Shown piece by piece: positions 1 to 64,000 of a stretch of DNA of 64,000 nt. The stretch is from a virus (taxonomy: Duplodnaviria > Caudoviricetes). Each line of letters begins with the position of its first letter. Positions within the stretch are counted from its first letter, which is position 1. Below the pieces are notes generated by a model. That model made no database searches, was not told the origin of the DNA, and saw only the letters and a list, made by a program, of their open reading frames with translations. The stretch is from positions 9,570 through 73,569 of IMG/VR virus record IMGVR_UViG_3300042257_000126; one strand, given 5' to 3'. The translations under genes were made by a program, and so were the position numbers.

Positions 1-64
1 AACATAAAGTCACAGAAGCATTGCAGTATAGGGATATTGAAGAATACGTTAAAAAGGGATTAAT

Positions 65-532
65 ATGGTTGAATACATAAAAGGAAAGATAGCGTGGTTT
101 CCGGCACACGAGTTAAAGAGGTTAAGCCCTGAAACACCGATGGACTTCTCTGACATAGGGGAATGGTACGACGTGCTTGAAGAAACGCTTCTTGAACAGG
201 GGTTTATCCTACCCGAAAGCGACATTACGTTTCAGGAACAATACACAGAGAAAGGGTTTCATGTGTTTCGATACAATTGTGCGGTGGTTAAAACAACAAA
301 ACGCAACGAACAGTATATCTTACACGAAATTGGAATACAGTACTTGGGGATTAAGAAGTCGCGTGTAAGCGATTTGGATAAACTGAGCAACGTGTTAAAC
401 GTACTTAAAATGCCTGTGGACGGGAACGGGAATCCTACACCGGAAGGTCAGGAAGCGTACAAGAATCTGAAAACGTATATCGAAAAAATGCGTGAACTTG
501 GAGTTAGTAATCTTAAACAGTTGTTGAAATGA
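65..532 (+). CDS. hypothetical protein
   Basis: 155-aa ORF coupled by an ATGA overlap to the next gene. Confidence 0.7.
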   Translation: MVEYIKGKIAWFPAHELKRLSPETPMDFSDIGEWYDVLEETLLEQGFILPESDITFQEQYTEKGFHVFRYNCAVVKTTKRNEQYILHEIGIQYLGIKKSRVSDLDKLSNVLNVLKMPVDGNGNPTPEGQEAYKNLKTYIEKMRELGVSNLKQLLK

Positions 533-936
533 GAGAAATAAAATTTAGGGGATTGACAGATGAAGGAAAGTGGAAAAAAGGAGAATGGGTTTACGGTGAT
601 TTATTTCATGCTGCAATAAATGACATTCAAATATTTCCAATTGATTCGGATGATAGTTTTGCTGTTATTCCCGAAACAGTAGGTGAATATACAGGACTTA
701 AAGACAAAAACGGGACTGAAATTTATGAGGGGGATATAGTAAAAGTGGATAAATTATATCCATTCACAGAAAAGATTTGTGTGATGGAGTGGTGTGAATG
801 GCAAGTTGAGTTCGACTGGATGAAAAATAAGGCCGGATGGAATTTAAGAAAAATTTCAAATGGTTCTATGCAAATATGGACTAATAAAACAATTGAAGTT
901 ATCGGCAACATTCACCAAAACCCGGAATTGTTATGA
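529..936 (+). CDS. YopX family phage protein
   Basis: MREIKFRG...WVYGDL...TVGEYTGLKDKNGTEIYEGDIV...EVIGNIHQNPELL signature. Confidence 0.92.
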   Translation: MREIKFRGLTDEGKWKKGEWVYGDLFHAAINDIQIFPIDSDDSFAVIPETVGEYTGLKDKNGTEIYEGDIVKVDKLYPFTEKICVMEWCEWQVEFDWMKNKAGWNLRKISNGSMQIWTNKTIEVIGNIHQNPELL

Positions 937-1796
937 ACAAACTAATCATATCCGTTGACTTCGACGGTGTAATCGTAGTCGAGAACTACCCCGACATTGG
1001 AAACTTAATGACAGGGGCAAAAGAAACGATAAACAAGTGGTACAATCAGGGGCACACGATACTTATCAACACGTGCCGTGCAGGGGTGTTTTTAGAACGC
1101 TGTAAGGACTTTTTGTACGCAAACAGTATAATGTTCCACCACCTCAACGAAAACCCGCCAGAACTGATAGAACGGTACGGTATGGACACACGAAAGCTAT
1201 CTGCTGACATCTACATTGATGATCGAAACATGGGTGGGTTCAGAGGGTGGAAACACGCTGACAAGTACGTTCATTGGATGGCATACAGAAAACCTTTAGT
1301 GATAGCTATCGTAGGTGAGTCCGGTTCAGGTAAATCCACACTTGCGGAATACATTCGGAACACCTTCGGGATACATTTGATTCAGAGTTACACCACACGA
1401 CCACGACGCACACCCGACGAAGATGGACACACATTTATTTCAGATGAAGAGTTCGACACGTTTGACGACATGATTGCGTTTACTGAGTTCGGTAAATACC
1501 GATACTGTTGCAGGGAGTCTGATGTGAAAAAAGAAAACACCTATGTAATAGACGAACACGGATTGCAGATGTTAAAGGCCAACTACGGTGAAGTGTACGA
1601 CATAAAAACCATACGTGTACGTTGTGGAACGTCTGAACGTATTGACAGGGTTGGTGAAGAACGTGTTGCAAGGGACAAAGGACGCTTTAATATGCCCGCT
1701 GTGTTATTTGATTTAAATTTGCACACAGATAGTTGGCGTAAGCCATATCACGATGAACTGGATGAGTATGTCTTAAAATGGACTAATAGATTATAA
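933..1796 (+). CDS. HAD-superfamily hydrolase fused to guanylate-kinase-like domain
   Basis: N-half VDFDGV and ADIYIDDRN (HAD motifs I and IV); C-half P-loop GESGSGKS, SYTTRPRR and YVID. Confidence 0.85.
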   Translation: MNKLIISVDFDGVIVVENYPDIGNLMTGAKETINKWYNQGHTILINTCRAGVFLERCKDFLYANSIMFHHLNENPPELIERYGMDTRKLSADIYIDDRNMGGFRGWKHADKYVHWMAYRKPLVIAIVGESGSGKSTLAEYIRNTFGIHLIQSYTTRPRRTPDEDGHTFISDEEFDTFDDMIAFTEFGKYRYCCRESDVKKENTYVIDEHGLQMLKANYGEVYDIKTIRVRCGTSERIDRVGEERVARDKGRFNMPAVLFDLNLHTDSWRKPYHDELDEYVLKWTNRL

Positions 1797-1798
1797 GC

Positions 1799-3040
1799 AT
1801 GGATTTTAACCAAGAATTATTTCAACAAATCCTTAACGACCCCCAAATGTCGTCAAGGCATACCGTTGCTGAAAAGTACGGCATGGGTGAACGAATAGCA
1901 GGATACTACTGGTGGCTTGTTCAAAATATAGACTACGTGTCGAACATGTTTGAGACAGACAAGTCGCTGGTGGAACAAAACGTGCGATACCAAAAACAGA
2001 AGCAGCACATGATGGATATAAACAGGATAGAACGCAAGTCTTTCCGCGAATATGCCAGAGTGGAAAATGCTGTTTCAGAGTACGCAAAAGAACTGATGCG
2101 TATATTCGATGATAATCCGTACAAAGTGGAAACGGTTTATCACGATGTAGTTGGAGACGCCGTTGGTGTTATTCAGTTGTCAGACACCCACTTTAACGAA
2201 CTGATAAACATTAAAGGGAATAAGTACGACTTCACGGTTGCATCACAGCGCATACACAAATTGGTTTCAGAAGCCATAAATTACTTTAACCTGTATAATG
2301 TAAGCGATGTGTTTGTATTTTTAGGTGGGGACTTGATGAACAGCGACAGAAGGCTGGATGAATTAGTGTCAATGGCTACCAACAGGTCTAAAGCTACCTT
2401 CATTTCTGTTCAGATACTTGAACACGCAATACTTCACTTAAACACACATTTTAACGTTCACGTAGCTGGAATAAACGGCAACGAATCCCGTGTTACAGGA
2501 AAAGAGTACAACTGGAGCAACGAACTCGTATCCGACAACTATGACTTTACAATTTTCAACGTGTTGCGATATAAGCTAAAAGACAGCGATGGTATATCGT
2601 TTCTCGGACTATGCGACAAATATGAAGAAGTAGTTGATGTTAACGGTAAAAACTTTCTGCTTGTACACGGACACCAAATAGGAAAGGACATATCCAAAGA
2701 CATTAGCAAGCTGATACGAAAGTACGCCGTTAAGGACATTTCGATTGACTTTGTTATTTGGGGGCACATACACGAAGCAATGATAGCTGATATGTATGCA
2801 CGCAATTCGTCCGTGTGTGGTTCAAACAACTACGCAGAAGATGCGCTTTTACTTGTAAGCAGGGCAAGCCAAAATCTGCACATCGTGTTTGACGGAGACA
2901 GAATTGATTCTATTAAGGTTGATTTGCAGGACGTATCAGGGATCGAACCATACCCGACACAAGACTGGATAGATGCCTATAATCCAAAATCAGTAGATAA
3001 GGCACACAAACAAGAAACGATATTAAGAATAACAATATGA
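1799..3040 (+). CDS. calcineurin-like metallophosphoesterase
   Basis: Motifs SDTH, GGDLMN, GNE, HGH and GHIH. Confidence 0.85.
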   Translation: MDFNQELFQQILNDPQMSSRHTVAEKYGMGERIAGYYWWLVQNIDYVSNMFETDKSLVEQNVRYQKQKQHMMDINRIERKSFREYARVENAVSEYAKELMRIFDDNPYKVETVYHDVVGDAVGVIQLSDTHFNELINIKGNKYDFTVASQRIHKLVSEAINYFNLYNVSDVFVFLGGDLMNSDRRLDELVSMATNRSKATFISVQILEHAILHLNTHFNVHVAGINGNESRVTGKEYNWSNELVSDNYDFTIFNVLRYKLKDSDGISFLGLCDKYEEVVDVNGKNFLLVHGHQIGKDISKDISKLIRKYAVKDISIDFVIWGHIHEAMIADMYARNSSVCGSNNYAEDALLLVSRASQNLHIVFDGDRIDSIKVDLQDVSGIEPYPTQDWIDAYNPKSVDKAHKQETILRITI

Positions 3041-3309
3041 AAGAAGAATTTGAACTAATATCACCGCTGACACGATACAGGGCAAGTTTTGTAGCATCGT
3101 TTGGGTACGACTGCAAATTAGTGGAGAAAGCAGACAATTATTTAGACGACAGGATGAGGATTGTGACACCAAAAAGTTCACACGTGGTCAGCAGGAAGGG
3201 GTTGTTTGAGTTCATTCAGCGTCGCCACCCGGTTGTGCTTACAAACAAAAAACCTGAATTACATGTTATAGAACATCCAAATTGGTTTGAAAGTTTGCGA
3301 TATATTTAG
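3037..3309 (+). CDS. hypothetical protein
   Basis: 90-aa ORF overlapping the upstream stop. Confidence 0.6.
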   Translation: MKEEFELISPLTRYRASFVASFGYDCKLVEKADNYLDDRMRIVTPKSSHVVSRKGLFEFIQRRHPVVLTNKKPELHVIEHPNWFESLRYI

Positions 3310-3317
3310 TATCTTTG
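3310..3317 (+). promoter_or_regulatory. Bacteroidota sigma70-type -7 box for the tRNA pair
   Basis: TATCTTTG matches TAnnTTTG, 16 nt before the first tRNA. Confidence 0.65.
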
Positions 3318-3333
3318 TTGAAGTTATTTACAT

Positions 3334-3407
3334 TGCGGGGGAGTGAAACGGAAAATCATTCTGGTCTCATAAGCCAGAGATAGTGGGTTCGACTCCCACT
3401 CCCGCTA
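3334..3407 (+). tRNA. tRNA with CAU anticodon (Met; possibly initiator-like)
   Basis: Acceptor TGCGGGG/TCCCGCT with a 1:72 mismatch; anticodon arm CTGGT-CTCATAA-GCCAG; T-arm GTGGG-TTCGACT-CCCAC; no encoded CCA. Confidence 0.88.
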
Positions 3408-3411
3408 CTTT

Positions 3412-3484
3412 GCCGGATTAGCTCAGTTGGTAGAGCATGTGTTTTGTACTCACAGCGTCAGGGGTTCGATTCCTCTATCCGGCT
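3412..3484 (+). tRNA. tRNA-Thr(UGU)
   Basis: Acceptor GCCGGAT/ATCCGGC; D-arm GCTCAGTTGGTAGAGC; loop TTTGTAC; T-arm AGGGG-TTCGATT-CCTCT. Confidence 0.92.
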
Positions 3485-3504
3485 CAACTTTTAAAATTTA
3501 TGTT

Positions 3505-3651
3505 ATGAAGCCACTACCATTTATTTTAATACCAGTTGTTTTAGGGTTTATTGCCTGCCTGTTTCTGCACCCCCCTTTTTGGGTCTGGGTGGTAACATGG
3601 ATTGTATGTATTGGTGTTGGTCTTTGTTGGTTGTGGAAGAAGTCACAATAG
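3505..3651 (+). CDS. small two-TM membrane protein
   Basis: MKPLPFILIPVVLGFIACLFL...; the longer ORF call runs into the tRNA, so the start was moved. Confidence 0.6.
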   Translation: MKPLPFILIPVVLGFIACLFLHPPFWVWVVTWIVCIGVGLCWLWKKSQ

Positions 3652-3717
3652 GCCTCCAGACGCAATTTAAGCCGTTTTGAGCCACTTTCTCAGTTGAAAC
3701 GATAAAATATACCACGT

Positions 3718-4020
3718 ATGATAAAAACACGCTTAAAATACACTTTTGAGAACCTCGTGTACGTTATTGAAACAAACTACTGCGGGGACAACTTTAAATG
3801 GAATGAAGAACTAATAGTGTTTGCAGACGCAGAGGTATATATCACAGGTGGAATATACGCAGACTATAAACACGACATGGGCGACTACTGGACACCACCG
3901 GATACGTCGCTTATCAATCGGTGGGCAGATATTTATGAAGTTTTAATTATAATCAACGATGAAGAAAAAAGATTCACAGACGAAGAAATCTACGAACTGG
4001 AAGAACGTTTACGGGTTTAA
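3718..4020 (+). CDS. hypothetical protein
   Basis: Acidic 100-aa ORF with a GDYWTPP motif seen in phage proteins. Confidence 0.65.
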   Translation: MIKTRLKYTFENLVYVIETNYCGDNFKWNEELIVFADAEVYITGGIYADYKHDMGDYWTPPDTSLINRWADIYEVLIIINDEEKRFTDEEIYELEERLRV

Positions 4021-4267
4021 GGTAAGCGATGTTCTTGGTTCGTTCAGCAGATGGTTTAGCGACGCCACAGACGGCGACGATGTTATGAGTAACACTCTGC
4101 GTGAAATAATGCTGAGGCAAGCACCACAGGACTTTAAAGATGCTTATGAGTACTGCGAGTGGGTAGCACGGCAGAACGGGTTTGAGTTCAAAGAATTGAC
4201 TGAGGCAGACTTTAAGAAAACAGGCAATCCGATAAAAAAGTTGTTTAATAAAATATTTAAGAAATGA
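3959..4267 (+). CDS. hypothetical protein
   Basis: ORF coupled to the next gene; start uncertain. Confidence 0.55.
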   Translation: MKKKDSQTKKSTNWKNVYGFKVSDVLGSFSRWFSDATDGDDVMSNTLREIMLRQAPQDFKDAYEYCEWVARQNGFEFKELTEADFKKTGNPIKKLFNKIFKK

Positions 4268-4515
4268 GTTGGAATTACAGAATGATGGTACAACCGGACA
4301 AAGACGATTACTTTTTCTCCGTTCACGAAGTACACTACGAGAAAGATGGTACTCCGTATGCTTATTCAAAGGAACCTGCAAGTGTGGCTGGAAGCTGTAT
4401 TGATGACTTAACATTTGCATTGAACAAAATGAAGGATGCTATTTTAAATAAACCCGTATTGTGGGCTAATGAAAGATTTCCAGAGGAATTTGATTACGAT
4501 AAAAAAATGAAATGA
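4264..4515 (+). CDS. conserved phage hypothetical protein
   Basis: MSWNYR...HEVHY motif common in phages. Confidence 0.7.
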   Translation: MSWNYRMMVQPDKDDYFFSVHEVHYEKDGTPYAYSKEPASVAGSCIDDLTFALNKMKDAILNKPVLWANERFPEEFDYDKKMK

Positions 4516-5066
4516 AACTACGCGAACTAAAGAAAGCAATCCGGGGTGTGTTCAAACAGCCTGTAAGAAAGTACTACTTCGGCAAAGCACGGATTGGCAC
4601 ACCGTATTTCTTCCCGTGGCACTACAACGGTAGTATCCTCACCATACGCAAACTAAAGCGTAGAACACACGAAGAATACGAACAGCACGTACACGGAAGA
4701 TCGTGGCTGCGTGATAAACAGAGTTCTATCTACAAAAACCTTCCAATGGTTCTACGAAACAAGTATTGGATTGTACGCGACTACTACATAGCTGTTGGCT
4801 GGCCTATCTCTATACATTGGACTAACTTGGGATGGAAGGACAAATACGGAACACCACGCTTTGAGTGGCCGCCTCAGTTTTCTGTTTTTTTCTTTGGATT
4901 ACAGTTCTGTGTTTGGTGGGTTGACCCGTGTGGTGATGATGATAGCTACTACGAACAAATACTTTGGTATCTGTATTACACCAACAGAACAGTAAAAGAG
5001 GCAGAAGAAACATGGCCGTGGACAAGCAAAGGTAAATCAACGTGGAATAAAGACTATTTATTATGA
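4512..5066 (+). CDS. hypothetical protein (Trp-rich)
   Basis: 184-aa coupled ORF containing LGWKDKYGTPRFEWPP. Confidence 0.7.
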   Translation: MKLRELKKAIRGVFKQPVRKYYFGKARIGTPYFFPWHYNGSILTIRKLKRRTHEEYEQHVHGRSWLRDKQSSIYKNLPMVLRNKYWIVRDYYIAVGWPISIHWTNLGWKDKYGTPRFEWPPQFSVFFFGLQFCVWWVDPCGDDDSYYEQILWYLYYTNRTVKEAEETWPWTSKGKSTWNKDYLL

Positions 5067-5398
5067 GAACACTACTATTATTTTTATTGCTTTCTTGGGG
5101 TGCAACAGCACAGGTCGCTTACACCGTACACGTAGAACTGTTCCCCAAAGACTATGTGGGTGTGGGGTATCACATCTTCGTTCAAAACAGCGTGTACAGA
5201 GAAAACCTATACACGATGACCCCTGCCCAAATTGATACGATTGCCAGACGGCAAACGGGGTTTAAAGTGAACACTTATCTAAAACTGCAAAACAACACGT
5301 TCTACGAGTTTCGTACCGACGATGTGTGGATTGCCGTTGAGAAGAAACGTGTGTATAGGAAGAATGATAAATTAAAATACAAAAGATGGGTAAAATAA
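5063..5398 (+). CDS. secreted hypothetical protein
   Basis: Signal peptide MRTLLLFLLLSWGATA/Q. Confidence 0.65.
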   Translation: MRTLLLFLLLSWGATAQVAYTVHVELFPKDYVGVGYHIFVQNSVYRENLYTMTPAQIDTIARRQTGFKVNTYLKLQNNTFYEFRTDDVWIAVEKKRVYRKNDKLKYKRWVK

Positions 5399-5619
5399 TA
5401 GCCTGCATACCGGCAGACACAGAAAACAAGTTATTTATTAAAGATTTTCGTATGGACAACGACAGGGCGTTTGTCAAATACCGGAGTACGTATAACGATA
5501 TACCGTTTGTTGAAACACAGATATATTCTGTTGACGGTGGGCAAAACGTTGCCATAACAGGTGACGATGGAACTATTTTATTTAGGTTTAGTATGAATTG
5601 GATTAATAAAATTAAATAA
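5386..5619 (+). CDS. hypothetical protein
   Basis: 77-aa ORF within the operon. Confidence 0.55.
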   Translation: MGKIIACIPADTENKLFIKDFRMDNDRAFVKYRSTYNDIPFVETQIYSVDGGQNVAITGDDGTILFRFSMNWINKIK

Positions 5620-5620
5620 C

Positions 5621-6025
5621 ATGGAAGAGCAGCTTGAAAAATTCCTAAAAGAGAATGGTGTATTTGACAGGTTTTGGGCTAATGCAAAAGACGACTATGC
5701 CGATGTTATGTACGTTTATAGTGCAGACTTGTGGATATTACGGGCATTTGGATGGATTGATTCACCGGAAGGTTTTGAGTTTTGGAGCGACATAGATGAT
5801 ATGTGGCAGGATAAAATATCTGAATTAATTGCAACAGAAGACAGGGATATTGGGTTTAAGTACATGTTTCCACAATACAGCAAATCAGCCGTTTTAAGCA
5901 ACGTTCTCCATCGGGGTGATAAAATATACCTCTCAGAGATTTTAAACGATTCTACGCTACCTAAAACGGCTGTGGTGGACGAATTGATACACGGGAAAGG
6001 TTACGTCGAAGTTTACTTGAGGTGA
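5621..6025 (+). CDS. hypothetical protein
   Basis: AFGWIDSPEGFEFW motif typical of Bacteroidota phage proteins. Confidence 0.65.
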   Translation: MEEQLEKFLKENGVFDRFWANAKDDYADVMYVYSADLWILRAFGWIDSPEGFEFWSDIDDMWQDKISELIATEDRDIGFKYMFPQYSKSAVLSNVLHRGDKIYLSEILNDSTLPKTAVVDELIHGKGYVEVYLR

Positions 6026-6093
6026 ATCCGTTCATACAGTTTCCACCCCAAGTAACCTGACAAGATAATTACTGTTGCTACTAAAACCATGAT

Positions 6094-6122
6094 AAGAGGG
6101 GAGCTATTTGCTCCCTTTTTTT
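6094..6122. terminator. intrinsic terminator where the + and - blocks converge
   Basis: GGGAGC-TATTT-GCTCCC hairpin followed by a T tract. Confidence 0.65.
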
Positions 6123-6424
6123 GGTTTAACAACTACGATAACATCTTTCCATTCGAGTACAGCTTCTTTTCCTGCTGCGATCACATCTTTCACGCTGCTC
6201 TCAACCAACTTGCCGTCGTCTTTAATTGCTTTGTCTGCTTCTGCAAATACATCTGACGTTTCTAAAAACGCCTCACCGATCTCTTTAGTGATCTTAGATG
6301 CTTTGCTAAAGATAGCTTTCAGGTTCACGCCCTTCTTTCTAAAGAACGTTACGATAACTCCTGCAACAGCTACGGCTACGCCGCCCATTGCCCATTCCGA
6401 AATGTTTAAAAATAGTAATTCCAT
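6104..6424 (-). CDS. single-TM protein, holin candidate
   Basis: N-terminal TM GGVAVAVAGVIVTFF followed by RKK; last gene of the late block. Confidence 0.55.
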   Translation of the reverse strand: MELLFLNISEWAMGGVAVAVAGVIVTFFRKKGVNLKAIFSKASKITKEIGEAFLETSDVFAEADKAIKDDGKLVESSVKDVIAAGKEAVLEWKDVIVVVKPKKGSK

Positions 6425-6852
6425 TATGCTAATAATTCTGGTTCGTTATACGCTTCGTGTGTGGCTGTCAACGCTGTCCGGTAGTCCAACCCCGTTAGCT
6501 CCCTGTTTAATTCTGTCGCAATACCTAAGTACAACAAGCTGCGACGTGCCTTGTTGTAGCTGTTGATCTTCGCTAACGATGCTTTTAACGCTTCTTCTTC
6601 GTTGATAGCATCGTCCCACTCTTCGAGTTCTTTAAGAATCTTCGGAAGTGCCTTGCGGACACGTTCAAGTATCTTGTTGTCAATTTCTGTGTTCACAGTT
6701 AGTTCGACGATAACATCAGCAATCTGTGAATCGGTTATCTTTTTTATCACTTCTACTACTTTTATCCCAACCGGGATTAGTTTCTTCGCTGCACCTGTTA
6801 TCTTCTGAAACAGTTCAACTACTTTGTTTTTTATTTTTGTTAGAAAGTTCAT
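6424..6852 (-). CDS. hypothetical helical protein
   Basis: 142-aa ORF coupled to the downstream gene. Confidence 0.7.
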   Translation of the reverse strand: MNFLTKIKNKVVELFQKITGAAKKLIPVGIKVVEVIKKITDSQIADVIVELTVNTEIDNKILERVRKALPKILKELEEWDDAINEEEALKASLAKINSYNKARRSLLYLGIATELNRELTGLDYRTALTATHEAYNEPELLA

Positions 6853-6864
6853 AAAATCACTGAA

Positions 6865-7617
6865 TTATAATTGCTTCCACCCTGCCGGGTATGCATCCGG
6901 GCTCCAGGTGTTGTTATCAATCAGGCTTTCCCAGGTTTTGCCATTATACAGAACTTTTTCGCCGGTTTGGTAGGCATCATGTGCGCCAGTGGGTTGTACC
7001 CATTCGGTAATTTCGCCGGGTACACGGTATGCGGTATAGAGGCTTTTTGTGGTTTCGGGTAACCAATCTGCTTGTGAGGTGTGTGTCTGGATAACGCGAA
7101 AAAGCAGGCCGTCTTTTACGAATACTTCGTTGGCTTCGTAGTATTCGTTTATGCGCCACTTCGGGTAAATGGTGGCAAGGTCTGAAAGCTGCTGTTGGGT
7201 TACTGAATCACTTTCGAGTACATTTTTTGTAAGAATGCGGAGCAGGCGTTTCATGGCCATGATATCCATATCGATGTCTATGGCATCGAGAACAGCTTCT
7301 TTTTCGGCCTGTAATTCTTCCACTGTTTTATCCAGTACCGGGTAAGTAACGGCATCCATGTCCTGGTTGTAATACCGTTGGCCGAGTTTTTGGGTAGTTG
7401 GGTCATATTCCGGCACAATTACATCACGCCAACCGTCATTATAATGAATGCTATCATGTACATTTTTATACCCACCCCAATAAAAAGTGCCATCCTCGCA
7501 GGTAAACTTTTCTGGAATGCCGGTTTGGATAATTTCATTATTTTTTATTAATGCTTTCTGCTGGCTGAATGCCGTAACAGAAAGGAAAAGTGATAGTATT
7601 AAAAGTGTTGTTTTCAT
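6865..7617 (-). CDS. signal-peptide protein with C-terminal CBM5/12-like carbohydrate-binding modules
   Basis: MKTTLLILSLFLSVTAFS/Q; HTSQADWLP; WVQPTGAHDAYQTGEKVLYNGKTWESLIDNNTWSP. Confidence 0.75.
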   Translation of the reverse strand: MKTTLLILSLFLSVTAFSQQKALIKNNEIIQTGIPEKFTCEDGTFYWGGYKNVHDSIHYNDGWRDVIVPEYDPTTQKLGQRYYNQDMDAVTYPVLDKTVEELQAEKEAVLDAIDIDMDIMAMKRLLRILTKNVLESDSVTQQQLSDLATIYPKWRINEYYEANEVFVKDGLLFRVIQTHTSQADWLPETTKSLYTAYRVPGEITEWVQPTGAHDAYQTGEKVLYNGKTWESLIDNNTWSPDAYPAGWKQL

Positions 7618-7629
7618 GTTGTATAATTT

Positions 7630-8523
7630 TTAATAAGAATATTGTCTAAAATTATCACCTGTATAATCTTGAATAATGATTGTTCTTGAACCAGTATCTA
7701 TTTCAAAGTCCCACGGATAACTAATACCACTTGCCTGGTCATTTGTAACATACCTATACGACGAAATACCATATGGGATTCTTAAATTTGCATGATAAAG
7801 CATACCCGAAGTATATGTTGTGCAAAAAAAGTCACAGCCATTATTTATAAACTTTATTGAGGGAATATTACTAATTCCACCTGTTATGTAGGTTGTTAAA
7901 TCATCCATAGTATATAGTATAATATCGTATGTTGCACTTTCAATATCATAGGGAGTTGTTAGAACATACCTTAATACCCCAATAGTATTGTCTTGAATTA
8001 GTAAATGACTTCCGCTTTCAACAAAACTAAAAGTATATCCCAAGCTAAATTCGGTAAAATCAATATTTATTGCAGTTCCCTTTGTTGATAAGTCAAAGGG
8101 GGTTGATAAAACATATTTTTTAACATCATAGGTGCTGTTATATTCTAACATGTAAATCATAGTGCCGTCTGCACTAATTAATACATCCTGTGAGTTTTCT
8201 ATACCTGCTGATAATAAAGTTTGACTGTACACCATAGTACTTAAATCCCACGCTGTGGACATAGTATATTTATCAATATCATCTCCCGAGGAACCAGTTA
8301 AAAATAAAATCGTTCCATCCTCACTTATACAAGTCCCACGCCCAGTACTCTCTTGGGTTGAATAACCAAAAAAAGTACCCGTATAAGTCAATGTTGAATA
8401 ACCCACATTATCACCGCAACTTGCAGTTTGTATGCCCGGTATCTGAAATGCCCCAATGCTCGGCACCTGTCCATTACAGGCAAACGCAAAAAATAGACTG
8501 ATTAATAAAATTAGATTTTTCAT
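7630..8523 (-). CDS. signal-peptide beta-propeller-like protein
   Basis: MKNLILLISLFFAFACNG/Q; repeated Y-x-L-S-T-[AP]-[WFY]-D-[LI] blades. Confidence 0.7.
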   Translation of the reverse strand: MKNLILLISLFFAFACNGQVPSIGAFQIPGIQTASCGDNVGYSTLTYTGTFFGYSTQESTGRGTCISEDGTILFLTGSSGDDIDKYTMSTAWDLSTMVYSQTLLSAGIENSQDVLISADGTMIYMLEYNSTYDVKKYVLSTPFDLSTKGTAINIDFTEFSLGYTFSFVESGSHLLIQDNTIGVLRYVLTTPYDIESATYDIILYTMDDLTTYITGGISNIPSIKFINNGCDFFCTTYTSGMLYHANLRIPYGISSYRYVTNDQASGISYPWDFEIDTGSRTIIIQDYTGDNFRQYSY

Positions 8524-8524
8524 T

Positions 8525-11500
8525 TTAACTTGCCTCTTTAGTTATGGATACTGTGAAAATTGAACTTGAAATACAGTGAATGTACACGTAAAATGTACCA
8601 TCTTCCAATGTTGCCGAACCGTCCAGAATTTTAGCCGATGCTGGCCAGCTTATTGTTGCACCACTTAACGTGAGTACTACTGTTATACTTTTATTTACCT
8701 GATAATTTGAGAATGAAACAGTACCGCTTGAAGGCGTGCAGAAAATTATTCCGTTTGCCGAAAAGTCCCAAGTAAGGGTGTTGTTTGTGGTTGAACTTTT
8801 CAGTGTTTCATCCACATTGCCGTAATCAATTACATTATCTGCTACTGTTGCAGCAACCGAACCAGTGCCGCTTGCTGTAACTTCACCGGTTAATGCAGTA
8901 ATGCCATCGCCTCCTGAACTTAACCCGGCTATACTGTCTGAAATTTCTCCACGCATTTGGGTGTAAGTAGGAATAAGGGTTGTGTCAACTTTTAGCACAT
9001 TGCCGCTGGTTCCGTCGCCTGTTAGCGTAATGTCTGAGTTTACTACATCATTACCCCAGTTATCTCCACCAGTAAGGATTATATTATCAACTGTAGCATC
9101 AATTTCATCAATTGCTGCTTGTACATCAGTAGCAGTAAGATTACTTGTAGTATTTGTATATGATACTTCTGCTGCAGTTTGGTCGTCGGTGCCCGAATCG
9201 CCCCATCGTGTAGTGTCGGCCTCCGTAATTTCGGTTTTGCTCCAATATCTTGTGCTATCAACACCAATCTCCACACCACCATTACCACCTAAATAAGTAA
9301 GAGAAATTCCATCTCCTGCGACCATATTCAAAGTATCAATGTCTTGATCTACTCGAACGCTGTCAATTAACAAGTCAAATCCTTTTGGAATATATGGCTG
9401 TTTGGGGTCACCACTTGAAGTATAATCGCTATCGTAATAAACAAACGTAATAGCCGATTCTACTTTCGTAGCCCTTGTTAAAGCGTTGTTAACTACGTAC
9501 ACTTGTCTTTGCATAAACTGTTTTGGGTCTTCATCGTAGGCATGAAAATACACATAGCCCAAACCACCAACAATAACATTGACTCCTGTGTTAAACACAC
9601 TTATAGTTACAGGCTGTGCGTGTATATCATACACAAAATCGCTTATTGCTTGTTCGTAGGCGTAATCATCACTATACTCGATGGTATTATTCCGTGAAAC
9701 ATAAATACCCATATCTAATCTTGCTTTTACCGTTCCATAGTCTTCGCCTGCTATCGTAGAAACAATATTATACGACGTTGGTGTGGCCGACAATGGAGTT
9801 ACAGGTGTAGATTCAAGCGTTATAATAGCGTCTGTATTGCCCTCTAAAAACTCTCTCCCAGAAGGAACCAAATATGTCTTAAAATCGCTTCTGTAATTCA
9901 AACAATCGCCACTGCCTGCTGTTAGGTACGATGTGGATTCAAACACCTTAGTAACGTTGTTTTCGTCGTACACCCACCAATACGGGTCTGCTACACCAAA
10001 ACCATGATGTGCATCTTCTCCTAACGAACATGTGGTTGCTGTCCACGCATCATTGTCAAACCCCGAATGGTCTGACCTGATTTTCTTGTAATAGATTCTA
10101 TCGTTAACGTCACTATACAAAACTAAGTATTCATCACCATCAACAACGCTCGTAGCTGCTGTTATATCATAATTCGTTACAGTACTTCCGTAAAACACGG
10201 GTGTTGGACTTGCCGATGTCTTATTTATATAATACGCTTCTCCTCTTGATATAGCGTATATGCCATCACTTGCACCTATTAGCCACTGTATTTCGTTGTC
10301 TGCTGCTGGCAAAACAATGGTAGTATCGTTTTCTATGTCGTATCTATAAACAGATGTTCCACTGGCCGTCCAGATATAATTTTCCTCTGAGTATGATTTA
10401 TTAGCAGCCCAGTCAGCCGTTGGTGCATTACTTAAACTCAACGCTGTGCCTTCTGATATATCATAAGAATACAAATAACCCGAAAAAGCAATATAGGCAT
10501 CTGGTTCGTGAATAAACCTATCGAGCGCAGAAGCAATATGAACCCTTCCCGGACTTGCATAGCTCAATACTATGTTCTTTCCGGCAACTAAATTAAGCGT
10601 ATCTATGCTTGTTTCCTGCAAGGCATTATTTATAAATAAATCTACACTTGGATCAACATCGCTTAAAAAATCTTCTACGTGAAGTTTGTAATGAATCCCT
10701 GCGGAAGCATCATAAAAAGCAAACCAGTCCGCAGCATTATCAACTGTACTGACAAAGGCAGGCAACGATGGGATACTTACAGCCAAGTTTATATCATTTT
10801 CCATAGAACCACCACCTGTCAATCCAGTTCCTGCGGTTATTGTTTTTAATGCCAAGTCTAAATCAATGGTGCTATCACCTGACGCAAGATTGACAGTAAG
10901 CAAGTCCGTCAAAGAAGCAATTCCCCTAAAGTCGAGTATAGTGTCTGTTTTTTGTTCAAACACCCCCACGCCACGACTATTAACATTCCTCGCAAGGTTG
11001 GTTTCCCCAAAACCAGAAGGTAAATCCTGCCATACGGCAGTATCACCCGAAGCCACTAAGTACATTCCAGCCACAGCACCACCATTGTAGATGTTGGTAT
11101 GACTTAGGCTGTCTTTGTCTATAAAAATATACCCGTAAGTATTAATATCTCCCCCAACGTTCAAATCAAACGAATCTACCAATGCGGTATTTATGTGAAC
11201 CTTCGTGCCGTAATCTTCGTTGTTGTAAATATAGACACCATCGTTTAACCAATACCTTTCTAATCCTTCAAGGTCTAACACCTTCCACGTAAACTTAGCA
11301 TCCGAAGATACACGCATCCATTTATCGGTAGCTGATGGATTTTTGCTCCATGTTACAGAATCGGAACTGAACTCATGGTACGTCACATCTGTCAAATAAA
11401 CCGTTGTATCAGCCGACTTCATAAAATCCACGTCAACAATAAGTGAATCCTTAGCCCGTATTAAATTATCGTAATACCCAAATATGACTTGACTATTAGA

Positions 11501-11545
11501 AGCCACAGCCAAAAACATAAACGCTATAAAAAGTATTTTCTTCAT
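8525..11545 (-). CDS. tail-fibre/adhesin-like protein with signal peptide
   Basis: Start moved to MKKILFIAFMFLAVASNS/Q, downstream of a TATCTTTG box; fibre motifs ITAGTGLTGGG, TATDVQAAIDE, GITALTGEVTASG. Confidence 0.75.
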   Translation of the reverse strand: MKKILFIAFMFLAVASNSQVIFGYYDNLIRAKDSLIVDVDFMKSADTTVYLTDVTYHEFSSDSVTWSKNPSATDKWMRVSSDAKFTWKVLDLEGLERYWLNDGVYIYNNEDYGTKVHINTALVDSFDLNVGGDINTYGYIFIDKDSLSHTNIYNGGAVAGMYLVASGDTAVWQDLPSGFGETNLARNVNSRGVGVFEQKTDTILDFRGIASLTDLLTVNLASGDSTIDLDLALKTITAGTGLTGGGSMENDINLAVSIPSLPAFVSTVDNAADWFAFYDASAGIHYKLHVEDFLSDVDPSVDLFINNALQETSIDTLNLVAGKNIVLSYASPGRVHIASALDRFIHEPDAYIAFSGYLYSYDISEGTALSLSNAPTADWAANKSYSEENYIWTASGTSVYRYDIENDTTIVLPAADNEIQWLIGASDGIYAISRGEAYYINKTSASPTPVFYGSTVTNYDITAATSVVDGDEYLVLYSDVNDRIYYKKIRSDHSGFDNDAWTATTCSLGEDAHHGFGVADPYWWVYDENNVTKVFESTSYLTAGSGDCLNYRSDFKTYLVPSGREFLEGNTDAIITLESTPVTPLSATPTSYNIVSTIAGEDYGTVKARLDMGIYVSRNNTIEYSDDYAYEQAISDFVYDIHAQPVTISVFNTGVNVIVGGLGYVYFHAYDEDPKQFMQRQVYVVNNALTRATKVESAITFVYYDSDYTSSGDPKQPYIPKGFDLLIDSVRVDQDIDTLNMVAGDGISLTYLGGNGGVEIGVDSTRYWSKTEITEADTTRWGDSGTDDQTAAEVSYTNTTSNLTATDVQAAIDEIDATVDNIILTGGDNWGNDVVNSDITLTGDGTSGNVLKVDTTLIPTYTQMRGEISDSIAGLSSGGDGITALTGEVTASGTGSVAATVADNVIDYGNVDETLKSSTTNNTLTWDFSANGIIFCTPSSGTVSFSNYQVNKSITVVLTLSGATISWPASAKILDGSATLEDGTFYVYIHCISSSIFTVSITKEAS

Positions 11546-11573
11546 GTTTCTATTTTTAGCAAAGATACAACCT

Positions 11574-12056
11574 TTACACGAAGGATATATTTTTGCCTGT
11601 TTCAAACAGATACCACTCTGCTTCACGCCGCTTAACTAATCCGTTTAGCTTCACACCGCCTGCCGTAATGTAAGTTGACAACCACCAATCTTTTATGTTA
11701 CCCCTTTCATTTACCAACCTGAACAGCGTTTCCGATCCACCTGTATTGTAAGTATGTGAAACAAGTGCATCGAACTCATGTTGTTTCAGTCCTTTTGTGT
11801 TCTTGAGTACAATCGCTTCATACCGTGGCAGGTCTTTCTTCAACAACGCCTCGGCTTCTTCTTCTGTTATCGTCATTAGATTTGGGTACTTCTTTGCCAG
11901 TTCTTCAAGACTGCCTTTCCCAAGTGCGTGTCCGTATCCTACTGTCCACACGCCGGCAGGACAAAGTTTCGGTTGTAGCCCAATCTTCGTTAAGTCTCCG
12001 TCGTGGGTTCCCTCAAAAAATTTTATAAGCTGTACGCCGTTTTCGCTTGTTTTCAT
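11574..12056 (-). CDS. endolysin, GH24 lysozyme
   Basis: LIKFFEG...CPAGVWTVGYGH...FDALVSHTYNTG...LNGLVKRREAE. Confidence 0.93.
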   Translation of the reverse strand: MKTSENGVQLIKFFEGTHDGDLTKIGLQPKLCPAGVWTVGYGHALGKGSLEELAKKYPNLMTITEEEAEALLKKDLPRYEAIVLKNTKGLKQHEFDALVSHTYNTGGSETLFRLVNERGNIKDWWLSTYITAGGVKLNGLVKRREAEWYLFETGKNISFV

Positions 12057-12187
12057 GCGTTATTTTATTTGAGTGGTATATTTTATCGTTTGCGTAGAGA
12101 TCGTTGCTCAGATCGTCTTAAACGCCCTCTGACAGCAAAAAGGCTGCCGAAGTAGCCCTGAATGTTTCTAATAGTTCCAAAGGTGAA

Positions 12188-12877
12188 CTAAATCACATAC
12201 GGTTCCCAATACCTGTTATAAGGTATATCACCATCGGGTTTAGTTGTATTAGCATTTATTTTATTTATCCATAATCCATCTTCTAATGTCGGATAATGAA
12301 CAATAACGCCTGTTGCATAAGCATCATGCGCCCCGGTAGGTTGTACCCAAACCGGATAATCTTCTCCTGTATGTATTTTCGTCCATATTGCAGGAACTAA
12401 ATCAGGTGTTTGCCCTTCCACTGTCAAGGTTTGACCCGCTCCTGTAAATTCGTACTGTTCACCATTATATACTCGCTTCCATCCGGGTTTTACATACTCA
12501 TTTGGAATCCATTCTAAATCATCTGAATTTTCACGGAAATAAGTAAATAAAGTCGGTACAGTTTCCGGGTCAAAGTGTGCGTATTCTTCCCTATTGTGGT
12601 CTGAGGCAACAATTAACAAGTGCGAATAAGTTCCTTCATATCGGAAAATAGTACCCTTTGTAACCATGCCAGTTTCCGGTAATTCAACTATATCCTGAAC
12701 ATCACCGTTTGCCGCTTCAATCTTTACCTTTGCCTCTGACAAATCTTCATCTGACAAACAACGTTCAGGAATGATATAATTTCCGTCAGGTAGTGGGATA
12801 GGCTCAATTGCGCTATACTTGCCGTATCTGCCTTTAATTTGCTCGGCTTGTTGTGCTGAAATGATTATATGACTCAT
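12188..12877 (-). CDS. tail-associated protein with CBM5/12-like module
   Basis: WVQPTGAHDAYATG motif shared with 6865-7617; no signal peptide. Confidence 0.7.
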   Translation of the reverse strand: MSHIIISAQQAEQIKGRYGKYSAIEPIPLPDGNYIIPERCLSDEDLSEAKVKIEAANGDVQDIVELPETGMVTKGTIFRYEGTYSHLLIVASDHNREEYAHFDPETVPTLFTYFRENSDDLEWIPNEYVKPGWKRVYNGEQYEFTGAGQTLTVEGQTPDLVPAIWTKIHTGEDYPVWVQPTGAHDAYATGVIVHYPTLEDGLWINKINANTTKPDGDIPYNRYWEPYVI

Positions 12878-13749
12878 GATATTACTCCTTTCCCGTTAGA
12901 ATCCATGTAGGCTTCGAAGGCATCGCAAACAACATTGTTTTCTGCCGCAGTTAATGCTCGTGAAAAAAACGCAAAAGATATTTGTCGTTGCGAAAAAGCC
13001 AATGGTGTACCCCCATTGTTAGCAGAAAGCAAATACATTTCAAAGTCAGTCATCGCAATATCGGAATTATGTAGTTTTGTTCCCATTAGCGACTTATTAT
13101 TATATACTTTTATACTTCCAGAATCTATTCTGTTTGCCGTGAACAATCCTGTCGTGTTTGAATTGGTCACAAGACTGTCGGGTGCACCTGCTGATGTGCC
13201 ATTTATAATTGCTCTTATTGCATTGTCTGCAATCATACTAAGTCCGAACACATTTACCTTAGATGAAGATGAATCGCGTCCTCCAATTTCATACTGGTCT
13301 TTTCCTATAATATTTGTCCTCGAATAAACCCCCATCCCAGCATCATTTAAGGTAAAGTTTACATGATTAGAAAGGGGCTTGTAGTTACTTCTAATGTAAC
13401 TGTCTATAGCATTTCCTGCAAACCCTTCAAATGCTGTGAAGGCAGGAGAATTAACAGCCGTGGCGTGGTGAGCATTTTTAACAAGGTTTCGCAATCCTGC
13501 CTCTGCTGTTTCATTTCCAAGAACGTACATTACATCAAAAACATCCGACAAAGCATTTATGTTAAGTCCGGTTTTTAACGCCTTAATAAAGGTATCAAGT
13601 TTTATAACTTGTGCCGAAGAAAGTGGCGTTGTTAGTCCCGAAATGTAGGCTTCTATTTCAGGTGATAGGTTCAACTTTGAGCCAATGTGTGCGCCTTTCC
13701 CTATCACACGCCCTATCGTCTTATATAGTGGTCTTCCTATTGTTTTCAT
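12874..13749 (-). CDS. ConA/laminin-G-like lectin-fold tail protein (putative)
   Basis: Beta-rich; IKVYNNK...AFAFFSRALTAAE resembles a LamG C-terminus. Confidence 0.55.
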   Translation of the reverse strand: MKTIGRPLYKTIGRVIGKGAHIGSKLNLSPEIEAYISGLTTPLSSAQVIKLDTFIKALKTGLNINALSDVFDVMYVLGNETAEAGLRNLVKNAHHATAVNSPAFTAFEGFAGNAIDSYIRSNYKPLSNHVNFTLNDAGMGVYSRTNIIGKDQYEIGGRDSSSSKVNVFGLSMIADNAIRAIINGTSAGAPDSLVTNSNTTGLFTANRIDSGSIKVYNNKSLMGTKLHNSDIAMTDFEMYLLSANNGGTPLAFSQRQISFAFFSRALTAAENNVVCDAFEAYMDSNGKGVIS

Positions 13750-14135
13750 TAGTTGTCGTTGTCACCCGGTTTGATAATATACGCTACGTTGCCCGTTTCT
13801 GTGGTTCTCGTTAAACTAATCCGACACAAAACTCTACGCGGCACGTAGAACGATTCCACGGTTGCCGTATCCTTAACCAGTGTCCCTGTTATATCCGTGT
13901 CAGATGAATCTTTTGCTGTCGCCCAATTAGTTCCGTCTAAGCTAACCTGCAATGTCCACGTTACGCTGTCGCTAATGTCGTCTGAAAATAGTTGAAAAGT
14001 GAACTTCTCTGCTTTGTCTGCTTCTACATATCCGTCAGCCAGCGTGCCGTTTCTCAATGTCAGTTGTGGAATTATAGTATCGACTGCGACATCTACTGTT
14101 CCCTTGTACCGTGTGTTGTTTTCGTTGTATATCAT
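13749..14135 (-). CDS. small structural protein
   Basis: TLQVSLDGTNW motif common in phage virion proteins. Confidence 0.65.
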   Translation of the reverse strand: MIYNENNTRYKGTVDVAVDTIIPQLTLRNGTLADGYVEADKAEKFTFQLFSDDISDSVTWTLQVSLDGTNWATAKDSSDTDITGTLVKDTATVESFYVPRRVLCRISLTRTTETGNVAYIIKPGDNDN

Positions 14136-14201
14136 GTTCTATTTTTTTACAAATATATTACTATTATAGATTATTATCCAATAAGCCACACACACGTTTC
14201 A

Positions 14202-16550
14202 TTAATTCGATTCTCCGTATGTTAGCATTACATAGGTATTCGTGCCATCACTCACACAATCAAACGCTATCGAAGTGGTCTTATTCAGCGTTGACGATAC
14301 GATTCCAAACTCTATTTCTGTTAGCCCAGTTAACCCCGCATCAGAAAATGTGTTGACTGTTATTCCGCTTGGATTAGTAGCGATATTAAGATATATCACA
14401 CCACCAACCCCACTTGAAAGATTATGGATATTCACAACCAACGCACCTGCGTTATCTACCCGATACGCTCCTACGTTGCCATTCATTACATCGTGGGTTA
14501 TATCACCTGTCTCTGTCCCGCTTAACACGTCTTGTTTTAACATCTGAACAGTTAACGTACTGTCAAAATCAGCCGTGTTAGCACTGGTATTTCCAATCGC
14601 CAGCACATCATCCAAACTTTGAGAATTATAATCCGTACCATCCACAGCAGCCGAAATACTCCCTGCACCGTTCGCTTTTACAATTCCATTGACTGCCCCA
14701 ACGATAGGGTCTGTTTCCGCCTCAAGAAACCCTGTTATAACAGCATCAACACTCCCACCCGCATCTGTAACCGCAATCGTGTTTGTGCCATTATTCCAGC
14801 TCATTCCCGTGTTCAATTCATTGGTTGTTGACCCGTCCACCTCTGTCGTCAAGTAGTTTTGGAGATCAGATATTTGGTTTTCTGTTATGAGGAAACCAGT
14901 TGTGTCGTAATCAGCAATCAAAGTGTTTAAAATAGTATCACCCCCTATAAACAACGTGTCCAAGCTAAATGTAACATAAGTAGAATCTACCGTAGCACTA
15001 ATATAAGGAGTAGGATCGTCATAAGTAAAGCTAACATGTCTCGTGTCTGCCAAAATATACCCAACAGCATCTTGTGCTTGTTCGTCTGTATAACCCCCTG
15101 CACCAATAGTCGTGCTATCCACGTAAGCCTTTGATGCCAATATTAAATTGTCAGCAAGACCTGGTGCTTCTTTTTGTATGGCTATGGCGGTGTCCCCTGA
15201 CAGAAATAATGTATCCACAGACACCCACGTAAAAATAGAATCAATGCTACCTAAATTGGTTATCTGACTTTGATCTATTCTAAACCCAGTGGTGTCGTAG
15301 TTCGCTATTATGTTGTCAACGATAGTATCGCTCCCCACGAAAAGAGTATCTGTGTTTAGCCACACAAAAGTCGAATCATAACTTGCAGACAACAAATAAG
15401 CAGAAGCCGCCACGCCACCCAACGAATCTGCATCAGGTGAGTTTATTACCGTCAACTCCTGATTGATTACTGTTATCGTAGAATCGTCCACACTTTGATT
15501 TAGGTATCCTATCGTAGTGTCTGTCGCGCTCGCATATACCCGACCAATATCTGCCACAGTTGACAACAACGAATCCACGTTTCTTATCGCAATATAATGC
15601 ACCCACGCTGAATCAATAACCGATAAAACCTTAAATCCATCTGTCGCTAAACTATCGTACTGTAAGTCCTGTCTGTTACCGTTATCCAAAACAGCATAAA
15701 GAGAAGCCATGATATAGTCAGCGGCAGGTAGCGGTGAACTAAATTCTATATTCGTATCACCCGATGCTACCCTCACTGTATCTGTTCGCCAGTAATCATT
15801 TTCCCCGTTCACAGGGTCTAACGTCAAGTCAAGATACACTTTCCCTGCACCTAAATTCTCCAAGTGATCAGCCGGCACAACGAGTTCAACAACGTTTTCC
15901 ACCGAAGGATCGTCATCAATCTCCGAAACAGTCAGTTCACCCGACGCCCCTGCACCAATCAAATCAGGGTGTGGCTCCCAGTTGCCTGTAATCTCATTGT
16001 ACTTTAACACGTACCCATCTGCCACGCCTGTCGTGTCCACATCTTCGTTGTCACCTATATAGATAACCAATTCGTGTGTGTGTGTCAACGTGTCCTGATA
16101 GTTCACAGTAGAACCTGTTATTGTGTCTGGCTGTGGTATCTTAACAAATTCTCCCACCAACACGGTATCCACTAAAGTTCCATAGTCCACAAAGATTGTG
16201 TCAACGCTGCCACCACCCTCTTGTATCGCTCCGTTGCAGGTACAGAAGTTAAACACCCACCAGTCATCGTGATAACCCGACAGTCCTGTATAGGGATTGG
16301 TTGTGTTCGATGTCGTATTGGCAAACCGAATATAACAATCACCTTCTTGGAAGTCTTTTCTCCACGTTAGCGAGTCCGCACTAAATTCGTGGTAGGTTAT
16401 ATCCTGAACGGGTGTATAAGTCCCCTGATAGACAAAATGCAGATTCGTCTGCAAAATTTCAATCGCACGCACGTACCTCTCCACAAGTCCTTGTGCGTTT
16501 GTTACGACCGTAACCATTACCAGTATAAACAATATCCAAAGTTTCTTCAT
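14202..16550 (-). CDS. tail-fibre-like protein with signal peptide
   Basis: MKKLWILFILVMVTVVTNA/Q; YTDEQAQDAVG, TEVDGSTTNEL, QSLDDVLAIGN; internal DTLF-x-G-x-DT repeats. Confidence 0.75.
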   Translation of the reverse strand: MKKLWILFILVMVTVVTNAQGLVERYVRAIEILQTNLHFVYQGTYTPVQDITYHEFSADSLTWRKDFQEGDCYIRFANTTSNTTNPYTGLSGYHDDWWVFNFCTCNGAIQEGGGSVDTIFVDYGTLVDTVLVGEFVKIPQPDTITGSTVNYQDTLTHTHELVIYIGDNEDVDTTGVADGYVLKYNEITGNWEPHPDLIGAGASGELTVSEIDDDPSVENVVELVVPADHLENLGAGKVYLDLTLDPVNGENDYWRTDTVRVASGDTNIEFSSPLPAADYIMASLYAVLDNGNRQDLQYDSLATDGFKVLSVIDSAWVHYIAIRNVDSLLSTVADIGRVYASATDTTIGYLNQSVDDSTITVINQELTVINSPDADSLGGVAASAYLLSASYDSTFVWLNTDTLFVGSDTIVDNIIANYDTTGFRIDQSQITNLGSIDSIFTWVSVDTLFLSGDTAIAIQKEAPGLADNLILASKAYVDSTTIGAGGYTDEQAQDAVGYILADTRHVSFTYDDPTPYISATVDSTYVTFSLDTLFIGGDTILNTLIADYDTTGFLITENQISDLQNYLTTEVDGSTTNELNTGMSWNNGTNTIAVTDAGGSVDAVITGFLEAETDPIVGAVNGIVKANGAGSISAAVDGTDYNSQSLDDVLAIGNTSANTADFDSTLTVQMLKQDVLSGTETGDITHDVMNGNVGAYRVDNAGALVVNIHNLSSGVGGVIYLNIATNPSGITVNTFSDAGLTGLTEIEFGIVSSTLNKTTSIAFDCVSDGTNTYVMLTYGESN

Positions 16551-16555
16551 TATTT

Positions 16556-17143
16556 CTATGTATCTAATTCTGCTACATAATTAAGTGTTCCTGCCTCCAA
16601 AACATCATCATACACGAACCCGCTTGCGTACTTCGCACTTACAACGATATTTCTCTGTTCGTATCCCGATGCTGTTTTTACATATACAGTAAGCCTGTAA
16701 TTAGAACTTGCCAACGGCGAAGCTACTCCGTTTTTAATAAACGTTACAGTTCCGCTTCCTGCTGATACAGCAACTTCTCCTGCACGATAATGGTCGTCTG
16801 TTGTAGAATCAGTTCCGGGCACACACGTTCCACTATCTCCGTCATCTGTTACCACGTTTGAGTAATCAGACAAATCTACGTCTGAAAATATGCCGTTGTA
16901 GTGCCATATCTTCCCGTTTAACGAAGCCAAACTTGCACCTGATAGTTCGGTATCCCCAACGTATAAAAGTCCCCCAGATTCTCTTATTTCGCTTAACACG
17001 CCCCACAGGTAGTGTAATCTCAAACAGTGATCCAGTATATCCGAAATCTCATCCGTGCCATTGAACATTGCATCTACCAATCCATTGCTGTACTGAACAA
17101 GTACACTGGCACAGTTTTCTTTTATGTATTCAAACTTAGTCAT
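16556..17143 (-). CDS. putative tail/collar structural protein
   Basis: Late-block position; C-terminal domain resembles an internal domain of 14202-16550. Confidence 0.65.
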   Translation of the reverse strand: MTKFEYIKENCASVLVQYSNGLVDAMFNGTDEISDILDHCLRLHYLWGVLSEIRESGGLLYVGDTELSGASLASLNGKIWHYNGIFSDVDLSDYSNVVTDDGDSGTCVPGTDSTTDDHYRAGEVAVSAGSGTVTFIKNGVASPLASSNYRLTVYVKTASGYEQRNIVVSAKYASGFVYDDVLEAGTLNYVAELDT

Positions 17144-17648
17144 ACTGCAATATTTGTTTTAACAGGGCAAGCCTCGAAGTGAAATCCACGCGTTTCTGCA
17201 ACGTCGGGTCTTGATCTTCGATAGCGTCCATCTCCGCAACGAGCATGTGCGCTGTGTGAAGCACCCTGTCAATCCGAAAGTCAGGTGCATACACATCAAC
17301 GAATCCATGTTTACTGTAAACTTTTCCCTTAGCGGTCAGCGTGTACCCTATACCTGCTTTGTTGGACAGATAAGCATCACTATCCCCTGACAGTTCAAGT
17401 GAATAGAAATCGTCTGCCACGCTGCTGCCGATAACATCTGACACCGCCAAAGACACTTCTCCATCTGCTTTCAGCGTTGCCAGTTCACCCGCTGTGAGCG
17501 TGTAGGTATTGTCTGCCGTTGAAAGGTCGTCTGAGTAAAGGTTAACAACCATAGACGACACGCTGGTCAGGCTTGTGCTATCTGTTTGCTTAACGGTAAT
17601 TTCCGTCTGAGCCTTATTCTTTGAACATTTAATTTTAAAAGTTGCCAT
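17136..17648 (-). CDS. putative structural protein
   Basis: 170-aa coupled ORF in the late block. Confidence 0.65.
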   Translation of the reverse strand: MATFKIKCSKNKAQTEITVKQTDSTSLTSVSSMVVNLYSDDLSTADNTYTLTAGELATLKADGEVSLAVSDVIGSSVADDFYSLELSGDSDAYLSNKAGIGYTLTAKGKVYSKHGFVDVYAPDFRIDRVLHTAHMLVAEMDAIEDQDPTLQKRVDFTSRLALLKQILQYD

Positions 17649-18070
17649 TATTCTTTTACGCTTCTTGATTTGTAATTAAAAATCCTCAACAATCCTTCCT
17701 TAGTTTTTTCATTAAACGCCTTAGCTTCGTCAACATATCCAGCACGATCAAGTGCATCAGTTTGCCGGTCAACAACCTCCCCCAAACTCATAAGCAATTC
17801 CTGTTTTGTTGCAAAATCAGCATCCACAAGATTGTCAACGGTGTTCTTAATGGTAAAACCACCTATCACAAACGGAACAATCACCGTTATAAAAAATGTA
17901 ATGGCGATGTTCCTGAATACCGATAGTGTCTTTTCCATGTGGTTAATTCTTTTATCAAGCAAATCCTGATACAATGCAATCTGCTTTTCGTTTACCTCAG
18001 CCTGCTGTTTTAGTTTGCCAAATAGTTCTCTCGCTTCACTAATTAGTTTACTTAATTCTTCGTCATACAT
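17648..18070 (-). CDS. coiled-coil plus single-TM protein (holin-like candidate)
   Basis: Start moved to MYDEEL, downstream of TATCTTTG at 18089-18096; TM IAITFFITVIVPFVIGGF. Confidence 0.6.
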   Translation of the reverse strand: MYDEELSKLISEARELFGKLKQQAEVNEKQIALYQDLLDKRINHMEKTLSVFRNIAITFFITVIVPFVIGGFTIKNTVDNLVDADFATKQELLMSLGEVVDRQTDALDRAGYVDEAKAFNEKTKEGLLRIFNYKSRSVKE

Positions 18071-18116
18071 GGGCTGGTACTTTTCACACAAAGATACACA
18101 CTTAACCATGCTATAC

Positions 18117-18146
18117 AAAAAAAGCCCCACTTCAACAAGTGAGGCT
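18117..18146 (-). terminator. intrinsic terminator after the giant protein gene
   Basis: AGCCTCACT/AGTGGGGCT hairpin plus T7 on the minus strand. Confidence 0.75.
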
Positions 18147-18171
18147 ACAATCTCAAAACATTTTAATCAAA

Positions 18172-21100
18172 TCATTGAATAATTTCTGCATCCTTATCAT
18201 ATTTCACAGGAAAATCCTGTGATGCTGCAAACACAGCTTTCTTGGCATTATCGACAATCTCCCTCCATGACTTATCCAAAAAGTCAACCATCTCCTGCCC
18301 TTCCAAACCATCATTTGCTGCCTGCTGAACAGCTTTCTCAAAAGCCATTCCAATTGCCTGATCGTAGTCGTTAAACAACTCTACCTCGTTTCTCCTGCCG
18401 AAACCTCCCTTTAATTTTCTTCTAACAATATTACCGTCTTCGTCATATAGCAAAAACGATGTGTTATTCATTTCGTGAATAGGGCGTTTGTACCCATTAT
18501 TAAGATAATACTGAATCAACGGATTCTCCTTACTGTTGCCAATAATCGACTTAACAGAAAAAGCAGCCGGTATTTCGTATCCAAACACGTCTAACGCCGT
18601 TCTCCCGAATGGCTTCACCTTGCCATAAAACGGTATGTATTGCAACAACTTTTCATATCCTGTAATGGCAGTCTTGTGTGGTTCTCCATTTACGGTGTCC
18701 CATATATCTTCAAAATCACTAAACACACGTGGAACAGGTATAAACCCCGTTCCCATGCCTCCTGTAAGTTGAAGTAACTTATTAAAACCATCATCTCCCC
18801 CTTTGGTTATATCAAAGAAAGCATCTGTCAATTTCCTTAATCCAAATATAGGCGTAGTTTCCAATATAAGCGGAATACTAACCAACAATCCTTCGAGAAA
18901 CAGTGCCATATCCGATTTTTCGCTACCCTGATACCTCTGCTGATCCCTCATGTACCCAATAGCCATCAATGGGGGGGCAAATTGGCGAAGCAAGCGATAG
19001 TCAATATGGAAATCCTTTTCGCGATTAAAGGGGTTTGTAACAATAATAGAATACTGCCTCCATCCAGTCGGTTCTAATTCTTTTTTGTTTCGTTTATAAT
19101 CACCAGTGCCATTAAGCGTAATCTGCAATACAGGGTCTTCGTCATCCTCTCCGGGTTCTGTTAATATGTACAACAGGGTATATAGTGTGGCAAGCTGCCA
19201 TATCCATCTTTTAGATGTCGTTTTTTCCAACTCAGTCATTTCAACCCTATAAGGATCGTTTTTACCCAAAAATATTCCATACCTGCCCTTTCTCGCACGA
19301 TCAATAGCGACCAACAAATGACCGCCCAATGCACCTGTGGCAACGTTAGCAACTATACGGGTAAATGCCATAACTAATGCCAGTGGCTTAACCTTAATTT
19401 CCTTTCCTTCCTGAAAAGTAAAAACAGGTCGTCCCTTTTTGGTTATGTTTTTTAGTTGGTAAATAGGCTTTCTGAACGTCGCTTCAACTTTTCGTAACAT
19501 TTGATTAGACGCCACAGTAACCACTCTTCCAATAAGCCCATACGGAGCGATATTACCCAAAGTCCTTCCTGCTATATCATACGCATCTTGAACAATGTTA
19601 ATCGGTCTGGCCTCGTTAATCAGCTCATAAACACGGATAGCTTTTCCCATTTTGGAGTAACCTGTTCGTGGTTCTCCCAACGATTCTTGCAGGTCGGCAT
19701 ATTCTTGTGATTCTTTTTCAACCTTCGCCTCAATTGTTGCACGTATGTCCGGTGTCAATGCCAACTTTATGTCAATTTCCTTCTGCACTTGTCTTCGCAA
19801 TTCCTTTGTCATTTTCTGACCATAATGTGAGGCCAACACCTCTCTTGTAGCCATTACGTCTGCCGCTACTTCCTGTGCAGACGCATAAATAAGTGAATCG
19901 AATCCCGGAAGCAACCTTAAATTGTACTTCAATGCGTTCTTGTACCAATTCAAAAGTGTCATATTCACCTTGCCTATTATACCGCTACCCTCTGCTGCTG
20001 CAAAATCACCCCTTTCCAAAATACCCGGAATATCGAATCGTTTCTGAATAGGGGTAACGCCTGTCCACATCGTCTCTCTAAGCCGAACACCGCCCTCTTT
20101 CCAATATCCCCTAAAGTGAGCCAATATAGCACGTTTTAACACCATCGGGTTAAGTCCCGCCATCTTGAAAGTTTCTACCCAAGAACTAATGTAAGCCTCA
20201 AAATAGTTCTTCGTATGAGTTCCCATGCCAAACAAAACATTACCGTACCAAAACCCAATCGCTACTTCTGCCGGATCAACCTTTTGAAGCGAATACACAT
20301 ACGACATCAACCTCTGTGCATTTTTGTGGCGTTCCTGTGGGCTTTTGGTTTTCTGAACTAACATAGAAAGATTCTTTATTCTTGTTTTTTCCTCTGAGGT
20401 TAAATTCCTAACGCCATACAAATCCAACATTAATTCGTTACCCTCGACGGTATCAAGAGCGCCTATGTTGACCAATTCAATAAGCCTTGCTACTTCGTCT
20501 TTGTGTTCTTTTTTTGTTTGCTTTTTGTTTTTCTTTCCTAAGTACCTGTCAACTATTTTTGTTCCCTTTTCGGCCATCAGGGTATTAAACGCATTATCAA
20601 TCACATCTGCCAACTCCTGTGCCGCTTCCCCATCAAGTCCGGCTCTTTTCTGTAAATCTCTTATAAGTTGTTGTTTGTGTAACTCCTTGCGATCGTAATG
20701 ATCCCTGACAACATCGTCAATCGAAATGTTTTGTTCTCTTAACGTATCCCGGATCAACTGTTGAACCTGCCGTTCAGACACAGAGAACTCAGTGGCATTT
20801 TTATAAGCCTGAGCCACTCTTTCTTTGTACAACTCTTTTTGTTCAGCAGACAAATCTTCGTTCCCGTCAATCAGGTCATCAACTTCTTTCTTGGCTGCCT
20901 TCCATACACTCATGTATTTATCCTTGTTGACAATAGCCTCTGTAACTATGTCAAGGGCTGATTTTCTTTTTGGCTTTTCACCTTCTTCTGCTCTTTCCTT
21001 AAATTTAGACACAAGGACGTTAACCATTTGCAAGACCGGATCATCCTTCTTTGTCTTTTTGTCAGCCACGTGTCCAAATTCTTTTAACGCCAACCTTTCA

Positions 21101-24100
21101 GCGGCCTCTTGTATCGCCTGTTCTTTTTCTAATGTTTCAACATCCTTCCCGTCAATTTTAGGAATAACACTTTTTGCCTGTTCGTCTGTTAAGGTCAATC
21201 CAACATCAGCAGCATCTTTCTTTAGCTTTTGAACCAACTGCTTAATATTGACAAATCCGAGTTTAACATACTCAACGGCAATGTTACCAAGTATTTCAAT
21301 TTCCTCACTTGACAACCCGACAATAGACATACTTGCAGAACCACGCCTTGCTGCCCTTAACTGATCTTTAAGTGAAGATATTCTATTGCGTATCTTTTCC
21401 TTTTCCGGGTCTTTCTTTCTGGTAGCTTTTTTCTTGGCTTCTACTACACGCTGTTGTTTCCCGACTTCTCTTAGCACACTTCTTCGCAAATCACTCAACT
21501 CGCCTTCAACAATAGTCTTGGTGTCCTTAAAGCTCTTACTCTTGCGAATATCATCACGACGATTGGTAATGCTTCTTTCTATTTGCCTTGCTGTTTTATA
21601 CGGTGTAAGAATTTCCATGATAAGTTTATTGCCAAATATAGCAACGTCCTGACCCGATTCCTTAGCCAAATTATCCTGCATGGACTTCATCACAGCTTGC
21701 TCCCTGTCAATAAAGTCATCACCGTTTTTTAAATCACCTGCCTTTAAGAACTTCTCTGCATGATTTGAATATTCCTGTGCCAACAACGCACCTACAACAG
21801 TTCGTACCCTGCGTGGTAATTGTTTGTTGTCAAATATACGCTGAATCTTATCCAAATCATTCAGTTCCATTATCGACTTGGCAATGGCAATAACATCTTC
21901 CTGCTTCTCAGGATCGTATTCGTGAAGTCCTTTTGCTGCGTATTCCTCTTTTGCTTTCTCACTAAATCCTTCACCAAAGGCATAACGAACACCTAATCTT
22001 GATTCCTTTACGCCTTTTTTTGGTGGCTTGGTTTCCACCCTGTCTTTCTCATCGTCCCGTACACGTACCTGTCGCACCTCTTTTTGCTCAGTCCCTTTTT
22101 CTTGCACTGGCTTTTTAACTTTTTCTCCAATTTCTTCGGCATAACTTTTACTTTTTGTTATTTCATTGTCCTGTAAATCTTCAACCGGAAGGTTGTTTTC
22201 CTTAACGAATGACTTCACGCGATCCACCAACGCCTGCCCCGCTAATTCAAACTCCGTCTTAACGTACTCAATAATGTCGTCAATAAGCTGCTTGCGAATC
22301 TGTTTACGTTCATCACCTACAACGTCTTTTCTTGCACCCGTTAGCCTTGCAGCATTCTCAAATATACGCGCCAACCGTTCCTTGTTCTCTGCTTTTTTTG
22401 TTTCGCGTTCAAGTTTGGCACGTCTCTGTTCCATACTTACCCCAACCACATCTTCTCCTAACATAGCACTGTACACGGCACGCATCTCGTCGTTCAACTC
22501 CAAGTCAATTTCACTGCCTGTGATACCATTATAAATGTCAGTCAACCACTCTTTAAACCTGTCAAACACTTTCTGCAACGCTGTGTTCGGTGCTTTCCCT
22601 TCTGCTAAATACTTCTCAAACCCACGTGCAAACTTCTCACTTGTTTCTGTTGTCCATTCTTTGTGTTTAGCCCATTTTAATACAGCATCGCGTTCTGCCT
22701 TGCTCATGTATTTTTCGTACAAGTGTGCTATTTCGTGTAGCGGTGTGCTGACATTCGGGTCTGTCAACGCATGGATAATAGCATTACCATCCTCTAAAAA
22801 TTGGATTGCTCCTTTTGCACCCTGTCCGCGCTGAAATTTAATGTGTTCTTCTATTTCAGCTACGTTTTCATCAAATATTACATAGTTAAAACTTTCTTCA
22901 TGTGTTCCCTTGCGGGTTATTTCAGTAGGGTATTTTATTCCATCAATTTTAGCATCAAGTAAAAACAAGGACGCTTCTTTAGGTGAACCTAAGTAAGACT
23001 CTATATACTTATAAACATTTTTACCATCAAAATTATCATTCCGAGCAGACGCAGGAACAACACCTTCATCTCTCCATCTTTCAAGATTTTCCCCTAAAGA
23101 TTTATCCTTTTCTTTTATTCGCTGAATAACATCATTGGAAACTTCTTTATCCCACCTCAAATAATTAAAGTCATCTATCGCTCGGTCGCCGTGTAGTTTT
23201 ACTTTGTAGAGGTTGCGCTGCGGAGATTTTATGTTTTTTTCATCTATGCTTAGCACATCATCTTTTATCTTTTGTGCTATATTCATTTCTCTTTTTACTG
23301 CATAATAATCAGTGCCTAAAACATCAAAGTCTTCATCCGTTAAAGAATCGTCTTCAATCAACTTTTTATTTGATTTGATTATTTTATCCAAACTGCTTAT
23401 TAAATCTGCTTTGCTTTTTGATATATCAAGAAGTGGATTGTTCAAGAAAAACCTATCTGACGCAAATTCATTGCCAAGCAAGGAGGAAACATAATCTCTA
23501 AATTCAATACCATTTACTTTGATAACATTCCTGTTCCCCATCTTAGCATACCCCTCTGCTATGCCTTTTCTGTCAGTAAAATACAATCCCCACCCAAACG
23601 CCTGCGCACCTTCTCCTGTTCCTATCTTGTCTGTTGTGAATTTCTCAAACGCATGAGGACTTCCATGCCAAACCGCCTGATACAGATTTCTTGATTCTTT
23701 GCTTAAATCTTCAAGTGTACTTTTCCTGAACTCTATTTCAGAATAAACTTTGGACTTATTCACACCTCTACGTTTTGCTATCTTGCCGATAATTCTATCT
23801 ACAACGACAGCCTGTGCCAACGCCTGCGCCCTGTTCAATCCAAATACTTCACGACCCGCTTTGTACACATCACGAACATTCTTTGGTTTTATTCCTGCGC
23901 CTTGTTCAACTTTGGCTGCTTCGGCTTGCGTAGGGGCTGTTTCAGCCACTTTCTCTTTCTGTGGGGTAGTAACACCTTTTTCGGGAGAAACGCGGTCTGA
24001 GGGCTTCTGTGGGGCTGTGGTGGGCTTTATCAATTGTGCGCTCGCATCCCTATCCAGTACAGATAAAAACGAAGTAGCCATATCAATAGCATCCTGTTCC

Positions 24101-26820
24101 GATTTTGCCTCAACAATAGTATTATTGTATTCCACCGCAACAGAACCGTCATTACGCTTTATGACGTCAACGGAATTACGAACACCACCCTCAATGATTT
24201 TGTTCGGGTATTTCTTTTTAGACCACACACGAATACGCTCAAACATTTTGCCACCGCCTCGATCTTGTGGTGCAGCAACATCTTCTCTGTCTATTTCAAC
24301 ATCAAATTCTTCTTTTTCCAACTTGGTTGGATCATAGAAGTTCGTTCCAGACTTGTTAGTTTCAATAGGCTTATTTACCGCTTCCTCCCCTGCCGCTTCA
24401 ACTGCCTCTGCCGTTTCCTCACCTCTTTCGGTAACTTCGTCTTCGGGTTTCTGTACCCCTTGTTGCGCTCCTTCGCGCTCTTGCATTTCTTTGCCATCTT
24501 CTTTTATCTTTGGTTTAACTTCAACAACTTCTTCTGCTCCTCTTTCGGTAACTTCGCCAGTTTCAGTTTCGCCGACAAACTTACCCGTTTCTGCTTGTTC
24601 TTTTGCATAATTTTCTAATTTAGTTATTTCTTCACCTAAAAATTCCTGCATGGATTCAATCTGTTCTGTCGTGTAAACACGAGAATCAGACTGCTTCATT
24701 GCCTCTAATTCATTGTACTTTTCATACAACTCATCGCTGGCTTTCTTTAAAAACTCATTGGTAACAGGTTCACCATTATCAAGCTGCTCCAACGTCAATT
24801 CAGTGTCATCGCTTATCTCTACGTCAGGCGTTGTTTCCAACCCCAACCGTGCTTGTGCTTCTGCTATCTGTCCGTCTAATTCAGCGTTACCCTCTTTTAT
24901 TGCTTTCACACGTTCCTGACGATACAACTTATCCACGTCAGCCTCTTTGCTTCCATCGGGTACTTCTACACCACGCTCTTTCAGGTAATCCAACTGTGTT
25001 TGCATTTCACCGACAGGTTCAACTTTGCCTACGGTCGGGGTTTCTGTTTCGGCAACACGTTGTTCTTGCCAATTTTCATTTTCTGCTGTTTCCTGAACCC
25101 TTTCTTTAACCTTAGCTTTGGCGTATCGCAAAACATTAGCAGCCATGTCAGCAGGGTTCTCACCAAGTTCCTCTTGTGTTGCCCTGTCGTTTACACTCTG
25201 AATAATTAAATCATATTGTTCTTTTACGCCTAATTCAGTATCACTAAGGATAACGTCAACTTCTTCACGTATATCTTTAGGAACAATATTCTCAAGACGT
25301 TTCATCTTAACCTGATCGTACACGCGACCTGCCTTATCTAAGGTTGTAACAGCCCCTCCCGGTGCACCTACCATTATGGACACAGACCCTAACGTAACCG
25401 CAAGATTTTCTTTGTCCACAAATTCATTCCAAAAAGAACGAAAGTCTTTGTAATCCTTCGGAGCAGTAGCAATCTCACTAAACTTTTCTTCGGTGTATTC
25501 TTCTGCAATATTCTTAACAACGCCAGCATATCCCTTATCTGTTGCAAAGTTGATACCCATCCTTCTAAAAATCCTATCGGCTGCACTGAGGGCATCTTTG
25601 GTAGCAGGATTCTTTAAAAAGATACGTTCTGAAAGCGTTTCTGCACCAAGTTCCCAATAATTGTCCAACATCGACTTGCCAAACGATTCACCCTTAGACA
25701 CGTCCAATGCAATGTTGCGATACAATGTAGGCATTGCAGCAACTTGTATTCCCGACTGTGCCAACTTAGCCCACGCTCCAACACCCATACGGCTTAACTT
25801 TCCCGCCCCCGCAAGTCCCCTAATGGTAGTTGCAGTGCCAGCACCGGCGCCTGCCGTAGCTGCAAACTCTGCCATAAATCCAATGGACTGACCAACGGCT
25901 TCACCTATCTTGAACGAAGTGGGAACTTGTTCTAACAACGATGCACGTGTTTGATAGTTGTCAACAATAGCACGTGCAAGTATTCGCTCATCGGTAGTAA
26001 GGGATTCCCAAAATTCTTTTTTATCTGGATTGTCCGAAAACAACTTATCTTCCATCTGTTTAACAGCGGGATTAGAACGCAAATCATCAGAAAACTTAGC
26101 CCAATCCACCAACCATTTTTCAAGCCCTTTGCCCGTTCCGCTAACAATCGATCCCACACCACCTTCCTCAGATGCAGCCTGACGAACATTTTTAGTGTCC
26201 ATTAAAAGTCGTTCAGTTGCTAACGCCTGTGGATTCTTTAACACTTCTTGTTCGTAATTCGTCCAATTCGGGTTTCCTGTATTTACATCTCCCATCATAC
26301 CAAAAGACACCGGGGGACTGTAAACCTTTCCTTCAATAGCATCAACAGATGCTTTAATAGATTCGATATTTAACGCATTAACATCTTTTAATTTAGACTT
26401 GATGGCTTCAACATCTGAACTAAGTTCAGGAAAATACTCTGGCAACGCATTTAGCCTACGTTTCATATTTTCCACATCAAACAAAAATTCAGTTGGACGC
26501 TCTGCTGACTTAGCAGCCTGATTAACCTGATTGTAAAAATCTAAAGATACACCCAAACTGTTTGCCGCTTCAACCTTGTCCTTATTATCGAACAATCCCA
26601 TATAATCAGGAACAGATTCACGCTCCTGTTCACGAAACGACAATCCCTGAGTAGTTACGTCGTCAGTCCCAACCGAAGTAGAAGGTTCTTCCAAAGATTT
26701 TGAAACTTCCGTGGAAGGTTCTTTTTTTTTTGAATCTCCTTCTATATCTGGCAATGCCGAATAATCGACTTCCTCAATATCCGGTAAAGCGTTATAATCT
26801 ATTTGTTGTTTCTTAGCCAT
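18172..26820 (-). CDS. giant polyvalent virion/ejection protein (ART-like and zincin metallopeptidase-like domains)
   Basis: VWHGSPHAFEKF...GTGEGAQAFGWGLYFT (ART-PolyVal/LPD23-type); GAIQF...STPLHEIAH...SEKFARGFEKYLAEGKAP (HExxH); C-terminal LPD38-like helical region. Confidence 0.8.
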   Translation of the reverse strand: MAKKQQIDYNALPDIEEVDYSALPDIEGDSKKKEPSTEVSKSLEEPSTSVGTDDVTTQGLSFREQERESVPDYMGLFDNKDKVEAANSLGVSLDFYNQVNQAAKSAERPTEFLFDVENMKRRLNALPEYFPELSSDVEAIKSKLKDVNALNIESIKASVDAIEGKVYSPPVSFGMMGDVNTGNPNWTNYEQEVLKNPQALATERLLMDTKNVRQAASEEGGVGSIVSGTGKGLEKWLVDWAKFSDDLRSNPAVKQMEDKLFSDNPDKKEFWESLTTDERILARAIVDNYQTRASLLEQVPTSFKIGEAVGQSIGFMAEFAATAGAGAGTATTIRGLAGAGKLSRMGVGAWAKLAQSGIQVAAMPTLYRNIALDVSKGESFGKSMLDNYWELGAETLSERIFLKNPATKDALSAADRIFRRMGINFATDKGYAGVVKNIAEEYTEEKFSEIATAPKDYKDFRSFWNEFVDKENLAVTLGSVSIMVGAPGGAVTTLDKAGRVYDQVKMKRLENIVPKDIREEVDVILSDTELGVKEQYDLIIQSVNDRATQEELGENPADMAANVLRYAKAKVKERVQETAENENWQEQRVAETETPTVGKVEPVGEMQTQLDYLKERGVEVPDGSKEADVDKLYRQERVKAIKEGNAELDGQIAEAQARLGLETTPDVEISDDTELTLEQLDNGEPVTNEFLKKASDELYEKYNELEAMKQSDSRVYTTEQIESMQEFLGEEITKLENYAKEQAETGKFVGETETGEVTERGAEEVVEVKPKIKEDGKEMQEREGAQQGVQKPEDEVTERGEETAEAVEAAGEEAVNKPIETNKSGTNFYDPTKLEKEEFDVEIDREDVAAPQDRGGGKMFERIRVWSKKKYPNKIIEGGVRNSVDVIKRNDGSVAVEYNNTIVEAKSEQDAIDMATSFLSVLDRDASAQLIKPTTAPQKPSDRVSPEKGVTTPQKEKVAETAPTQAEAAKVEQGAGIKPKNVRDVYKAGREVFGLNRAQALAQAVVVDRIIGKIAKRRGVNKSKVYSEIEFRKSTLEDLSKESRNLYQAVWHGSPHAFEKFTTDKIGTGEGAQAFGWGLYFTDRKGIAEGYAKMGNRNVIKVNGIEFRDYVSSLLGNEFASDRFFLNNPLLDISKSKADLISSLDKIIKSNKKLIEDDSLTDEDFDVLGTDYYAVKREMNIAQKIKDDVLSIDEKNIKSPQRNLYKVKLHGDRAIDDFNYLRWDKEVSNDVIQRIKEKDKSLGENLERWRDEGVVPASARNDNFDGKNVYKYIESYLGSPKEASLFLLDAKIDGIKYPTEITRKGTHEESFNYVIFDENVAEIEEHIKFQRGQGAKGAIQFLEDGNAIIHALTDPNVSTPLHEIAHLYEKYMSKAERDAVLKWAKHKEWTTETSEKFARGFEKYLAEGKAPNTALQKVFDRFKEWLTDIYNGITGSEIDLELNDEMRAVYSAMLGEDVVGVSMEQRRAKLERETKKAENKERLARIFENAARLTGARKDVVGDERKQIRKQLIDDIIEYVKTEFELAGQALVDRVKSFVKENNLPVEDLQDNEITKSKSYAEEIGEKVKKPVQEKGTEQKEVRQVRVRDDEKDRVETKPPKKGVKESRLGVRYAFGEGFSEKAKEEYAAKGLHEYDPEKQEDVIAIAKSIMELNDLDKIQRIFDNKQLPRRVRTVVGALLAQEYSNHAEKFLKAGDLKNGDDFIDREQAVMKSMQDNLAKESGQDVAIFGNKLIMEILTPYKTARQIERSITNRRDDIRKSKSFKDTKTIVEGELSDLRRSVLREVGKQQRVVEAKKKATRKKDPEKEKIRNRISSLKDQLRAARRGSASMSIVGLSSEEIEILGNIAVEYVKLGFVNIKQLVQKLKKDAADVGLTLTDEQAKSVIPKIDGKDVETLEKEQAIQEAAERLALKEFGHVADKKTKKDDPVLQMVNVLVSKFKERAEEGEKPKRKSALDIVTEAIVNKDKYMSVWKAAKKEVDDLIDGNEDLSAEQKELYKERVAQAYKNATEFSVSERQVQQLIRDTLREQNISIDDVVRDHYDRKELHKQQLIRDLQKRAGLDGEAAQELADVIDNAFNTLMAEKGTKIVDRYLGKKNKKQTKKEHKDEVARLIELVNIGALDTVEGNELMLDLYGVRNLTSEEKTRIKNLSMLVQKTKSPQERHKNAQRLMSYVYSLQKVDPAEVAIGFWYGNVLFGMGTHTKNYFEAYISSWVETFKMAGLNPMVLKRAILAHFRGYWKEGGVRLRETMWTGVTPIQKRFDIPGILERGDFAAAEGSGIIGKVNMTLLNWYKNALKYNLRLLPGFDSLIYASAQEVAADVMATREVLASHYGQKMTKELRRQVQKEIDIKLALTPDIRATIEAKVEKESQEYADLQESLGEPRTGYSKMGKAIRVYELINEARPINIVQDAYDIAGRTLGNIAPYGLIGRVVTVASNQMLRKVEATFRKPIYQLKNITKKGRPVFTFQEGKEIKVKPLALVMAFTRIVANVATGALGGHLLVAIDRARKGRYGIFLGKNDPYRVEMTELEKTTSKRWIWQLATLYTLLYILTEPGEDDEDPVLQITLNGTGDYKRNKKELEPTGWRQYSIIVTNPFNREKDFHIDYRLLRQFAPPLMAIGYMRDQQRYQGSEKSDMALFLEGLLVSIPLILETTPIFGLRKLTDAFFDITKGGDDGFNKLLQLTGGMGTGFIPVPRVFSDFEDIWDTVNGEPHKTAITGYEKLLQYIPFYGKVKPFGRTALDVFGYEIPAAFSVKSIIGNSKENPLIQYYLNNGYKRPIHEMNNTSFLLYDEDGNIVRRKLKGGFGRRNEVELFNDYDQAIGMAFEKAVQQAANDGLEGQEMVDFLDKSWREIVDNAKKAVFAASQDFPVKYDKDAEIIQ

Positions 26821-28502
26821 TAATCTACAATTTTATATTGGTCTCCAAACCGTGCCTGAACTTGCGCCTTCGTATAGTTCTTTCCTTTAGCTTCATTGTA
26901 TTTAGAAACAGAAAGCACGGGTTTTTCATTTCCTTCACCCCGACCAGTCTCACCCTTTGTTTCACCAACATCAATCGGTTGAAGATTCATAACATCCTTC
27001 CCTTCTACAAGAGCTTTTTTTCTCCACCCTGCCAACAAGGGCTTGTGCCTTTCATACGGCAACTTAAAAATACTTTCTGCCCCTACATCTTTTTTCTTTC
27101 TGAACCTATAAGTGAACGTTTCACGTTTCTTAAACTTATCCCTTTTACTATCTCTGGTTCTATAATCAACAGTGCCAGACACCACAATTATATCGCCTTC
27201 TTCCCTCATGGGATTTAAAGATACATTATCCACAACAATATTTCGATTGCCCTTTTCCCTTCTAAGTGTACTCTCAACCGCAGGTTGCATTTTGGAAATA
27301 TCCTTCAAATCATCAACAGTAGCCAATTTTTTGTTGGCTGCCTCCTCTGAATCAATAGAAGTTCTCGTACCAATACCACCAGCAGTATCTAACGCTTCAT
27401 ACCCAACCTTCCCGTCTTTCATCACATATCCACCTTCACCCTGCGCTAAGATGACCGGTTCCCCCGTTTTTTTGTCGTAACCAACACCCATTATACGGAT
27501 AGGTTGCCTTCCGCTTATTGGCTTTCCTGTGGTTGTATTAATAGCACCAGATTCTTCCCCTATTATAGTTGGCTTTTCTGGTGTAGCAACGTCTCCGGGC
27601 GTACCTACCATTAAAAATTCCTGATCGCCAAACGATACGTCCTGTAAATCATAATTTGTAGCACCCTTGTAGAAACCGCTATCACCTGTACTCTGACGAT
27701 ACGGCTTCATTTCTTCCAATATCCGTGTGATGTTATCTTCCACAGCCTGCTTTTCACGTGCATACGCTTCTGGATTAAGAGAACCGTCAGGATTTGTGTA
27801 ACGATATTTTATACGCGGGTCTTCCAACAATCTGTCACGCAAATTAACCGCTTTCTCTGTTAATGCCTGTGTTTTCGGATCAAGACCAACCAATTCCGTC
27901 TGTTTAAACACATTTCCACTAAATCCACCAACTGCGTATTGCTCTAATGATTTTAATTCGTTTCCGTAAAACTTCGACACAATATCACCAACGCTGGCCG
28001 GCACTCTGTTTTTCACAACCATTGCCAGCGGATCACCAATAAACTCGCCTCTATCCAACGCTTCTTCTGCTTGCCTCAACTCATCAACAACACGCGGGTC
28101 ATAAGAATCATAATTAGCAACAATCATGTCCTGTGCCTTCGCCAACTGCTTCAACTGAAAAACGTCTGCCGCCTGCCGTTTCTGTAAATCAACAAACCCG
28201 TCCTGTATTTCACGTTCATCGTCTAACGACAATTTCCCCTGATTGCTTATTAATTTATTTCTTACATTATCACGATATTTTTCTATCTCTTTCTGATAAC
28301 GAACACGCATATTTTGCGACAACCCTTCTATTGTAGAAATAGACATTGCCTTCAATGCTTTCTTTACGTTTTCGCTTACCTCTAACTTATTAGCTTCTAT
28401 TTCAGCCAAACGAGTTTCAACAGCAGAACGCATGAATATCTGTCCTGCCGAAGCTATATCAAGTGGTGTGCTGCTTACGCCTGTTGCAAATCCGTTTGCC
28501 AT
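26820..28502 (-). CDS. putative ejection (internal virion) protein
   Basis: Lies between a pilot-like protein and the giant protein, the usual podovirus three-gene arrangement. Confidence 0.65.
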   Translation of the reverse strand: MANGFATGVSSTPLDIASAGQIFMRSAVETRLAEIEANKLEVSENVKKALKAMSISTIEGLSQNMRVRYQKEIEKYRDNVRNKLISNQGKLSLDDEREIQDGFVDLQKRQAADVFQLKQLAKAQDMIVANYDSYDPRVVDELRQAEEALDRGEFIGDPLAMVVKNRVPASVGDIVSKFYGNELKSLEQYAVGGFSGNVFKQTELVGLDPKTQALTEKAVNLRDRLLEDPRIKYRYTNPDGSLNPEAYAREKQAVEDNITRILEEMKPYRQSTGDSGFYKGATNYDLQDVSFGDQEFLMVGTPGDVATPEKPTIIGEESGAINTTTGKPISGRQPIRIMGVGYDKKTGEPVILAQGEGGYVMKDGKVGYEALDTAGGIGTRTSIDSEEAANKKLATVDDLKDISKMQPAVESTLRREKGNRNIVVDNVSLNPMREEGDIIVVSGTVDYRTRDSKRDKFKKRETFTYRFRKKKDVGAESIFKLPYERHKPLLAGWRKKALVEGKDVMNLQPIDVGETKGETGRGEGNEKPVLSVSKYNEAKGKNYTKAQVQARFGDQYKIVD

Positions 28503-28504
28503 AA

Positions 28505-29269
28505 TTAACCTCCTATTGGTTGAACGGGTTGACGATTGTAGTTAATATTCAAAGTAGGTTGCTGATACCCCATATTATTAGACGGCAAACCCTGTCTCGA
28601 TGGCTGATTCATAACATTGCCCCAATATTGGTTTTGTGGTGGTGTTAATCCGTATTGTTGCATCATAGCATCGTACTGATTTTGTGCACTTGCTACCTGC
28701 GCTGCTCCTGCTGCTGTACTTCCCAACGCAGACATACCCATTCCTATTTCCTGCGTGCCTCTTGTTTGATACGCTTCTGCCTGTCCCAACATTTGATTGT
28801 AAGGATAAAGAACATTATACTGCCACTTCTGATCTTCATATTGTGCCATTTGTCCTAACGCGCCTTGCAATTGGTTCTGCATCGTGTCGTACCGTCTGGC
28901 TCCCTGCATTACAATATCTTGTTCTCCTAACATCTGATTACCAAACACGGACGCTAACACGCCAAGAACATCACTTGAACTTGTTGCCGCTTGCTTAGCC
29001 TGACCCACTGCCTGTCCAGTCACCTGACCCATCCGTTCACGTGCAATATCCTCACCGGGCATCCTCAATCCACTTGCCTGTCGTTCAGCTACCCCTAACG
29101 CAGCCTTAGCGGATTCAGGTATCTTGTATTTATTTTTTTCGTAAAATGACTGTGCTTCTTTTAGCTTACGCGATCCTTTTACCCTGTCGGCAATGCCCAA
29201 ACCAGTCTGCGCTAATCCGGTTACACCACCCACAATAAGTCCTGCTGTCATTAATCCACCTAAAGGCAT
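28505..29269 (-). CDS. putative DNA-transfer/pilot ejection protein
   Basis: Gly/Ala/Gln-rich with a hydrophobic N-terminal helix. Confidence 0.7.
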   Translation of the reverse strand: MPLGGLMTAGLIVGGVTGLAQTGLGIADRVKGSRKLKEAQSFYEKNKYKIPESAKAALGVAERQASGLRMPGEDIARERMGQVTGQAVGQAKQAATSSSDVLGVLASVFGNQMLGEQDIVMQGARRYDTMQNQLQGALGQMAQYEDQKWQYNVLYPYNQMLGQAEAYQTRGTQEIGMGMSALGSTAAGAAQVASAQNQYDAMMQQYGLTPPQNQYWGNVMNQPSRQGLPSNNMGYQQPTLNINYNRQPVQPIGG

Positions 29270-29270
29270 A

Positions 29271-29693
29271 TTATATTGTGTTAAATTTATACGCTACTCC
29301 ACCATCAACTTCATAAAACTTAACACCACCGTTCTTTTCAAAAAAACGAATAGCGTTATAGTTGTCACTCCACACGCAAATAAAAAACGAATATCCAAGC
29401 AATTCTCTTAATGCCTCCCAGAACAATTCCTTTTTATCGCGGTGTTCTACCTTTATTCCAAAAGACCTGACAACGCTTAATTCTTTATCAACAGCAACAA
29501 AACCATATTCGTCACCATAAGAATAAACTTCTACGTTACCAAATCCATCAAACAAAGAACTCATGGTGTGGCGAACAAGCCCGTCTAAAGTTTTATCGTC
29601 TCCGTGCCATCTTCTTAAATACAAATCTTCATCTGTACTAAACACGTTCCGAATAAGAACTTCTATTTCATCACCAAAGACTTGTTTCACCAT
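29271..29693 (-). CDS. GNAT-fold acetyltransferase-like protein
   Basis: SFGIKVEHR...VWSDNYNAIRFFEKNG; podovirus position just before the ejection genes. Confidence 0.7.
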   Translation of the reverse strand: MVKQVFGDEIEVLIRNVFSTDEDLYLRRWHGDDKTLDGLVRHTMSSLFDGFGNVEVYSYGDEYGFVAVDKELSVVRSFGIKVEHRDKKELFWEALRELLGYSFFICVWSDNYNAIRFFEKNGGVKFYEVDGGVAYKFNTI

Positions 29694-29731
29694 ATTTTTA
29701 ACACAAAGATACAATGTTAATGTATCGCAAT

Positions 29732-29766
29732 AAAAAAAGCCCCGTTACAAGAACGAGGCTAAAAAA
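29732..29766 (-). terminator. intrinsic terminator
   Basis: AGCCTCGT/ACGGGGCT hairpin plus T7 on the minus strand. Confidence 0.7.
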
Positions 29767-29812
29767 CCAAATGAATATGAAAAAATCTCCCACTACAAAT
29801 ATACAAAACAAA

Positions 29813-30172
29813 TCACAAACCGTCTTGATTCAACATAAATCCTTTTTTCTTGTCAAAATGAAGAACGTTATTATCATACACGTAACCAACACCATCAAAC
29901 GCGGCTCTACAAGCATCATTTTCATACAAAATATTAATATTGGGATAATAAACATAAACAATAACAAATTCATCTGTCATCCAAACAATAGGTTTAAAAT
30001 TTTTTATTGTTTTTGTATTCGTACAAACCCAAACAATCAAACCGCCTTTCGCATGTGGATATTCCAGAACCTTATCAAAATGCAATTTCCTTTTTGTCAA
30101 AAAATCAATGACTTTGTGCGTTGCTGTTGTCCTTTGGGGAATCATAAGACGATTGTCATTAATGTTATTCAT
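29813..30172 (-). CDS. moron-like hypothetical protein
   Basis: AT-rich ORF with its own TATATTTG box (30191-30198) and terminator. Confidence 0.6.
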   Translation of the reverse strand: MNNINDNRLMIPQRTTATHKVIDFLTKRKLHFDKVLEYPHAKGGLIVWVCTNTKTIKNFKPIVWMTDEFVIVYVYYPNINILYENDACRAAFDGVGYVYDNNVLHFDKKKGFMLNQDGL

Positions 30173-30256
30173 AATATTTTGTTTACATGACAAATATACA
30201 AAACAAATCCTCATCAACAAAACATTTTACAAATTATCAGCAAAATACTTTACAGA

Positions 30257-33200
30257 TTACCTGTTAACAGTAAATCCTGCCGTTGCTAATCGTAACTGAA
30301 ACTCAGTCGTTCCATCATCTTCAAACGTAATCTCAAAGTAACGACCCGTCATATCCACGCCTGAATGTATCAAACTTAAATCTTCTACGCCACCTGCCCT
30401 TAAAATATTGCTATACACAGCCGACGTGTAACCACCTTCTCTCAATCTAAACGATTCAGGGTACAACACAGTTTTTTGCCCTACCGTTCTTGTACTTGTA
30501 ACAGGCGAAGTAATTATAACGTTTGCCGCCCTGTTTGAATCCGTTTGAAGCGATCTGAGGCACTTTTCTTCGTTGGGGTAGGTATTTAATAGTCCAGTTA
30601 CAGAAAGTGGCTTAGAATCGCCAAAAAACACATTGTACGTCGTTCCTGACTCAAACTTCCATACATAACCAGATTTAAGCCCTATCGTCAGCGTATCCAA
30701 GTTGCCGTAACAATCAACAATGTTTCCAGATGAATCCGTGTAGTCCCTGCGTTCAGTCCAAACATTTGCACCTTCTTTAAAAACCCACGATTCAGCAGTC
30801 CCTCTTATATCAAATGTAATAACAAACTCATCGTTTTTTAAATCATAGTGCCCCAACACAACAACGCTTCTGCTATCAACGGATAACGCATCGTCAATGT
30901 CTCTTTTTATACGCAGAAACTCAGATTTCATGTTGTAATCAGAAATAGGTATCTGTCCGTTAGGAGATGAACGTATCACCTGACCCCTGTCGTTATCCCA
31001 ATAGTACAAATCACGATTGTTCTTTACGACACTCAACGGAAACCGTGTGCCATATTCTGTTTGCATAGGATAAACAGTACCGATAAACTCATTGGTGTTC
31101 ACAAGGCTCAACGTGCCGTCTGCATTGCTTATCTGCTGCTTGCCTATGTACATGGACGTTTCCTTGTTGTCCTGAATCACTTTCAACACATCACCAACCA
31201 ACTTAATACGCTGTATCTGTCCGTCTTTTTCATCTAACTGTTTTCTGTTGACAGCCGAAAAGAAAGATATTCCGTTTATTTTTGTGTTGTCTAAATAAGG
31301 TTCACTCCACACGAAATCCTGTAAGTTAACCTGACCTTGTGTGTCGAACTCTACAAGCACACGACCCCTGCTCCACGCACGAATACCGTCGTCAACATTT
31401 ATATAGAAATCTTCTACGGCCTCAGTGGTAGTTACTTTCTTCGGTTCCGTTTCAGAACCATTAAAATATTCAAACTTCCTTTCAACAAACCACGCATCAC
31501 CCTCTCCTACATATCCGGTTGTCGTATTAAACCCTGTTGCCGAAGTATCGTAGGTTGTGAAATCTTCGTAGTAGATTAGATTTTCAACTTCTGACTTCGG
31601 TCTGTATATGTACGCCACAGAATCAAGGTAATCAGCAACGGCTTCTTCGCCTTTTGGAAGTATCAACCAAAACCCTGAGTATTCTGTTCCACTTACATCA
31701 ATCAATGTACGTGTTCCAATTATAGTTTTTACTATCGTAGTTATTTCTGAACCCGAATCTTTTTCAAGTTGAACGTAATCTCCTTTGGCAAACTCATAGC
31801 TCAGATTCTCAGGAAGCCGAATGGCTATCACTTGTTTGCCGTCAATAAACACATCATCAAACGCGTTTTCACCTGCTGTGTTCCCCGTAACAAACGGATA
31901 CACACCTGCAAAGTTCACCGACTCTGTAACAGCAAACCTGAACCTCGTAGCCCAACTTGGTACGGTCGGACTGTTCAGCGTGAATTTTATCCTTGCTCTT
32001 TTATTTCTGTCTGCGTAATCTCTTTCACCGTTGGACGGAATGTAAATACGCTGTGGACTTAACACGCCCGATGTTCGGCTTCTTTCATCATAAAACACAC
32101 CGCCTACGTTATAATAGCTTCCAGACTTATATGTGGCAACCCCTTCTGGCACTGTTTCAACAGTAAACTGAGAACCACGTGTTCCTGCTCTTGTTTTATA
32201 AGACCCATCGGTCACTCCGGGTGCATCTCCACCAGAAGCACTATAACACCCAACAACTGCTAACGTAATATCATATCCACCATAGTCAGCAACTCCTTGT
32301 ATCAAATAATCCGTACCATACAAGGCCGTGGCAGTTTCAAGGTCTGTTGATATAAATTCTGCATTATTATTTATGTCATTAATAATTGCGTTCTTAATAT
32401 CAATTTGTGTATCACCATCCGCAACAATATAAGAAAAAGAATATCCGAGCATGAAATTATAACGCAATGAACTCCAGTATTGCTCATAAGACCGAGACAA
32501 ACCAACATTAATCACAGTTCCAACAACCGGCACATCAGGAACATTAAAAGAAACATAAAACATATTCATTCCCGCATCAACCCCATACGTTGAATCCAAA
32601 TCAGAAGAATTTCCACTAACATAAACATCAGCATACTCCACCTCAACAGAAAAATTAAAATCTGTCTTATCGTACCCTTTTGTTACATTTGCCAATCCTA
32701 TCCTATTCTGAACAGCAACAACGGTCTTTGCTTTCAACGGCACATCGCTGTACAACGCCAACGCTTTATCTATCGGTATAAACTCTCTGGCTCTATCATT
32801 GTAAAACGAAATAGTCCTGCTTGTTTCGGTAGATGCTTTGTCGTACTCATCAACTTTAAACCAACTTCCCGTGTTACCCTCTCTTGCCAATAAAACAACA
32901 GACTGAACATCTGTACCACCTAAACCATAGGACACAGACAAATAATTACCAATGTAGTTGTCTTCATAGGTATTATCTTCTGCTGAAAACACGGACGTAC
33001 TCACCGCTACCTTGCTGTAAGGCGACAGAACAGAGTACGTGTAATCATTATAAACAAAATAGGTAGCAAACTGAAAGGTCTTTCCTATTAATTTGTTTAT
33101 TTTTCTCGAAGAATCACTTCCTACAACGAACTCAGGTGCATCAACGGGGTGCTTGCGTGCTAATTGAATAGAATCAGATGTTACAGACGACAACGAGCCA

Positions 33201-33646
33201 GATCCTACACGGGAACTGCCGTTTCCAACACGAATTTTGCGTGGTGGATTTAAACCATCCGTAAACACACACCAATCACCCATAAAAGCAGCATCAACTA
33301 AATATTCAGGATTGAAATTAAGAACACCGCTCTGAACACCTAAATTAATAACGCTATTTCCGGTAAACAAATAAATACCGTCGTTGCCATTGGAATTATA
33401 GTTAAACAACACGCCGATTTCTCGTTCCTTATCTTCTGCATATCCTACAAAAATATTAGTTCCAGAAGGTAGATTTGCATTCACGGAAACCATGCTCGGT
33501 ATCGACACATTAACACCAACACGCCCCCCATCAGCCGAATGTACCCTGCAATTCTGCCTGCTCAAAACCTCTCCCCTTGCCGTGTCTATCAACAATGGGT
33601 GTACGTCCTTATTTATCCCGCCGTTCATCGGCATTAATGCTTTCAT
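30257..33646 (-). CDS. tail stabilisation/nozzle protein (crAss-like muzzle; P22 gp10-like)
   Basis: GGINKD, FTDGLNPPRKI, NRIGLANVTKGYD, YYWDNDRG; size and synteny fit. Confidence 0.8.
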   Translation of the reverse strand: MKALMPMNGGINKDVHPLLIDTARGEVLSRQNCRVHSADGGRVGVNVSIPSMVSVNANLPSGTNIFVGYAEDKEREIGVLFNYNSNGNDGIYLFTGNSVINLGVQSGVLNFNPEYLVDAAFMGDWCVFTDGLNPPRKIRVGNGSSRVGSGSLSSVTSDSIQLARKHPVDAPEFVVGSDSSRKINKLIGKTFQFATYFVYNDYTYSVLSPYSKVAVSTSVFSAEDNTYEDNYIGNYLSVSYGLGGTDVQSVVLLAREGNTGSWFKVDEYDKASTETSRTISFYNDRAREFIPIDKALALYSDVPLKAKTVVAVQNRIGLANVTKGYDKTDFNFSVEVEYADVYVSGNSSDLDSTYGVDAGMNMFYVSFNVPDVPVVGTVINVGLSRSYEQYWSSLRYNFMLGYSFSYIVADGDTQIDIKNAIINDINNNAEFISTDLETATALYGTDYLIQGVADYGGYDITLAVVGCYSASGGDAPGVTDGSYKTRAGTRGSQFTVETVPEGVATYKSGSYYNVGGVFYDERSRTSGVLSPQRIYIPSNGERDYADRNKRARIKFTLNSPTVPSWATRFRFAVTESVNFAGVYPFVTGNTAGENAFDDVFIDGKQVIAIRLPENLSYEFAKGDYVQLEKDSGSEITTIVKTIIGTRTLIDVSGTEYSGFWLILPKGEEAVADYLDSVAYIYRPKSEVENLIYYEDFTTYDTSATGFNTTTGYVGEGDAWFVERKFEYFNGSETEPKKVTTTEAVEDFYINVDDGIRAWSRGRVLVEFDTQGQVNLQDFVWSEPYLDNTKINGISFFSAVNRKQLDEKDGQIQRIKLVGDVLKVIQDNKETSMYIGKQQISNADGTLSLVNTNEFIGTVYPMQTEYGTRFPLSVVKNNRDLYYWDNDRGQVIRSSPNGQIPISDYNMKSEFLRIKRDIDDALSVDSRSVVVLGHYDLKNDEFVITFDIRGTAESWVFKEGANVWTERRDYTDSSGNIVDCYGNLDTLTIGLKSGYVWKFESGTTYNVFFGDSKPLSVTGLLNTYPNEEKCLRSLQTDSNRAANVIITSPVTSTRTVGQKTVLYPESFRLREGGYTSAVYSNILRAGGVEDLSLIHSGVDMTGRYFEITFEDDGTTEFQLRLATAGFTVNR

Positions 33647-34383
33647 AATCTCCTTACATTTTGAGATGAAGTTTCCATTATCATATCCGCTAATTCATCC
33701 AACGACGGTAAATTCAGCGCATCGTACATATTCACCTCTTCCCTGTAATTTTCTTTCTTATCTGCTATGTAGAAACGACTATATTTGTCGGGTCTTGATT
33801 CCACCAATTTATATTCAATATACGAAATCAAAAGGTTAGCGGCTTCGTTTGGAATATAGGTCGTATCCAAATCGTCAACACCCGTCGAAACATATCTAAC
33901 CAAAACCTCACTTCTGTCAGCAAATCTCGTCCGGTCAACAGCTAACCTGCCTAAAACTATCCTACGTTTATTTGGCTCGTCTTTATAATAATACTCAACA
34001 TTTGACCCTTTAGTCCCATACCCGTCTGTCGGTGTGCGTTCAAGTGAATCATCTTCTTCCCTGTCAGTATCAAACACCGCATCTATCGGACTTGATATGG
34101 GTGAAATCATCTTATCAGACCGCGTGAAAGTAAACAACTCTTTATTTACAGATACACCAACGGTAATAACCCTCATTACATCTTCTGGATAATTTACAGT
34201 GTTTATAGCAGTTATTGGCAGCCACGCTTCCTTTACGCACCCGGCTTCGTGAAACAGTTTAAAAGTCCTGAACCCTCTAAGAAAGTACATCGCTGCCTCG
34301 TTATAATACTTGCGTTCAAAATCCTGAACACCCGCAAGCGATTCATCTATTATCTGATTTGCTGTATAAAACCCTTTCATCAC
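33643..34383 (-). CDS. tail ring/adaptor protein
   Basis: INTVNYPED motif; lies between the capsid and nozzle genes. Confidence 0.65.
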   Translation of the reverse strand: MMKGFYTANQIIDESLAGVQDFERKYYNEAAMYFLRGFRTFKLFHEAGCVKEAWLPITAINTVNYPEDVMRVITVGVSVNKELFTFTRSDKMISPISSPIDAVFDTDREEDDSLERTPTDGYGTKGSNVEYYYKDEPNKRRIVLGRLAVDRTRFADRSEVLVRYVSTGVDDLDTTYIPNEAANLLISYIEYKLVESRPDKYSRFYIADKKENYREEVNMYDALNLPSLDELADMIMETSSQNVRRL

Positions 34384-34997
34384 TGATTATTGTTAGTTTT
34401 ATCTTGGTACACGCCTGCCATCCAAGCTAATGTCAATTCCATTATCCCGTCAATCCTACCGCCGGGTACTCTGATTTCTTCATCATCGTCATACGCTGAA
34501 AACGCCCTGACAATTCCATAATCAACAGTTCTTACGTCAGTAAACGGACTGTTGCCTATTTCTTCAAATATTATCTGTATGTTATCTGAAATGTTTCCTA
34601 ATCTCCAATAGGTTTCGTTTATTACTTTGCCAACAGGGAGGTTTCTGAAAAACGCGACACTTGGCCTGCGTGCCTGTGAAAACGGCTTGCCACCACCCGA
34701 AGGCTGAACGTACCACACCCCTCTACCTTCACCAACGGGAACAACAGCATCGGACACACCAACGTATCTGTACCCGCTGGACTTATACACAGGTTGATTG
34801 TAATAGTGCTTAACAAAGTATTGTTCTACTTGCAATTTGCCATCTTCATTCATTGGCATCTGTCCCAACAAAGTGTCAAACGCATACCCAACACCCTGTT
34901 CAACCCGTTTGAAGTGTACGGTCTTTTGGTTGTCTGCTACTGCTTCACTTTTTAATATGGCAGTACGAACAAATTCAACTAATGCTTTTTTATTCAT
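34380..34997 (-). CDS. tail ring/adaptor protein
   Basis: Synteny and coupled ORF. Confidence 0.6.
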   Translation of the reverse strand: MNKKALVEFVRTAILKSEAVADNQKTVHFKRVEQGVGYAFDTLLGQMPMNEDGKLQVEQYFVKHYYNQPVYKSSGYRYVGVSDAVVPVGEGRGVWYVQPSGGGKPFSQARRPSVAFFRNLPVGKVINETYWRLGNISDNIQIIFEEIGNSPFTDVRTVDYGIVRAFSAYDDDEEIRVPGGRIDGIMELTLAWMAGVYQDKTNNNQ

Positions 34998-35673
34998 TGC
35001 TTACCCTTTCCCCTAAAGCTACAACATCCTGCCGTTCTATATTTGTTCCTGCGTCCCTTAAAATACGATACGCGATCTCCACAAGCTGTTCATCGTACCA
35101 CTCAGGCGTAGAACTGTTCACCGAATCAAATTCTTCTAACAACGTTGTTGAGTTCGTTGTGGTTTGTATAACAGCGTCGTCCGGTTGCTTGTAATACGTT
35201 ATGCTGATTGAAGTAATAGTACTTGGGTAAATAGCTATTGAATTTGCCCCTGTCCACACAAACGCCGGATCATCAGTAGTTGGTGCAACAACAGCACTTC
35301 CAATCCTGTCTGCCAGTTCATCAGGTTCTAATTCATCAAACCCCCTACCCGTTACTGTTGTAGGATTGATAGCAACCAAATATCCCAATGTTTCATCCAA
35401 ATTTGTAAAACTGAACGCACCACCTGTTATTGTTTTTGTTTCCCTTCGAAGAAACGGTCTTAGTTCCTGTGAAATCTTTCTGGACACGCCAACACCCCTG
35501 CGTGCTATCGGTGCATTTAACTGATATTCGTTTGGAAGTCCTAACTTCTCTGCAAACAGCATGTGACTGTTAGCATTAAACAACGACTGAAACTCTGCTG
35601 CCGTGAAAGCACGACCGTTCAAGTCCTTGTTTAAAACCGTGTTGACTATATTGATTACATCACCGTATGTCAT
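34990..35673 (-). CDS. tail tubular/ring protein
   Basis: LNKDLNG...TAAEF and YYKQP motifs as in crAss-like ring proteins. Confidence 0.7.
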   Translation of the reverse strand: MTYGDVINIVNTVLNKDLNGRAFTAAEFQSLFNANSHMLFAEKLGLPNEYQLNAPIARRGVGVSRKISQELRPFLRRETKTITGGAFSFTNLDETLGYLVAINPTTVTGRGFDELEPDELADRIGSAVVAPTTDDPAFVWTGANSIAIYPSTITSISITYYKQPDDAVIQTTTNSTTLLEEFDSVNSSTPEWYDEQLVEIAYRILRDAGTNIERQDVVALGERVSNE

Positions 35674-35718
35674 CGTATCTTATTTTAACACAAAGATACG
35701 CATGAAAGGGTACAACAC

Positions 35719-35749
35719 AAAAAAAGCCCCACTCCAACGAGCAGGGCTT
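35719..35749 (-). terminator. intrinsic terminator
   Basis: AAGCCC/GGGCTT hairpin plus a T tract on the minus strand. Confidence 0.6.
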
Positions 35750-35768
35750 GCACTACGAGAAGAAACTA

Positions 35769-36803
35769 CTATGCAGACTTGGGCTGATATTCCAATTCCA
35801 TATATTCACACAATTTTTTCAATAAATCTTCTTTCTTGTCGCTGTTCGTGGTTGTCAACCCCCTGTCGTTTGCCATTCGCATTAACGTCGGTCGATCTAA
35901 CTCACGTAAGTCGTCAAGATTATAACTTTCATCTTCACCCATAGCTGCAAACAATCGACTCTTAATGTTAGAGTTGTTAATCACCTCCTGAATGAACACT
36001 TCGTTTCTGTCCTCAATTTCATCTGACTTGAATCCCATCAGCTTCTCAGCATATTCACGTCCTTCTTTCAACCACATGGCTCTGTCTTTATAGCCAACAA
36101 TGCCATCCTGAATAGCCCTGCGTGCAACAAACGCTGCCTTGCGCTTTTGGTTACCTTCTGTCAGTTCTTCAAATTTCTCAAAGTTAATAAACCTGTCTTT
36201 TCGTTTCTGTCCGTCAAGGATAGTATTATACAGGTCTAAACGCACTTCATCAATACTACGACGCTCTACGTCCTTAACACCAAAAATCTCTGCTGCCTGT
36301 TTGATGAGTGTTTTGTCTTTGGCAATGGGTGATGTTTTACCCATGATCATGTACTTAATGTCAGCATCACTTGACATTACCTCAATTTGTTTCTTGGCTT
36401 CTTCTTCCAAGTTCTCAATCACAATACGTCCTGAACGAACTGCGGATGCCTTGTATTCCAAGAACCACACAAACTCAATGTCCTTTTCAGTATAGAACGT
36501 TTTCCACGTCACAAACCTGTGGTGGTCGTCGTATTCACGCTGACCGTTCTTAATTCGTGGTCTGCTTTTTGAATACCGCCACACACCGTCAGGGCTTGTT
36601 AGCTCAATCGGGAACTTCTTCAAAACACCAAATGTTCTGAAATCTCCTTCCGGTCGTCCCTTCGGATAAATGAGTGTTACTTTTCCTAATGTGTTTGGTG
36701 AGAAATACTTGGCCTGAATTTTTTCCATCTCCTTCTTGACCTGCATGTCAATGTCAGATCGCCCATGTTTCCAATTAACTTCTTCGTCTAAATAGAAAAT
36801 CAT
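35769..36803 (-). CDS. hypothetical protein with C-terminal Rho-N/HeH-like motif
   Basis: LRELDRPTLMRMANDRGL...KKEDLLKKL; downstream of the MCP gene. Confidence 0.65.
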   Translation of the reverse strand: MIFYLDEEVNWKHGRSDIDMQVKKEMEKIQAKYFSPNTLGKVTLIYPKGRPEGDFRTFGVLKKFPIELTSPDGVWRYSKSRPRIKNGQREYDDHHRFVTWKTFYTEKDIEFVWFLEYKASAVRSGRIVIENLEEEAKKQIEVMSSDADIKYMIMGKTSPIAKDKTLIKQAAEIFGVKDVERRSIDEVRLDLYNTILDGQKRKDRFINFEKFEELTEGNQKRKAAFVARRAIQDGIVGYKDRAMWLKEGREYAEKLMGFKSDEIEDRNEVFIQEVINNSNIKSRLFAAMGEDESYNLDDLRELDRPTLMRMANDRGLTTTNSDKKEDLLKKLCEYMELEYQPKSA

Positions 36804-36828
36804 ATCTGCATATTTTAGTTTCTTCTAC

Positions 36829-36860
36829 AAAAAAATGGAAGGGGGACTAAGCCCCCTATC
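36829..36860 (-). terminator. terminator after the capsid operon
   Basis: AGGGGG/CCCCCT hairpin plus a T tract on the minus strand. Confidence 0.65.
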
Positions 36861-37367
36861 CTATTTCACAAGTTTAATCTCTAATTCCTTCAATAGTGAG
36901 TTCTGCGTGCTGTCTGTTTCAGCTTCTACATAAAATCTGTAAAAGCGATACGGCTGAACAGTTGTGGAATTCACGTACAGAGAAGTATCTGCGCCTGTAA
37001 TACTCGTTACCGAGGCAGTATCAATTCCTGTCCATGAATCATCCCAGAACGTCTTGCCTTGCAAGATAGCACTAAACGCGGCTTCACCACTTACTGTATC
37101 TACTTTAAAACGCGTGTACACAGCTAATTTGTCATACAAATTGTCAATGGCAAAGGTGTACGCAAAAGTAGAATCAGCTACGCTGGATAACGTATCGGCA
37201 GAAGAAAAATACTTATGCCAATAGGTTACAGGTGTTGCAAGCAAATTACCTTTCACATCCAGAACAACATCAACGTCGTTCTTGTGATTGGTAATGTTGT
37301 CAATAGTCTGTCCGTAGCTAATAACTGCGAACAGCAACGATGTCAATATGAAAGCTATTCTTTTCAT
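36861..37367 (-). CDS. signal-peptide protein coupled to the major capsid gene
   Basis: MKRIAFILTSLLFAVISYG/Q; TAATG overlap with the MCP stop codon. Confidence 0.75.
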   Translation of the reverse strand: MKRIAFILTSLLFAVISYGQTIDNITNHKNDVDVVLDVKGNLLATPVTYWHKYFSSADTLSSVADSTFAYTFAIDNLYDKLAVYTRFKVDTVSGEAAFSAILQGKTFWDDSWTGIDTASVTSITGADTSLYVNSTTVQPYRFYRFYVEAETDSTQNSLLKELEIKLVK

Positions 37368-38794
37368 TATGCACCTCCTCCTTCTGTTGCGTCTTTCTCA
37401 ACAAGAATTGCTTTGTGCAGGTGAGTGAAGATAGGCATAACGTGTGCAAGTGTGTAGAATTTAACACCATCGTATCCGTTAGCCACAACATCTCCCATGC
37501 CAGCAAATCCATTCATACCCGGCTCAATTTTGAAGATACGTTTGCGATCTTCGCCGTTATTCTGAGGATAACCCAACGTCAGGTGAGGCAAGCGGAAGTT
37601 TTCTTTCATGCCAGCACCTTCAAGGGTTGCTTTGTATTCTCCCTGTGGCAGCAAGAAGCCCATATCACGATAGCCGTAAGAATCCAAACCGAATTTGTTC
37701 GGGTTAGAGAAAGACGACAGTTCGTTAATGTAGAACTTCACACCGTTAATCAGAACCTCACGCACATTGAATCCAACGCTGTTCAACTCCATGTAGAAGT
37801 TATGTCCGGCAGACGTGGCTTTCAACCAGTCAATCATTGACGTTTCAATAGAAGCGTTCAGGTTTGTTCCAACGAAGAAGTCAACGTTTTTGTTAACAAT
37901 ACCTACGTTTTCCAACAACACTTTAACCGCCCTGAATTTCTCAATGTCATACGCGGTTGTCCAAGTTTGTTCCTGTGACAACGCTTTCATTGTTTTAACC
38001 AAACCGTCTGCTGACGGAATAGCTGCTGTGTTACCGGAGACAGAAGTAGCGGTCAGGTTTGATGTGTTCCCGTTGGCAACACCTGTTAACAGAAATGAAT
38101 CAATCTGGTCGTCAAGACGGAAGTCCATTTCACCAAGTGAACGTGTCCAGATACCTTTTTTACCGTTAGACAGCTCAACTTCTTCCCAGCTTTCCTGAAA
38201 TACAACACCGCCTTCAACACCTGCTGTATCTTTCAAGATACGAGTGTTGGTTGTACGGCTGTACATTCCAGAAGCCATCGGTTCGGGTTGGTTGGTTCCA
38301 TATCCCCAAGACGAAGCACCCAAGAAGCAAATAACATCTGACAACGCAGTTGTAATCTGAACGTCATCTTCATACGGTGTTCCAGTCCAAGTTGATTCGG
38401 AAACGGTCAAACGCAACGGAACGTCATAATCTTTGTTGGTGTATGCTTTTGGCACAATCAGGTCAAACCCTGCACGTACATAGTCGTCTGAGTCATCTGC
38501 TGCCGAAAAGGTTACGGTTACACCAGCCGAAGCATCAGCCGATGTGCCAATAGAGCAGGTTACCGGACGTGTCGGTGCGCCTTGTTCAAAAATGGTGATA
38601 GTATTACTCTTAACCGGCATCACCTGTCCCGCCATGTTAAGGAAGTTAGTCACAGACAAGCCTTCGCCGTATCTCTGAATTATTTTACCGAGTGTCTGTG
38701 GCTTTAACTCAAGGTCATAAAGCGACCTAAACGTTGAATCATACCACGATTGGGTTAAGGTAGATTCCCTGTAATTACTGTTTACTAAAGCCAT
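37367..38794 (-). CDS. major capsid protein
   Basis: 475 aa, after portal and scaffold; ADGLVK motif; crAss-like size and synteny. Confidence 0.8.
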   Translation of the reverse strand: MALVNSNYRESTLTQSWYDSTFRSLYDLELKPQTLGKIIQRYGEGLSVTNFLNMAGQVMPVKSNTITIFEQGAPTRPVTCSIGTSADASAGVTVTFSAADDSDDYVRAGFDLIVPKAYTNKDYDVPLRLTVSESTWTGTPYEDDVQITTALSDVICFLGASSWGYGTNQPEPMASGMYSRTTNTRILKDTAGVEGGVVFQESWEEVELSNGKKGIWTRSLGEMDFRLDDQIDSFLLTGVANGNTSNLTATSVSGNTAAIPSADGLVKTMKALSQEQTWTTAYDIEKFRAVKVLLENVGIVNKNVDFFVGTNLNASIETSMIDWLKATSAGHNFYMELNSVGFNVREVLINGVKFYINELSSFSNPNKFGLDSYGYRDMGFLLPQGEYKATLEGAGMKENFRLPHLTLGYPQNNGEDRKRIFKIEPGMNGFAGMGDVVANGYDGVKFYTLAHVMPIFTHLHKAILVEKDATEGGGA

Positions 38795-38814
38795 GATTTA
38801 TCTTTTTAATTTCG

Positions 38815-39906
38815 TTACCACGCGTTCAAAATCTGCGTATCCCTGTCAACGGACTTATTTGTCGGTTTGGTAGCATTACTCAACGGACGGTCATTGTGGA
38901 TTTCAGCACGAAGTTCTGATTTTATTTTTTCCCTTAAATCAGATTCAATCGACTTAACCACCTTGTCCATGTTACGCTCCAATATTCGGCTTCTTGCGTT
39001 ACCAACGGCGTTTGCAAGTGCTTCTTCACTTGGCTTAACACCGCTTACTAACAACTCTGCCATGATTTCCTGCTCCAATCCTTCACGCATAGACTGGTCA
39101 ACCACAAAGTCAATACCTTCTGCAATCTCAATTTTGTCTAATCCTTCAATCGCTGCTTGCAATGGCTTTGACCACGATTCCTTCAACTGTCCTCGTGTGG
39201 CTTCCCAGTCTGTCTGTTCAGGAATAGTTATTCCATCATACATTTTCGACAAACGACTTTTAGCCTCGTTAACCGAAATCTTCATCTTGGCTTTCGTGCT
39301 AATATCAAGTTCCTCGCCTTCTTCGATACCGTACTCGCTGTTAACATAGGCTTGGGCTTCTTCCCGTGTAAGACCACTGTTAACCACAAGGTCGGTAATC
39401 AACGCGGAGGCTCCATCCAGTTTCTTTACCTTTTCAGGGGTCAACGAAGACAAAGCATCAATAGCCTCGCTACTTAACTTATCTTTGTTGTTTTTCAAAA
39501 ACTGCTGGCGAATGTACTCATCTTCGTTTACAAAGTATGATAGGGGGTTAACACCTTCTGCTATCTTTTTATACTCTGACAACTTCTGATTGAGTTCTTC
39601 ACTTGACGTCTTTAATCCGTCGTATTGGTCAGCTTTCTCAATGAACGCTTTTATTTCTTCTTCACTTTTAAACTCTTTGCCAGACCACTGACTGAACATC
39701 GAAACAGGGTCTGGTTTGTCAACCGGATTTTCAACCTTTGGTTCTTCTTTCGTTTCTGCCTTCGGTTCGGTTGGCTTTACCGTTTCTTTCTCAACTTGTG
39801 TTTCTTTTGGCAATTCGGAATTAGATTCCTTTGCCGTACCTTCAAGCACTTGTCCCATTAATTGTGCTTTTTCCTCTGCTGATACTTCTCTGCCTACTTC
39901 TGCCAT
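38815..39906 (-). CDS. putative scaffolding protein
   Basis: Acidic, disordered N-terminus followed by helical segments; between portal and MCP. Confidence 0.65.
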   Translation of the reverse strand: MAEVGREVSAEEKAQLMGQVLEGTAKESNSELPKETQVEKETVKPTEPKAETKEEPKVENPVDKPDPVSMFSQWSGKEFKSEEEIKAFIEKADQYDGLKTSSEELNQKLSEYKKIAEGVNPLSYFVNEDEYIRQQFLKNNKDKLSSEAIDALSSLTPEKVKKLDGASALITDLVVNSGLTREEAQAYVNSEYGIEEGEELDISTKAKMKISVNEAKSRLSKMYDGITIPEQTDWEATRGQLKESWSKPLQAAIEGLDKIEIAEGIDFVVDQSMREGLEQEIMAELLVSGVKPSEEALANAVGNARSRILERNMDKVVKSIESDLREKIKSELRAEIHNDRPLSNATKPTNKSVDRDTQILNAW

Positions 39907-39967
39907 TTTGTTTCTTCTTTAATGCGTTACAAAAATATAGTGTTAATTTTTATTCCTTAAAAAAGGC

Positions 39968-42358
39968 TTACACGACTTCCTCCTGAGTTGGCATCACGCG
40001 CTCAGGCTCTTGAATAAGTCCCTGTTCCTGTTGTGGTTGCTGTGGCTGTTCAGGCTGAACATTACCCAACATAGTCAACGCTTCCTGCCATGTCATTTGT
40101 CCCTCAGCTACCGCCTTCTCTATCACATCAGCACGTCCTCTTGCGTTTTCAACAGCAATATCAGCTTGCATTTTATCCATTACCTCCTGACGTTTGGCTG
40201 CTGAATTGACCTGTGCTGTTTGCTGCTGTTGTTGGCTGTTCATCTGAATGAATCTCATTTCTTTTGCTTCTGCTTCTTCTTTTGCTTTTCTGTTTGCAAA
40301 GTCCAATAACAAGGCAACACGTTTCAAACTTGCACCTGAGTTAATCATTGAGAAGAACCTCACAGCATCAGCCTCCGTAATACCGACCTTGCCGTCCCTA
40401 CCGTTTTTCAACGACAGCATAATCATTTCTTTCAGTTCAGCTACGTCTTGTTCGGTTGGACGTGCGTGTGTGCGTATTCCATATTTAATATCGCCCCCCT
40501 CAGCGATTTTAAGCAGTTCTAAGGCACTTTCTCCTACCACATCGACATAAGCATCATACGCACGCTTATCGTGTCTTATAACGTGCTGTAAACGCAAACA
40601 CATAGCTCTGGCTGTATCTGATTTAATGTCGTTGGCTTTCTTTAATACATTGTATAAAACATTGTTTGTTCCCGAAATAGCGTATTCGGTTACAGCTTTC
40701 CCTATACCGGGATCGGGCTGTGAACCCAACGCCACAGGATTAATTCCAGTCAACTGTTCAATCTGGTTCATGGCTAAGTCCATAACCTGAACTGATTCGG
40801 CTATCACAGCACCAGCACCACCGGGCAACTGCTCTATCGGTCTGGTTATCATTCCGGGGTTTGGACGTCCTGCTACATCGGTAGGCTTGAAGAACAATGT
40901 TCCTGTTTGCCTCCAAAATCTTAATACCTCTTTGGGCGACATTTTCTTACCACCCATGCTAAGGTTTGACACAGCATCCATGTTAATAGCATAGCCATTC
41001 ATAGCCGCCATACTTATACCCTGCTGTAACCTCATCCATGCGTTCATATATTGGTCTAACGCCGGGATCAGTCGTGGAATAATAGGACGGCCTGATACTT
41101 TTACCATGTGCAACGGAAGTACTGGTTCTGACATTCCATCTCTACCCTGAAATTCACACTTACCGTAATCGTAAACTATATCGCTTCCGATAACCCAACT
41201 TACTTCTCTGACTGTTTTGATTCGCGTTTGGAGTAACTTTTCTCTTTCTTTTGATTTGTATTTTGCATCAACATCTTTTGTTCTTACTTTTCCCTGACGG
41301 TTCTTGTATTCTTTTTCGTGTTTAAAATCTACGTCAATCCACTTCACTACAAACACGGGAACGGTGAAGGCATCATAACCTCTATTGTACACCTGCTGTC
41401 CGTCTTTGTTCTGTGCGTTCCAATCTCCAATATTAGGGTTGCCGTAAAGATTTGAAAATGTTTTAGCAATGCCATACAACTCTTTATCCTTAAATCCCAT
41501 TCTACGAAGTGTAGAAAGTTTTTCCCACTTCACATAAAATCCATAGTCGGGATTGCGGTAAGAGGATTCCTGCGTAAACTGAACACCTGCGTATTGTGCG
41601 TCCCTGTATTCAGTCTTAACGTGTCCTGTTGTTTTGTCGTACACATCTTCCACAACAGCGAACCCAACGGTAACCAAGTCAAACAAAACTTTTTCAAGTA
41701 TGTGTTCATCCCAATAAGAATGTTCAAACGCGAATTTCAACAGGCGTTCCATCACTTCTTCGTAGCCCAGCTTAAACCCACCTTCGGCTTCATACAGGTT
41801 CAGTTCCTCTATGCTACGCGGCGTGTAACCAACGTCCTGCTGAGGAAGTGCCATCATTGCCCTGAGTGCATTGAATTCTTTTCGGAACTTACCGTCAACG
41901 TATGTTCCCCATTTAAGTTCTTCACGTCTTGCACCGCTGTAACGGTCAGTAGCATCAACGGAAACCCTGTTTACCAGTTTGGATAACGCCCCTATAATCG
42001 CATCCATAACACGTGGCATTGGGGATTGTATATCAAAATTTAGATTGGCATACGCATTTCTGCGTGATTTGCGTGAAGTGTCCTGACCCATGTTTTCCAG
42101 CACGTTCCCGGTTTGCTCTTTGCCGAAAAAGGTATCTTTGTACTTTTCCTGCGACTGCATACCGAGAGCGTAGTTGCGATTGGTGGTAACTGAATCGTAC
42201 CAATCGTGATCTACATACGTCCCTCCACGTGAAAACTGTGAGTAAACATATTGTGCAACTTCCAATGCGTATTCGCGTGAGTCCTTATCACGCTTCGCAT
42301 CTTCCCTGTCGGGCATTGTATATGTCCCGTGTGCATACTTGCTTGCTTCAAATAACAT
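39968..42358 (-). CDS. portal protein
   Basis: NRNYALGMQSQEKYK, NLNFDIQSPMPRVMD, IEQLTGIN; Gln-rich tail; crAss-like. Confidence 0.88.
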   Translation of the reverse strand: MLFEASKYAHGTYTMPDREDAKRDKDSREYALEVAQYVYSQFSRGGTYVDHDWYDSVTTNRNYALGMQSQEKYKDTFFGKEQTGNVLENMGQDTSRKSRRNAYANLNFDIQSPMPRVMDAIIGALSKLVNRVSVDATDRYSGARREELKWGTYVDGKFRKEFNALRAMMALPQQDVGYTPRSIEELNLYEAEGGFKLGYEEVMERLLKFAFEHSYWDEHILEKVLFDLVTVGFAVVEDVYDKTTGHVKTEYRDAQYAGVQFTQESSYRNPDYGFYVKWEKLSTLRRMGFKDKELYGIAKTFSNLYGNPNIGDWNAQNKDGQQVYNRGYDAFTVPVFVVKWIDVDFKHEKEYKNRQGKVRTKDVDAKYKSKEREKLLQTRIKTVREVSWVIGSDIVYDYGKCEFQGRDGMSEPVLPLHMVKVSGRPIIPRLIPALDQYMNAWMRLQQGISMAAMNGYAINMDAVSNLSMGGKKMSPKEVLRFWRQTGTLFFKPTDVAGRPNPGMITRPIEQLPGGAGAVIAESVQVMDLAMNQIEQLTGINPVALGSQPDPGIGKAVTEYAISGTNNVLYNVLKKANDIKSDTARAMCLRLQHVIRHDKRAYDAYVDVVGESALELLKIAEGGDIKYGIRTHARPTEQDVAELKEMIMLSLKNGRDGKVGITEADAVRFFSMINSGASLKRVALLLDFANRKAKEEAEAKEMRFIQMNSQQQQQTAQVNSAAKRQEVMDKMQADIAVENARGRADVIEKAVAEGQMTWQEALTMLGNVQPEQPQQPQQEQGLIQEPERVMPTQEEVV

Positions 42359-42404
42359 CTACGTCTAATTTTGAAACAAAGATACACACAAGACACTAAG
42401 GCAT

Positions 42405-42436
42405 AAAAAAAGCCCTACCATTGACAGTGGTAGGGC
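42405..42436 (-). terminator. intrinsic terminator
   Basis: GCCCTACCA/TGGTAGGGC perfect stem plus T7 on the minus strand. Confidence 0.8.
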
Positions 42437-42504
42437 ATGAGGTGTAAATATGAACAAATCTGAATCTCGTTACAAATATAAGCAATTAATCGTTATGATC
42501 CAAA

Positions 42505-42560
42505 TTTTAACACGTTGTATATGCATTTTTTTCAAAATGCACATACAACAACGTTAGCGC
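42505..42560 (+). repeat. attC-like recombination site 1
   Basis: TTTTAAC...GTTGTATATGCATTTT/AAAATGCACATACAAC...GTTAGCG imperfect palindrome. Confidence 0.6.
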
Positions 42561-42607
42561 AAATATTGAAAAGAAAACACGAGGATAATGCTTAAAATGA
42601 TTTAAAA

Positions 42608-43027
42608 ATGGATACACAAAAAATTGAACAAGTCTTTTCAATGGCAAATAAAATAGCCTTTCATCCGACAAGAAATGTTCAAAAAGAACCATCTGTTGTC
42701 GGATTGGAATTTCACAAAAACTTATTAGGAGAAGCAATAGATTGCTATTCAAACTTAAAAAATGAATTAACACATAGAGACTTGGTGTTTACGTTTAAAA
42801 GAATTAAAAACGGAATAAAAGCATCAATAATATCAAAATCAAAAGGAGAAGTAATGTCATTTAGAATAAGTCAAGAAAAAGGAATGACTGAATTTGCCAA
42901 AGAAACAAATCCAAATCATCCTTTCGCTTTTGTAATATTACAGCCATCTAACGACGGATATCATCTTGTTCCTGATTCAAATCCTTATCAACCGATTGTT
43001 TTCGACAAATATGTTTTGATAGAATAA
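42608..43027 (+). CDS. AT-rich cassette-like hypothetical protein
   Basis: Opposite strand to the late genes, directly after an attC-like site. Confidence 0.65.
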   Translation: MDTQKIEQVFSMANKIAFHPTRNVQKEPSVVGLEFHKNLLGEAIDCYSNLKNELTHRDLVFTFKRIKNGIKASIISKSKGEVMSFRISQEKGMTEFAKETNPNHPFAFVILQPSNDGYHLVPDSNPYQPIVFDKYVLIE

Positions 43028-43147
43028 ACTTTCCATTAGGTGATTCTTTTACCAGAATATCTCTACCGTTTTTAGCAAATATAAAATCTACTCTTTTCAT
43101 ATAACAAAAATACAACACAAAAAAGAAACCGATAAAAAAGCAGTAAA

Positions 43148-43519
43148 ATGGGACTATTCAGTTTTAACGAAGATGTATTAACAGAATTATATTTTCACGA
43201 TACAGGAACAAGTATAAAACAAACAGTAGTAGGCAAAAACAAGGAAGAACTAATTGCCCAAAACGCAATTACTTTTATCGTCCACTACTTTTCAATTGTA
43301 AAAAACAATGAAGAAAAAATGGAATTACAACTACAAAGAGATTATAAAACAAGTCACCTGTGTAAACGATTTCGCCTCATTGCTTTTATATTGTTCCATA
43401 TACGCCAAAAACCAATAGTAAGATTAACAAAACAGAGCGCATATAACACAGCAATATTAATTGCGTCTTTAGCGATGATCATGATAATGATAATCACAAT
43501 CATTATGACGATTGAATAG
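43148..43519 (+). CDS. hypothetical protein
   Basis: AT-rich ORF whose 3' half overlaps an antisense ORF. Confidence 0.45.
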   Translation: MGLFSFNEDVLTELYFHDTGTSIKQTVVGKNKEELIAQNAITFIVHYFSIVKNNEEKMELQLQRDYKTSHLCKRFRLIAFILFHIRQKPIVRLTKQSAYNTAILIASLAMIMIMIITIIMTIE

Positions 43520-43545
43520 ATAGACTTTTTTATTGCAGTAATCAT
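43354..43545 (-). CDS. small hydrophobic membrane peptide
   Basis: Two hydrophobic stretches and a basic tail. Confidence 0.4.
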   Translation of the reverse strand: MITAIKKSIYSIVIMIVIIIIMIIAKDAINIAVLYALCFVNLTIGFWRIWNNIKAMRRNRLHR

Positions 43546-43567
43546 TAACTTTTAAATTTTATAAATT

Positions 43568-43795
43568 ATGAAACTTAATTACACCAAAAATCTCGACGAA
43601 CTAACCGAAAAAGAATTAATGCAATTTATAATCGGAACACAAACGTTAATTCTTCGCAGACTTGATGACATTGAATCAAAAATCAAAGACCGCAAAGAGC
43701 AAACACACCAAGAAACTGTTGACGAAATACTATTCAAAGTAGAATCAAACATTGACAGAATAAACGAAACACTTGAAAGAAAAGCTACAAATTAA
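43568..43795 (+). CDS. hypothetical coiled-coil protein
   Basis: 75-aa ORF with an AT-rich leader. Confidence 0.55.
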   Translation: MKLNYTKNLDELTEKELMQFIIGTQTLILRRLDDIESKIKDRKEQTHQETVDEILFKVESNIDRINETLERKATN

Positions 43796-43982
43796 TGCTG
43801 TATCGCATCTTGACCATATAACAATCAGCAGTGGGATGGTCGTCTGCTTTTGGATAGGCAGTAATCATATTAATTTTAGCATCTACAATTTTTCGGTTTA
43901 GCAAATCAACTGTTTGTTCAATGTCCGCCTTGATGTTATCAATTTTTTCTTGCGTTAATTGGTCAATGACACTTACTGACAT
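43785..43982 (-). CDS. hypothetical protein
   Basis: Convergent with 43568-43795, 3' ends overlapping. Confidence 0.5.
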   Translation of the reverse strand: MSVSVIDQLTQEKIDNIKADIEQTVDLLNRKIVDAKINMITAYPKADDHPTADCYMVKMRYSINL

Positions 43983-44032
43983 ATTACTTATTTTTAAAAA
44001 CAAGCAAATTGACTAAAAAGACAAAATACTTG

Positions 44033-44157
44033 CGCTAACACTGTGCAAATGCCACTCGCCTCTTAGCTTTTACGGCAGTTCCATCTCGTTAGCTGGTTAT
44101 GCGCCTCTAATTATTGTTGACGGAAAAGCGAGAGGCACTTGCACTTATCCGTCAAAA
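44033..44157 (+). repeat. attC-like recombination site 2
   Basis: CGCTAAC...GTGCAAATGCCACTCGC/GCGAGAGGCACTTGCAC...GTCAAAA (degenerate GTT). Confidence 0.65.
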
Positions 44158-44186
44158 AGCACACAGGTGCAAAATGGGATAGAGAC

Positions 44187-44339
44187 ATGTCAACATATAT
44201 TGAATATGTCAACATGAGAATGAACAATCAGAATGCACAAATCAATGAAGCTCTTCTAAACGATTACAGACTACTAATAAACGAGTTGTTTGCAAAAATA
44301 GAAGAGCTTCAAAAACAAATAATCAGGACAAAGGGATAG
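44187..44339 (+). CDS. small hypothetical protein
   Basis: ORF after attC-like site 2. Confidence 0.4.
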   Translation: MSTYIEYVNMRMNNQNAQINEALLNDYRLLINELFAKIEELQKQIIRTKG

Positions 44340-44514
44340 TGTCATCATATAGCACTGCGCCTCTGTCAAACTGAGGAGACACGTACAGCTTGCCGTTCTT
44401 GTTTGAAATTTTTACCATATCAACCAATGGGAGCTTACGAAAGTTGTCAATCAATAAATTAAGCTCTTTGTTCAATTCATCTCTTCTTTGAAAAACGTAG
44501 TCGTATTGAGACAT
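44323..44514 (-). CDS. small hypothetical protein
   Basis: Convergent overlap with 44187-44339. Confidence 0.5.
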   Translation of the reverse strand: MSQYDYVFQRRDELNKELNLLIDNFRKLPLVDMVKISNKNGKLYVSPQFDRGAVLYDDTIPLS

Positions 44515-44535
44515 GACTAATAATTTAAAACCGCC

Positions 44536-44667
44536 CTATAACACTCTGTATATAACACGCTTGGTGTCGTAGTACGGTGATAATACTTTATTTTAATTAA
44601 CTCTTGCGGTTCGTATGAAATGATACAGATTTTAATACAAGCGCATTACATACAGTAACCGTTACAA
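44536..44667 (+). repeat. attC-like recombination site 3
   Basis: CTATAAC...CTGTATATAACACGCTTG/CAAGCGCATTACATACAG...GTTACAA. Confidence 0.6.
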
Positions 44668-44685
44668 ATATACAAAAAAAATCAC

Positions 44686-46998
44686 TTACGTCCAAATAAA
44701 ATCATTGTAATCGTAATCGAAATCCTCAATTCTTTTCAAAATATCTGTATAAGCACTTTTCGCCCCAAGCAATGCGACACCCCCTGCTGCCAACAAGTCA
44801 TAATGCCTCATTTCTTCCATACCCCGAATATCCTTTAATTCTTTCAATAATTCCATGTGCTGTTCAACACACGACCTGTTTTCAATATAATCACGCCACA
44901 ACGCAAACATTTCCTGCTTGCTGCGTTCTAACGAATCAACACCCGGCTTTTCTTTTACCCTACCTGTATATTTATCTATGTCATACAATAAGTAACCACC
45001 AAAACGGTGTCTAATCACATATTCATACGTTGCAGGAATATTGGTTTCAGGATATATAGACGCTCCAAAAAATATGGCAGCCTTAATCACATCTTCGTTG
45101 TACTCATCCGTGTTAGCAGCCCGAAAACGATAAGTCAGCACGAACTTGTAAGTATCCCACTTTTCGGCAGATTTATTTCCGTCAATAGCCTTGTCGTAAT
45201 TCCTTAAAATGGCAATACCGCCATCACTAAGTCTGGACTTTTTACCCAACTTCATTCCAACCTTTTCGTCTTGTTTGTTGCCAAACTTAAACGGGTCTGC
45301 CCCTAACGTGTACATTCCGGGATACATTGGTCGCCACATATCCACATTTTTCCCTTCAAAGGTACTGTAATGAGAAACACGAATCTTTCTGTTAGACACA
45401 GAATCAGGCGGCATTTCGGATATGGTAAACCTGCCGTGTTCCTCATCCTGAACAAATTCAACATCACCGCCAAATATTCCACCAACCCACTCCAACCGTC
45501 CTTTTAAAACGTCGCTGTGTCGTCTTAGTCTATGAATAGCTGCATCTATCTTTTCAATGTTAAACCCAATAGAACCAGCTTCCCCAAGCCAACAATCTTC
45601 GTATTTTAACGGGAATAATTTCTTTTCTTCCCTTAACAGCCTTTGCGATTCAGAACTGTTATCACGCTGCAACGAATCTCGCTTGCCACGCAAATATTCT
45701 TCTGCTGTTTGCGTGAATCCCTCTGCACGCTGGTAATCTTCAATTTTGTCTTTTACGCTAAAACCATACGAATCAATAAACCCATCTAACCCCTCTGTGG
45801 CGGGAATAAATAACCTGAATATACCCGAATAAGTCTGTCCACTTGACTTAATCCTTCTGTAAAAATTAGATGTATTAGACAACGCCCGATAATACGCCGC
45901 ACCTTCCGACACCTCAGACACTGTACTCGGAGCATCGCAATATCCATGTATCAACCGTCCATTTCCCTGAGACAGCGTGTTTTTTGACACCTCGTGGCGC
46001 ATGGCTATATCAACCTCCGATGTTTTTCCACTTTCTTCTATAAGAAGATACATCATCTTTTTGGAATCGTAGAATTTTTCAGAAGCCGTAGTAGCATAAG
46101 TACACTGTGTCTGTAATGCCACATCACCATACTCGTTTTTCCCTACATTAAATTTCAAAGCATCTGATGTCCTTCCAGAAGTAGTGTTCGGCTTTAACCA
46201 TATAGGCCAACTGTCAAACGCTGGCATCAACAAGTTGTCAAAAGTCTCTTTGGCGTTTTGGTTGGAAAAACTTTGAATACCCATCCCGTGATTCAACATA
46301 GAACGGGTAACATATTCAAGTCCATTAGATATACCTTTGTTGGTATTACCTGAACGACGATTTTTGGGTTGCATTTTACCATAACACACACGACGACCAA
46401 CGTCAATCATTTTGTAACTGCCGTCTGGTTCAGCTATCGCATATCCATCTTCATCCAGCCGCTCAAATGTTTCGGTAGTAGTCAAACAGTAATGGGCAAA
46501 AATATATTCCTTCCAATCCCTGTGGCGAAAGTCGGGTCTATTCGTACCACTGTCGGTATTCATCGTATGAACATTCAAATAGAAAAAATGCCACGGTGAA
46601 ATCCAATATGGCTTTCCTTTTATAAACGTCCAATAGCCATTCACCCGGAACCACCAAAACCTCCGTATAAACGCTATCTCTTTCTTCATAGACTTGTGCC
46701 GCTCCCTCAACAACTCCCAGAACTTCTTCTGAATCTTCAACAGCGTTACAACGTTATTTTTGTTCGTGCTTAAATCCTCTTTGGTTTTCAACACGGCCTC
46801 GGCCTCTAAGTCGATTAATTTACGCGGTATTTCCAAACGCTGAAAACGCTGTTCCTCTGGTGGCAGTCCATACCCGTCAATCAAATGTAGCGGTGGTGGT
46901 TTAGGCAAACTCAATACGATTGGACGTAGATCAGGGTCGTTGTCGTTTAATACAACATACTTGTCTGCTTCTTCGTATTCGTATGGTAGTTTCTTCAT
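44686..46998 (-). CDS. terL: terminase large subunit
   Basis: Walker A-like KNRRSGNT, Walker B-like LLIEESGK, nuclease LGADPF; crAss-type size. Confidence 0.88.
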   Translation of the reverse strand: MKKLPYEYEEADKYVVLNDNDPDLRPIVLSLPKPPPLHLIDGYGLPPEEQRFQRLEIPRKLIDLEAEAVLKTKEDLSTNKNNVVTLLKIQKKFWELLRERHKSMKKEIAFIRRFWWFRVNGYWTFIKGKPYWISPWHFFYLNVHTMNTDSGTNRPDFRHRDWKEYIFAHYCLTTTETFERLDEDGYAIAEPDGSYKMIDVGRRVCYGKMQPKNRRSGNTNKGISNGLEYVTRSMLNHGMGIQSFSNQNAKETFDNLLMPAFDSWPIWLKPNTTSGRTSDALKFNVGKNEYGDVALQTQCTYATTASEKFYDSKKMMYLLIEESGKTSEVDIAMRHEVSKNTLSQGNGRLIHGYCDAPSTVSEVSEGAAYYRALSNTSNFYRRIKSSGQTYSGIFRLFIPATEGLDGFIDSYGFSVKDKIEDYQRAEGFTQTAEEYLRGKRDSLQRDNSSESQRLLREEKKLFPLKYEDCWLGEAGSIGFNIEKIDAAIHRLRRHSDVLKGRLEWVGGIFGGDVEFVQDEEHGRFTISEMPPDSVSNRKIRVSHYSTFEGKNVDMWRPMYPGMYTLGADPFKFGNKQDEKVGMKLGKKSRLSDGGIAILRNYDKAIDGNKSAEKWDTYKFVLTYRFRAANTDEYNEDVIKAAIFFGASIYPETNIPATYEYVIRHRFGGYLLYDIDKYTGRVKEKPGVDSLERSKQEMFALWRDYIENRSCVEQHMELLKELKDIRGMEEMRHYDLLAAGGVALLGAKSAYTDILKRIEDFDYDYNDFIWT

Positions 46999-47708
46999 AG
47001 CTCAGGCACGTGATCCCCTACGAATTTAATTTTATCCACAACGTATCCGACGCCATAAGGCGAATCGGCACGCAAATCATCTCCGTTAGCTAAACCCTTC
47101 GCATAGTCCTCTGGTCGTAGTGCAAGCCTGCTTTGCTCAATCTGATAGTAGAATCTCGACACAAATTCTTCTGTTTCTTCAAACACGTGTCCGACTTCAT
47201 TGCTTACTTTCTTGATCTCATCGTAAATCAACCGAACCTCTTTACGCTCCTTGCTGTCCTGCTTAACCCCTGACAGAACATCGTGAGTGTATTGCATTAA
47301 TGATTCCTGTAAGTAAACAAGGTGATTCCACCGGGTGTTGTTCATCCACGCCAACACGAATATCACCATGTCTGCAATCTTCTCATCCTTCCCAATTACC
47401 ATGTCAAGAACCCTGTCGTCAAAACGAGTGTGACCGTCCCGGCTTTTCTTCAACTCAAACCCGGCGTAAGCTGCTGATTCAAACTTCTTTGAATACCAAT
47501 CCAACGAGTGCATTGACTGAATGGGACTGTTCGGGTCGTATTGCAGAATAATGTAACGATAAACCATAGCTTTAGTAAACCCTTTCTTCCATTCGTAGTC
47601 AACGCTGCCCAACTTCGGTATGTTTTCTTCCATAAATTTTACCAACTGTGGGCTGTTGGGGTGAATTCTCATTTTGTCGCAATCAAGTGCTTTTACGTCG
47701 TACTGCAT
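46995..47708 (-). CDS. hypothetical protein upstream of TerL (TerS candidate)
   Basis: Start moved to MQYDVK, downstream of TATCTTTG at 47726-47733; YIILQYDPNSP. Confidence 0.6.
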   Translation of the reverse strand: MQYDVKALDCDKMRIHPNSPQLVKFMEENIPKLGSVDYEWKKGFTKAMVYRYIILQYDPNSPIQSMHSLDWYSKKFESAAYAGFELKKSRDGHTRFDDRVLDMVIGKDEKIADMVIFVLAWMNNTRWNHLVYLQESLMQYTHDVLSGVKQDSKERKEVRLIYDEIKKVSNEVGHVFEETEEFVSRFYYQIEQSRLALRPEDYAKGLANGDDLRADSPYGVGYVVDKIKFVGDHVPEL

Positions 47709-48098
47709 ATAGTAGTTTTTTACCACAAAGATAAACACACTCAAATAAACACACAAAAAAGCACGTAAAATGCTGATAATAAAACCTATAATCAAAAGCT
47801 TATAGCCCGCAAATTTATTATCAAGTTTTTCCTTATTAAGACTCATGTTAAGATTTTGAACAGATTGTAAATTTAATAATTTGCAGTGATTATCTATGAC
47901 TTATGTTTGTTTTATATGAGCAAAATATGCCTTTTTTATTTCCTTACCAATTGTAATGTATATTTATAATACGTTGGCTAAAGGGCAGTGAATTGATGGC
48001 TTAGATAGCGGCAATGTTTTTAAAGTTTATTGTTTTGCTGTAGCTGTCCTCGCTGAGGTGAAAAGTTTTTTTTCATAATTTATAAAATTTAAATATTA

Positions 48099-48284
48099 AT
48101 GAAACAAAAAGGTTATCGTAATATTGGTTACTCGTTTTGGTATCAATTTAAGGAGTCGATTAAAGATGGAGTTGTTAATATTTTTGTCGTGCTATCTTGT
48201 TGGCAGTTTTGGGTGTTTTGCTTGACCGTTTTTTTTGGGACAATACTTGTTTCTTTTTTAACTGATTTAATTATTTCTTGGTAA
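48099..48284 (+). CDS. small membrane protein
   Basis: Hydrophobic C-half; ends at a bidirectional hairpin. Confidence 0.5.
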   Translation: MKQKGYRNIGYSFWYQFKESIKDGVVNIFVVLSCWQFWVFCLTVFFGTILVSFLTDLIISW

Positions 48285-48285
48285 A

Positions 48286-48314
48286 TAAAAAAGGTGTACA
48301 TTTCTGCACACCTT
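48286..48314 (-). terminator. intrinsic terminator
   Basis: AAGGTGT/ACACCTT hairpin plus a T tract on the minus strand. Confidence 0.6.
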
Positions 48315-48459
48315 AATCCAAACTCCTATTAAATTCCCAATTCCTTATCTTATTTATCGTTTCAAACGCCTTCCTGAGTGATTCTTCCTCTGTGTCTGTT
48401 TCTACAAACTTCAAAAACAACAACACAACGCACAGTTCTTTTAAGTCTGAATCCATCAT
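48313..48459 (-). CDS. small hypothetical protein
   Basis: MMDSDLKEL..., coupled to the upstream stop. Confidence 0.5.
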   Translation of the reverse strand: MMDSDLKELCVVLLFLKFVETDTEEESLRKAFETINKIRNWEFNRSLD

Positions 48460-49139
48460 AGCTTCCCTATTATCCAACAACGCTGAACAAAACCCAAATC
48501 TTCTTCCAACGTAGCAACTTCCTGCTGCTCCAACTCCGTCCAAAACGATCCCTCAAACACCACTTTGTCGCCTACCTCTACGTCAGCATCAACGGCGTCA
48601 GTGCCGTAGTATGCAGCGTTTTTCATGCCTACATATCTTACGACACCAACCCGTTTGTTGTGAAAATCACCAAAATCCAGTACCAACCCGTTTCTTCTCA
48701 TTTTCTCAGTGACTTTCTCTACTATTGCGTATCCGTTCAGTGGGTATATTTCTTTGTTTCTTACACGCATGATGAGTTCTCCGTAAGGGATTAAATAGTA
48801 CAAATCTTCACCAACGCGAATCGCCGGTGCATTGGCACTAATTATCTTCCCGAAGAACACCACATCTCCTTCCTGTATTTCAATTTCTGTCAGCCATTCC
48901 ATCGTTGCATCAAAAGCTTTCTGCTTTCGCCAGATTAACCGCTTTGGAACTTTAACAACTGTTCCATATCTTGCCACTCTTGCACCTTCATTCCAATCAC
49001 TTCCCCCAATGATAACACCGGATTTGAGTTTGTATCCGTCCTCTGGCACAACGTCAATCTTCACCAGCACCCGATTGTTTAACATCGGTCTGTCGCTCAA
49101 CTTATCTAAATGTATTATTTGTCTTGGCTCTGCACTCAT
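48456..49139 (-). CDS. tandem double-GroES-domain co-chaperonin
   Basis: Two Cpn10 units: MLNNRVLVK..KSGVII..GTVVKV..EGDVVFF and PLNGYAIVE..RNGLVL..GVVRYVG..VEVGDKVVF. Confidence 0.8.
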   Translation of the reverse strand: MSAEPRQIIHLDKLSDRPMLNNRVLVKIDVVPEDGYKLKSGVIIGGSDWNEGARVARYGTVVKVPKRLIWRKQKAFDATMEWLTEIEIQEGDVVFFGKIISANAPAIRVGEDLYYLIPYGELIMRVRNKEIYPLNGYAIVEKVTEKMRRNGLVLDFGDFHNKRVGVVRYVGMKNAAYYGTDAVDADVEVGDKVVFEGSFWTELEQQEVATLEEDLGFVQRCWIIGKL

Positions 49140-49372
49140 TCTTCCCAATATAAAACTTTATTAACCGCAACTACTTTAACACCATCGTTGGTGAAACACT
49201 TCAACCCAAAGTACATCACGCTGCTGCCGGTAGGTACAACGTCGTTTCCGTCCACAACTTCACCCCACTCTATACGCGGGTCTTTAGCTGTTTCTGGCAC
49301 GATTATACCACTTGCCAACACGCGTTCACGTGGCTTTGGTTTTATCAATATGTTATTTCCTAATGCTTTCAT
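49136..49372 (-). CDS. groES: co-chaperonin GroES-like
   Basis: MKALGNNILIKP...ASGIIVPETAK...GEVV. Confidence 0.85.
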   Translation of the reverse strand: MKALGNNILIKPKPRERVLASGIIVPETAKDPRIEWGEVVDGNDVVPTGSSVMYFGLKCFTNDGVKVVAVNKVLYWEE

Positions 49373-49490
49373 ACAATCGCTAAATCAAATTTATCCACCA
49401 ACTTTCTGTAATTATCATTTTCCATAAACACCTCGTGTGTGTCAAAGGGGGTTAACAGCACCTCTTGTTTAGGCGGGTCGCTTTCCTTTG

Positions 49491-49901
49491 CTAAAAAGGC
49501 AGGTCATCTGCACCACCGTCTTCAACACCACCACCCAACAACGCCTGTATCTCCCGTTCTTTCTTTTTCGCTTCTTCCTGTGTCATTCGGTTCATATCTT
49601 CCTGCTCAATCACGAGGCTCCTATCCTCTTTAATTACCTCAACTTTATACGCAGTAGCAGACGTAAACCACTTGTCCTGCCAAGCACGGCTCGACACGTC
49701 AAACCAAACACGTATGTCCGATTCCAAATTGGTGTCTGACACAAATTGAATAACTTCGCTGTTCAGCGTTTCAAAATAAACACTCTTTGGGTACTTGCTT
49801 TCAACTTTTACTACAAAACCAAGTTTACTCCACTGATTTCCTTTTTTCGACACACCGGATTGTATGTCTGTTTTCTGTATTAATTTACCTACTAAGTCCA
49901 T
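49491..49901 (-). CDS. DUF3127 family OB-fold protein (putative SSB)
   Basis: GVSKKGNQWSK...YPKSVYF...SRAWQDKWFTS...acidic DDLPF tail. Confidence 0.85.
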   Translation of the reverse strand: MDLVGKLIQKTDIQSGVSKKGNQWSKLGFVVKVESKYPKSVYFETLNSEVIQFVSDTNLESDIRVWFDVSSRAWQDKWFTSATAYKVEVIKEDRSLVIEQEDMNRMTQEEAKKKEREIQALLGGGVEDGGADDLPF

Positions 49902-50060
49902 ACTTTTTATTAAATCGTTTTAAATATTCTAAATTAATCAATGCTAATTGGGCATCAACAAAAACCTCGTCCTTGCAATCTTCACACACAGCGATACCCT
50001 CAATGTCAATGTCGGGACGTATCCTAAAATGTGCATCGTTTCCGCATTTTATACACTTTT

Positions 50061-50639
50061 TCATTTTATTCCGTACATTTCAAACCTGTCATCAAACTCC
50101 AAATCAACAGTAGTAATTTTATCAGGGTGCTCAAACAACGGCCTCGCTGCGTTCAGTAACATAGCTGATGCCTCAAAACAAAACACCTTCTTTCCTTTCT
50201 TATCATCCTTCGGCGACCAATCAACTTTCCCGTTAGACAAAATATAAGGTATCCACCACAGAAAATTAGTTATCTCATATTCAATATTCCCAAACGCCAA
50301 CCTTAACGCTTCGTAGTAGATGTTGATACGCTCAGTAGTGTTCAACTGGTCTTTCAGTTTAAACACAACGATATTTTCAGGAACATGGAAGTCAACCAGT
50401 TCCCTGATGATATACCCACGTGCAACGGCTTCCGCAACGTGCGCAACCCGAACTCCGTCAACTTGTGGAACCATAACCACAGTCATTGTGTGATTATAAT
50501 ACTTGTCCAACTTTTTCCCGTAACGAATCTTAGCCCACTTCTTCATAAAATACTGAATCCCCTTTGGAAGAAACCCACTCCTGTTATGAACCGCTAAAAT
50601 ATCTCCTGTCCTTAATTCCGAAATGCTAATTTTGTCCAT
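50061..50639 (-). CDS. permuted papain-like (YaeF/YiiX, NlpC/P60) enzyme
   Basis: GDIL...YNHT (catalytic His) precedes FCFE (catalytic Cys). Confidence 0.75.
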   Translation of the reverse strand: MDKISISELRTGDILAVHNRSGFLPKGIQYFMKKWAKIRYGKKLDKYYNHTMTVVMVPQVDGVRVAHVAEAVARGYIIRELVDFHVPENIVVFKLKDQLNTTERINIYYEALRLAFGNIEYEITNFLWWIPYILSNGKVDWSPKDDKKGKKVFCFEASAMLLNAARPLFEHPDKITTVDLEFDDRFEMYGIK

Positions 50640-50708
50640 TTTAAGCCACTTTTATTTTAGAGTTGATATATTATGCCACTAAGACAGAGAAAGTCGTTTA
50701 TACACGCC

Positions 50709-50855
50709 CTACGAGGCTTTGGTGAGCATTTTTGAGATGTGGTAGCATTCCATAATCCTGATACGAATTTCTTCCACCTTGTCAGGGCGTGTTTTCTTTG
50801 CCTCTGCCAACGCATCTGACAACTCCCTAATCCGCTTCTTGAGTATTGGGTTCAT
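50709..50855 (-). CDS. small hypothetical protein
   Basis: MNPILKKRIREL... Confidence 0.45.
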   Translation of the reverse strand: MNPILKKRIRELSDALAEAKKTRPDKVEEIRIRIMECYHISKMLTKAS

Positions 50856-51090
50856 GATCAAAGTTTGGTGTGTAAATCTTGCCGGTAAATCCATATTCAA
50901 CAACCTGATCTGTTATGTCCCATTCGTAAACAGGCAACATATCGTCCTCTAATATCTGCTGGTCATAAAACCGACCCCAGTGATACACAGCCAACGCCAT
51001 CCCCAATTTGTTCCAGTTGTCCCCAACGGTTACAACACAAATGCTGCCGTTCTTTAAATCAACATCGTCCCGTTTGTCTTTAAACTCCAT
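50827..51090 (-). CDS. hypothetical protein
   Basis: Preceded by a TATCTTTG box. Confidence 0.6.
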   Translation of the reverse strand: MEFKDKRDDVDLKNGSICVVTVGDNWNKLGMALAVYHWGRFYDQQILEDDMLPVYEWDITDQVVEYGFTGKIYTPNFDHEPNTQEAD

Positions 51091-51157
51091 TTTTCTTCTC
51101 GTTTATTATTATGCCTACAAAGATAACTATATTAACACACGCCACCAAATCAAAACG

Positions 51158-51173
51158 TATGTTGTGCAACATA
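51158..51173. promoter_or_regulatory. palindromic operator (copy 1 of at least 7)
   Basis: TATGTTGTGCAACATA; related copies at 51439, 52723, 53219, 56460, 59610 and 61360. Confidence 0.7.
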
Positions 51174-51198
51174 AATTCGTGATTCTCAAATTGCAAAT

Positions 51199-51381
51199 TC
51201 AAGTATTAACATTTTTTTTGTTGTTAAACCGAATTCCATATTCTCCGTCATACAACTTCAAAATACGCCTTGAACTTTTCATTTTTTCGCTCGGTGTGAT
51301 ATGAAACAAAGTTTTTGTCGTGTCGGCAAGAAACTTTGGGTCTTCCTGCATATACCTAAAAAAATCAGTTAAACTTCCCAT
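51199..51381 (-). CDS. hypothetical protein
   Basis: 60-aa ORF preceded by a TATCTTTG box. Confidence 0.55.
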   Translation of the reverse strand: MGSLTDFFRYMQEDPKFLADTTKTLFHITPSEKMKSSRRILKLYDGEYGIRFNNKKNVNT

Positions 51382-51454
51382 AATTAATTATTTTCCAACA
51401 AAGATAACATTTTAAACGTGAAAGTGTGCCGACAAGAATATGTTTTACAACATA

Positions 51455-51943
51455 TCAAGCCTCATCGTAATATCCATTAAACGTGTCTTTGCAAAATTTC
51501 TTCAATTCGCCTTCATAGCGAAACCATTCTCCACGAGACCTATTTGCCCAAAAGCGTTTATGAAAATTTCTTTCAACCACACGATCTCCTTCCACAAAAC
51601 CAAGGATTCTTAAACTAAAAGGACAACCGCTCTGTAATGATTCAATCCTACTCAAAGGATTTTTACTATAACCAATTTTGCAAAAACCATAGTCCTCATT
51701 TACAAAAAAATATACATAATCTCCTTCAAGATTTTGTTTTTTTCTCATTTGTTTCGCTTCACTGACTTTGTCCCAATATTCCAAAAAAGGAATTTGAAAA
51801 ACATCCTCAAATAATTGAAATAAATGTTTTTTCTTTAAGTAAGATAATGGTTTTCCTTGATGGAATATAATTCTCTTTTCTCTTAATTTATTCCTACAAA
51901 GTTTAAGTTGTTGTTGAGATAAACTGTAATTGCTTTTTTTCAT
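51455..51943 (-). CDS. GIY-YIG (T5orf172/MUG113-type) nuclease-domain protein
   Basis: YVYF...KIGYSKNPLSRIESLQSGCPFSL...ERNFHKRF...RGEWF. Confidence 0.85.
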   Translation of the reverse strand: MKKSNYSLSQQQLKLCRNKLREKRIIFHQGKPLSYLKKKHLFQLFEDVFQIPFLEYWDKVSEAKQMRKKQNLEGDYVYFFVNEDYGFCKIGYSKNPLSRIESLQSGCPFSLRILGFVEGDRVVERNFHKRFWANRSRGEWFRYEGELKKFCKDTFNGYYDEA

Positions 51944-52837
51944 TTGTATGACACTTTTGAACTCGTATCTTTTTCCGTGAAGGATATAGAAAGTCCTTTA
52001 GGGCATGAAAATGCTCTTTTTGTTGTTACTTTTTTTTTATCCTTCACGAAGGTTTTGCTTGCTTTGTTTGACACTTCGTCGCCCGTAGAGCCCCCTCCAT
52101 GTTCGGCTACAAAGAAATATATGGACTTTGTAGCTTGCGTTCATATTAACCCATATCGCCTATACAGCCTGAACGCCTCATTTCAGCTTCGTTCCTTGCG
52201 TATTTTGTCCTGCGTGGTAAGAACGATTTATTTGTGTACCCCACCGTTAATATTTTTTTGTTCCGTCGATACACAAAAAAACCACCCTCTTACACGAAGA
52301 AGGTGGAATGTTTCTATGCGAAAACCGTCAGAACGATTTTTTTTCAATTTAATATGTAACTCAAGTTTTCGCATAAAAAACTATTTTTAACACCGCAAAT
52401 ATAATAAAAAAAAATTAACCACCAAAAAAAGGTTTAAAAAAAGTTGTCAGCGTGTATTTAAAGTACAAAAACCCACGCCGACCGGGGACACCCCAATCCT
52501 TTGCGTGGGTCTTTTTAAGGGATACTACCCTTTGCGTTTTTTCAGGTATTCTTCACCGGAAATTTTGTTACGCACAAATGCGGACAAAAGTTGGTCTTTT
52601 GCTCTCTTGCTTCTTCCGATTTTTTTGCTACCTTTTTTTGAATTTTTCACGACGTTCTATTTTATAGTTTTACGTCATGTGTGCCTCCTTTCGTTTTTTG
52701 TGTTGTGGCAAATATAGTAAAATGTGTTGTAAAACATATAAAAGGTCTGCATATTTTGTTACAAAAATGTTACCTTTGTATAAAGGTACTGCCGTATGAG
52801 ACGTGCCGAGTAATTAATAACTAAAAAAAAAAATAAT

Positions 52838-53179
52838 ATGAAAACAAATTGTGGAAGTTCCCCTGATAGTTCAACAAAGCCGGAAGTCATGGATTATGAC
52901 GGCATGTTAACAACTGGCTTTTATTGGCATCCGAGATACAGCCAGACCGATGAGCCAGACAAACAAGGACGGTGGTCGAGGCTTTGCTTTTATCGTAAAT
53001 TTCTAATTGCATGGATAAGTAGGCAACAAGTGAACGAAACTGTAATGTATGTTGTAACTGATTTTTTCCCGACAAATGGAAATAGTAACCCATGCTTTGT
53101 GGAAGCTACCGAAGATTTTGAAAAAGCAAAAGAAGGGGTGGAAAAACGTTTCAACGAGTTTCTTAAAGCTTGTTGTTAA
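52838..53179 (+). CDS. cassette-like hypothetical protein
   Basis: Gene body bounded by the inverted GTTAACAAC (52906) and GTTGTTAAC (53172). Confidence 0.65.
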   Translation: MKTNCGSSPDSSTKPEVMDYDGMLTTGFYWHPRYSQTDEPDKQGRWSRLCFYRKFLIAWISRQQVNETVMYVVTDFFPTNGNSNPCFVEATEDFEKAKEGVEKRFNEFLKACC

Positions 53180-53278
53180 CTATGTTGTATGTGTAATGCG
53201 CACTTGTGCAAATGTTTTTATGTGGTAAAACATGAAAAAAGTTTTCTGTCGTTGTGGAATGTTTTGTATATTTGTAAA

Positions 53279-53446
53279 ATGAAAATTAAATACATACCAG
53301 CAATCATTCTTTCGGTCATCGCCGGAGTTATTTTTCTGGTGTACTGGTTGCTTGGCGCGTGTTTTCTTATTTTCACGGAAATATTGGAATATGGAATAAA
53401 GTTGTATTATAAAGTTAAACGTCCACGGCTGCGTGGACACAAATAA
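53279..53446 (+). CDS. small membrane protein
   Basis: Hydrophobic; ATG directly after a TATATTTG box, so possibly leaderless. Confidence 0.45.
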   Translation: MKIKYIPAIILSVIAGVIFLVYWLLGACFLIFTEILEYGIKLYYKVKRPRLRGHK

Positions 53447-53456
53447 ATAATGAACA

Positions 53457-53876
53457 ATGAGTTTAGACGTAATGTTAGAGCGCAAGCGTTGGTTTACTTA
53501 CGACAAGGTTAACTTTGATGAGGATAACGAAAGGTTGTATTCAGCAAATATTACACACAACCTCAATGTAATGGCAGAGGAAGCGGGTATTTACGAAGCA
53601 TTGTGGCGACCACACCGATTGCAGCCCGGTTATGATATTCCAGACGGGAATCATGAATTGGAATGGGCTTTTGAGGATGCGTGTGAAATAACAGCAAGTG
53701 AAATCATTCCATTGCTGGAAAAAGGATTGGCAGATTTAAAAGCACGTCCAGAACACTTCAAGCAGTTTGACAGTCCGAATGGGTGGGGAACGTATGTACA
53801 CTTTGTTCCATTTGTGGAAGAATATCTAAATGCCTGCAAGAAATACCATGATGCAATCGTAAGAGTTTCGAGATGA
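53457..53876 (+). CDS. conserved phage hypothetical protein
   Basis: MSLDV...ANITHNL..MAEEAGIYEALWRP...PNGWGTY family. Confidence 0.8.
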   Translation: MSLDVMLERKRWFTYDKVNFDEDNERLYSANITHNLNVMAEEAGIYEALWRPHRLQPGYDIPDGNHELEWAFEDACEITASEIIPLLEKGLADLKARPEHFKQFDSPNGWGTYVHFVPFVEEYLNACKKYHDAIVRVSR

Positions 53877-54094
53877 AAAACTACTTAATCGAATACACGG
53901 TCAAGGACTATCGCGGCGTTGTCGTAAAACACGGCAAGTACCGCGTGAAAAACAAGATGAGCGACTTTGAAGCTAAAGTCACGTTTGAGGCATTTTTAAA
54001 ACGCAAACACCCGAAGTTTGGCAGCTTGATTATACACTCGTGCGTTGAAGATAATGATATATTTTCATTTTTTGGCGACATCTTTAAATCTTGA
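53873..54094 (+). CDS. hypothetical protein
   Basis: Coupled ORF. Confidence 0.6.
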   Translation: MKNYLIEYTVKDYRGVVVKHGKYRVKNKMSDFEAKVTFEAFLKRKHPKFGSLIIHSCVEDNDIFSFFGDIFKS

Positions 54095-54116
54095 TTATCT
54101 TTACACAAAAATTATT

Positions 54117-54371
54117 ATGGCAGTATCAGATTTAGATTTAGACGTAAAATTGCAGGGTGAACGTATTATGGCTTCTGAACAGGGTGCAATGTTATATATT
54201 CGTCTGGATGAAGAAAGTAAAGTCACTTATTCTTTTGCAGGAGACGTTGTTGATGTTGCACGTGCGCTGATGTCTGCTATGCTAAACGATGAGGACGGCG
54301 TACTGTATGAAATAGTTGTTGCAGCGTTGGATACATTTGAAGAATCGTTTACGTATCACAACGTGAATTGA
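54117..54371 (+). CDS. acidic hypothetical protein
   Basis: Start moved to MAVSDL. Confidence 0.6.
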   Translation: MAVSDLDLDVKLQGERIMASEQGAMLYIRLDEESKVTYSFAGDVVDVARALMSAMLNDEDGVLYEIVVAALDTFEESFTYHNVN

Positions 54372-54517
54372 TGAACGAAGTTTGATACCATAAGTCCTAT
54401 TTTTGAGTGATAGTTCTGACAAGCAGGTTTGTTTCTATCGGGTATAACAAACAGTAAAACAATTATATTTATCCCATATCGGGTATAATTTTATGGACAT
54501 TCAATAAATTTTTAACT

Positions 54518-55204
54518 ATGTTTTCATACTACGGGAGTAAATCAAAAATTGTGGACTACTATCCACCACCGAAACACAAGAAGATTATAGAACCGTTTGC
54601 AGGTTCAGCAAGGTATTCTTTAAAATACTGGCAGAATGACGTTTTGTTGGTTGATAAGTATCCTGTAATTGTATCAATTTGGGAATACTTAATTAATGCT
54701 ACCAAAGCAGATATTTTAAACCTGCCTGATATTGTTACAGGGCAAAATGTAGATGAATTTGATATTACTCAAGTTGAAAAATGGCTGATAGGATTTTGCA
54801 TAAATGGCGGTTCTGCACAACCAAAGAAAACTGCAAAAGATTACAATACTTGGGGTGAAGCCAAAATGAGAATTGCAGAAGATGTGCAAAAAATAAAACA
54901 TTGGAAAGTTATACTTGGTAGTTATGATGAACTTGAAAATGTAGAAGCGACTTGGTTTATTGACCCACCTTATCAATTTGGTGGTGAATGGTATGTGAAA
55001 AGCACAAAGCATATTGATTTCAATAGTTTGGGTGATTGGTGTAAAAGCAGATATGGACAAGTGATTGTATGTGAAAATACAAAAGCCGATTGGTTGCCGT
55101 TTAAGCCAATGGTAGATATGCAAGGGGCTATGTTTAAAACAACGGAAGCAATTTGGAGCAACCTTCCTACTAACTACGATTTCGTACAACAAAGTTTATT
55201 TTAA
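54518..55204 (+). CDS. DNA adenine methyltransferase (Dam/D12-like)
   Basis: FSYYGSKSK, EPFAGSA and DPPY. Confidence 0.88.
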   Translation: MFSYYGSKSKIVDYYPPPKHKKIIEPFAGSARYSLKYWQNDVLLVDKYPVIVSIWEYLINATKADILNLPDIVTGQNVDEFDITQVEKWLIGFCINGGSAQPKKTAKDYNTWGEAKMRIAEDVQKIKHWKVILGSYDELENVEATWFIDPPYQFGGEWYVKSTKHIDFNSLGDWCKSRYGQVIVCENTKADWLPFKPMVDMQGAMFKTTEAIWSNLPTNYDFVQQSLF

Positions 55205-56037
55205 TGGACATTCAAGAAATAAAAAAGAAGTCAATTTTTGATTATTTAACGAGAAGCGGTTACAAGCCTGTAAACAATTCAGGCAAATACCGGTCGTTTT
55301 ATTCTCCGTTTGGGAAAGAGGCAAACGCTTCCTTTAAAGTAAATATGTCTAACAACACGTGGACAGATTACCACAAGGGAACACACGGGGACATTATAGA
55401 CCTTGTTATGGAATTGGAACACAAAGAATTTGTAGAGGCGTGTAGGTTTCTTGAAGATGATCGGCGTGTGTCTGTTGTGCAGCAAATCAAAGACCCTGAG
55501 CCGGGTGTAAAGATTCACCGCGTATCCGAAATAACCGATACAGAACTATTGGATTACTTTGTCAGAAAACGACATATAAACCTTCACGTGTTGTATGAAT
55601 ACTGCAAACAGGTGGAGTTTAGTTTTCCTATGGGAAAGCATCCCGACAAAGTACACACGGCAGTCGGGTTTTCAACATCAATGGGGAGCTACGAGTTAAG
55701 AAACACGTGGTTCAAAGGGGGATCGCCACCGAAGTCGTTTAGCTTTGTGTCCGGTGAATCAAGTGATGTTGCAATTTGGGAAGGATTTACAGATTTTTTA
55801 AGTTTGCTGACATACGAGAAAAGGATGAAACCAAAATGCAACACTTACATTTTGAACGGCGTTGGACAGTACAATTTAATCCGACCGTTTCTCGATGGGA
55901 AGCGTGTTTATTTTTACGGGGACAACGACAACGCCTCAGACGAACTGTTAGAAAAAATGTCTGACTTAGACGTAGTTGATATGAGGTATGAGTATGAGTT
56001 TTATAAGGACTTTAACCAAATGCTGTGTGATGTTTAA
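55204..56037 (+). CDS. DNA primase-like protein (CHC2-like domain plus TOPRIM)
   Basis: SPF..E..ASFKV...GDIIDLV; WEGFTDFLS; YGDNDNA. Confidence 0.85.
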   Translation: MDIQEIKKKSIFDYLTRSGYKPVNNSGKYRSFYSPFGKEANASFKVNMSNNTWTDYHKGTHGDIIDLVMELEHKEFVEACRFLEDDRRVSVVQQIKDPEPGVKIHRVSEITDTELLDYFVRKRHINLHVLYEYCKQVEFSFPMGKHPDKVHTAVGFSTSMGSYELRNTWFKGGSPPKSFSFVSGESSDVAIWEGFTDFLSLLTYEKRMKPKCNTYILNGVGQYNLIRPFLDGKRVYFYGDNDNASDELLEKMSDLDVVDMRYEYEFYKDFNQMLCDV

Positions 56038-56432
56038 TCCTCACCCCTCAGTGGAATAATCCTTCTGTAATCTACCTTAACGTTACCGAGTTTGTTAAAC
56101 AGAAGATCGTGTATTGTTTCAGCCACGTGTTTCCCTTCGTCTGGTGCGTGTTCCATTTGATACCTCAGTTCTTCATCTATTGCCGATAAATATAAAAGAA
56201 ACTCAGGAACTTCAATGTTCGCTGTAAACTCGTTGTAGTTCAGAATGGACTTTTTTAAACGGTCTGTTCGTCCTTTTAACGCACGTCTTAACACTATTCT
56301 TGACCTGTCCCACGCATCGTTGATACCTTTTTCCTCACGTTGGTTGCCGTATGAACGGATTAACTTTGCAGCCGATTCCTCGTCTGAGTTAATAATAACC
56401 TTCACTAATTGTTCAAAGCTGTTTACTTCCAT
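56034..56432 (-). CDS. hypothetical protein
   Basis: 132-aa ORF convergent with the primase. Confidence 0.6.
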   Translation of the reverse strand: MEVNSFEQLVKVIINSDEESAAKLIRSYGNQREEKGINDAWDRSRIVLRRALKGRTDRLKKSILNYNEFTANIEVPEFLLYLSAIDEELRYQMEHAPDEGKHVAETIHDLLFNKLGNVKVDYRRIIPLRGED

Positions 56433-56542
56433 AACTTTTTTTGTTTAAATTTAGTGAAATATGTTGCACAACATGTTTTTTTTTGGGCTAAAATAGTGCA
56501 CACTTTACAAACAATTTGTTATCTTTGTATAAAATATTAACT

Positions 56543-56923
56543 ATGACAATAGAAGAACTACGAGAAGAAGCACAAAAGTTGGGTTATCATTTACTCAATG
56601 TTTACAGGGGATTAACAAATGATGATGTTATACGAATTGCGTGTATAGCATCTGAAATTCCACCAGAAAGATTTAAAGAAAAAACAAGAGAAAGTCGCGT
56701 AGTGTTTGCGCGTCATCTTGCTTCTTATTATTGGGCTACTCAGTGTGGCTACAATGAAATTACAATAGCAAGACTAACCGGAAATGATAGAACAACTGTT
56801 TACTACGCAAAGCGTGTGTTGTCAGACGACATTAAATTCTTTAAAATCTGGCAGCAAAAAGCAATTCGTAACTTTAACGATGCTATACAGAAAGCGGAAC
56901 AGTTAAAATATGAGGCAGCTTGA
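56543..56923 (+). CDS. DnaA C-terminal-like HTH DNA-binding protein
   Basis: KTRESRVVFARHLASY...IARLTGNDRTTVYYA. Confidence 0.75.
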   Translation: MTIEELREEAQKLGYHLLNVYRGLTNDDVIRIACIASEIPPERFKEKTRESRVVFARHLASYYWATQCGYNEITIARLTGNDRTTVYYAKRVLSDDIKFFKIWQQKAIRNFNDAIQKAEQLKYEAA

Positions 56924-57101
56924 TTTTTTATTAATAAGTAGAATTGAGTATATGAAGATGCGACAAACAATAAGAACGCGCTTGACCTCGTTGAAGCTGC
57001 AAGCGCAAAAGGCAGTAGAGGAAAAAGACGAAGTCATGTTGGCAGACTGCGTGGTTCGTATAGATGAACTGAATAAACTTTTAAAAGCGTTTAAGAACTG
57101 A
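56910..57101 (+). CDS. hypothetical protein
   Basis: ORF within the operon. Confidence 0.5.
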   Translation: MRQLDFLLISRIEYMKMRQTIRTRLTSLKLQAQKAVEEKDEVMLADCVVRIDELNKLLKAFKN

Positions 57102-57307
57102 TGTATTACCTTAAATTTGTAGAACAAATATCAACACCCGAATATGTGTGTGGGTTGGTAGAGATTTACCACCCGGACGTGTTCTTCGAGGACGAGGTGT
57201 TCGTGTGCATACCGACCGCCGTGTTTGATAAAGATATGTTCTTCAAGGAATACTCAAAAGAAGATTACGAACTAATAATGCAAATACTGAAAGACTATGA
57301 ACGATAA
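57101..57307 (+). CDS. hypothetical protein
   Basis: Coupled ORF. Confidence 0.55.
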   Translation: MYYLKFVEQISTPEYVCGLVEIYHPDVFFEDEVFVCIPTAVFDKDMFFKEYSKEDYELIMQILKDYER

Positions 57308-57396
57308 AGAAATCCTTCGTGAGAAGCTGTTAGAAGCCGTTACAGCGCATTTTAAGCGTAATGGTGATATAGAGTACCGGATAGATAAAAAAACGT

Positions 57397-57582
57397 TTGA
57401 CAATATATTTTATGAAAAAGAAAGAACTACCAAAGGTTGACGACATAACCAAATACGTATTGCAGTTGCGTCGTGATGGAAACTCAAAGCGGATGGTTCC
57501 GGTGAAAAATACTTACGTCCACAAGGACACAGGTGAAGTTGTTAAAATAGATTGGCGTGATGGAGCGTTTAGATTGATATGA
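57397..57582 (+). CDS. hypothetical protein
   Basis: ORF within the operon; start uncertain. Confidence 0.5.
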   Translation: MTIYFMKKKELPKVDDITKYVLQLRRDGNSKRMVPVKNTYVHKDTGEVVKIDWRDGAFRLI

Positions 57583-57830
57583 AAACAAAACTACTAAAGA
57601 AAGTACGCAAACGCTATGAGATAGTACGACATGATACGATACGTGACCCGTTTCATTGGTTGTACGACGCTGAAATGCCGCTGTATGAACTGATAGACAA
57701 CAACGGCAAGCACCGCAGCGTTGCGTATAAGGACTTCGACAGCGTGTATAATATCCTTGTGGACTGGATAAGAAAAGACTACGGTTACTTTAAAAAATTC
57801 GATAACTCTAAAAAAATATGGTATGTATAA
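57579..57830 (+). CDS. hypothetical protein
   Basis: MKTKLLKKVRKRY...KIWY pattern common in Bacteroidota phages. Confidence 0.65.
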   Translation: MKTKLLKKVRKRYEIVRHDTIRDPFHWLYDAEMPLYELIDNNGKHRSVAYKDFDSVYNILVDWIRKDYGYFKKFDNSKKIWYV

Positions 57831-57977
57831 AGTAGAAAGAGGAAGATTCTTTGATCCCGAAAAACTAAATAAGTGGCTCAACGGAAAAGGTTCGTTAGTT
57901 CACTATTCAGAAACTCGTATAACAGAACAAACACGCGGCAACGGTTGGGACGTGGTGGCCGTGTTTAAAACAGAATT

Positions 57978-58229
57978 ATGAAAACACCAGAAGAATACAT
58001 TAAACCAATAGAGGATATACACCCGTACAAAAAACGGGGTAATCCCGACAGCTATTCAAAATACAATGAGGGCTGGTGTGATGCGTGTGATCAATTCTAC
58101 GACGTTATCGAACAAGTAATAGCCGACACCCAATCACACATAAAAGAACGATTAGAAGCCGTTGAAAAACGTTCTCAGGAGGTCGATGCGATGCTGGATG
58201 GGTTGTTGAGCAAGCTAAACCGCGTGTAA
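57978..58229 (+). CDS. hypothetical protein
   Basis: YSKYNEGWCDA motif. Confidence 0.6.
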   Translation: MKTPEEYIKPIEDIHPYKKRGNPDSYSKYNEGWCDACDQFYDVIEQVIADTQSHIKERLEAVEKRSQEVDAMLDGLLSKLNRV

Positions 58230-58647
58230 ACTCTTATCGGATGAAAACAAAAGAACAAATAGAACAGCGTATAGCCAAGAAGCGTGACGAGATACATCGA
58301 ATCAACAAAGAAATAGGCTATGAATGGGCTGGCGTGTACTGGGAACAGATAGACGAATTAGCTATTGAAATAGCAGAACTGGAATGGGTACTTGACAAAC
58401 GGTAACAGATTATCACAATCTTTATTATCAATACGTTGGGCTGTATCCGTCCCGTGAGCCAATAAGCCCAAAATAGTACCCTTGAGAAAAACTGTAAGCA
58501 AAATCGCATATCCTGACAACATTTGCGACAATATATACCACCAATTCTAACAACAGCAGGACGCACATAAACTATTAAATTGTAAGTGATGAACAAAAAT
58601 CGTGTGCCTGATTTAGCGGAAAGCTGTAACCAATTAATATTACAACT

Positions 58648-58911
58648 ATGAAAGACTCATTCATTAGTATATACCACCTAATGGAAAACAAAAACTACGC
58701 AGACCTGTACCTAACAGCAGGAGCATTTGCACACGTAGTACAAGAAATGAAAGAATACGTGTTAGACCCTAAACTCGGTGTGATATTCTTTATGGACAAA
58801 TTAATCCGACTCAGAATAGACGACTCCCTTGACAACAACGATTTGGAATATATATACGTGTTTAAAGTCGTTTGCGAAGGAAGGGTAATGGAATATAGAT
58901 ACTGCGGATAG
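58648..58911 (+). CDS. hypothetical protein
   Basis: 87-aa ORF. Confidence 0.55.
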   Translation: MKDSFISIYHLMENKNYADLYLTAGAFAHVVQEMKEYVLDPKLGVIFFMDKLIRLRIDDSLDNNDLEYIYVFKVVCEGRVMEYRYCG

Positions 58912-59718
58912 GGGTGGGGCAGTAAAGGCGTACATAATGGCTGACACAAAGCATGGATTCTTATTAAGGGCGTACGTCGAGGTAAGTGAACTCTAAGATG
59001 CAATGAGCCGGGTGTTTAACATAAAAAAATTTTAATTTTGCGAAGCCGGGTAGTCACTTTCTGTTTCTATTTTCTGCATGAATTAAAAAAAAGTGATTCC
59101 GATTTTTCCCTCCTGATTCCAGAAAAGAAAGTATAGGAATGACAATGGTTTTAGATTGATTCCTGTTAAAAATTCGCTGCTTTGGTTGTACCTGCCTGAA
59201 AAACAAATATAGTACATAGTATAACCTTGCAATTATCTTTCATTACACAGCCTAAAACACAGCAATGACAAAGGATTTAACTCACACAACAACCAGCTAA
59301 AATCTTTCTACTTAACTTAATATGAATTATAAGACAAGCACACCTGTAAGGCCTGCAAATAAAGCGGTTTTGTTGTGGTGTTGGTCCCTGTTTGAATGGA
59401 GATCTTCTGTTAGGTGCTTTCATTTGTAGCCACAGGGGGAAATTTGTCGTTTTGAATGTACTTTACTCACGTTCATTTTTTGTCTGGTTTATTCGCTGGT
59501 ATATTTTTAGCTTGTCCCTCCGGGTTTTATTGTTTCGGTTATTCTTTTATTGTTTTCTTTATATATGTTTTTGCCTTTAAATGATGATAAAACACGCGAT
59601 CTGGTTATACATGTTGTACAACATAAAAAAAAACTTGCATGATTGAAAAATGTTGTCAATCTTTGTTGCACAAATTTAATGTTTAATTTAAAAATTAGTA
59701 CGATGAAAAAAGTAACAG

Positions 59719-64000: not shown

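Follow-up and report, generated by a model that had tools for sequence, protein, structure and literature searches.

The locus described here raises the question of whether proteins from the late, structural region of a tailed phage can be made for export by the host cell. To our knowledge, the assembly of tailed-phage virions is considered to be wholly cytoplasmic. Signal peptides in phages are usually linked to lysis proteins, exclusion proteins or cargo genes, and in the annotation of Bacteroidota phages their presence is often taken to exclude a structural role. For the window (the whole stretch of 64,000 nucleotides that was analysed), an earlier note had claimed that five late proteins begin with a Sec/SPI-type signal peptide ending before Gln. 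All five are indeed present, encoded on the minus strand with starts at 7617, 8523, 11545, 16550 and 37367 (Table 1), and their analysis suggests that some parts of this tailed virus mature outside the cytoplasm.

Genome and gene context

The window comprises most of the 73.6-kb genome of a podovirus whose distant kin are Flavobacteriia phages, and the presence of portal and terminase genes marks a head-tail phage. It is a virulent, marine-type podovirus of a putative Bacteroidota host; the host class is probably Flavobacteriia, as judged only from the distant relatives infecting that class. The candidate major capsid protein carries no signal peptide and is 46-66% identical to its counterparts in the relatives G001-G005, its gene being located between a scaffold-like gene and that of SP168. 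The endolysin has no signal peptide either, and the SP1006 gene lies directly downstream of it. Four of the late signal-protein genes start 1, 5, 12 and 28 bases after the preceding gene, and the start of the fifth, SP168, overlaps the capsid gene stop by one base (TAATG), and the translation of SP168 is coupled to that of the capsid gene. Across relatives, a fixed synteny leads from a giant protein through proteins of 160, 170 and 195 aa to the SP fibre. The order of the 195-aa and 170-aa pair is the same in L007, L008, L009, L010 and G004, a search for family matches of the two proteins gave none, and both are candidate docking or assembly partners of the SP fibre. Fibre-like candidates without a signal peptide are also encoded, at 12188-13749 in the window and as proteins of 726 aa and 598 aa in G004, a complete relative.

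Table 1 Signal-peptide proteins and neighbouring features (positions in the window; / marks the predicted cleavage site)
Feature	Length (aa)	Position	Strand	Remarks
SP168	168	36861..37367	-	Signal peptide residues 1-19, MKRIAFILTSLLFAVISYG/Q
SP782, fibre-like	782	14202..16550	-	Signal peptide residues 1-19, MKKLWILFILVMVTVVTNA/Q
SP1006, fibre-like	1006	8525..11545	-	Signal peptide residues 1-18, MKKILFIAFMFLAVASNS/Q
SP297	297	7630..8523	-	N-terminus MKNLILLISLFFAFACNG/Q
SP250	250	6865..7617	-	Signal peptide MKTTLLILSLFLSVTAFS/Q
Sixth signal-peptide protein	111	5063..5398	+	MRTLLLFLLLSWGATA/Q; early, non-structural plus-strand block; absent from the earlier note
Major capsid protein candidate	475	37367..38794	-	phrog_13704 virion structural protein, E 9e-12
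Endolysin (GH24 phage lysozyme)		11574..12056	-	PF00959, E 6.9e-25; phrog_7, E 1.3e-37
Two kept signal-less genes	195 and 170	16556..17648	-	Always immediately before the SP782-type fibre gene

Signal peptides and their conservation

A Sec/SPI signal peptide is expected to have a positively charged n-region, some 7-15 hydrophobic residues as its h-region, and positions -3 and -1 occupied by small residues; signal peptides were called by a crude, purpose-written rule-based detector in place of SignalP. All five late proteins share the same build: one or two Lys/Arg come before an uncharged hydrophobic stretch of 12-14 residues, positions -3 and -1 are small, and Gln occupies +1. With greedy gene calls over the whole 73.6-kb genome, 8 of 128 genes were SP-like, and in six of these eight, i.e. 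the five late proteins and the 111-aa protein of the early block, the -3/-1 site is followed by Gln. Shadow ORFs were SP-like in 8 of 264 cases, with Gln at +1 in none of the eight. When the 111-aa protein was compared with the small SP-Gln protein encoded by Tenacibaculum phage Gundel_1, nothing significant was detected. The SP1006 frame extends 27 codons further upstream to a GTG at 11626; since these codons would run across the last part of the endolysin gene, the ATG at 11545 is the plausible start.

A search with SP782 returned 606 matches among 1.84 billion representatives, 21 of which align from the N-terminus. The full SP-like N-terminus is found in 19 of them, the remaining two starting within the hydrophobic stretch, and in all 21 a Gln stands after this stretch and before a conserved (G)xxER motif, while the signal-peptide sequences themselves differ among homologues. 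Four of seven SP1006 homologues were flagged as SP-Gln (P0006, P0007, P0008 and P0012), and in P0009, where the called protein has an additional N-terminal segment, the same arrangement is visible by eye after this segment. P0011 is SP-like but lacks the Gln at +1, and P0010 has no signal peptide. SP-Gln is also present in the SP1006 homologues of G004 and G005. Directly after the capsid gene, an SP-Gln homologue of SP168 (33-37% identical) is encoded in five of five related contigs, and 43 of 47 further members of the SP168 family are SP-like, with Gln at +1 in 38 of the 47 by script and in four more by eye. Sec export with a cut before Gln, predicted already in the earlier note, is hence upheld, signal peptide and Gln being kept in divergent homologues while the signal sequences drift. 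As far as sequences can tell, the signal peptides are conserved and not due to chance, and export and cleavage of the signal proteins very probably take place in the host.

Architecture of the signal-peptide proteins

SP782 is composed of a conserved N-terminal domain of ~355 aa, internal repeats and a C-terminal domain common to other phage proteins, and its Cys72 and Cys103 are invariant. The first ~80 residues of SP1006 are homologous to SP782. In both families the N-terminus is kept and the C-termini are swapped, the genes belong to the tail module, and the family consensus contains HxH and DV..DGQ.L.WN motifs, which we take to be typical of fibres. Two of nine proteins with C-terminal modules in common match tail-fibre PHROGs; SP782 and SP1006 themselves matched nothing in PHROG, Pfam or NCBIfam and no sequence in the PDB. 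From gene position and architecture, we prefer to read both proteins as virion fibres.

The mature part of SP168 (~149 aa) is predicted to form a beta-sandwich (AF2 pLDDT 85.8, jelly-roll/CBM-like). Structure search with this model gave a best VIA Z of 9.7 (rmsd 2.7-3.2, 100-120 aligned residues) to unrelated proteins, and structure comparison identified a generic jelly-roll that matches none of the known decoration proteins specifically. In an alignment of 45 sequences, the residues that are invariant or conserved to >=90% are D58, D90, S91, G94, T124, D127, T128 and Q20; among them, D58, D90/S91 and D127/T128 are residues of the glycosylation sequon discussed below and Q20 is the post-cleavage residue. 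The preferred label of capsid decoration protein again derives from gene position and architecture.

The two remaining late proteins differ in character. SP297 could equally be cut at an SPI site (CNG/Q) or at a weak lipobox (FA/C, with Cys16 after FAFA), FAFA/C being a poor fit to the usual lipobox consensus. It has no Pfam, PHROG or NCBIfam match and is possibly a beta-propeller, a lead provided only by ESM Atlas features (viral SGL/lactonase-like propeller clusters, score 0.95). SP250 carries a C-terminal CBM5/12 carbohydrate-binding module (PF02839, E 6.9e-11; phrog_18593, 30034, 27545), and its C-terminal part is paralogous to a 229-aa protein without signal at 12188-12877. In the relatives examined, none of the called ORFs proved homologous to SP297 or SP250. 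Not found there and not enriched in sequons (see below), both may be accessory secreted proteins outside the common mechanism.

O-glycosylation sequons

The abundance of D-S/T-hydrophobic sequons that the earlier note had seen in the two fibres was evaluated by counting D-[ST]-[AILVMT] and comparing the counts with shuffles of each protein. It proved significant, with 26 sequons observed against 6.7 +/- 2.4 expected in SP782 and 15 against 7.8 +/- 2.5 in SP1006. SP168 holds 5 against 1.3 +/- 1.1, while SP297 (0 against 2.0) and SP250 (2 against 0.8) are not enriched. Pooled over the six signal proteins, 49 sequons stand against 18.7 expected, compared with 14 against 18.9 for the reversed motif and 8 against 7.5 for E[ST]h, and the 67 other ORFs together contain 37 against 45.9. 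The pattern recurs in relatives: the three late signal proteins of G004 hold 36 sequons against 9.9, 21 against 6.2 and 4 against 1.4, and the 47 further SP168-family members hold 176 against 47.8 (reversed motif, 47 against 48.2), with the reservation that family members are related and the counts are not independent events. Across 159 retrieved homologues, SP-Gln proteins (n=50) have an observed-to-expected sequon ratio of 1.65, and those lacking a signal (n=95) have one of 1.01. Of 11 shared sequon columns, the one SP1006 homologue without a signal retains a sequon in 3.

The sequon columns of SP782 are retained by 12-19 of the 19 members of its family. Twelve of the 26 sequons, however, fall within three copies of the internal repeat (positions 392-453, 522-549), so that they do not count as independent and may have a structural role. 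Furthermore, in signal-bearing proteins the C-terminal and middle modules that are shared with other proteins are not enriched in sequons but, if anything, depleted (3 against 15.1 and 24 against 48.7), which ties the enrichment to individual domains. Since the enrichment is specific for Asp and for orientation and is confined to signal-bearing proteins, and since the most conserved residues of the SP168 family are sequons, the putative periplasmic O-glycosylation suggested in the earlier note gains support, and from these motifs we consider glycosylation of the enriched signal proteins in the periplasm likely.

Proposed assembly route and alternative readings

In the route that we propose, the five late-operon proteins would be synthesised as preproteins with Sec/SPI signal peptides, translocated into the periplasm and cut before Gln, which would then be cyclised to pyroglutamate according to the Q-rule of the host. 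SP782, SP1006 and SP168, at a minimum, would be O-glycosylated at their many D-[ST]-hydrophobic sequons by the general periplasmic system of the host. On the preferred reading, the two large proteins would serve as receptor-binding fibres and SP168 as a carbohydrate-binding-like beta-sandwich on the head. These three would mature in the periplasm, shielded by pyroGlu, glycans and possibly a Cys72-Cys103 disulfide in SP782. Only upon rupture of the envelope by holin and endolysin would they be added to the capsid-tail particles, which would have formed in the cytoplasm. For attachment to virions following lysis the balance is about even, and the same holds for export, glycosylation and docking at lysis taken together as the best explanation of the whole. 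The picture of a two-compartment virion in a clade of Bacteroidota phages, in which cytoplasmic heads and tails are joined at lysis by Sec-secreted, pyroGlu-capped fibres and a head-surface protein coated with host glycans, is put forward tentatively, its chances being somewhat below even.

Alternatively, the proteins could be exported without becoming part of the virion, either acting within the infected cell, in its periplasm or its envelope, or being set free as soluble factors at lysis. Conceivable roles include superinfection exclusion, masking or destruction of receptors against sticking to debris, action as free depolymerase or adhesin, and help in breaking down the outer membrane or cell wall. 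This is possible though rather doubtful. Export is well supported, and virion membership has no comparable support, as tblastn detected no homologue of SP168, SP782 or SP1006 in 50,697 deposited phage records and so none in an isolate with a proteome. The genes of SP1006, SP297 and SP250 adjoin those of the endolysin and of a one-TM protein, SP250 bears the CBM5/12 module, and SP297 and SP250 look accessory given their lack of homologues among the called ORFs of relatives. With signal-less fibre candidates present, the exported proteins may moreover be dispensable for adsorption, and Q-rule Sec proteins of Porphyromonas gingivalis phages are regarded as modifiers of the host surface (PMC10367356). 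Against this stand the constant N-terminal and swapped C-terminal domains, a hallmark of virion-anchored proteins, and the strict placement of the fibre gene (after the giant protein) and SP168 (at the capsid gene) in the structural operon of relatives whose capsid proteins are only 46-66% identical. The translational coupling of SP168 to the capsid gene points the same way, and a free receptor-binding protein would compete with adsorption of the phage that made it.

It is very improbable that the hydrophobic N-termini are not cleaved signal peptides but anchor virion parts at the inner membrane during assembly, whether permanently or until a phage protease cuts them off, or that they are simply products of chance. 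Cleavage is here a prediction, and in P. gingivalis phages, signal-peptide predictions on capsid proteins have been ascribed to prohead protease cleavage (PMC10367356). Yet hydrophobic stretches of 12-14 residues are too short for a membrane helix, small -3/-1 residues and Gln at +1 are retained in nearly all homologues, Gln never occupies +1 in SP-like shadow ORFs, and an enrichment in sequons can be understood only if the proteins enter the periplasm. Display on the surface of the infected cell by T9SS or as surface lipoproteins, or loading into outer-membrane vesicles, would fit a phylum that sends many Sec substrates on to the surface, the possible lipobox of SP297 and a protein with a hydrophobic stretch ending in LSTSC/Q that is encoded beside the L011 homologue of SP1006, but it is made very improbable by the lack, in all five proteins, of a detectable T9SS C-terminal sorting domain (Por_Secre_tail or type B) or other secretion domain (sequence profiles only; Pfam E <= 0.1, NCBIfam E <= 5) and of a Cys near the cleavage site in four of the five.

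Implications

A phage clade retains Sec/SPI signals, the Gln rule and host sequons on proteins that are fibre-like by position and architecture and on a capsid-linked protein. If these are virion parts, they would represent a new assembly route and the first use by a phage of the general O-glycosylation system of Bacteroidota. This would matter for virion stability, for recognition by grazers or the immune system, for the engineering of host range and for how Bacteroidota phages are annotated. Should the two-compartment reading be true, free virions would carry glycans of the host type where they are most exposed. If, on the other hand, the proteins do not belong to the virion, they make up an extensive, conserved group of late effectors that are secreted and built like receptor-binding proteins, a group likewise undescribed.

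Comparison with known systems

SP782 and SP1006 resemble the tail fibres and tailspikes of podoviruses in their constant N- and variable C-terminus, their fibre-type motifs and the modules they have in common with tail-fibre-PHROG proteins, and SP168 resembles small head decoration proteins as a small beta-sandwich encoded next to the capsid gene. The proteins themselves, however, matched no PHROG, Pfam or PDB sequence family, and the fibres and decoration proteins known to us have no signal peptides. We know of no precedent for two-compartment assembly of tailed-phage parts and found none in the literature, nor did we find one there for signal-peptide export or periplasmic glycosylation of tailed-phage fibres. 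Virion proteins bearing glycans or made with signal peptides do exist in other phages: mycobacteriophage virions are glycosylated in the cytoplasm by glycosyltransferases that the phage encodes, and filamentous phages have Sec-dependent coat proteins and assemble at the membrane without lysis. Unlike these, the head-tail phage considered here would borrow the periplasmic machinery of its host.

The Bacteroidetes Q-rule describes Sec/SPI substrates with Gln at +1 (PMC5837995, PMC10653852). The present proteins match it in their short charged n-region, h-region of 12-14 residues, small -3/-1 residues and Gln at +1, all kept in homologues; the Q-rule substrates of the host are periplasmic and outer-membrane proteins, whereas here fibre-like and capsid-gene-coupled proteins from the structural late operon of a virulent tailed phage are concerned, with cleavage and cyclisation being predicted. 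Similarly, the D-S/T-hydrophobic sequon is, according to a review, used only on non-cytoplasmic proteins and in the periplasm (PMC12871550), a review in whose text the word 'phage' is absent. The same three-residue motif is enriched here, specifically for Asp and orientation, in predicted non-cytoplasmic proteins; the known substrates are cellular, while these are phage proteins with glycans predicted from motifs. Phage counterparts are five Q-rule signal-peptide genes of P. gingivalis prophages, which are of unknown function and have been seen as host-modifying cargo (Matrishin et al. 2023, PMC10367356). Both sets are phage-encoded and predicted for the Sec/SPI pathway of the host with Gln at +1; the P. 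gingivalis phages are temperate, whereas the genes described here belong to the conserved core head and fibre modules of a virulent clade and carry glycosylation sequons.

Signal peptides of late proteins

The claim of the earlier note that five late proteins carry Sec-type signals ending before Gln was borne out: the five N-termini occur in the window translations exactly as quoted there, and all of them fit this type according to our own, crude rule-based detector. Each combines one or two Lys/Arg residues with an uncharged hydrophobic core of 12-14 residues, small residues at -3/-1 and Gln at +1, the residue which is cyclised to pyroglutamate in Bacteroidota (Q-rule). Named by their length in amino acids, SP782 and SP1006 are fibre-like, SP168 is encoded next to the capsid gene, and SP297 and SP250 complete the set. 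The SP168 start codon lies within the stop of the capsid gene (TAATG), and the other four genes start 1 to 28 bases downstream of the preceding gene; hence, all five belong to late operons. Of 128 genes called greedily in the whole genome, the detector picks out eight, six of them with Gln following the -3/-1 site, namely the five reported proteins and an early 111-aa protein. As a control, 264 shadow ORFs yielded eight flagged sequences, none with Gln at +1. Sequence-profile searches detected no T9SS C-terminal sorting domain on the five proteins.

Small signal-peptide proteins with Gln at +1 are also encoded in non-structural regions of phi38:1 (gp052), Gundel_1 (gp051) and the complete relative G004 (127 aa). 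Assignment of the early protein to the family of the Gundel_1 protein is unsupported (E 0.17), homology being undetectable.

Features of the window, with O-glycosylation sequons observed in mature signal-peptide proteins and expected from shuffles
Feature	Position	Strand	Remark	Observed	Expected
tRNA-Met(CAT) and tRNA-Thr(TGT) genes	3335-3485	+	adjacent
Sixth signal-peptide protein, 111 aa, MRTLLLFLLLSWGATA/Q	5063-5398	+	non-structural block, Gln at +1
Two small genes closing the late block	6104-6852	-	no family match for either
SP250	6865-7617	-		2	0.8
SP297	7630-8523	-		0	2.0
SP1006	8525-11545	-		15	7.8 +/- 2.5
Fibre region incl. GH24 endolysin	11574-12056 (endolysin)	-
Genes of 128, 291 and 229 aa	12188-14135	-	signal-less; between SP782 and endolysin
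SP782	14202-16550	-		26	6.7 +/- 2.4
160-aa protein	17648-18130	-	single central hydrophobic helix (NIAITFFITVIVPFVIGGFTI) between coiled-coil-like halves
Three small genes after giant protein	late block	-
Giant protein, 2882 aa	18172-26820	-	phrog_9880, unknown function
Tail protein, 1129 aa	late block	-	phrog_14478
Head-tail genes	late block	-
SP168	36861-37367	-		5	1.3 +/- 1.1
Capsid-protein candidate, 475 aa	37367-38794	-	phrog_13704
Scaffold-like gene	late block	-
Portal	39968-42358	-	phrog_6547
Low-G+C stretch	42001-44000		between portal and terminase genes
Large terminase	44686-46998	-	phrog_6681
230-aa protein	48456-49148	-	GroES-like C-terminal part (phrog_3188)

Genome organization and host

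The window comprises bases 9570-73569 of one 73,569-bp virus record, with a single tightly packed late block on the minus strand running from ~47,800 down to 6,100. Searches of deposited phage genomes by tblastn gave zero matches for the capsid protein, SP168, SP782 and SP1006, and only distant relatives (21-26% identical) of the portal and the 1129-aa protein, found in Flavobacterium elemo phages, Cellulophaga phi38:1/Calle (Pervagoviridae), Tenacibaculum Gundel_1 and a Maribacter phage. Since these are phages of such hosts, the host most likely belongs to the Flavobacteriia.

In the low-G+C stretch, G+C falls to 0.33 compared with ~0.40-0.44 on either side, and nothing but small ORFs on the opposite strand is present. 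GroES and GroEL-like chaperonins are encoded by relatives, too. The giant protein contains a HEIAH (HExxH) metallopeptidase-like motif; its homologues in relatives (2508-2769 aa) occupy the equivalent position, and comparable giants of the elemo and phi38:1 groups are annotated as structural. The two genes closing the late block encode a holin- or spanin-like protein of 106 aa, which has a single TM helix at its N-terminus, and a soluble 142-aa protein; no clear spanin pair was seen.

Conservation and architecture

In five of five related contigs, two of which are identical across the examined stretch (capsid proteins 46-66% identical), the gene right after the capsid gene encodes an SP168 homologue of 159-164 aa, 33-37% identical, whose signal peptide likewise stops just ahead of Gln. 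Another 47 members of the family came from a profile search; 43 of them are signal-peptide-like by script, the other four being truncated (three) or N-terminally extended (one). Gln at +1 was assigned in 38 of the 47 by script and in 4 further members by eye; P0190 lacks it. An AF2 model of SP168 based on 45 sequences (pLDDT 85.8), superseding an earlier one from 5 near-identical sequences (pLDDT 37.9), shows a jelly-roll beta-sandwich after the signal helix. Its matches are generic, i.e. CBMs, the birnavirus VP2 projection domain, the subtilisin C-terminal domain and phage tail domains (best VIA Z 9.7; Foldseek TM 0.3-0.5), and no specific decoration-protein match was obtained from PDB Foldseek, BFVD or VIA wide. 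The best ESM Atlas score was 0.88, to unnamed clusters. Complex prediction for the capsid protein with mature SP168 returned no answer (score 0.00) and counts neither way.

For SP782, 1.84 billion representatives were scanned in full with HMMER, giving 606 matches at E <= 0.001, of which 21 aligned from the N-terminus. A complete signal-peptide-like N-terminus is present in 19 of these, the remaining two records beginning within the hydrophobic stretch, and in all 21 Gln immediately precedes a conserved (G)xxER motif, while the signal peptides themselves are unlike. About 355 N-terminal residues are kept, including the invariant Cys72 and Cys103, and beyond them the members differ altogether in length (281-2003 aa) and C-terminal content. 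SP1006 has its first ~80 residues in common with SP782 (37% identity). Among its seven homologues, P0006, P0007, P0008 and P0012 were flagged with signal peptide and Gln, the same was seen by eye behind an N-terminal extension in P0009, P0011 is signal-peptide-like without Gln at +1, and P0010 has no signal peptide; contigs found in IMG/VR for the latter are unrelated, with a short fibre motif and nothing else in common. Gene order is fixed in four contigs from IMG/VR and in a complete relative of 80 kb: the giant protein is followed by proteins of 160, 170 and 195 aa and then by the signal-bearing fibre. Neither SP782 nor SP1006 matched any PHROG, Pfam, NCBIfam or PDB sequence family; tail-fibre PHROGs were matched by 2 of 9 proteins with modules in common. 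The family consensus includes HTH.L and DV..DGQ.L.WN, which we take to be motifs known from phage fibres.

Among 185,579 species genomes, which gave no host or prophage information on the SP782 family, the sole match was a 21-kb contig (L021, 60% identical over residues 2-325) in a Thermoplasmata archaeon MAG, almost certainly a misbinned phage contig. In contig L011, the SP1006 homologue is preceded by genes homologous to the 291-aa and 229-aa ones, and the gene after it (4022-4846, +) encodes a 274-aa protein with a lipoprotein-like, hydrophobic N-terminus ending LSTSC/Q, Gln following Cys. The C-terminus of SP250 is a CBM5/12 module, this part being paralogous to that of the signal-less 229-aa neighbour, and SP297 may, as an Atlas lead, be a lactonase/SGL-like beta-propeller.

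O-glycosylation sequons

According to excerpted text of PMC12871550, the general O-glycosylation system of Bacteroidota is periplasmic and accepts non-cytoplasmic substrates only; its target is Ser/Thr after Asp with a mostly hydrophobic next residue, and in B. fragilis replacement of Asp by Glu is not tolerated. Sequons of the form D-[ST]-[AILVMT] were counted against shuffles of each mature protein. They are indeed abundant in the two fibres, as had been proposed; relative to the shuffles, enrichment holds for SP782, SP1006 and SP168 and fails for SP250 and SP297, and signal-less proteins are all near or below expectation. Pooled, the six signal proteins contain 49 sequons versus 18.7 expected (Poisson P ~4e-9), with controls of 14 versus 18.9 for the reversed motif and 8 versus 7.5 for E[ST]h; the other 67 ORFs of at least 100 aa contain 37 versus 45.9. 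G004 displays an equivalent contrast. The 47 further SP168-family members hold 176 sequons versus 47.8 expected (reversed motif 47 versus 48.2). Members of a family are related, so that such large counts are not independent events. Among 159 retrieved homologues, the observed/expected ratio is 1.65 with signal peptide and Gln (n=50), 1.49 for other signal-peptide-like proteins (n=14) and 1.01 where a signal is lacking (n=95).

Individual sites are conserved as well. Invariant or at least 90% conserved in the SP168 alignment (45 sequences) are Q20, which follows the cleavage site, D58, D90, S91, G94, T124, D127 and T128, with D58, D90/S91 and D127/T128 belonging to sequons. In SP782, sequon columns 59, 117, 128, 142, 153, 326 and 356 are retained in 12-19 of 19 family members, and of 11 shared columns, the single signal-less SP1006 homologue has kept the sequon in 3. 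Of the 26 SP782 sequons, 12 fall within an internal repeat present in three copies and may be partly structural. The middle and C-terminal modules common to SP782 and other proteins are not enriched in signal-bearing proteins (24 versus 48.7 and 3 versus 15.1 expected) or in signal-less ones (196 versus 223.5 and 5 versus 12.3). Enrichment is tied to certain domains and does not extend to every exported protein, which confines the glycosylation argument to the domains concerned.

Predicted export and possible role in virion assembly

As signal-peptide properties, though not sequences, are conserved along with Gln, the only simple reading of these sequences is that the proteins would be exported and cleaved before Gln; periplasmic glycosylation would fit the sequon pattern. 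A role in the virion is favoured by the fixed places in head and tail modules, the coupling of SP168 to the capsid gene, the conserved N-terminus with variable C-terminus and the N-terminal module common to both fibres, but disfavoured by candidate fibres lacking a signal peptide in these genomes, by tblastn having found no homologues in any phage with a known proteome, and by the lack of a precedent found. The main rival is that the exported late proteins would target the envelope or, once lysis has occurred, work as free factors, a type of reading given to Q-rule proteins of P. gingivalis phages in excerpted text of PMC10367356. That virions are assembled by a new route involving two compartments is put forward tentatively, its chance being judged somewhat short of even.

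The 160-aa protein is kept between giant protein and fibre module in L007, L008 and L009 but was not found there in L010/G004; it might span the membrane and link cytoplasmic particles to periplasmic fibres, or else be a lysis protein. The signal-less 128-, 291- and 229-aa proteins may serve as cytoplasmic components of fibres or adaptors.

Comparison with known systems

In the distant cultured phages phi38:1, elemoF and Gundel_1, signal-peptide-like proteins are small only and lie outside the structural block, with none among large late proteins; the trait therefore marks the present clade. Published signal peptides or host O-glycosylation on tailed-phage fibres or capsid-linked proteins were not found in a search that stops short of supplementary prediction tables such as those of PMC10367356, excerpted text of which notes five Q-rule genes of unknown function in P. 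gingivalis prophages. The Q-rule, the Bacteroidota O-glycosylation system and phage-encoded Sec/SPI substrates are already known, and it is with the last of these that the fibre and capsid-linked signal-peptide proteins are filed.
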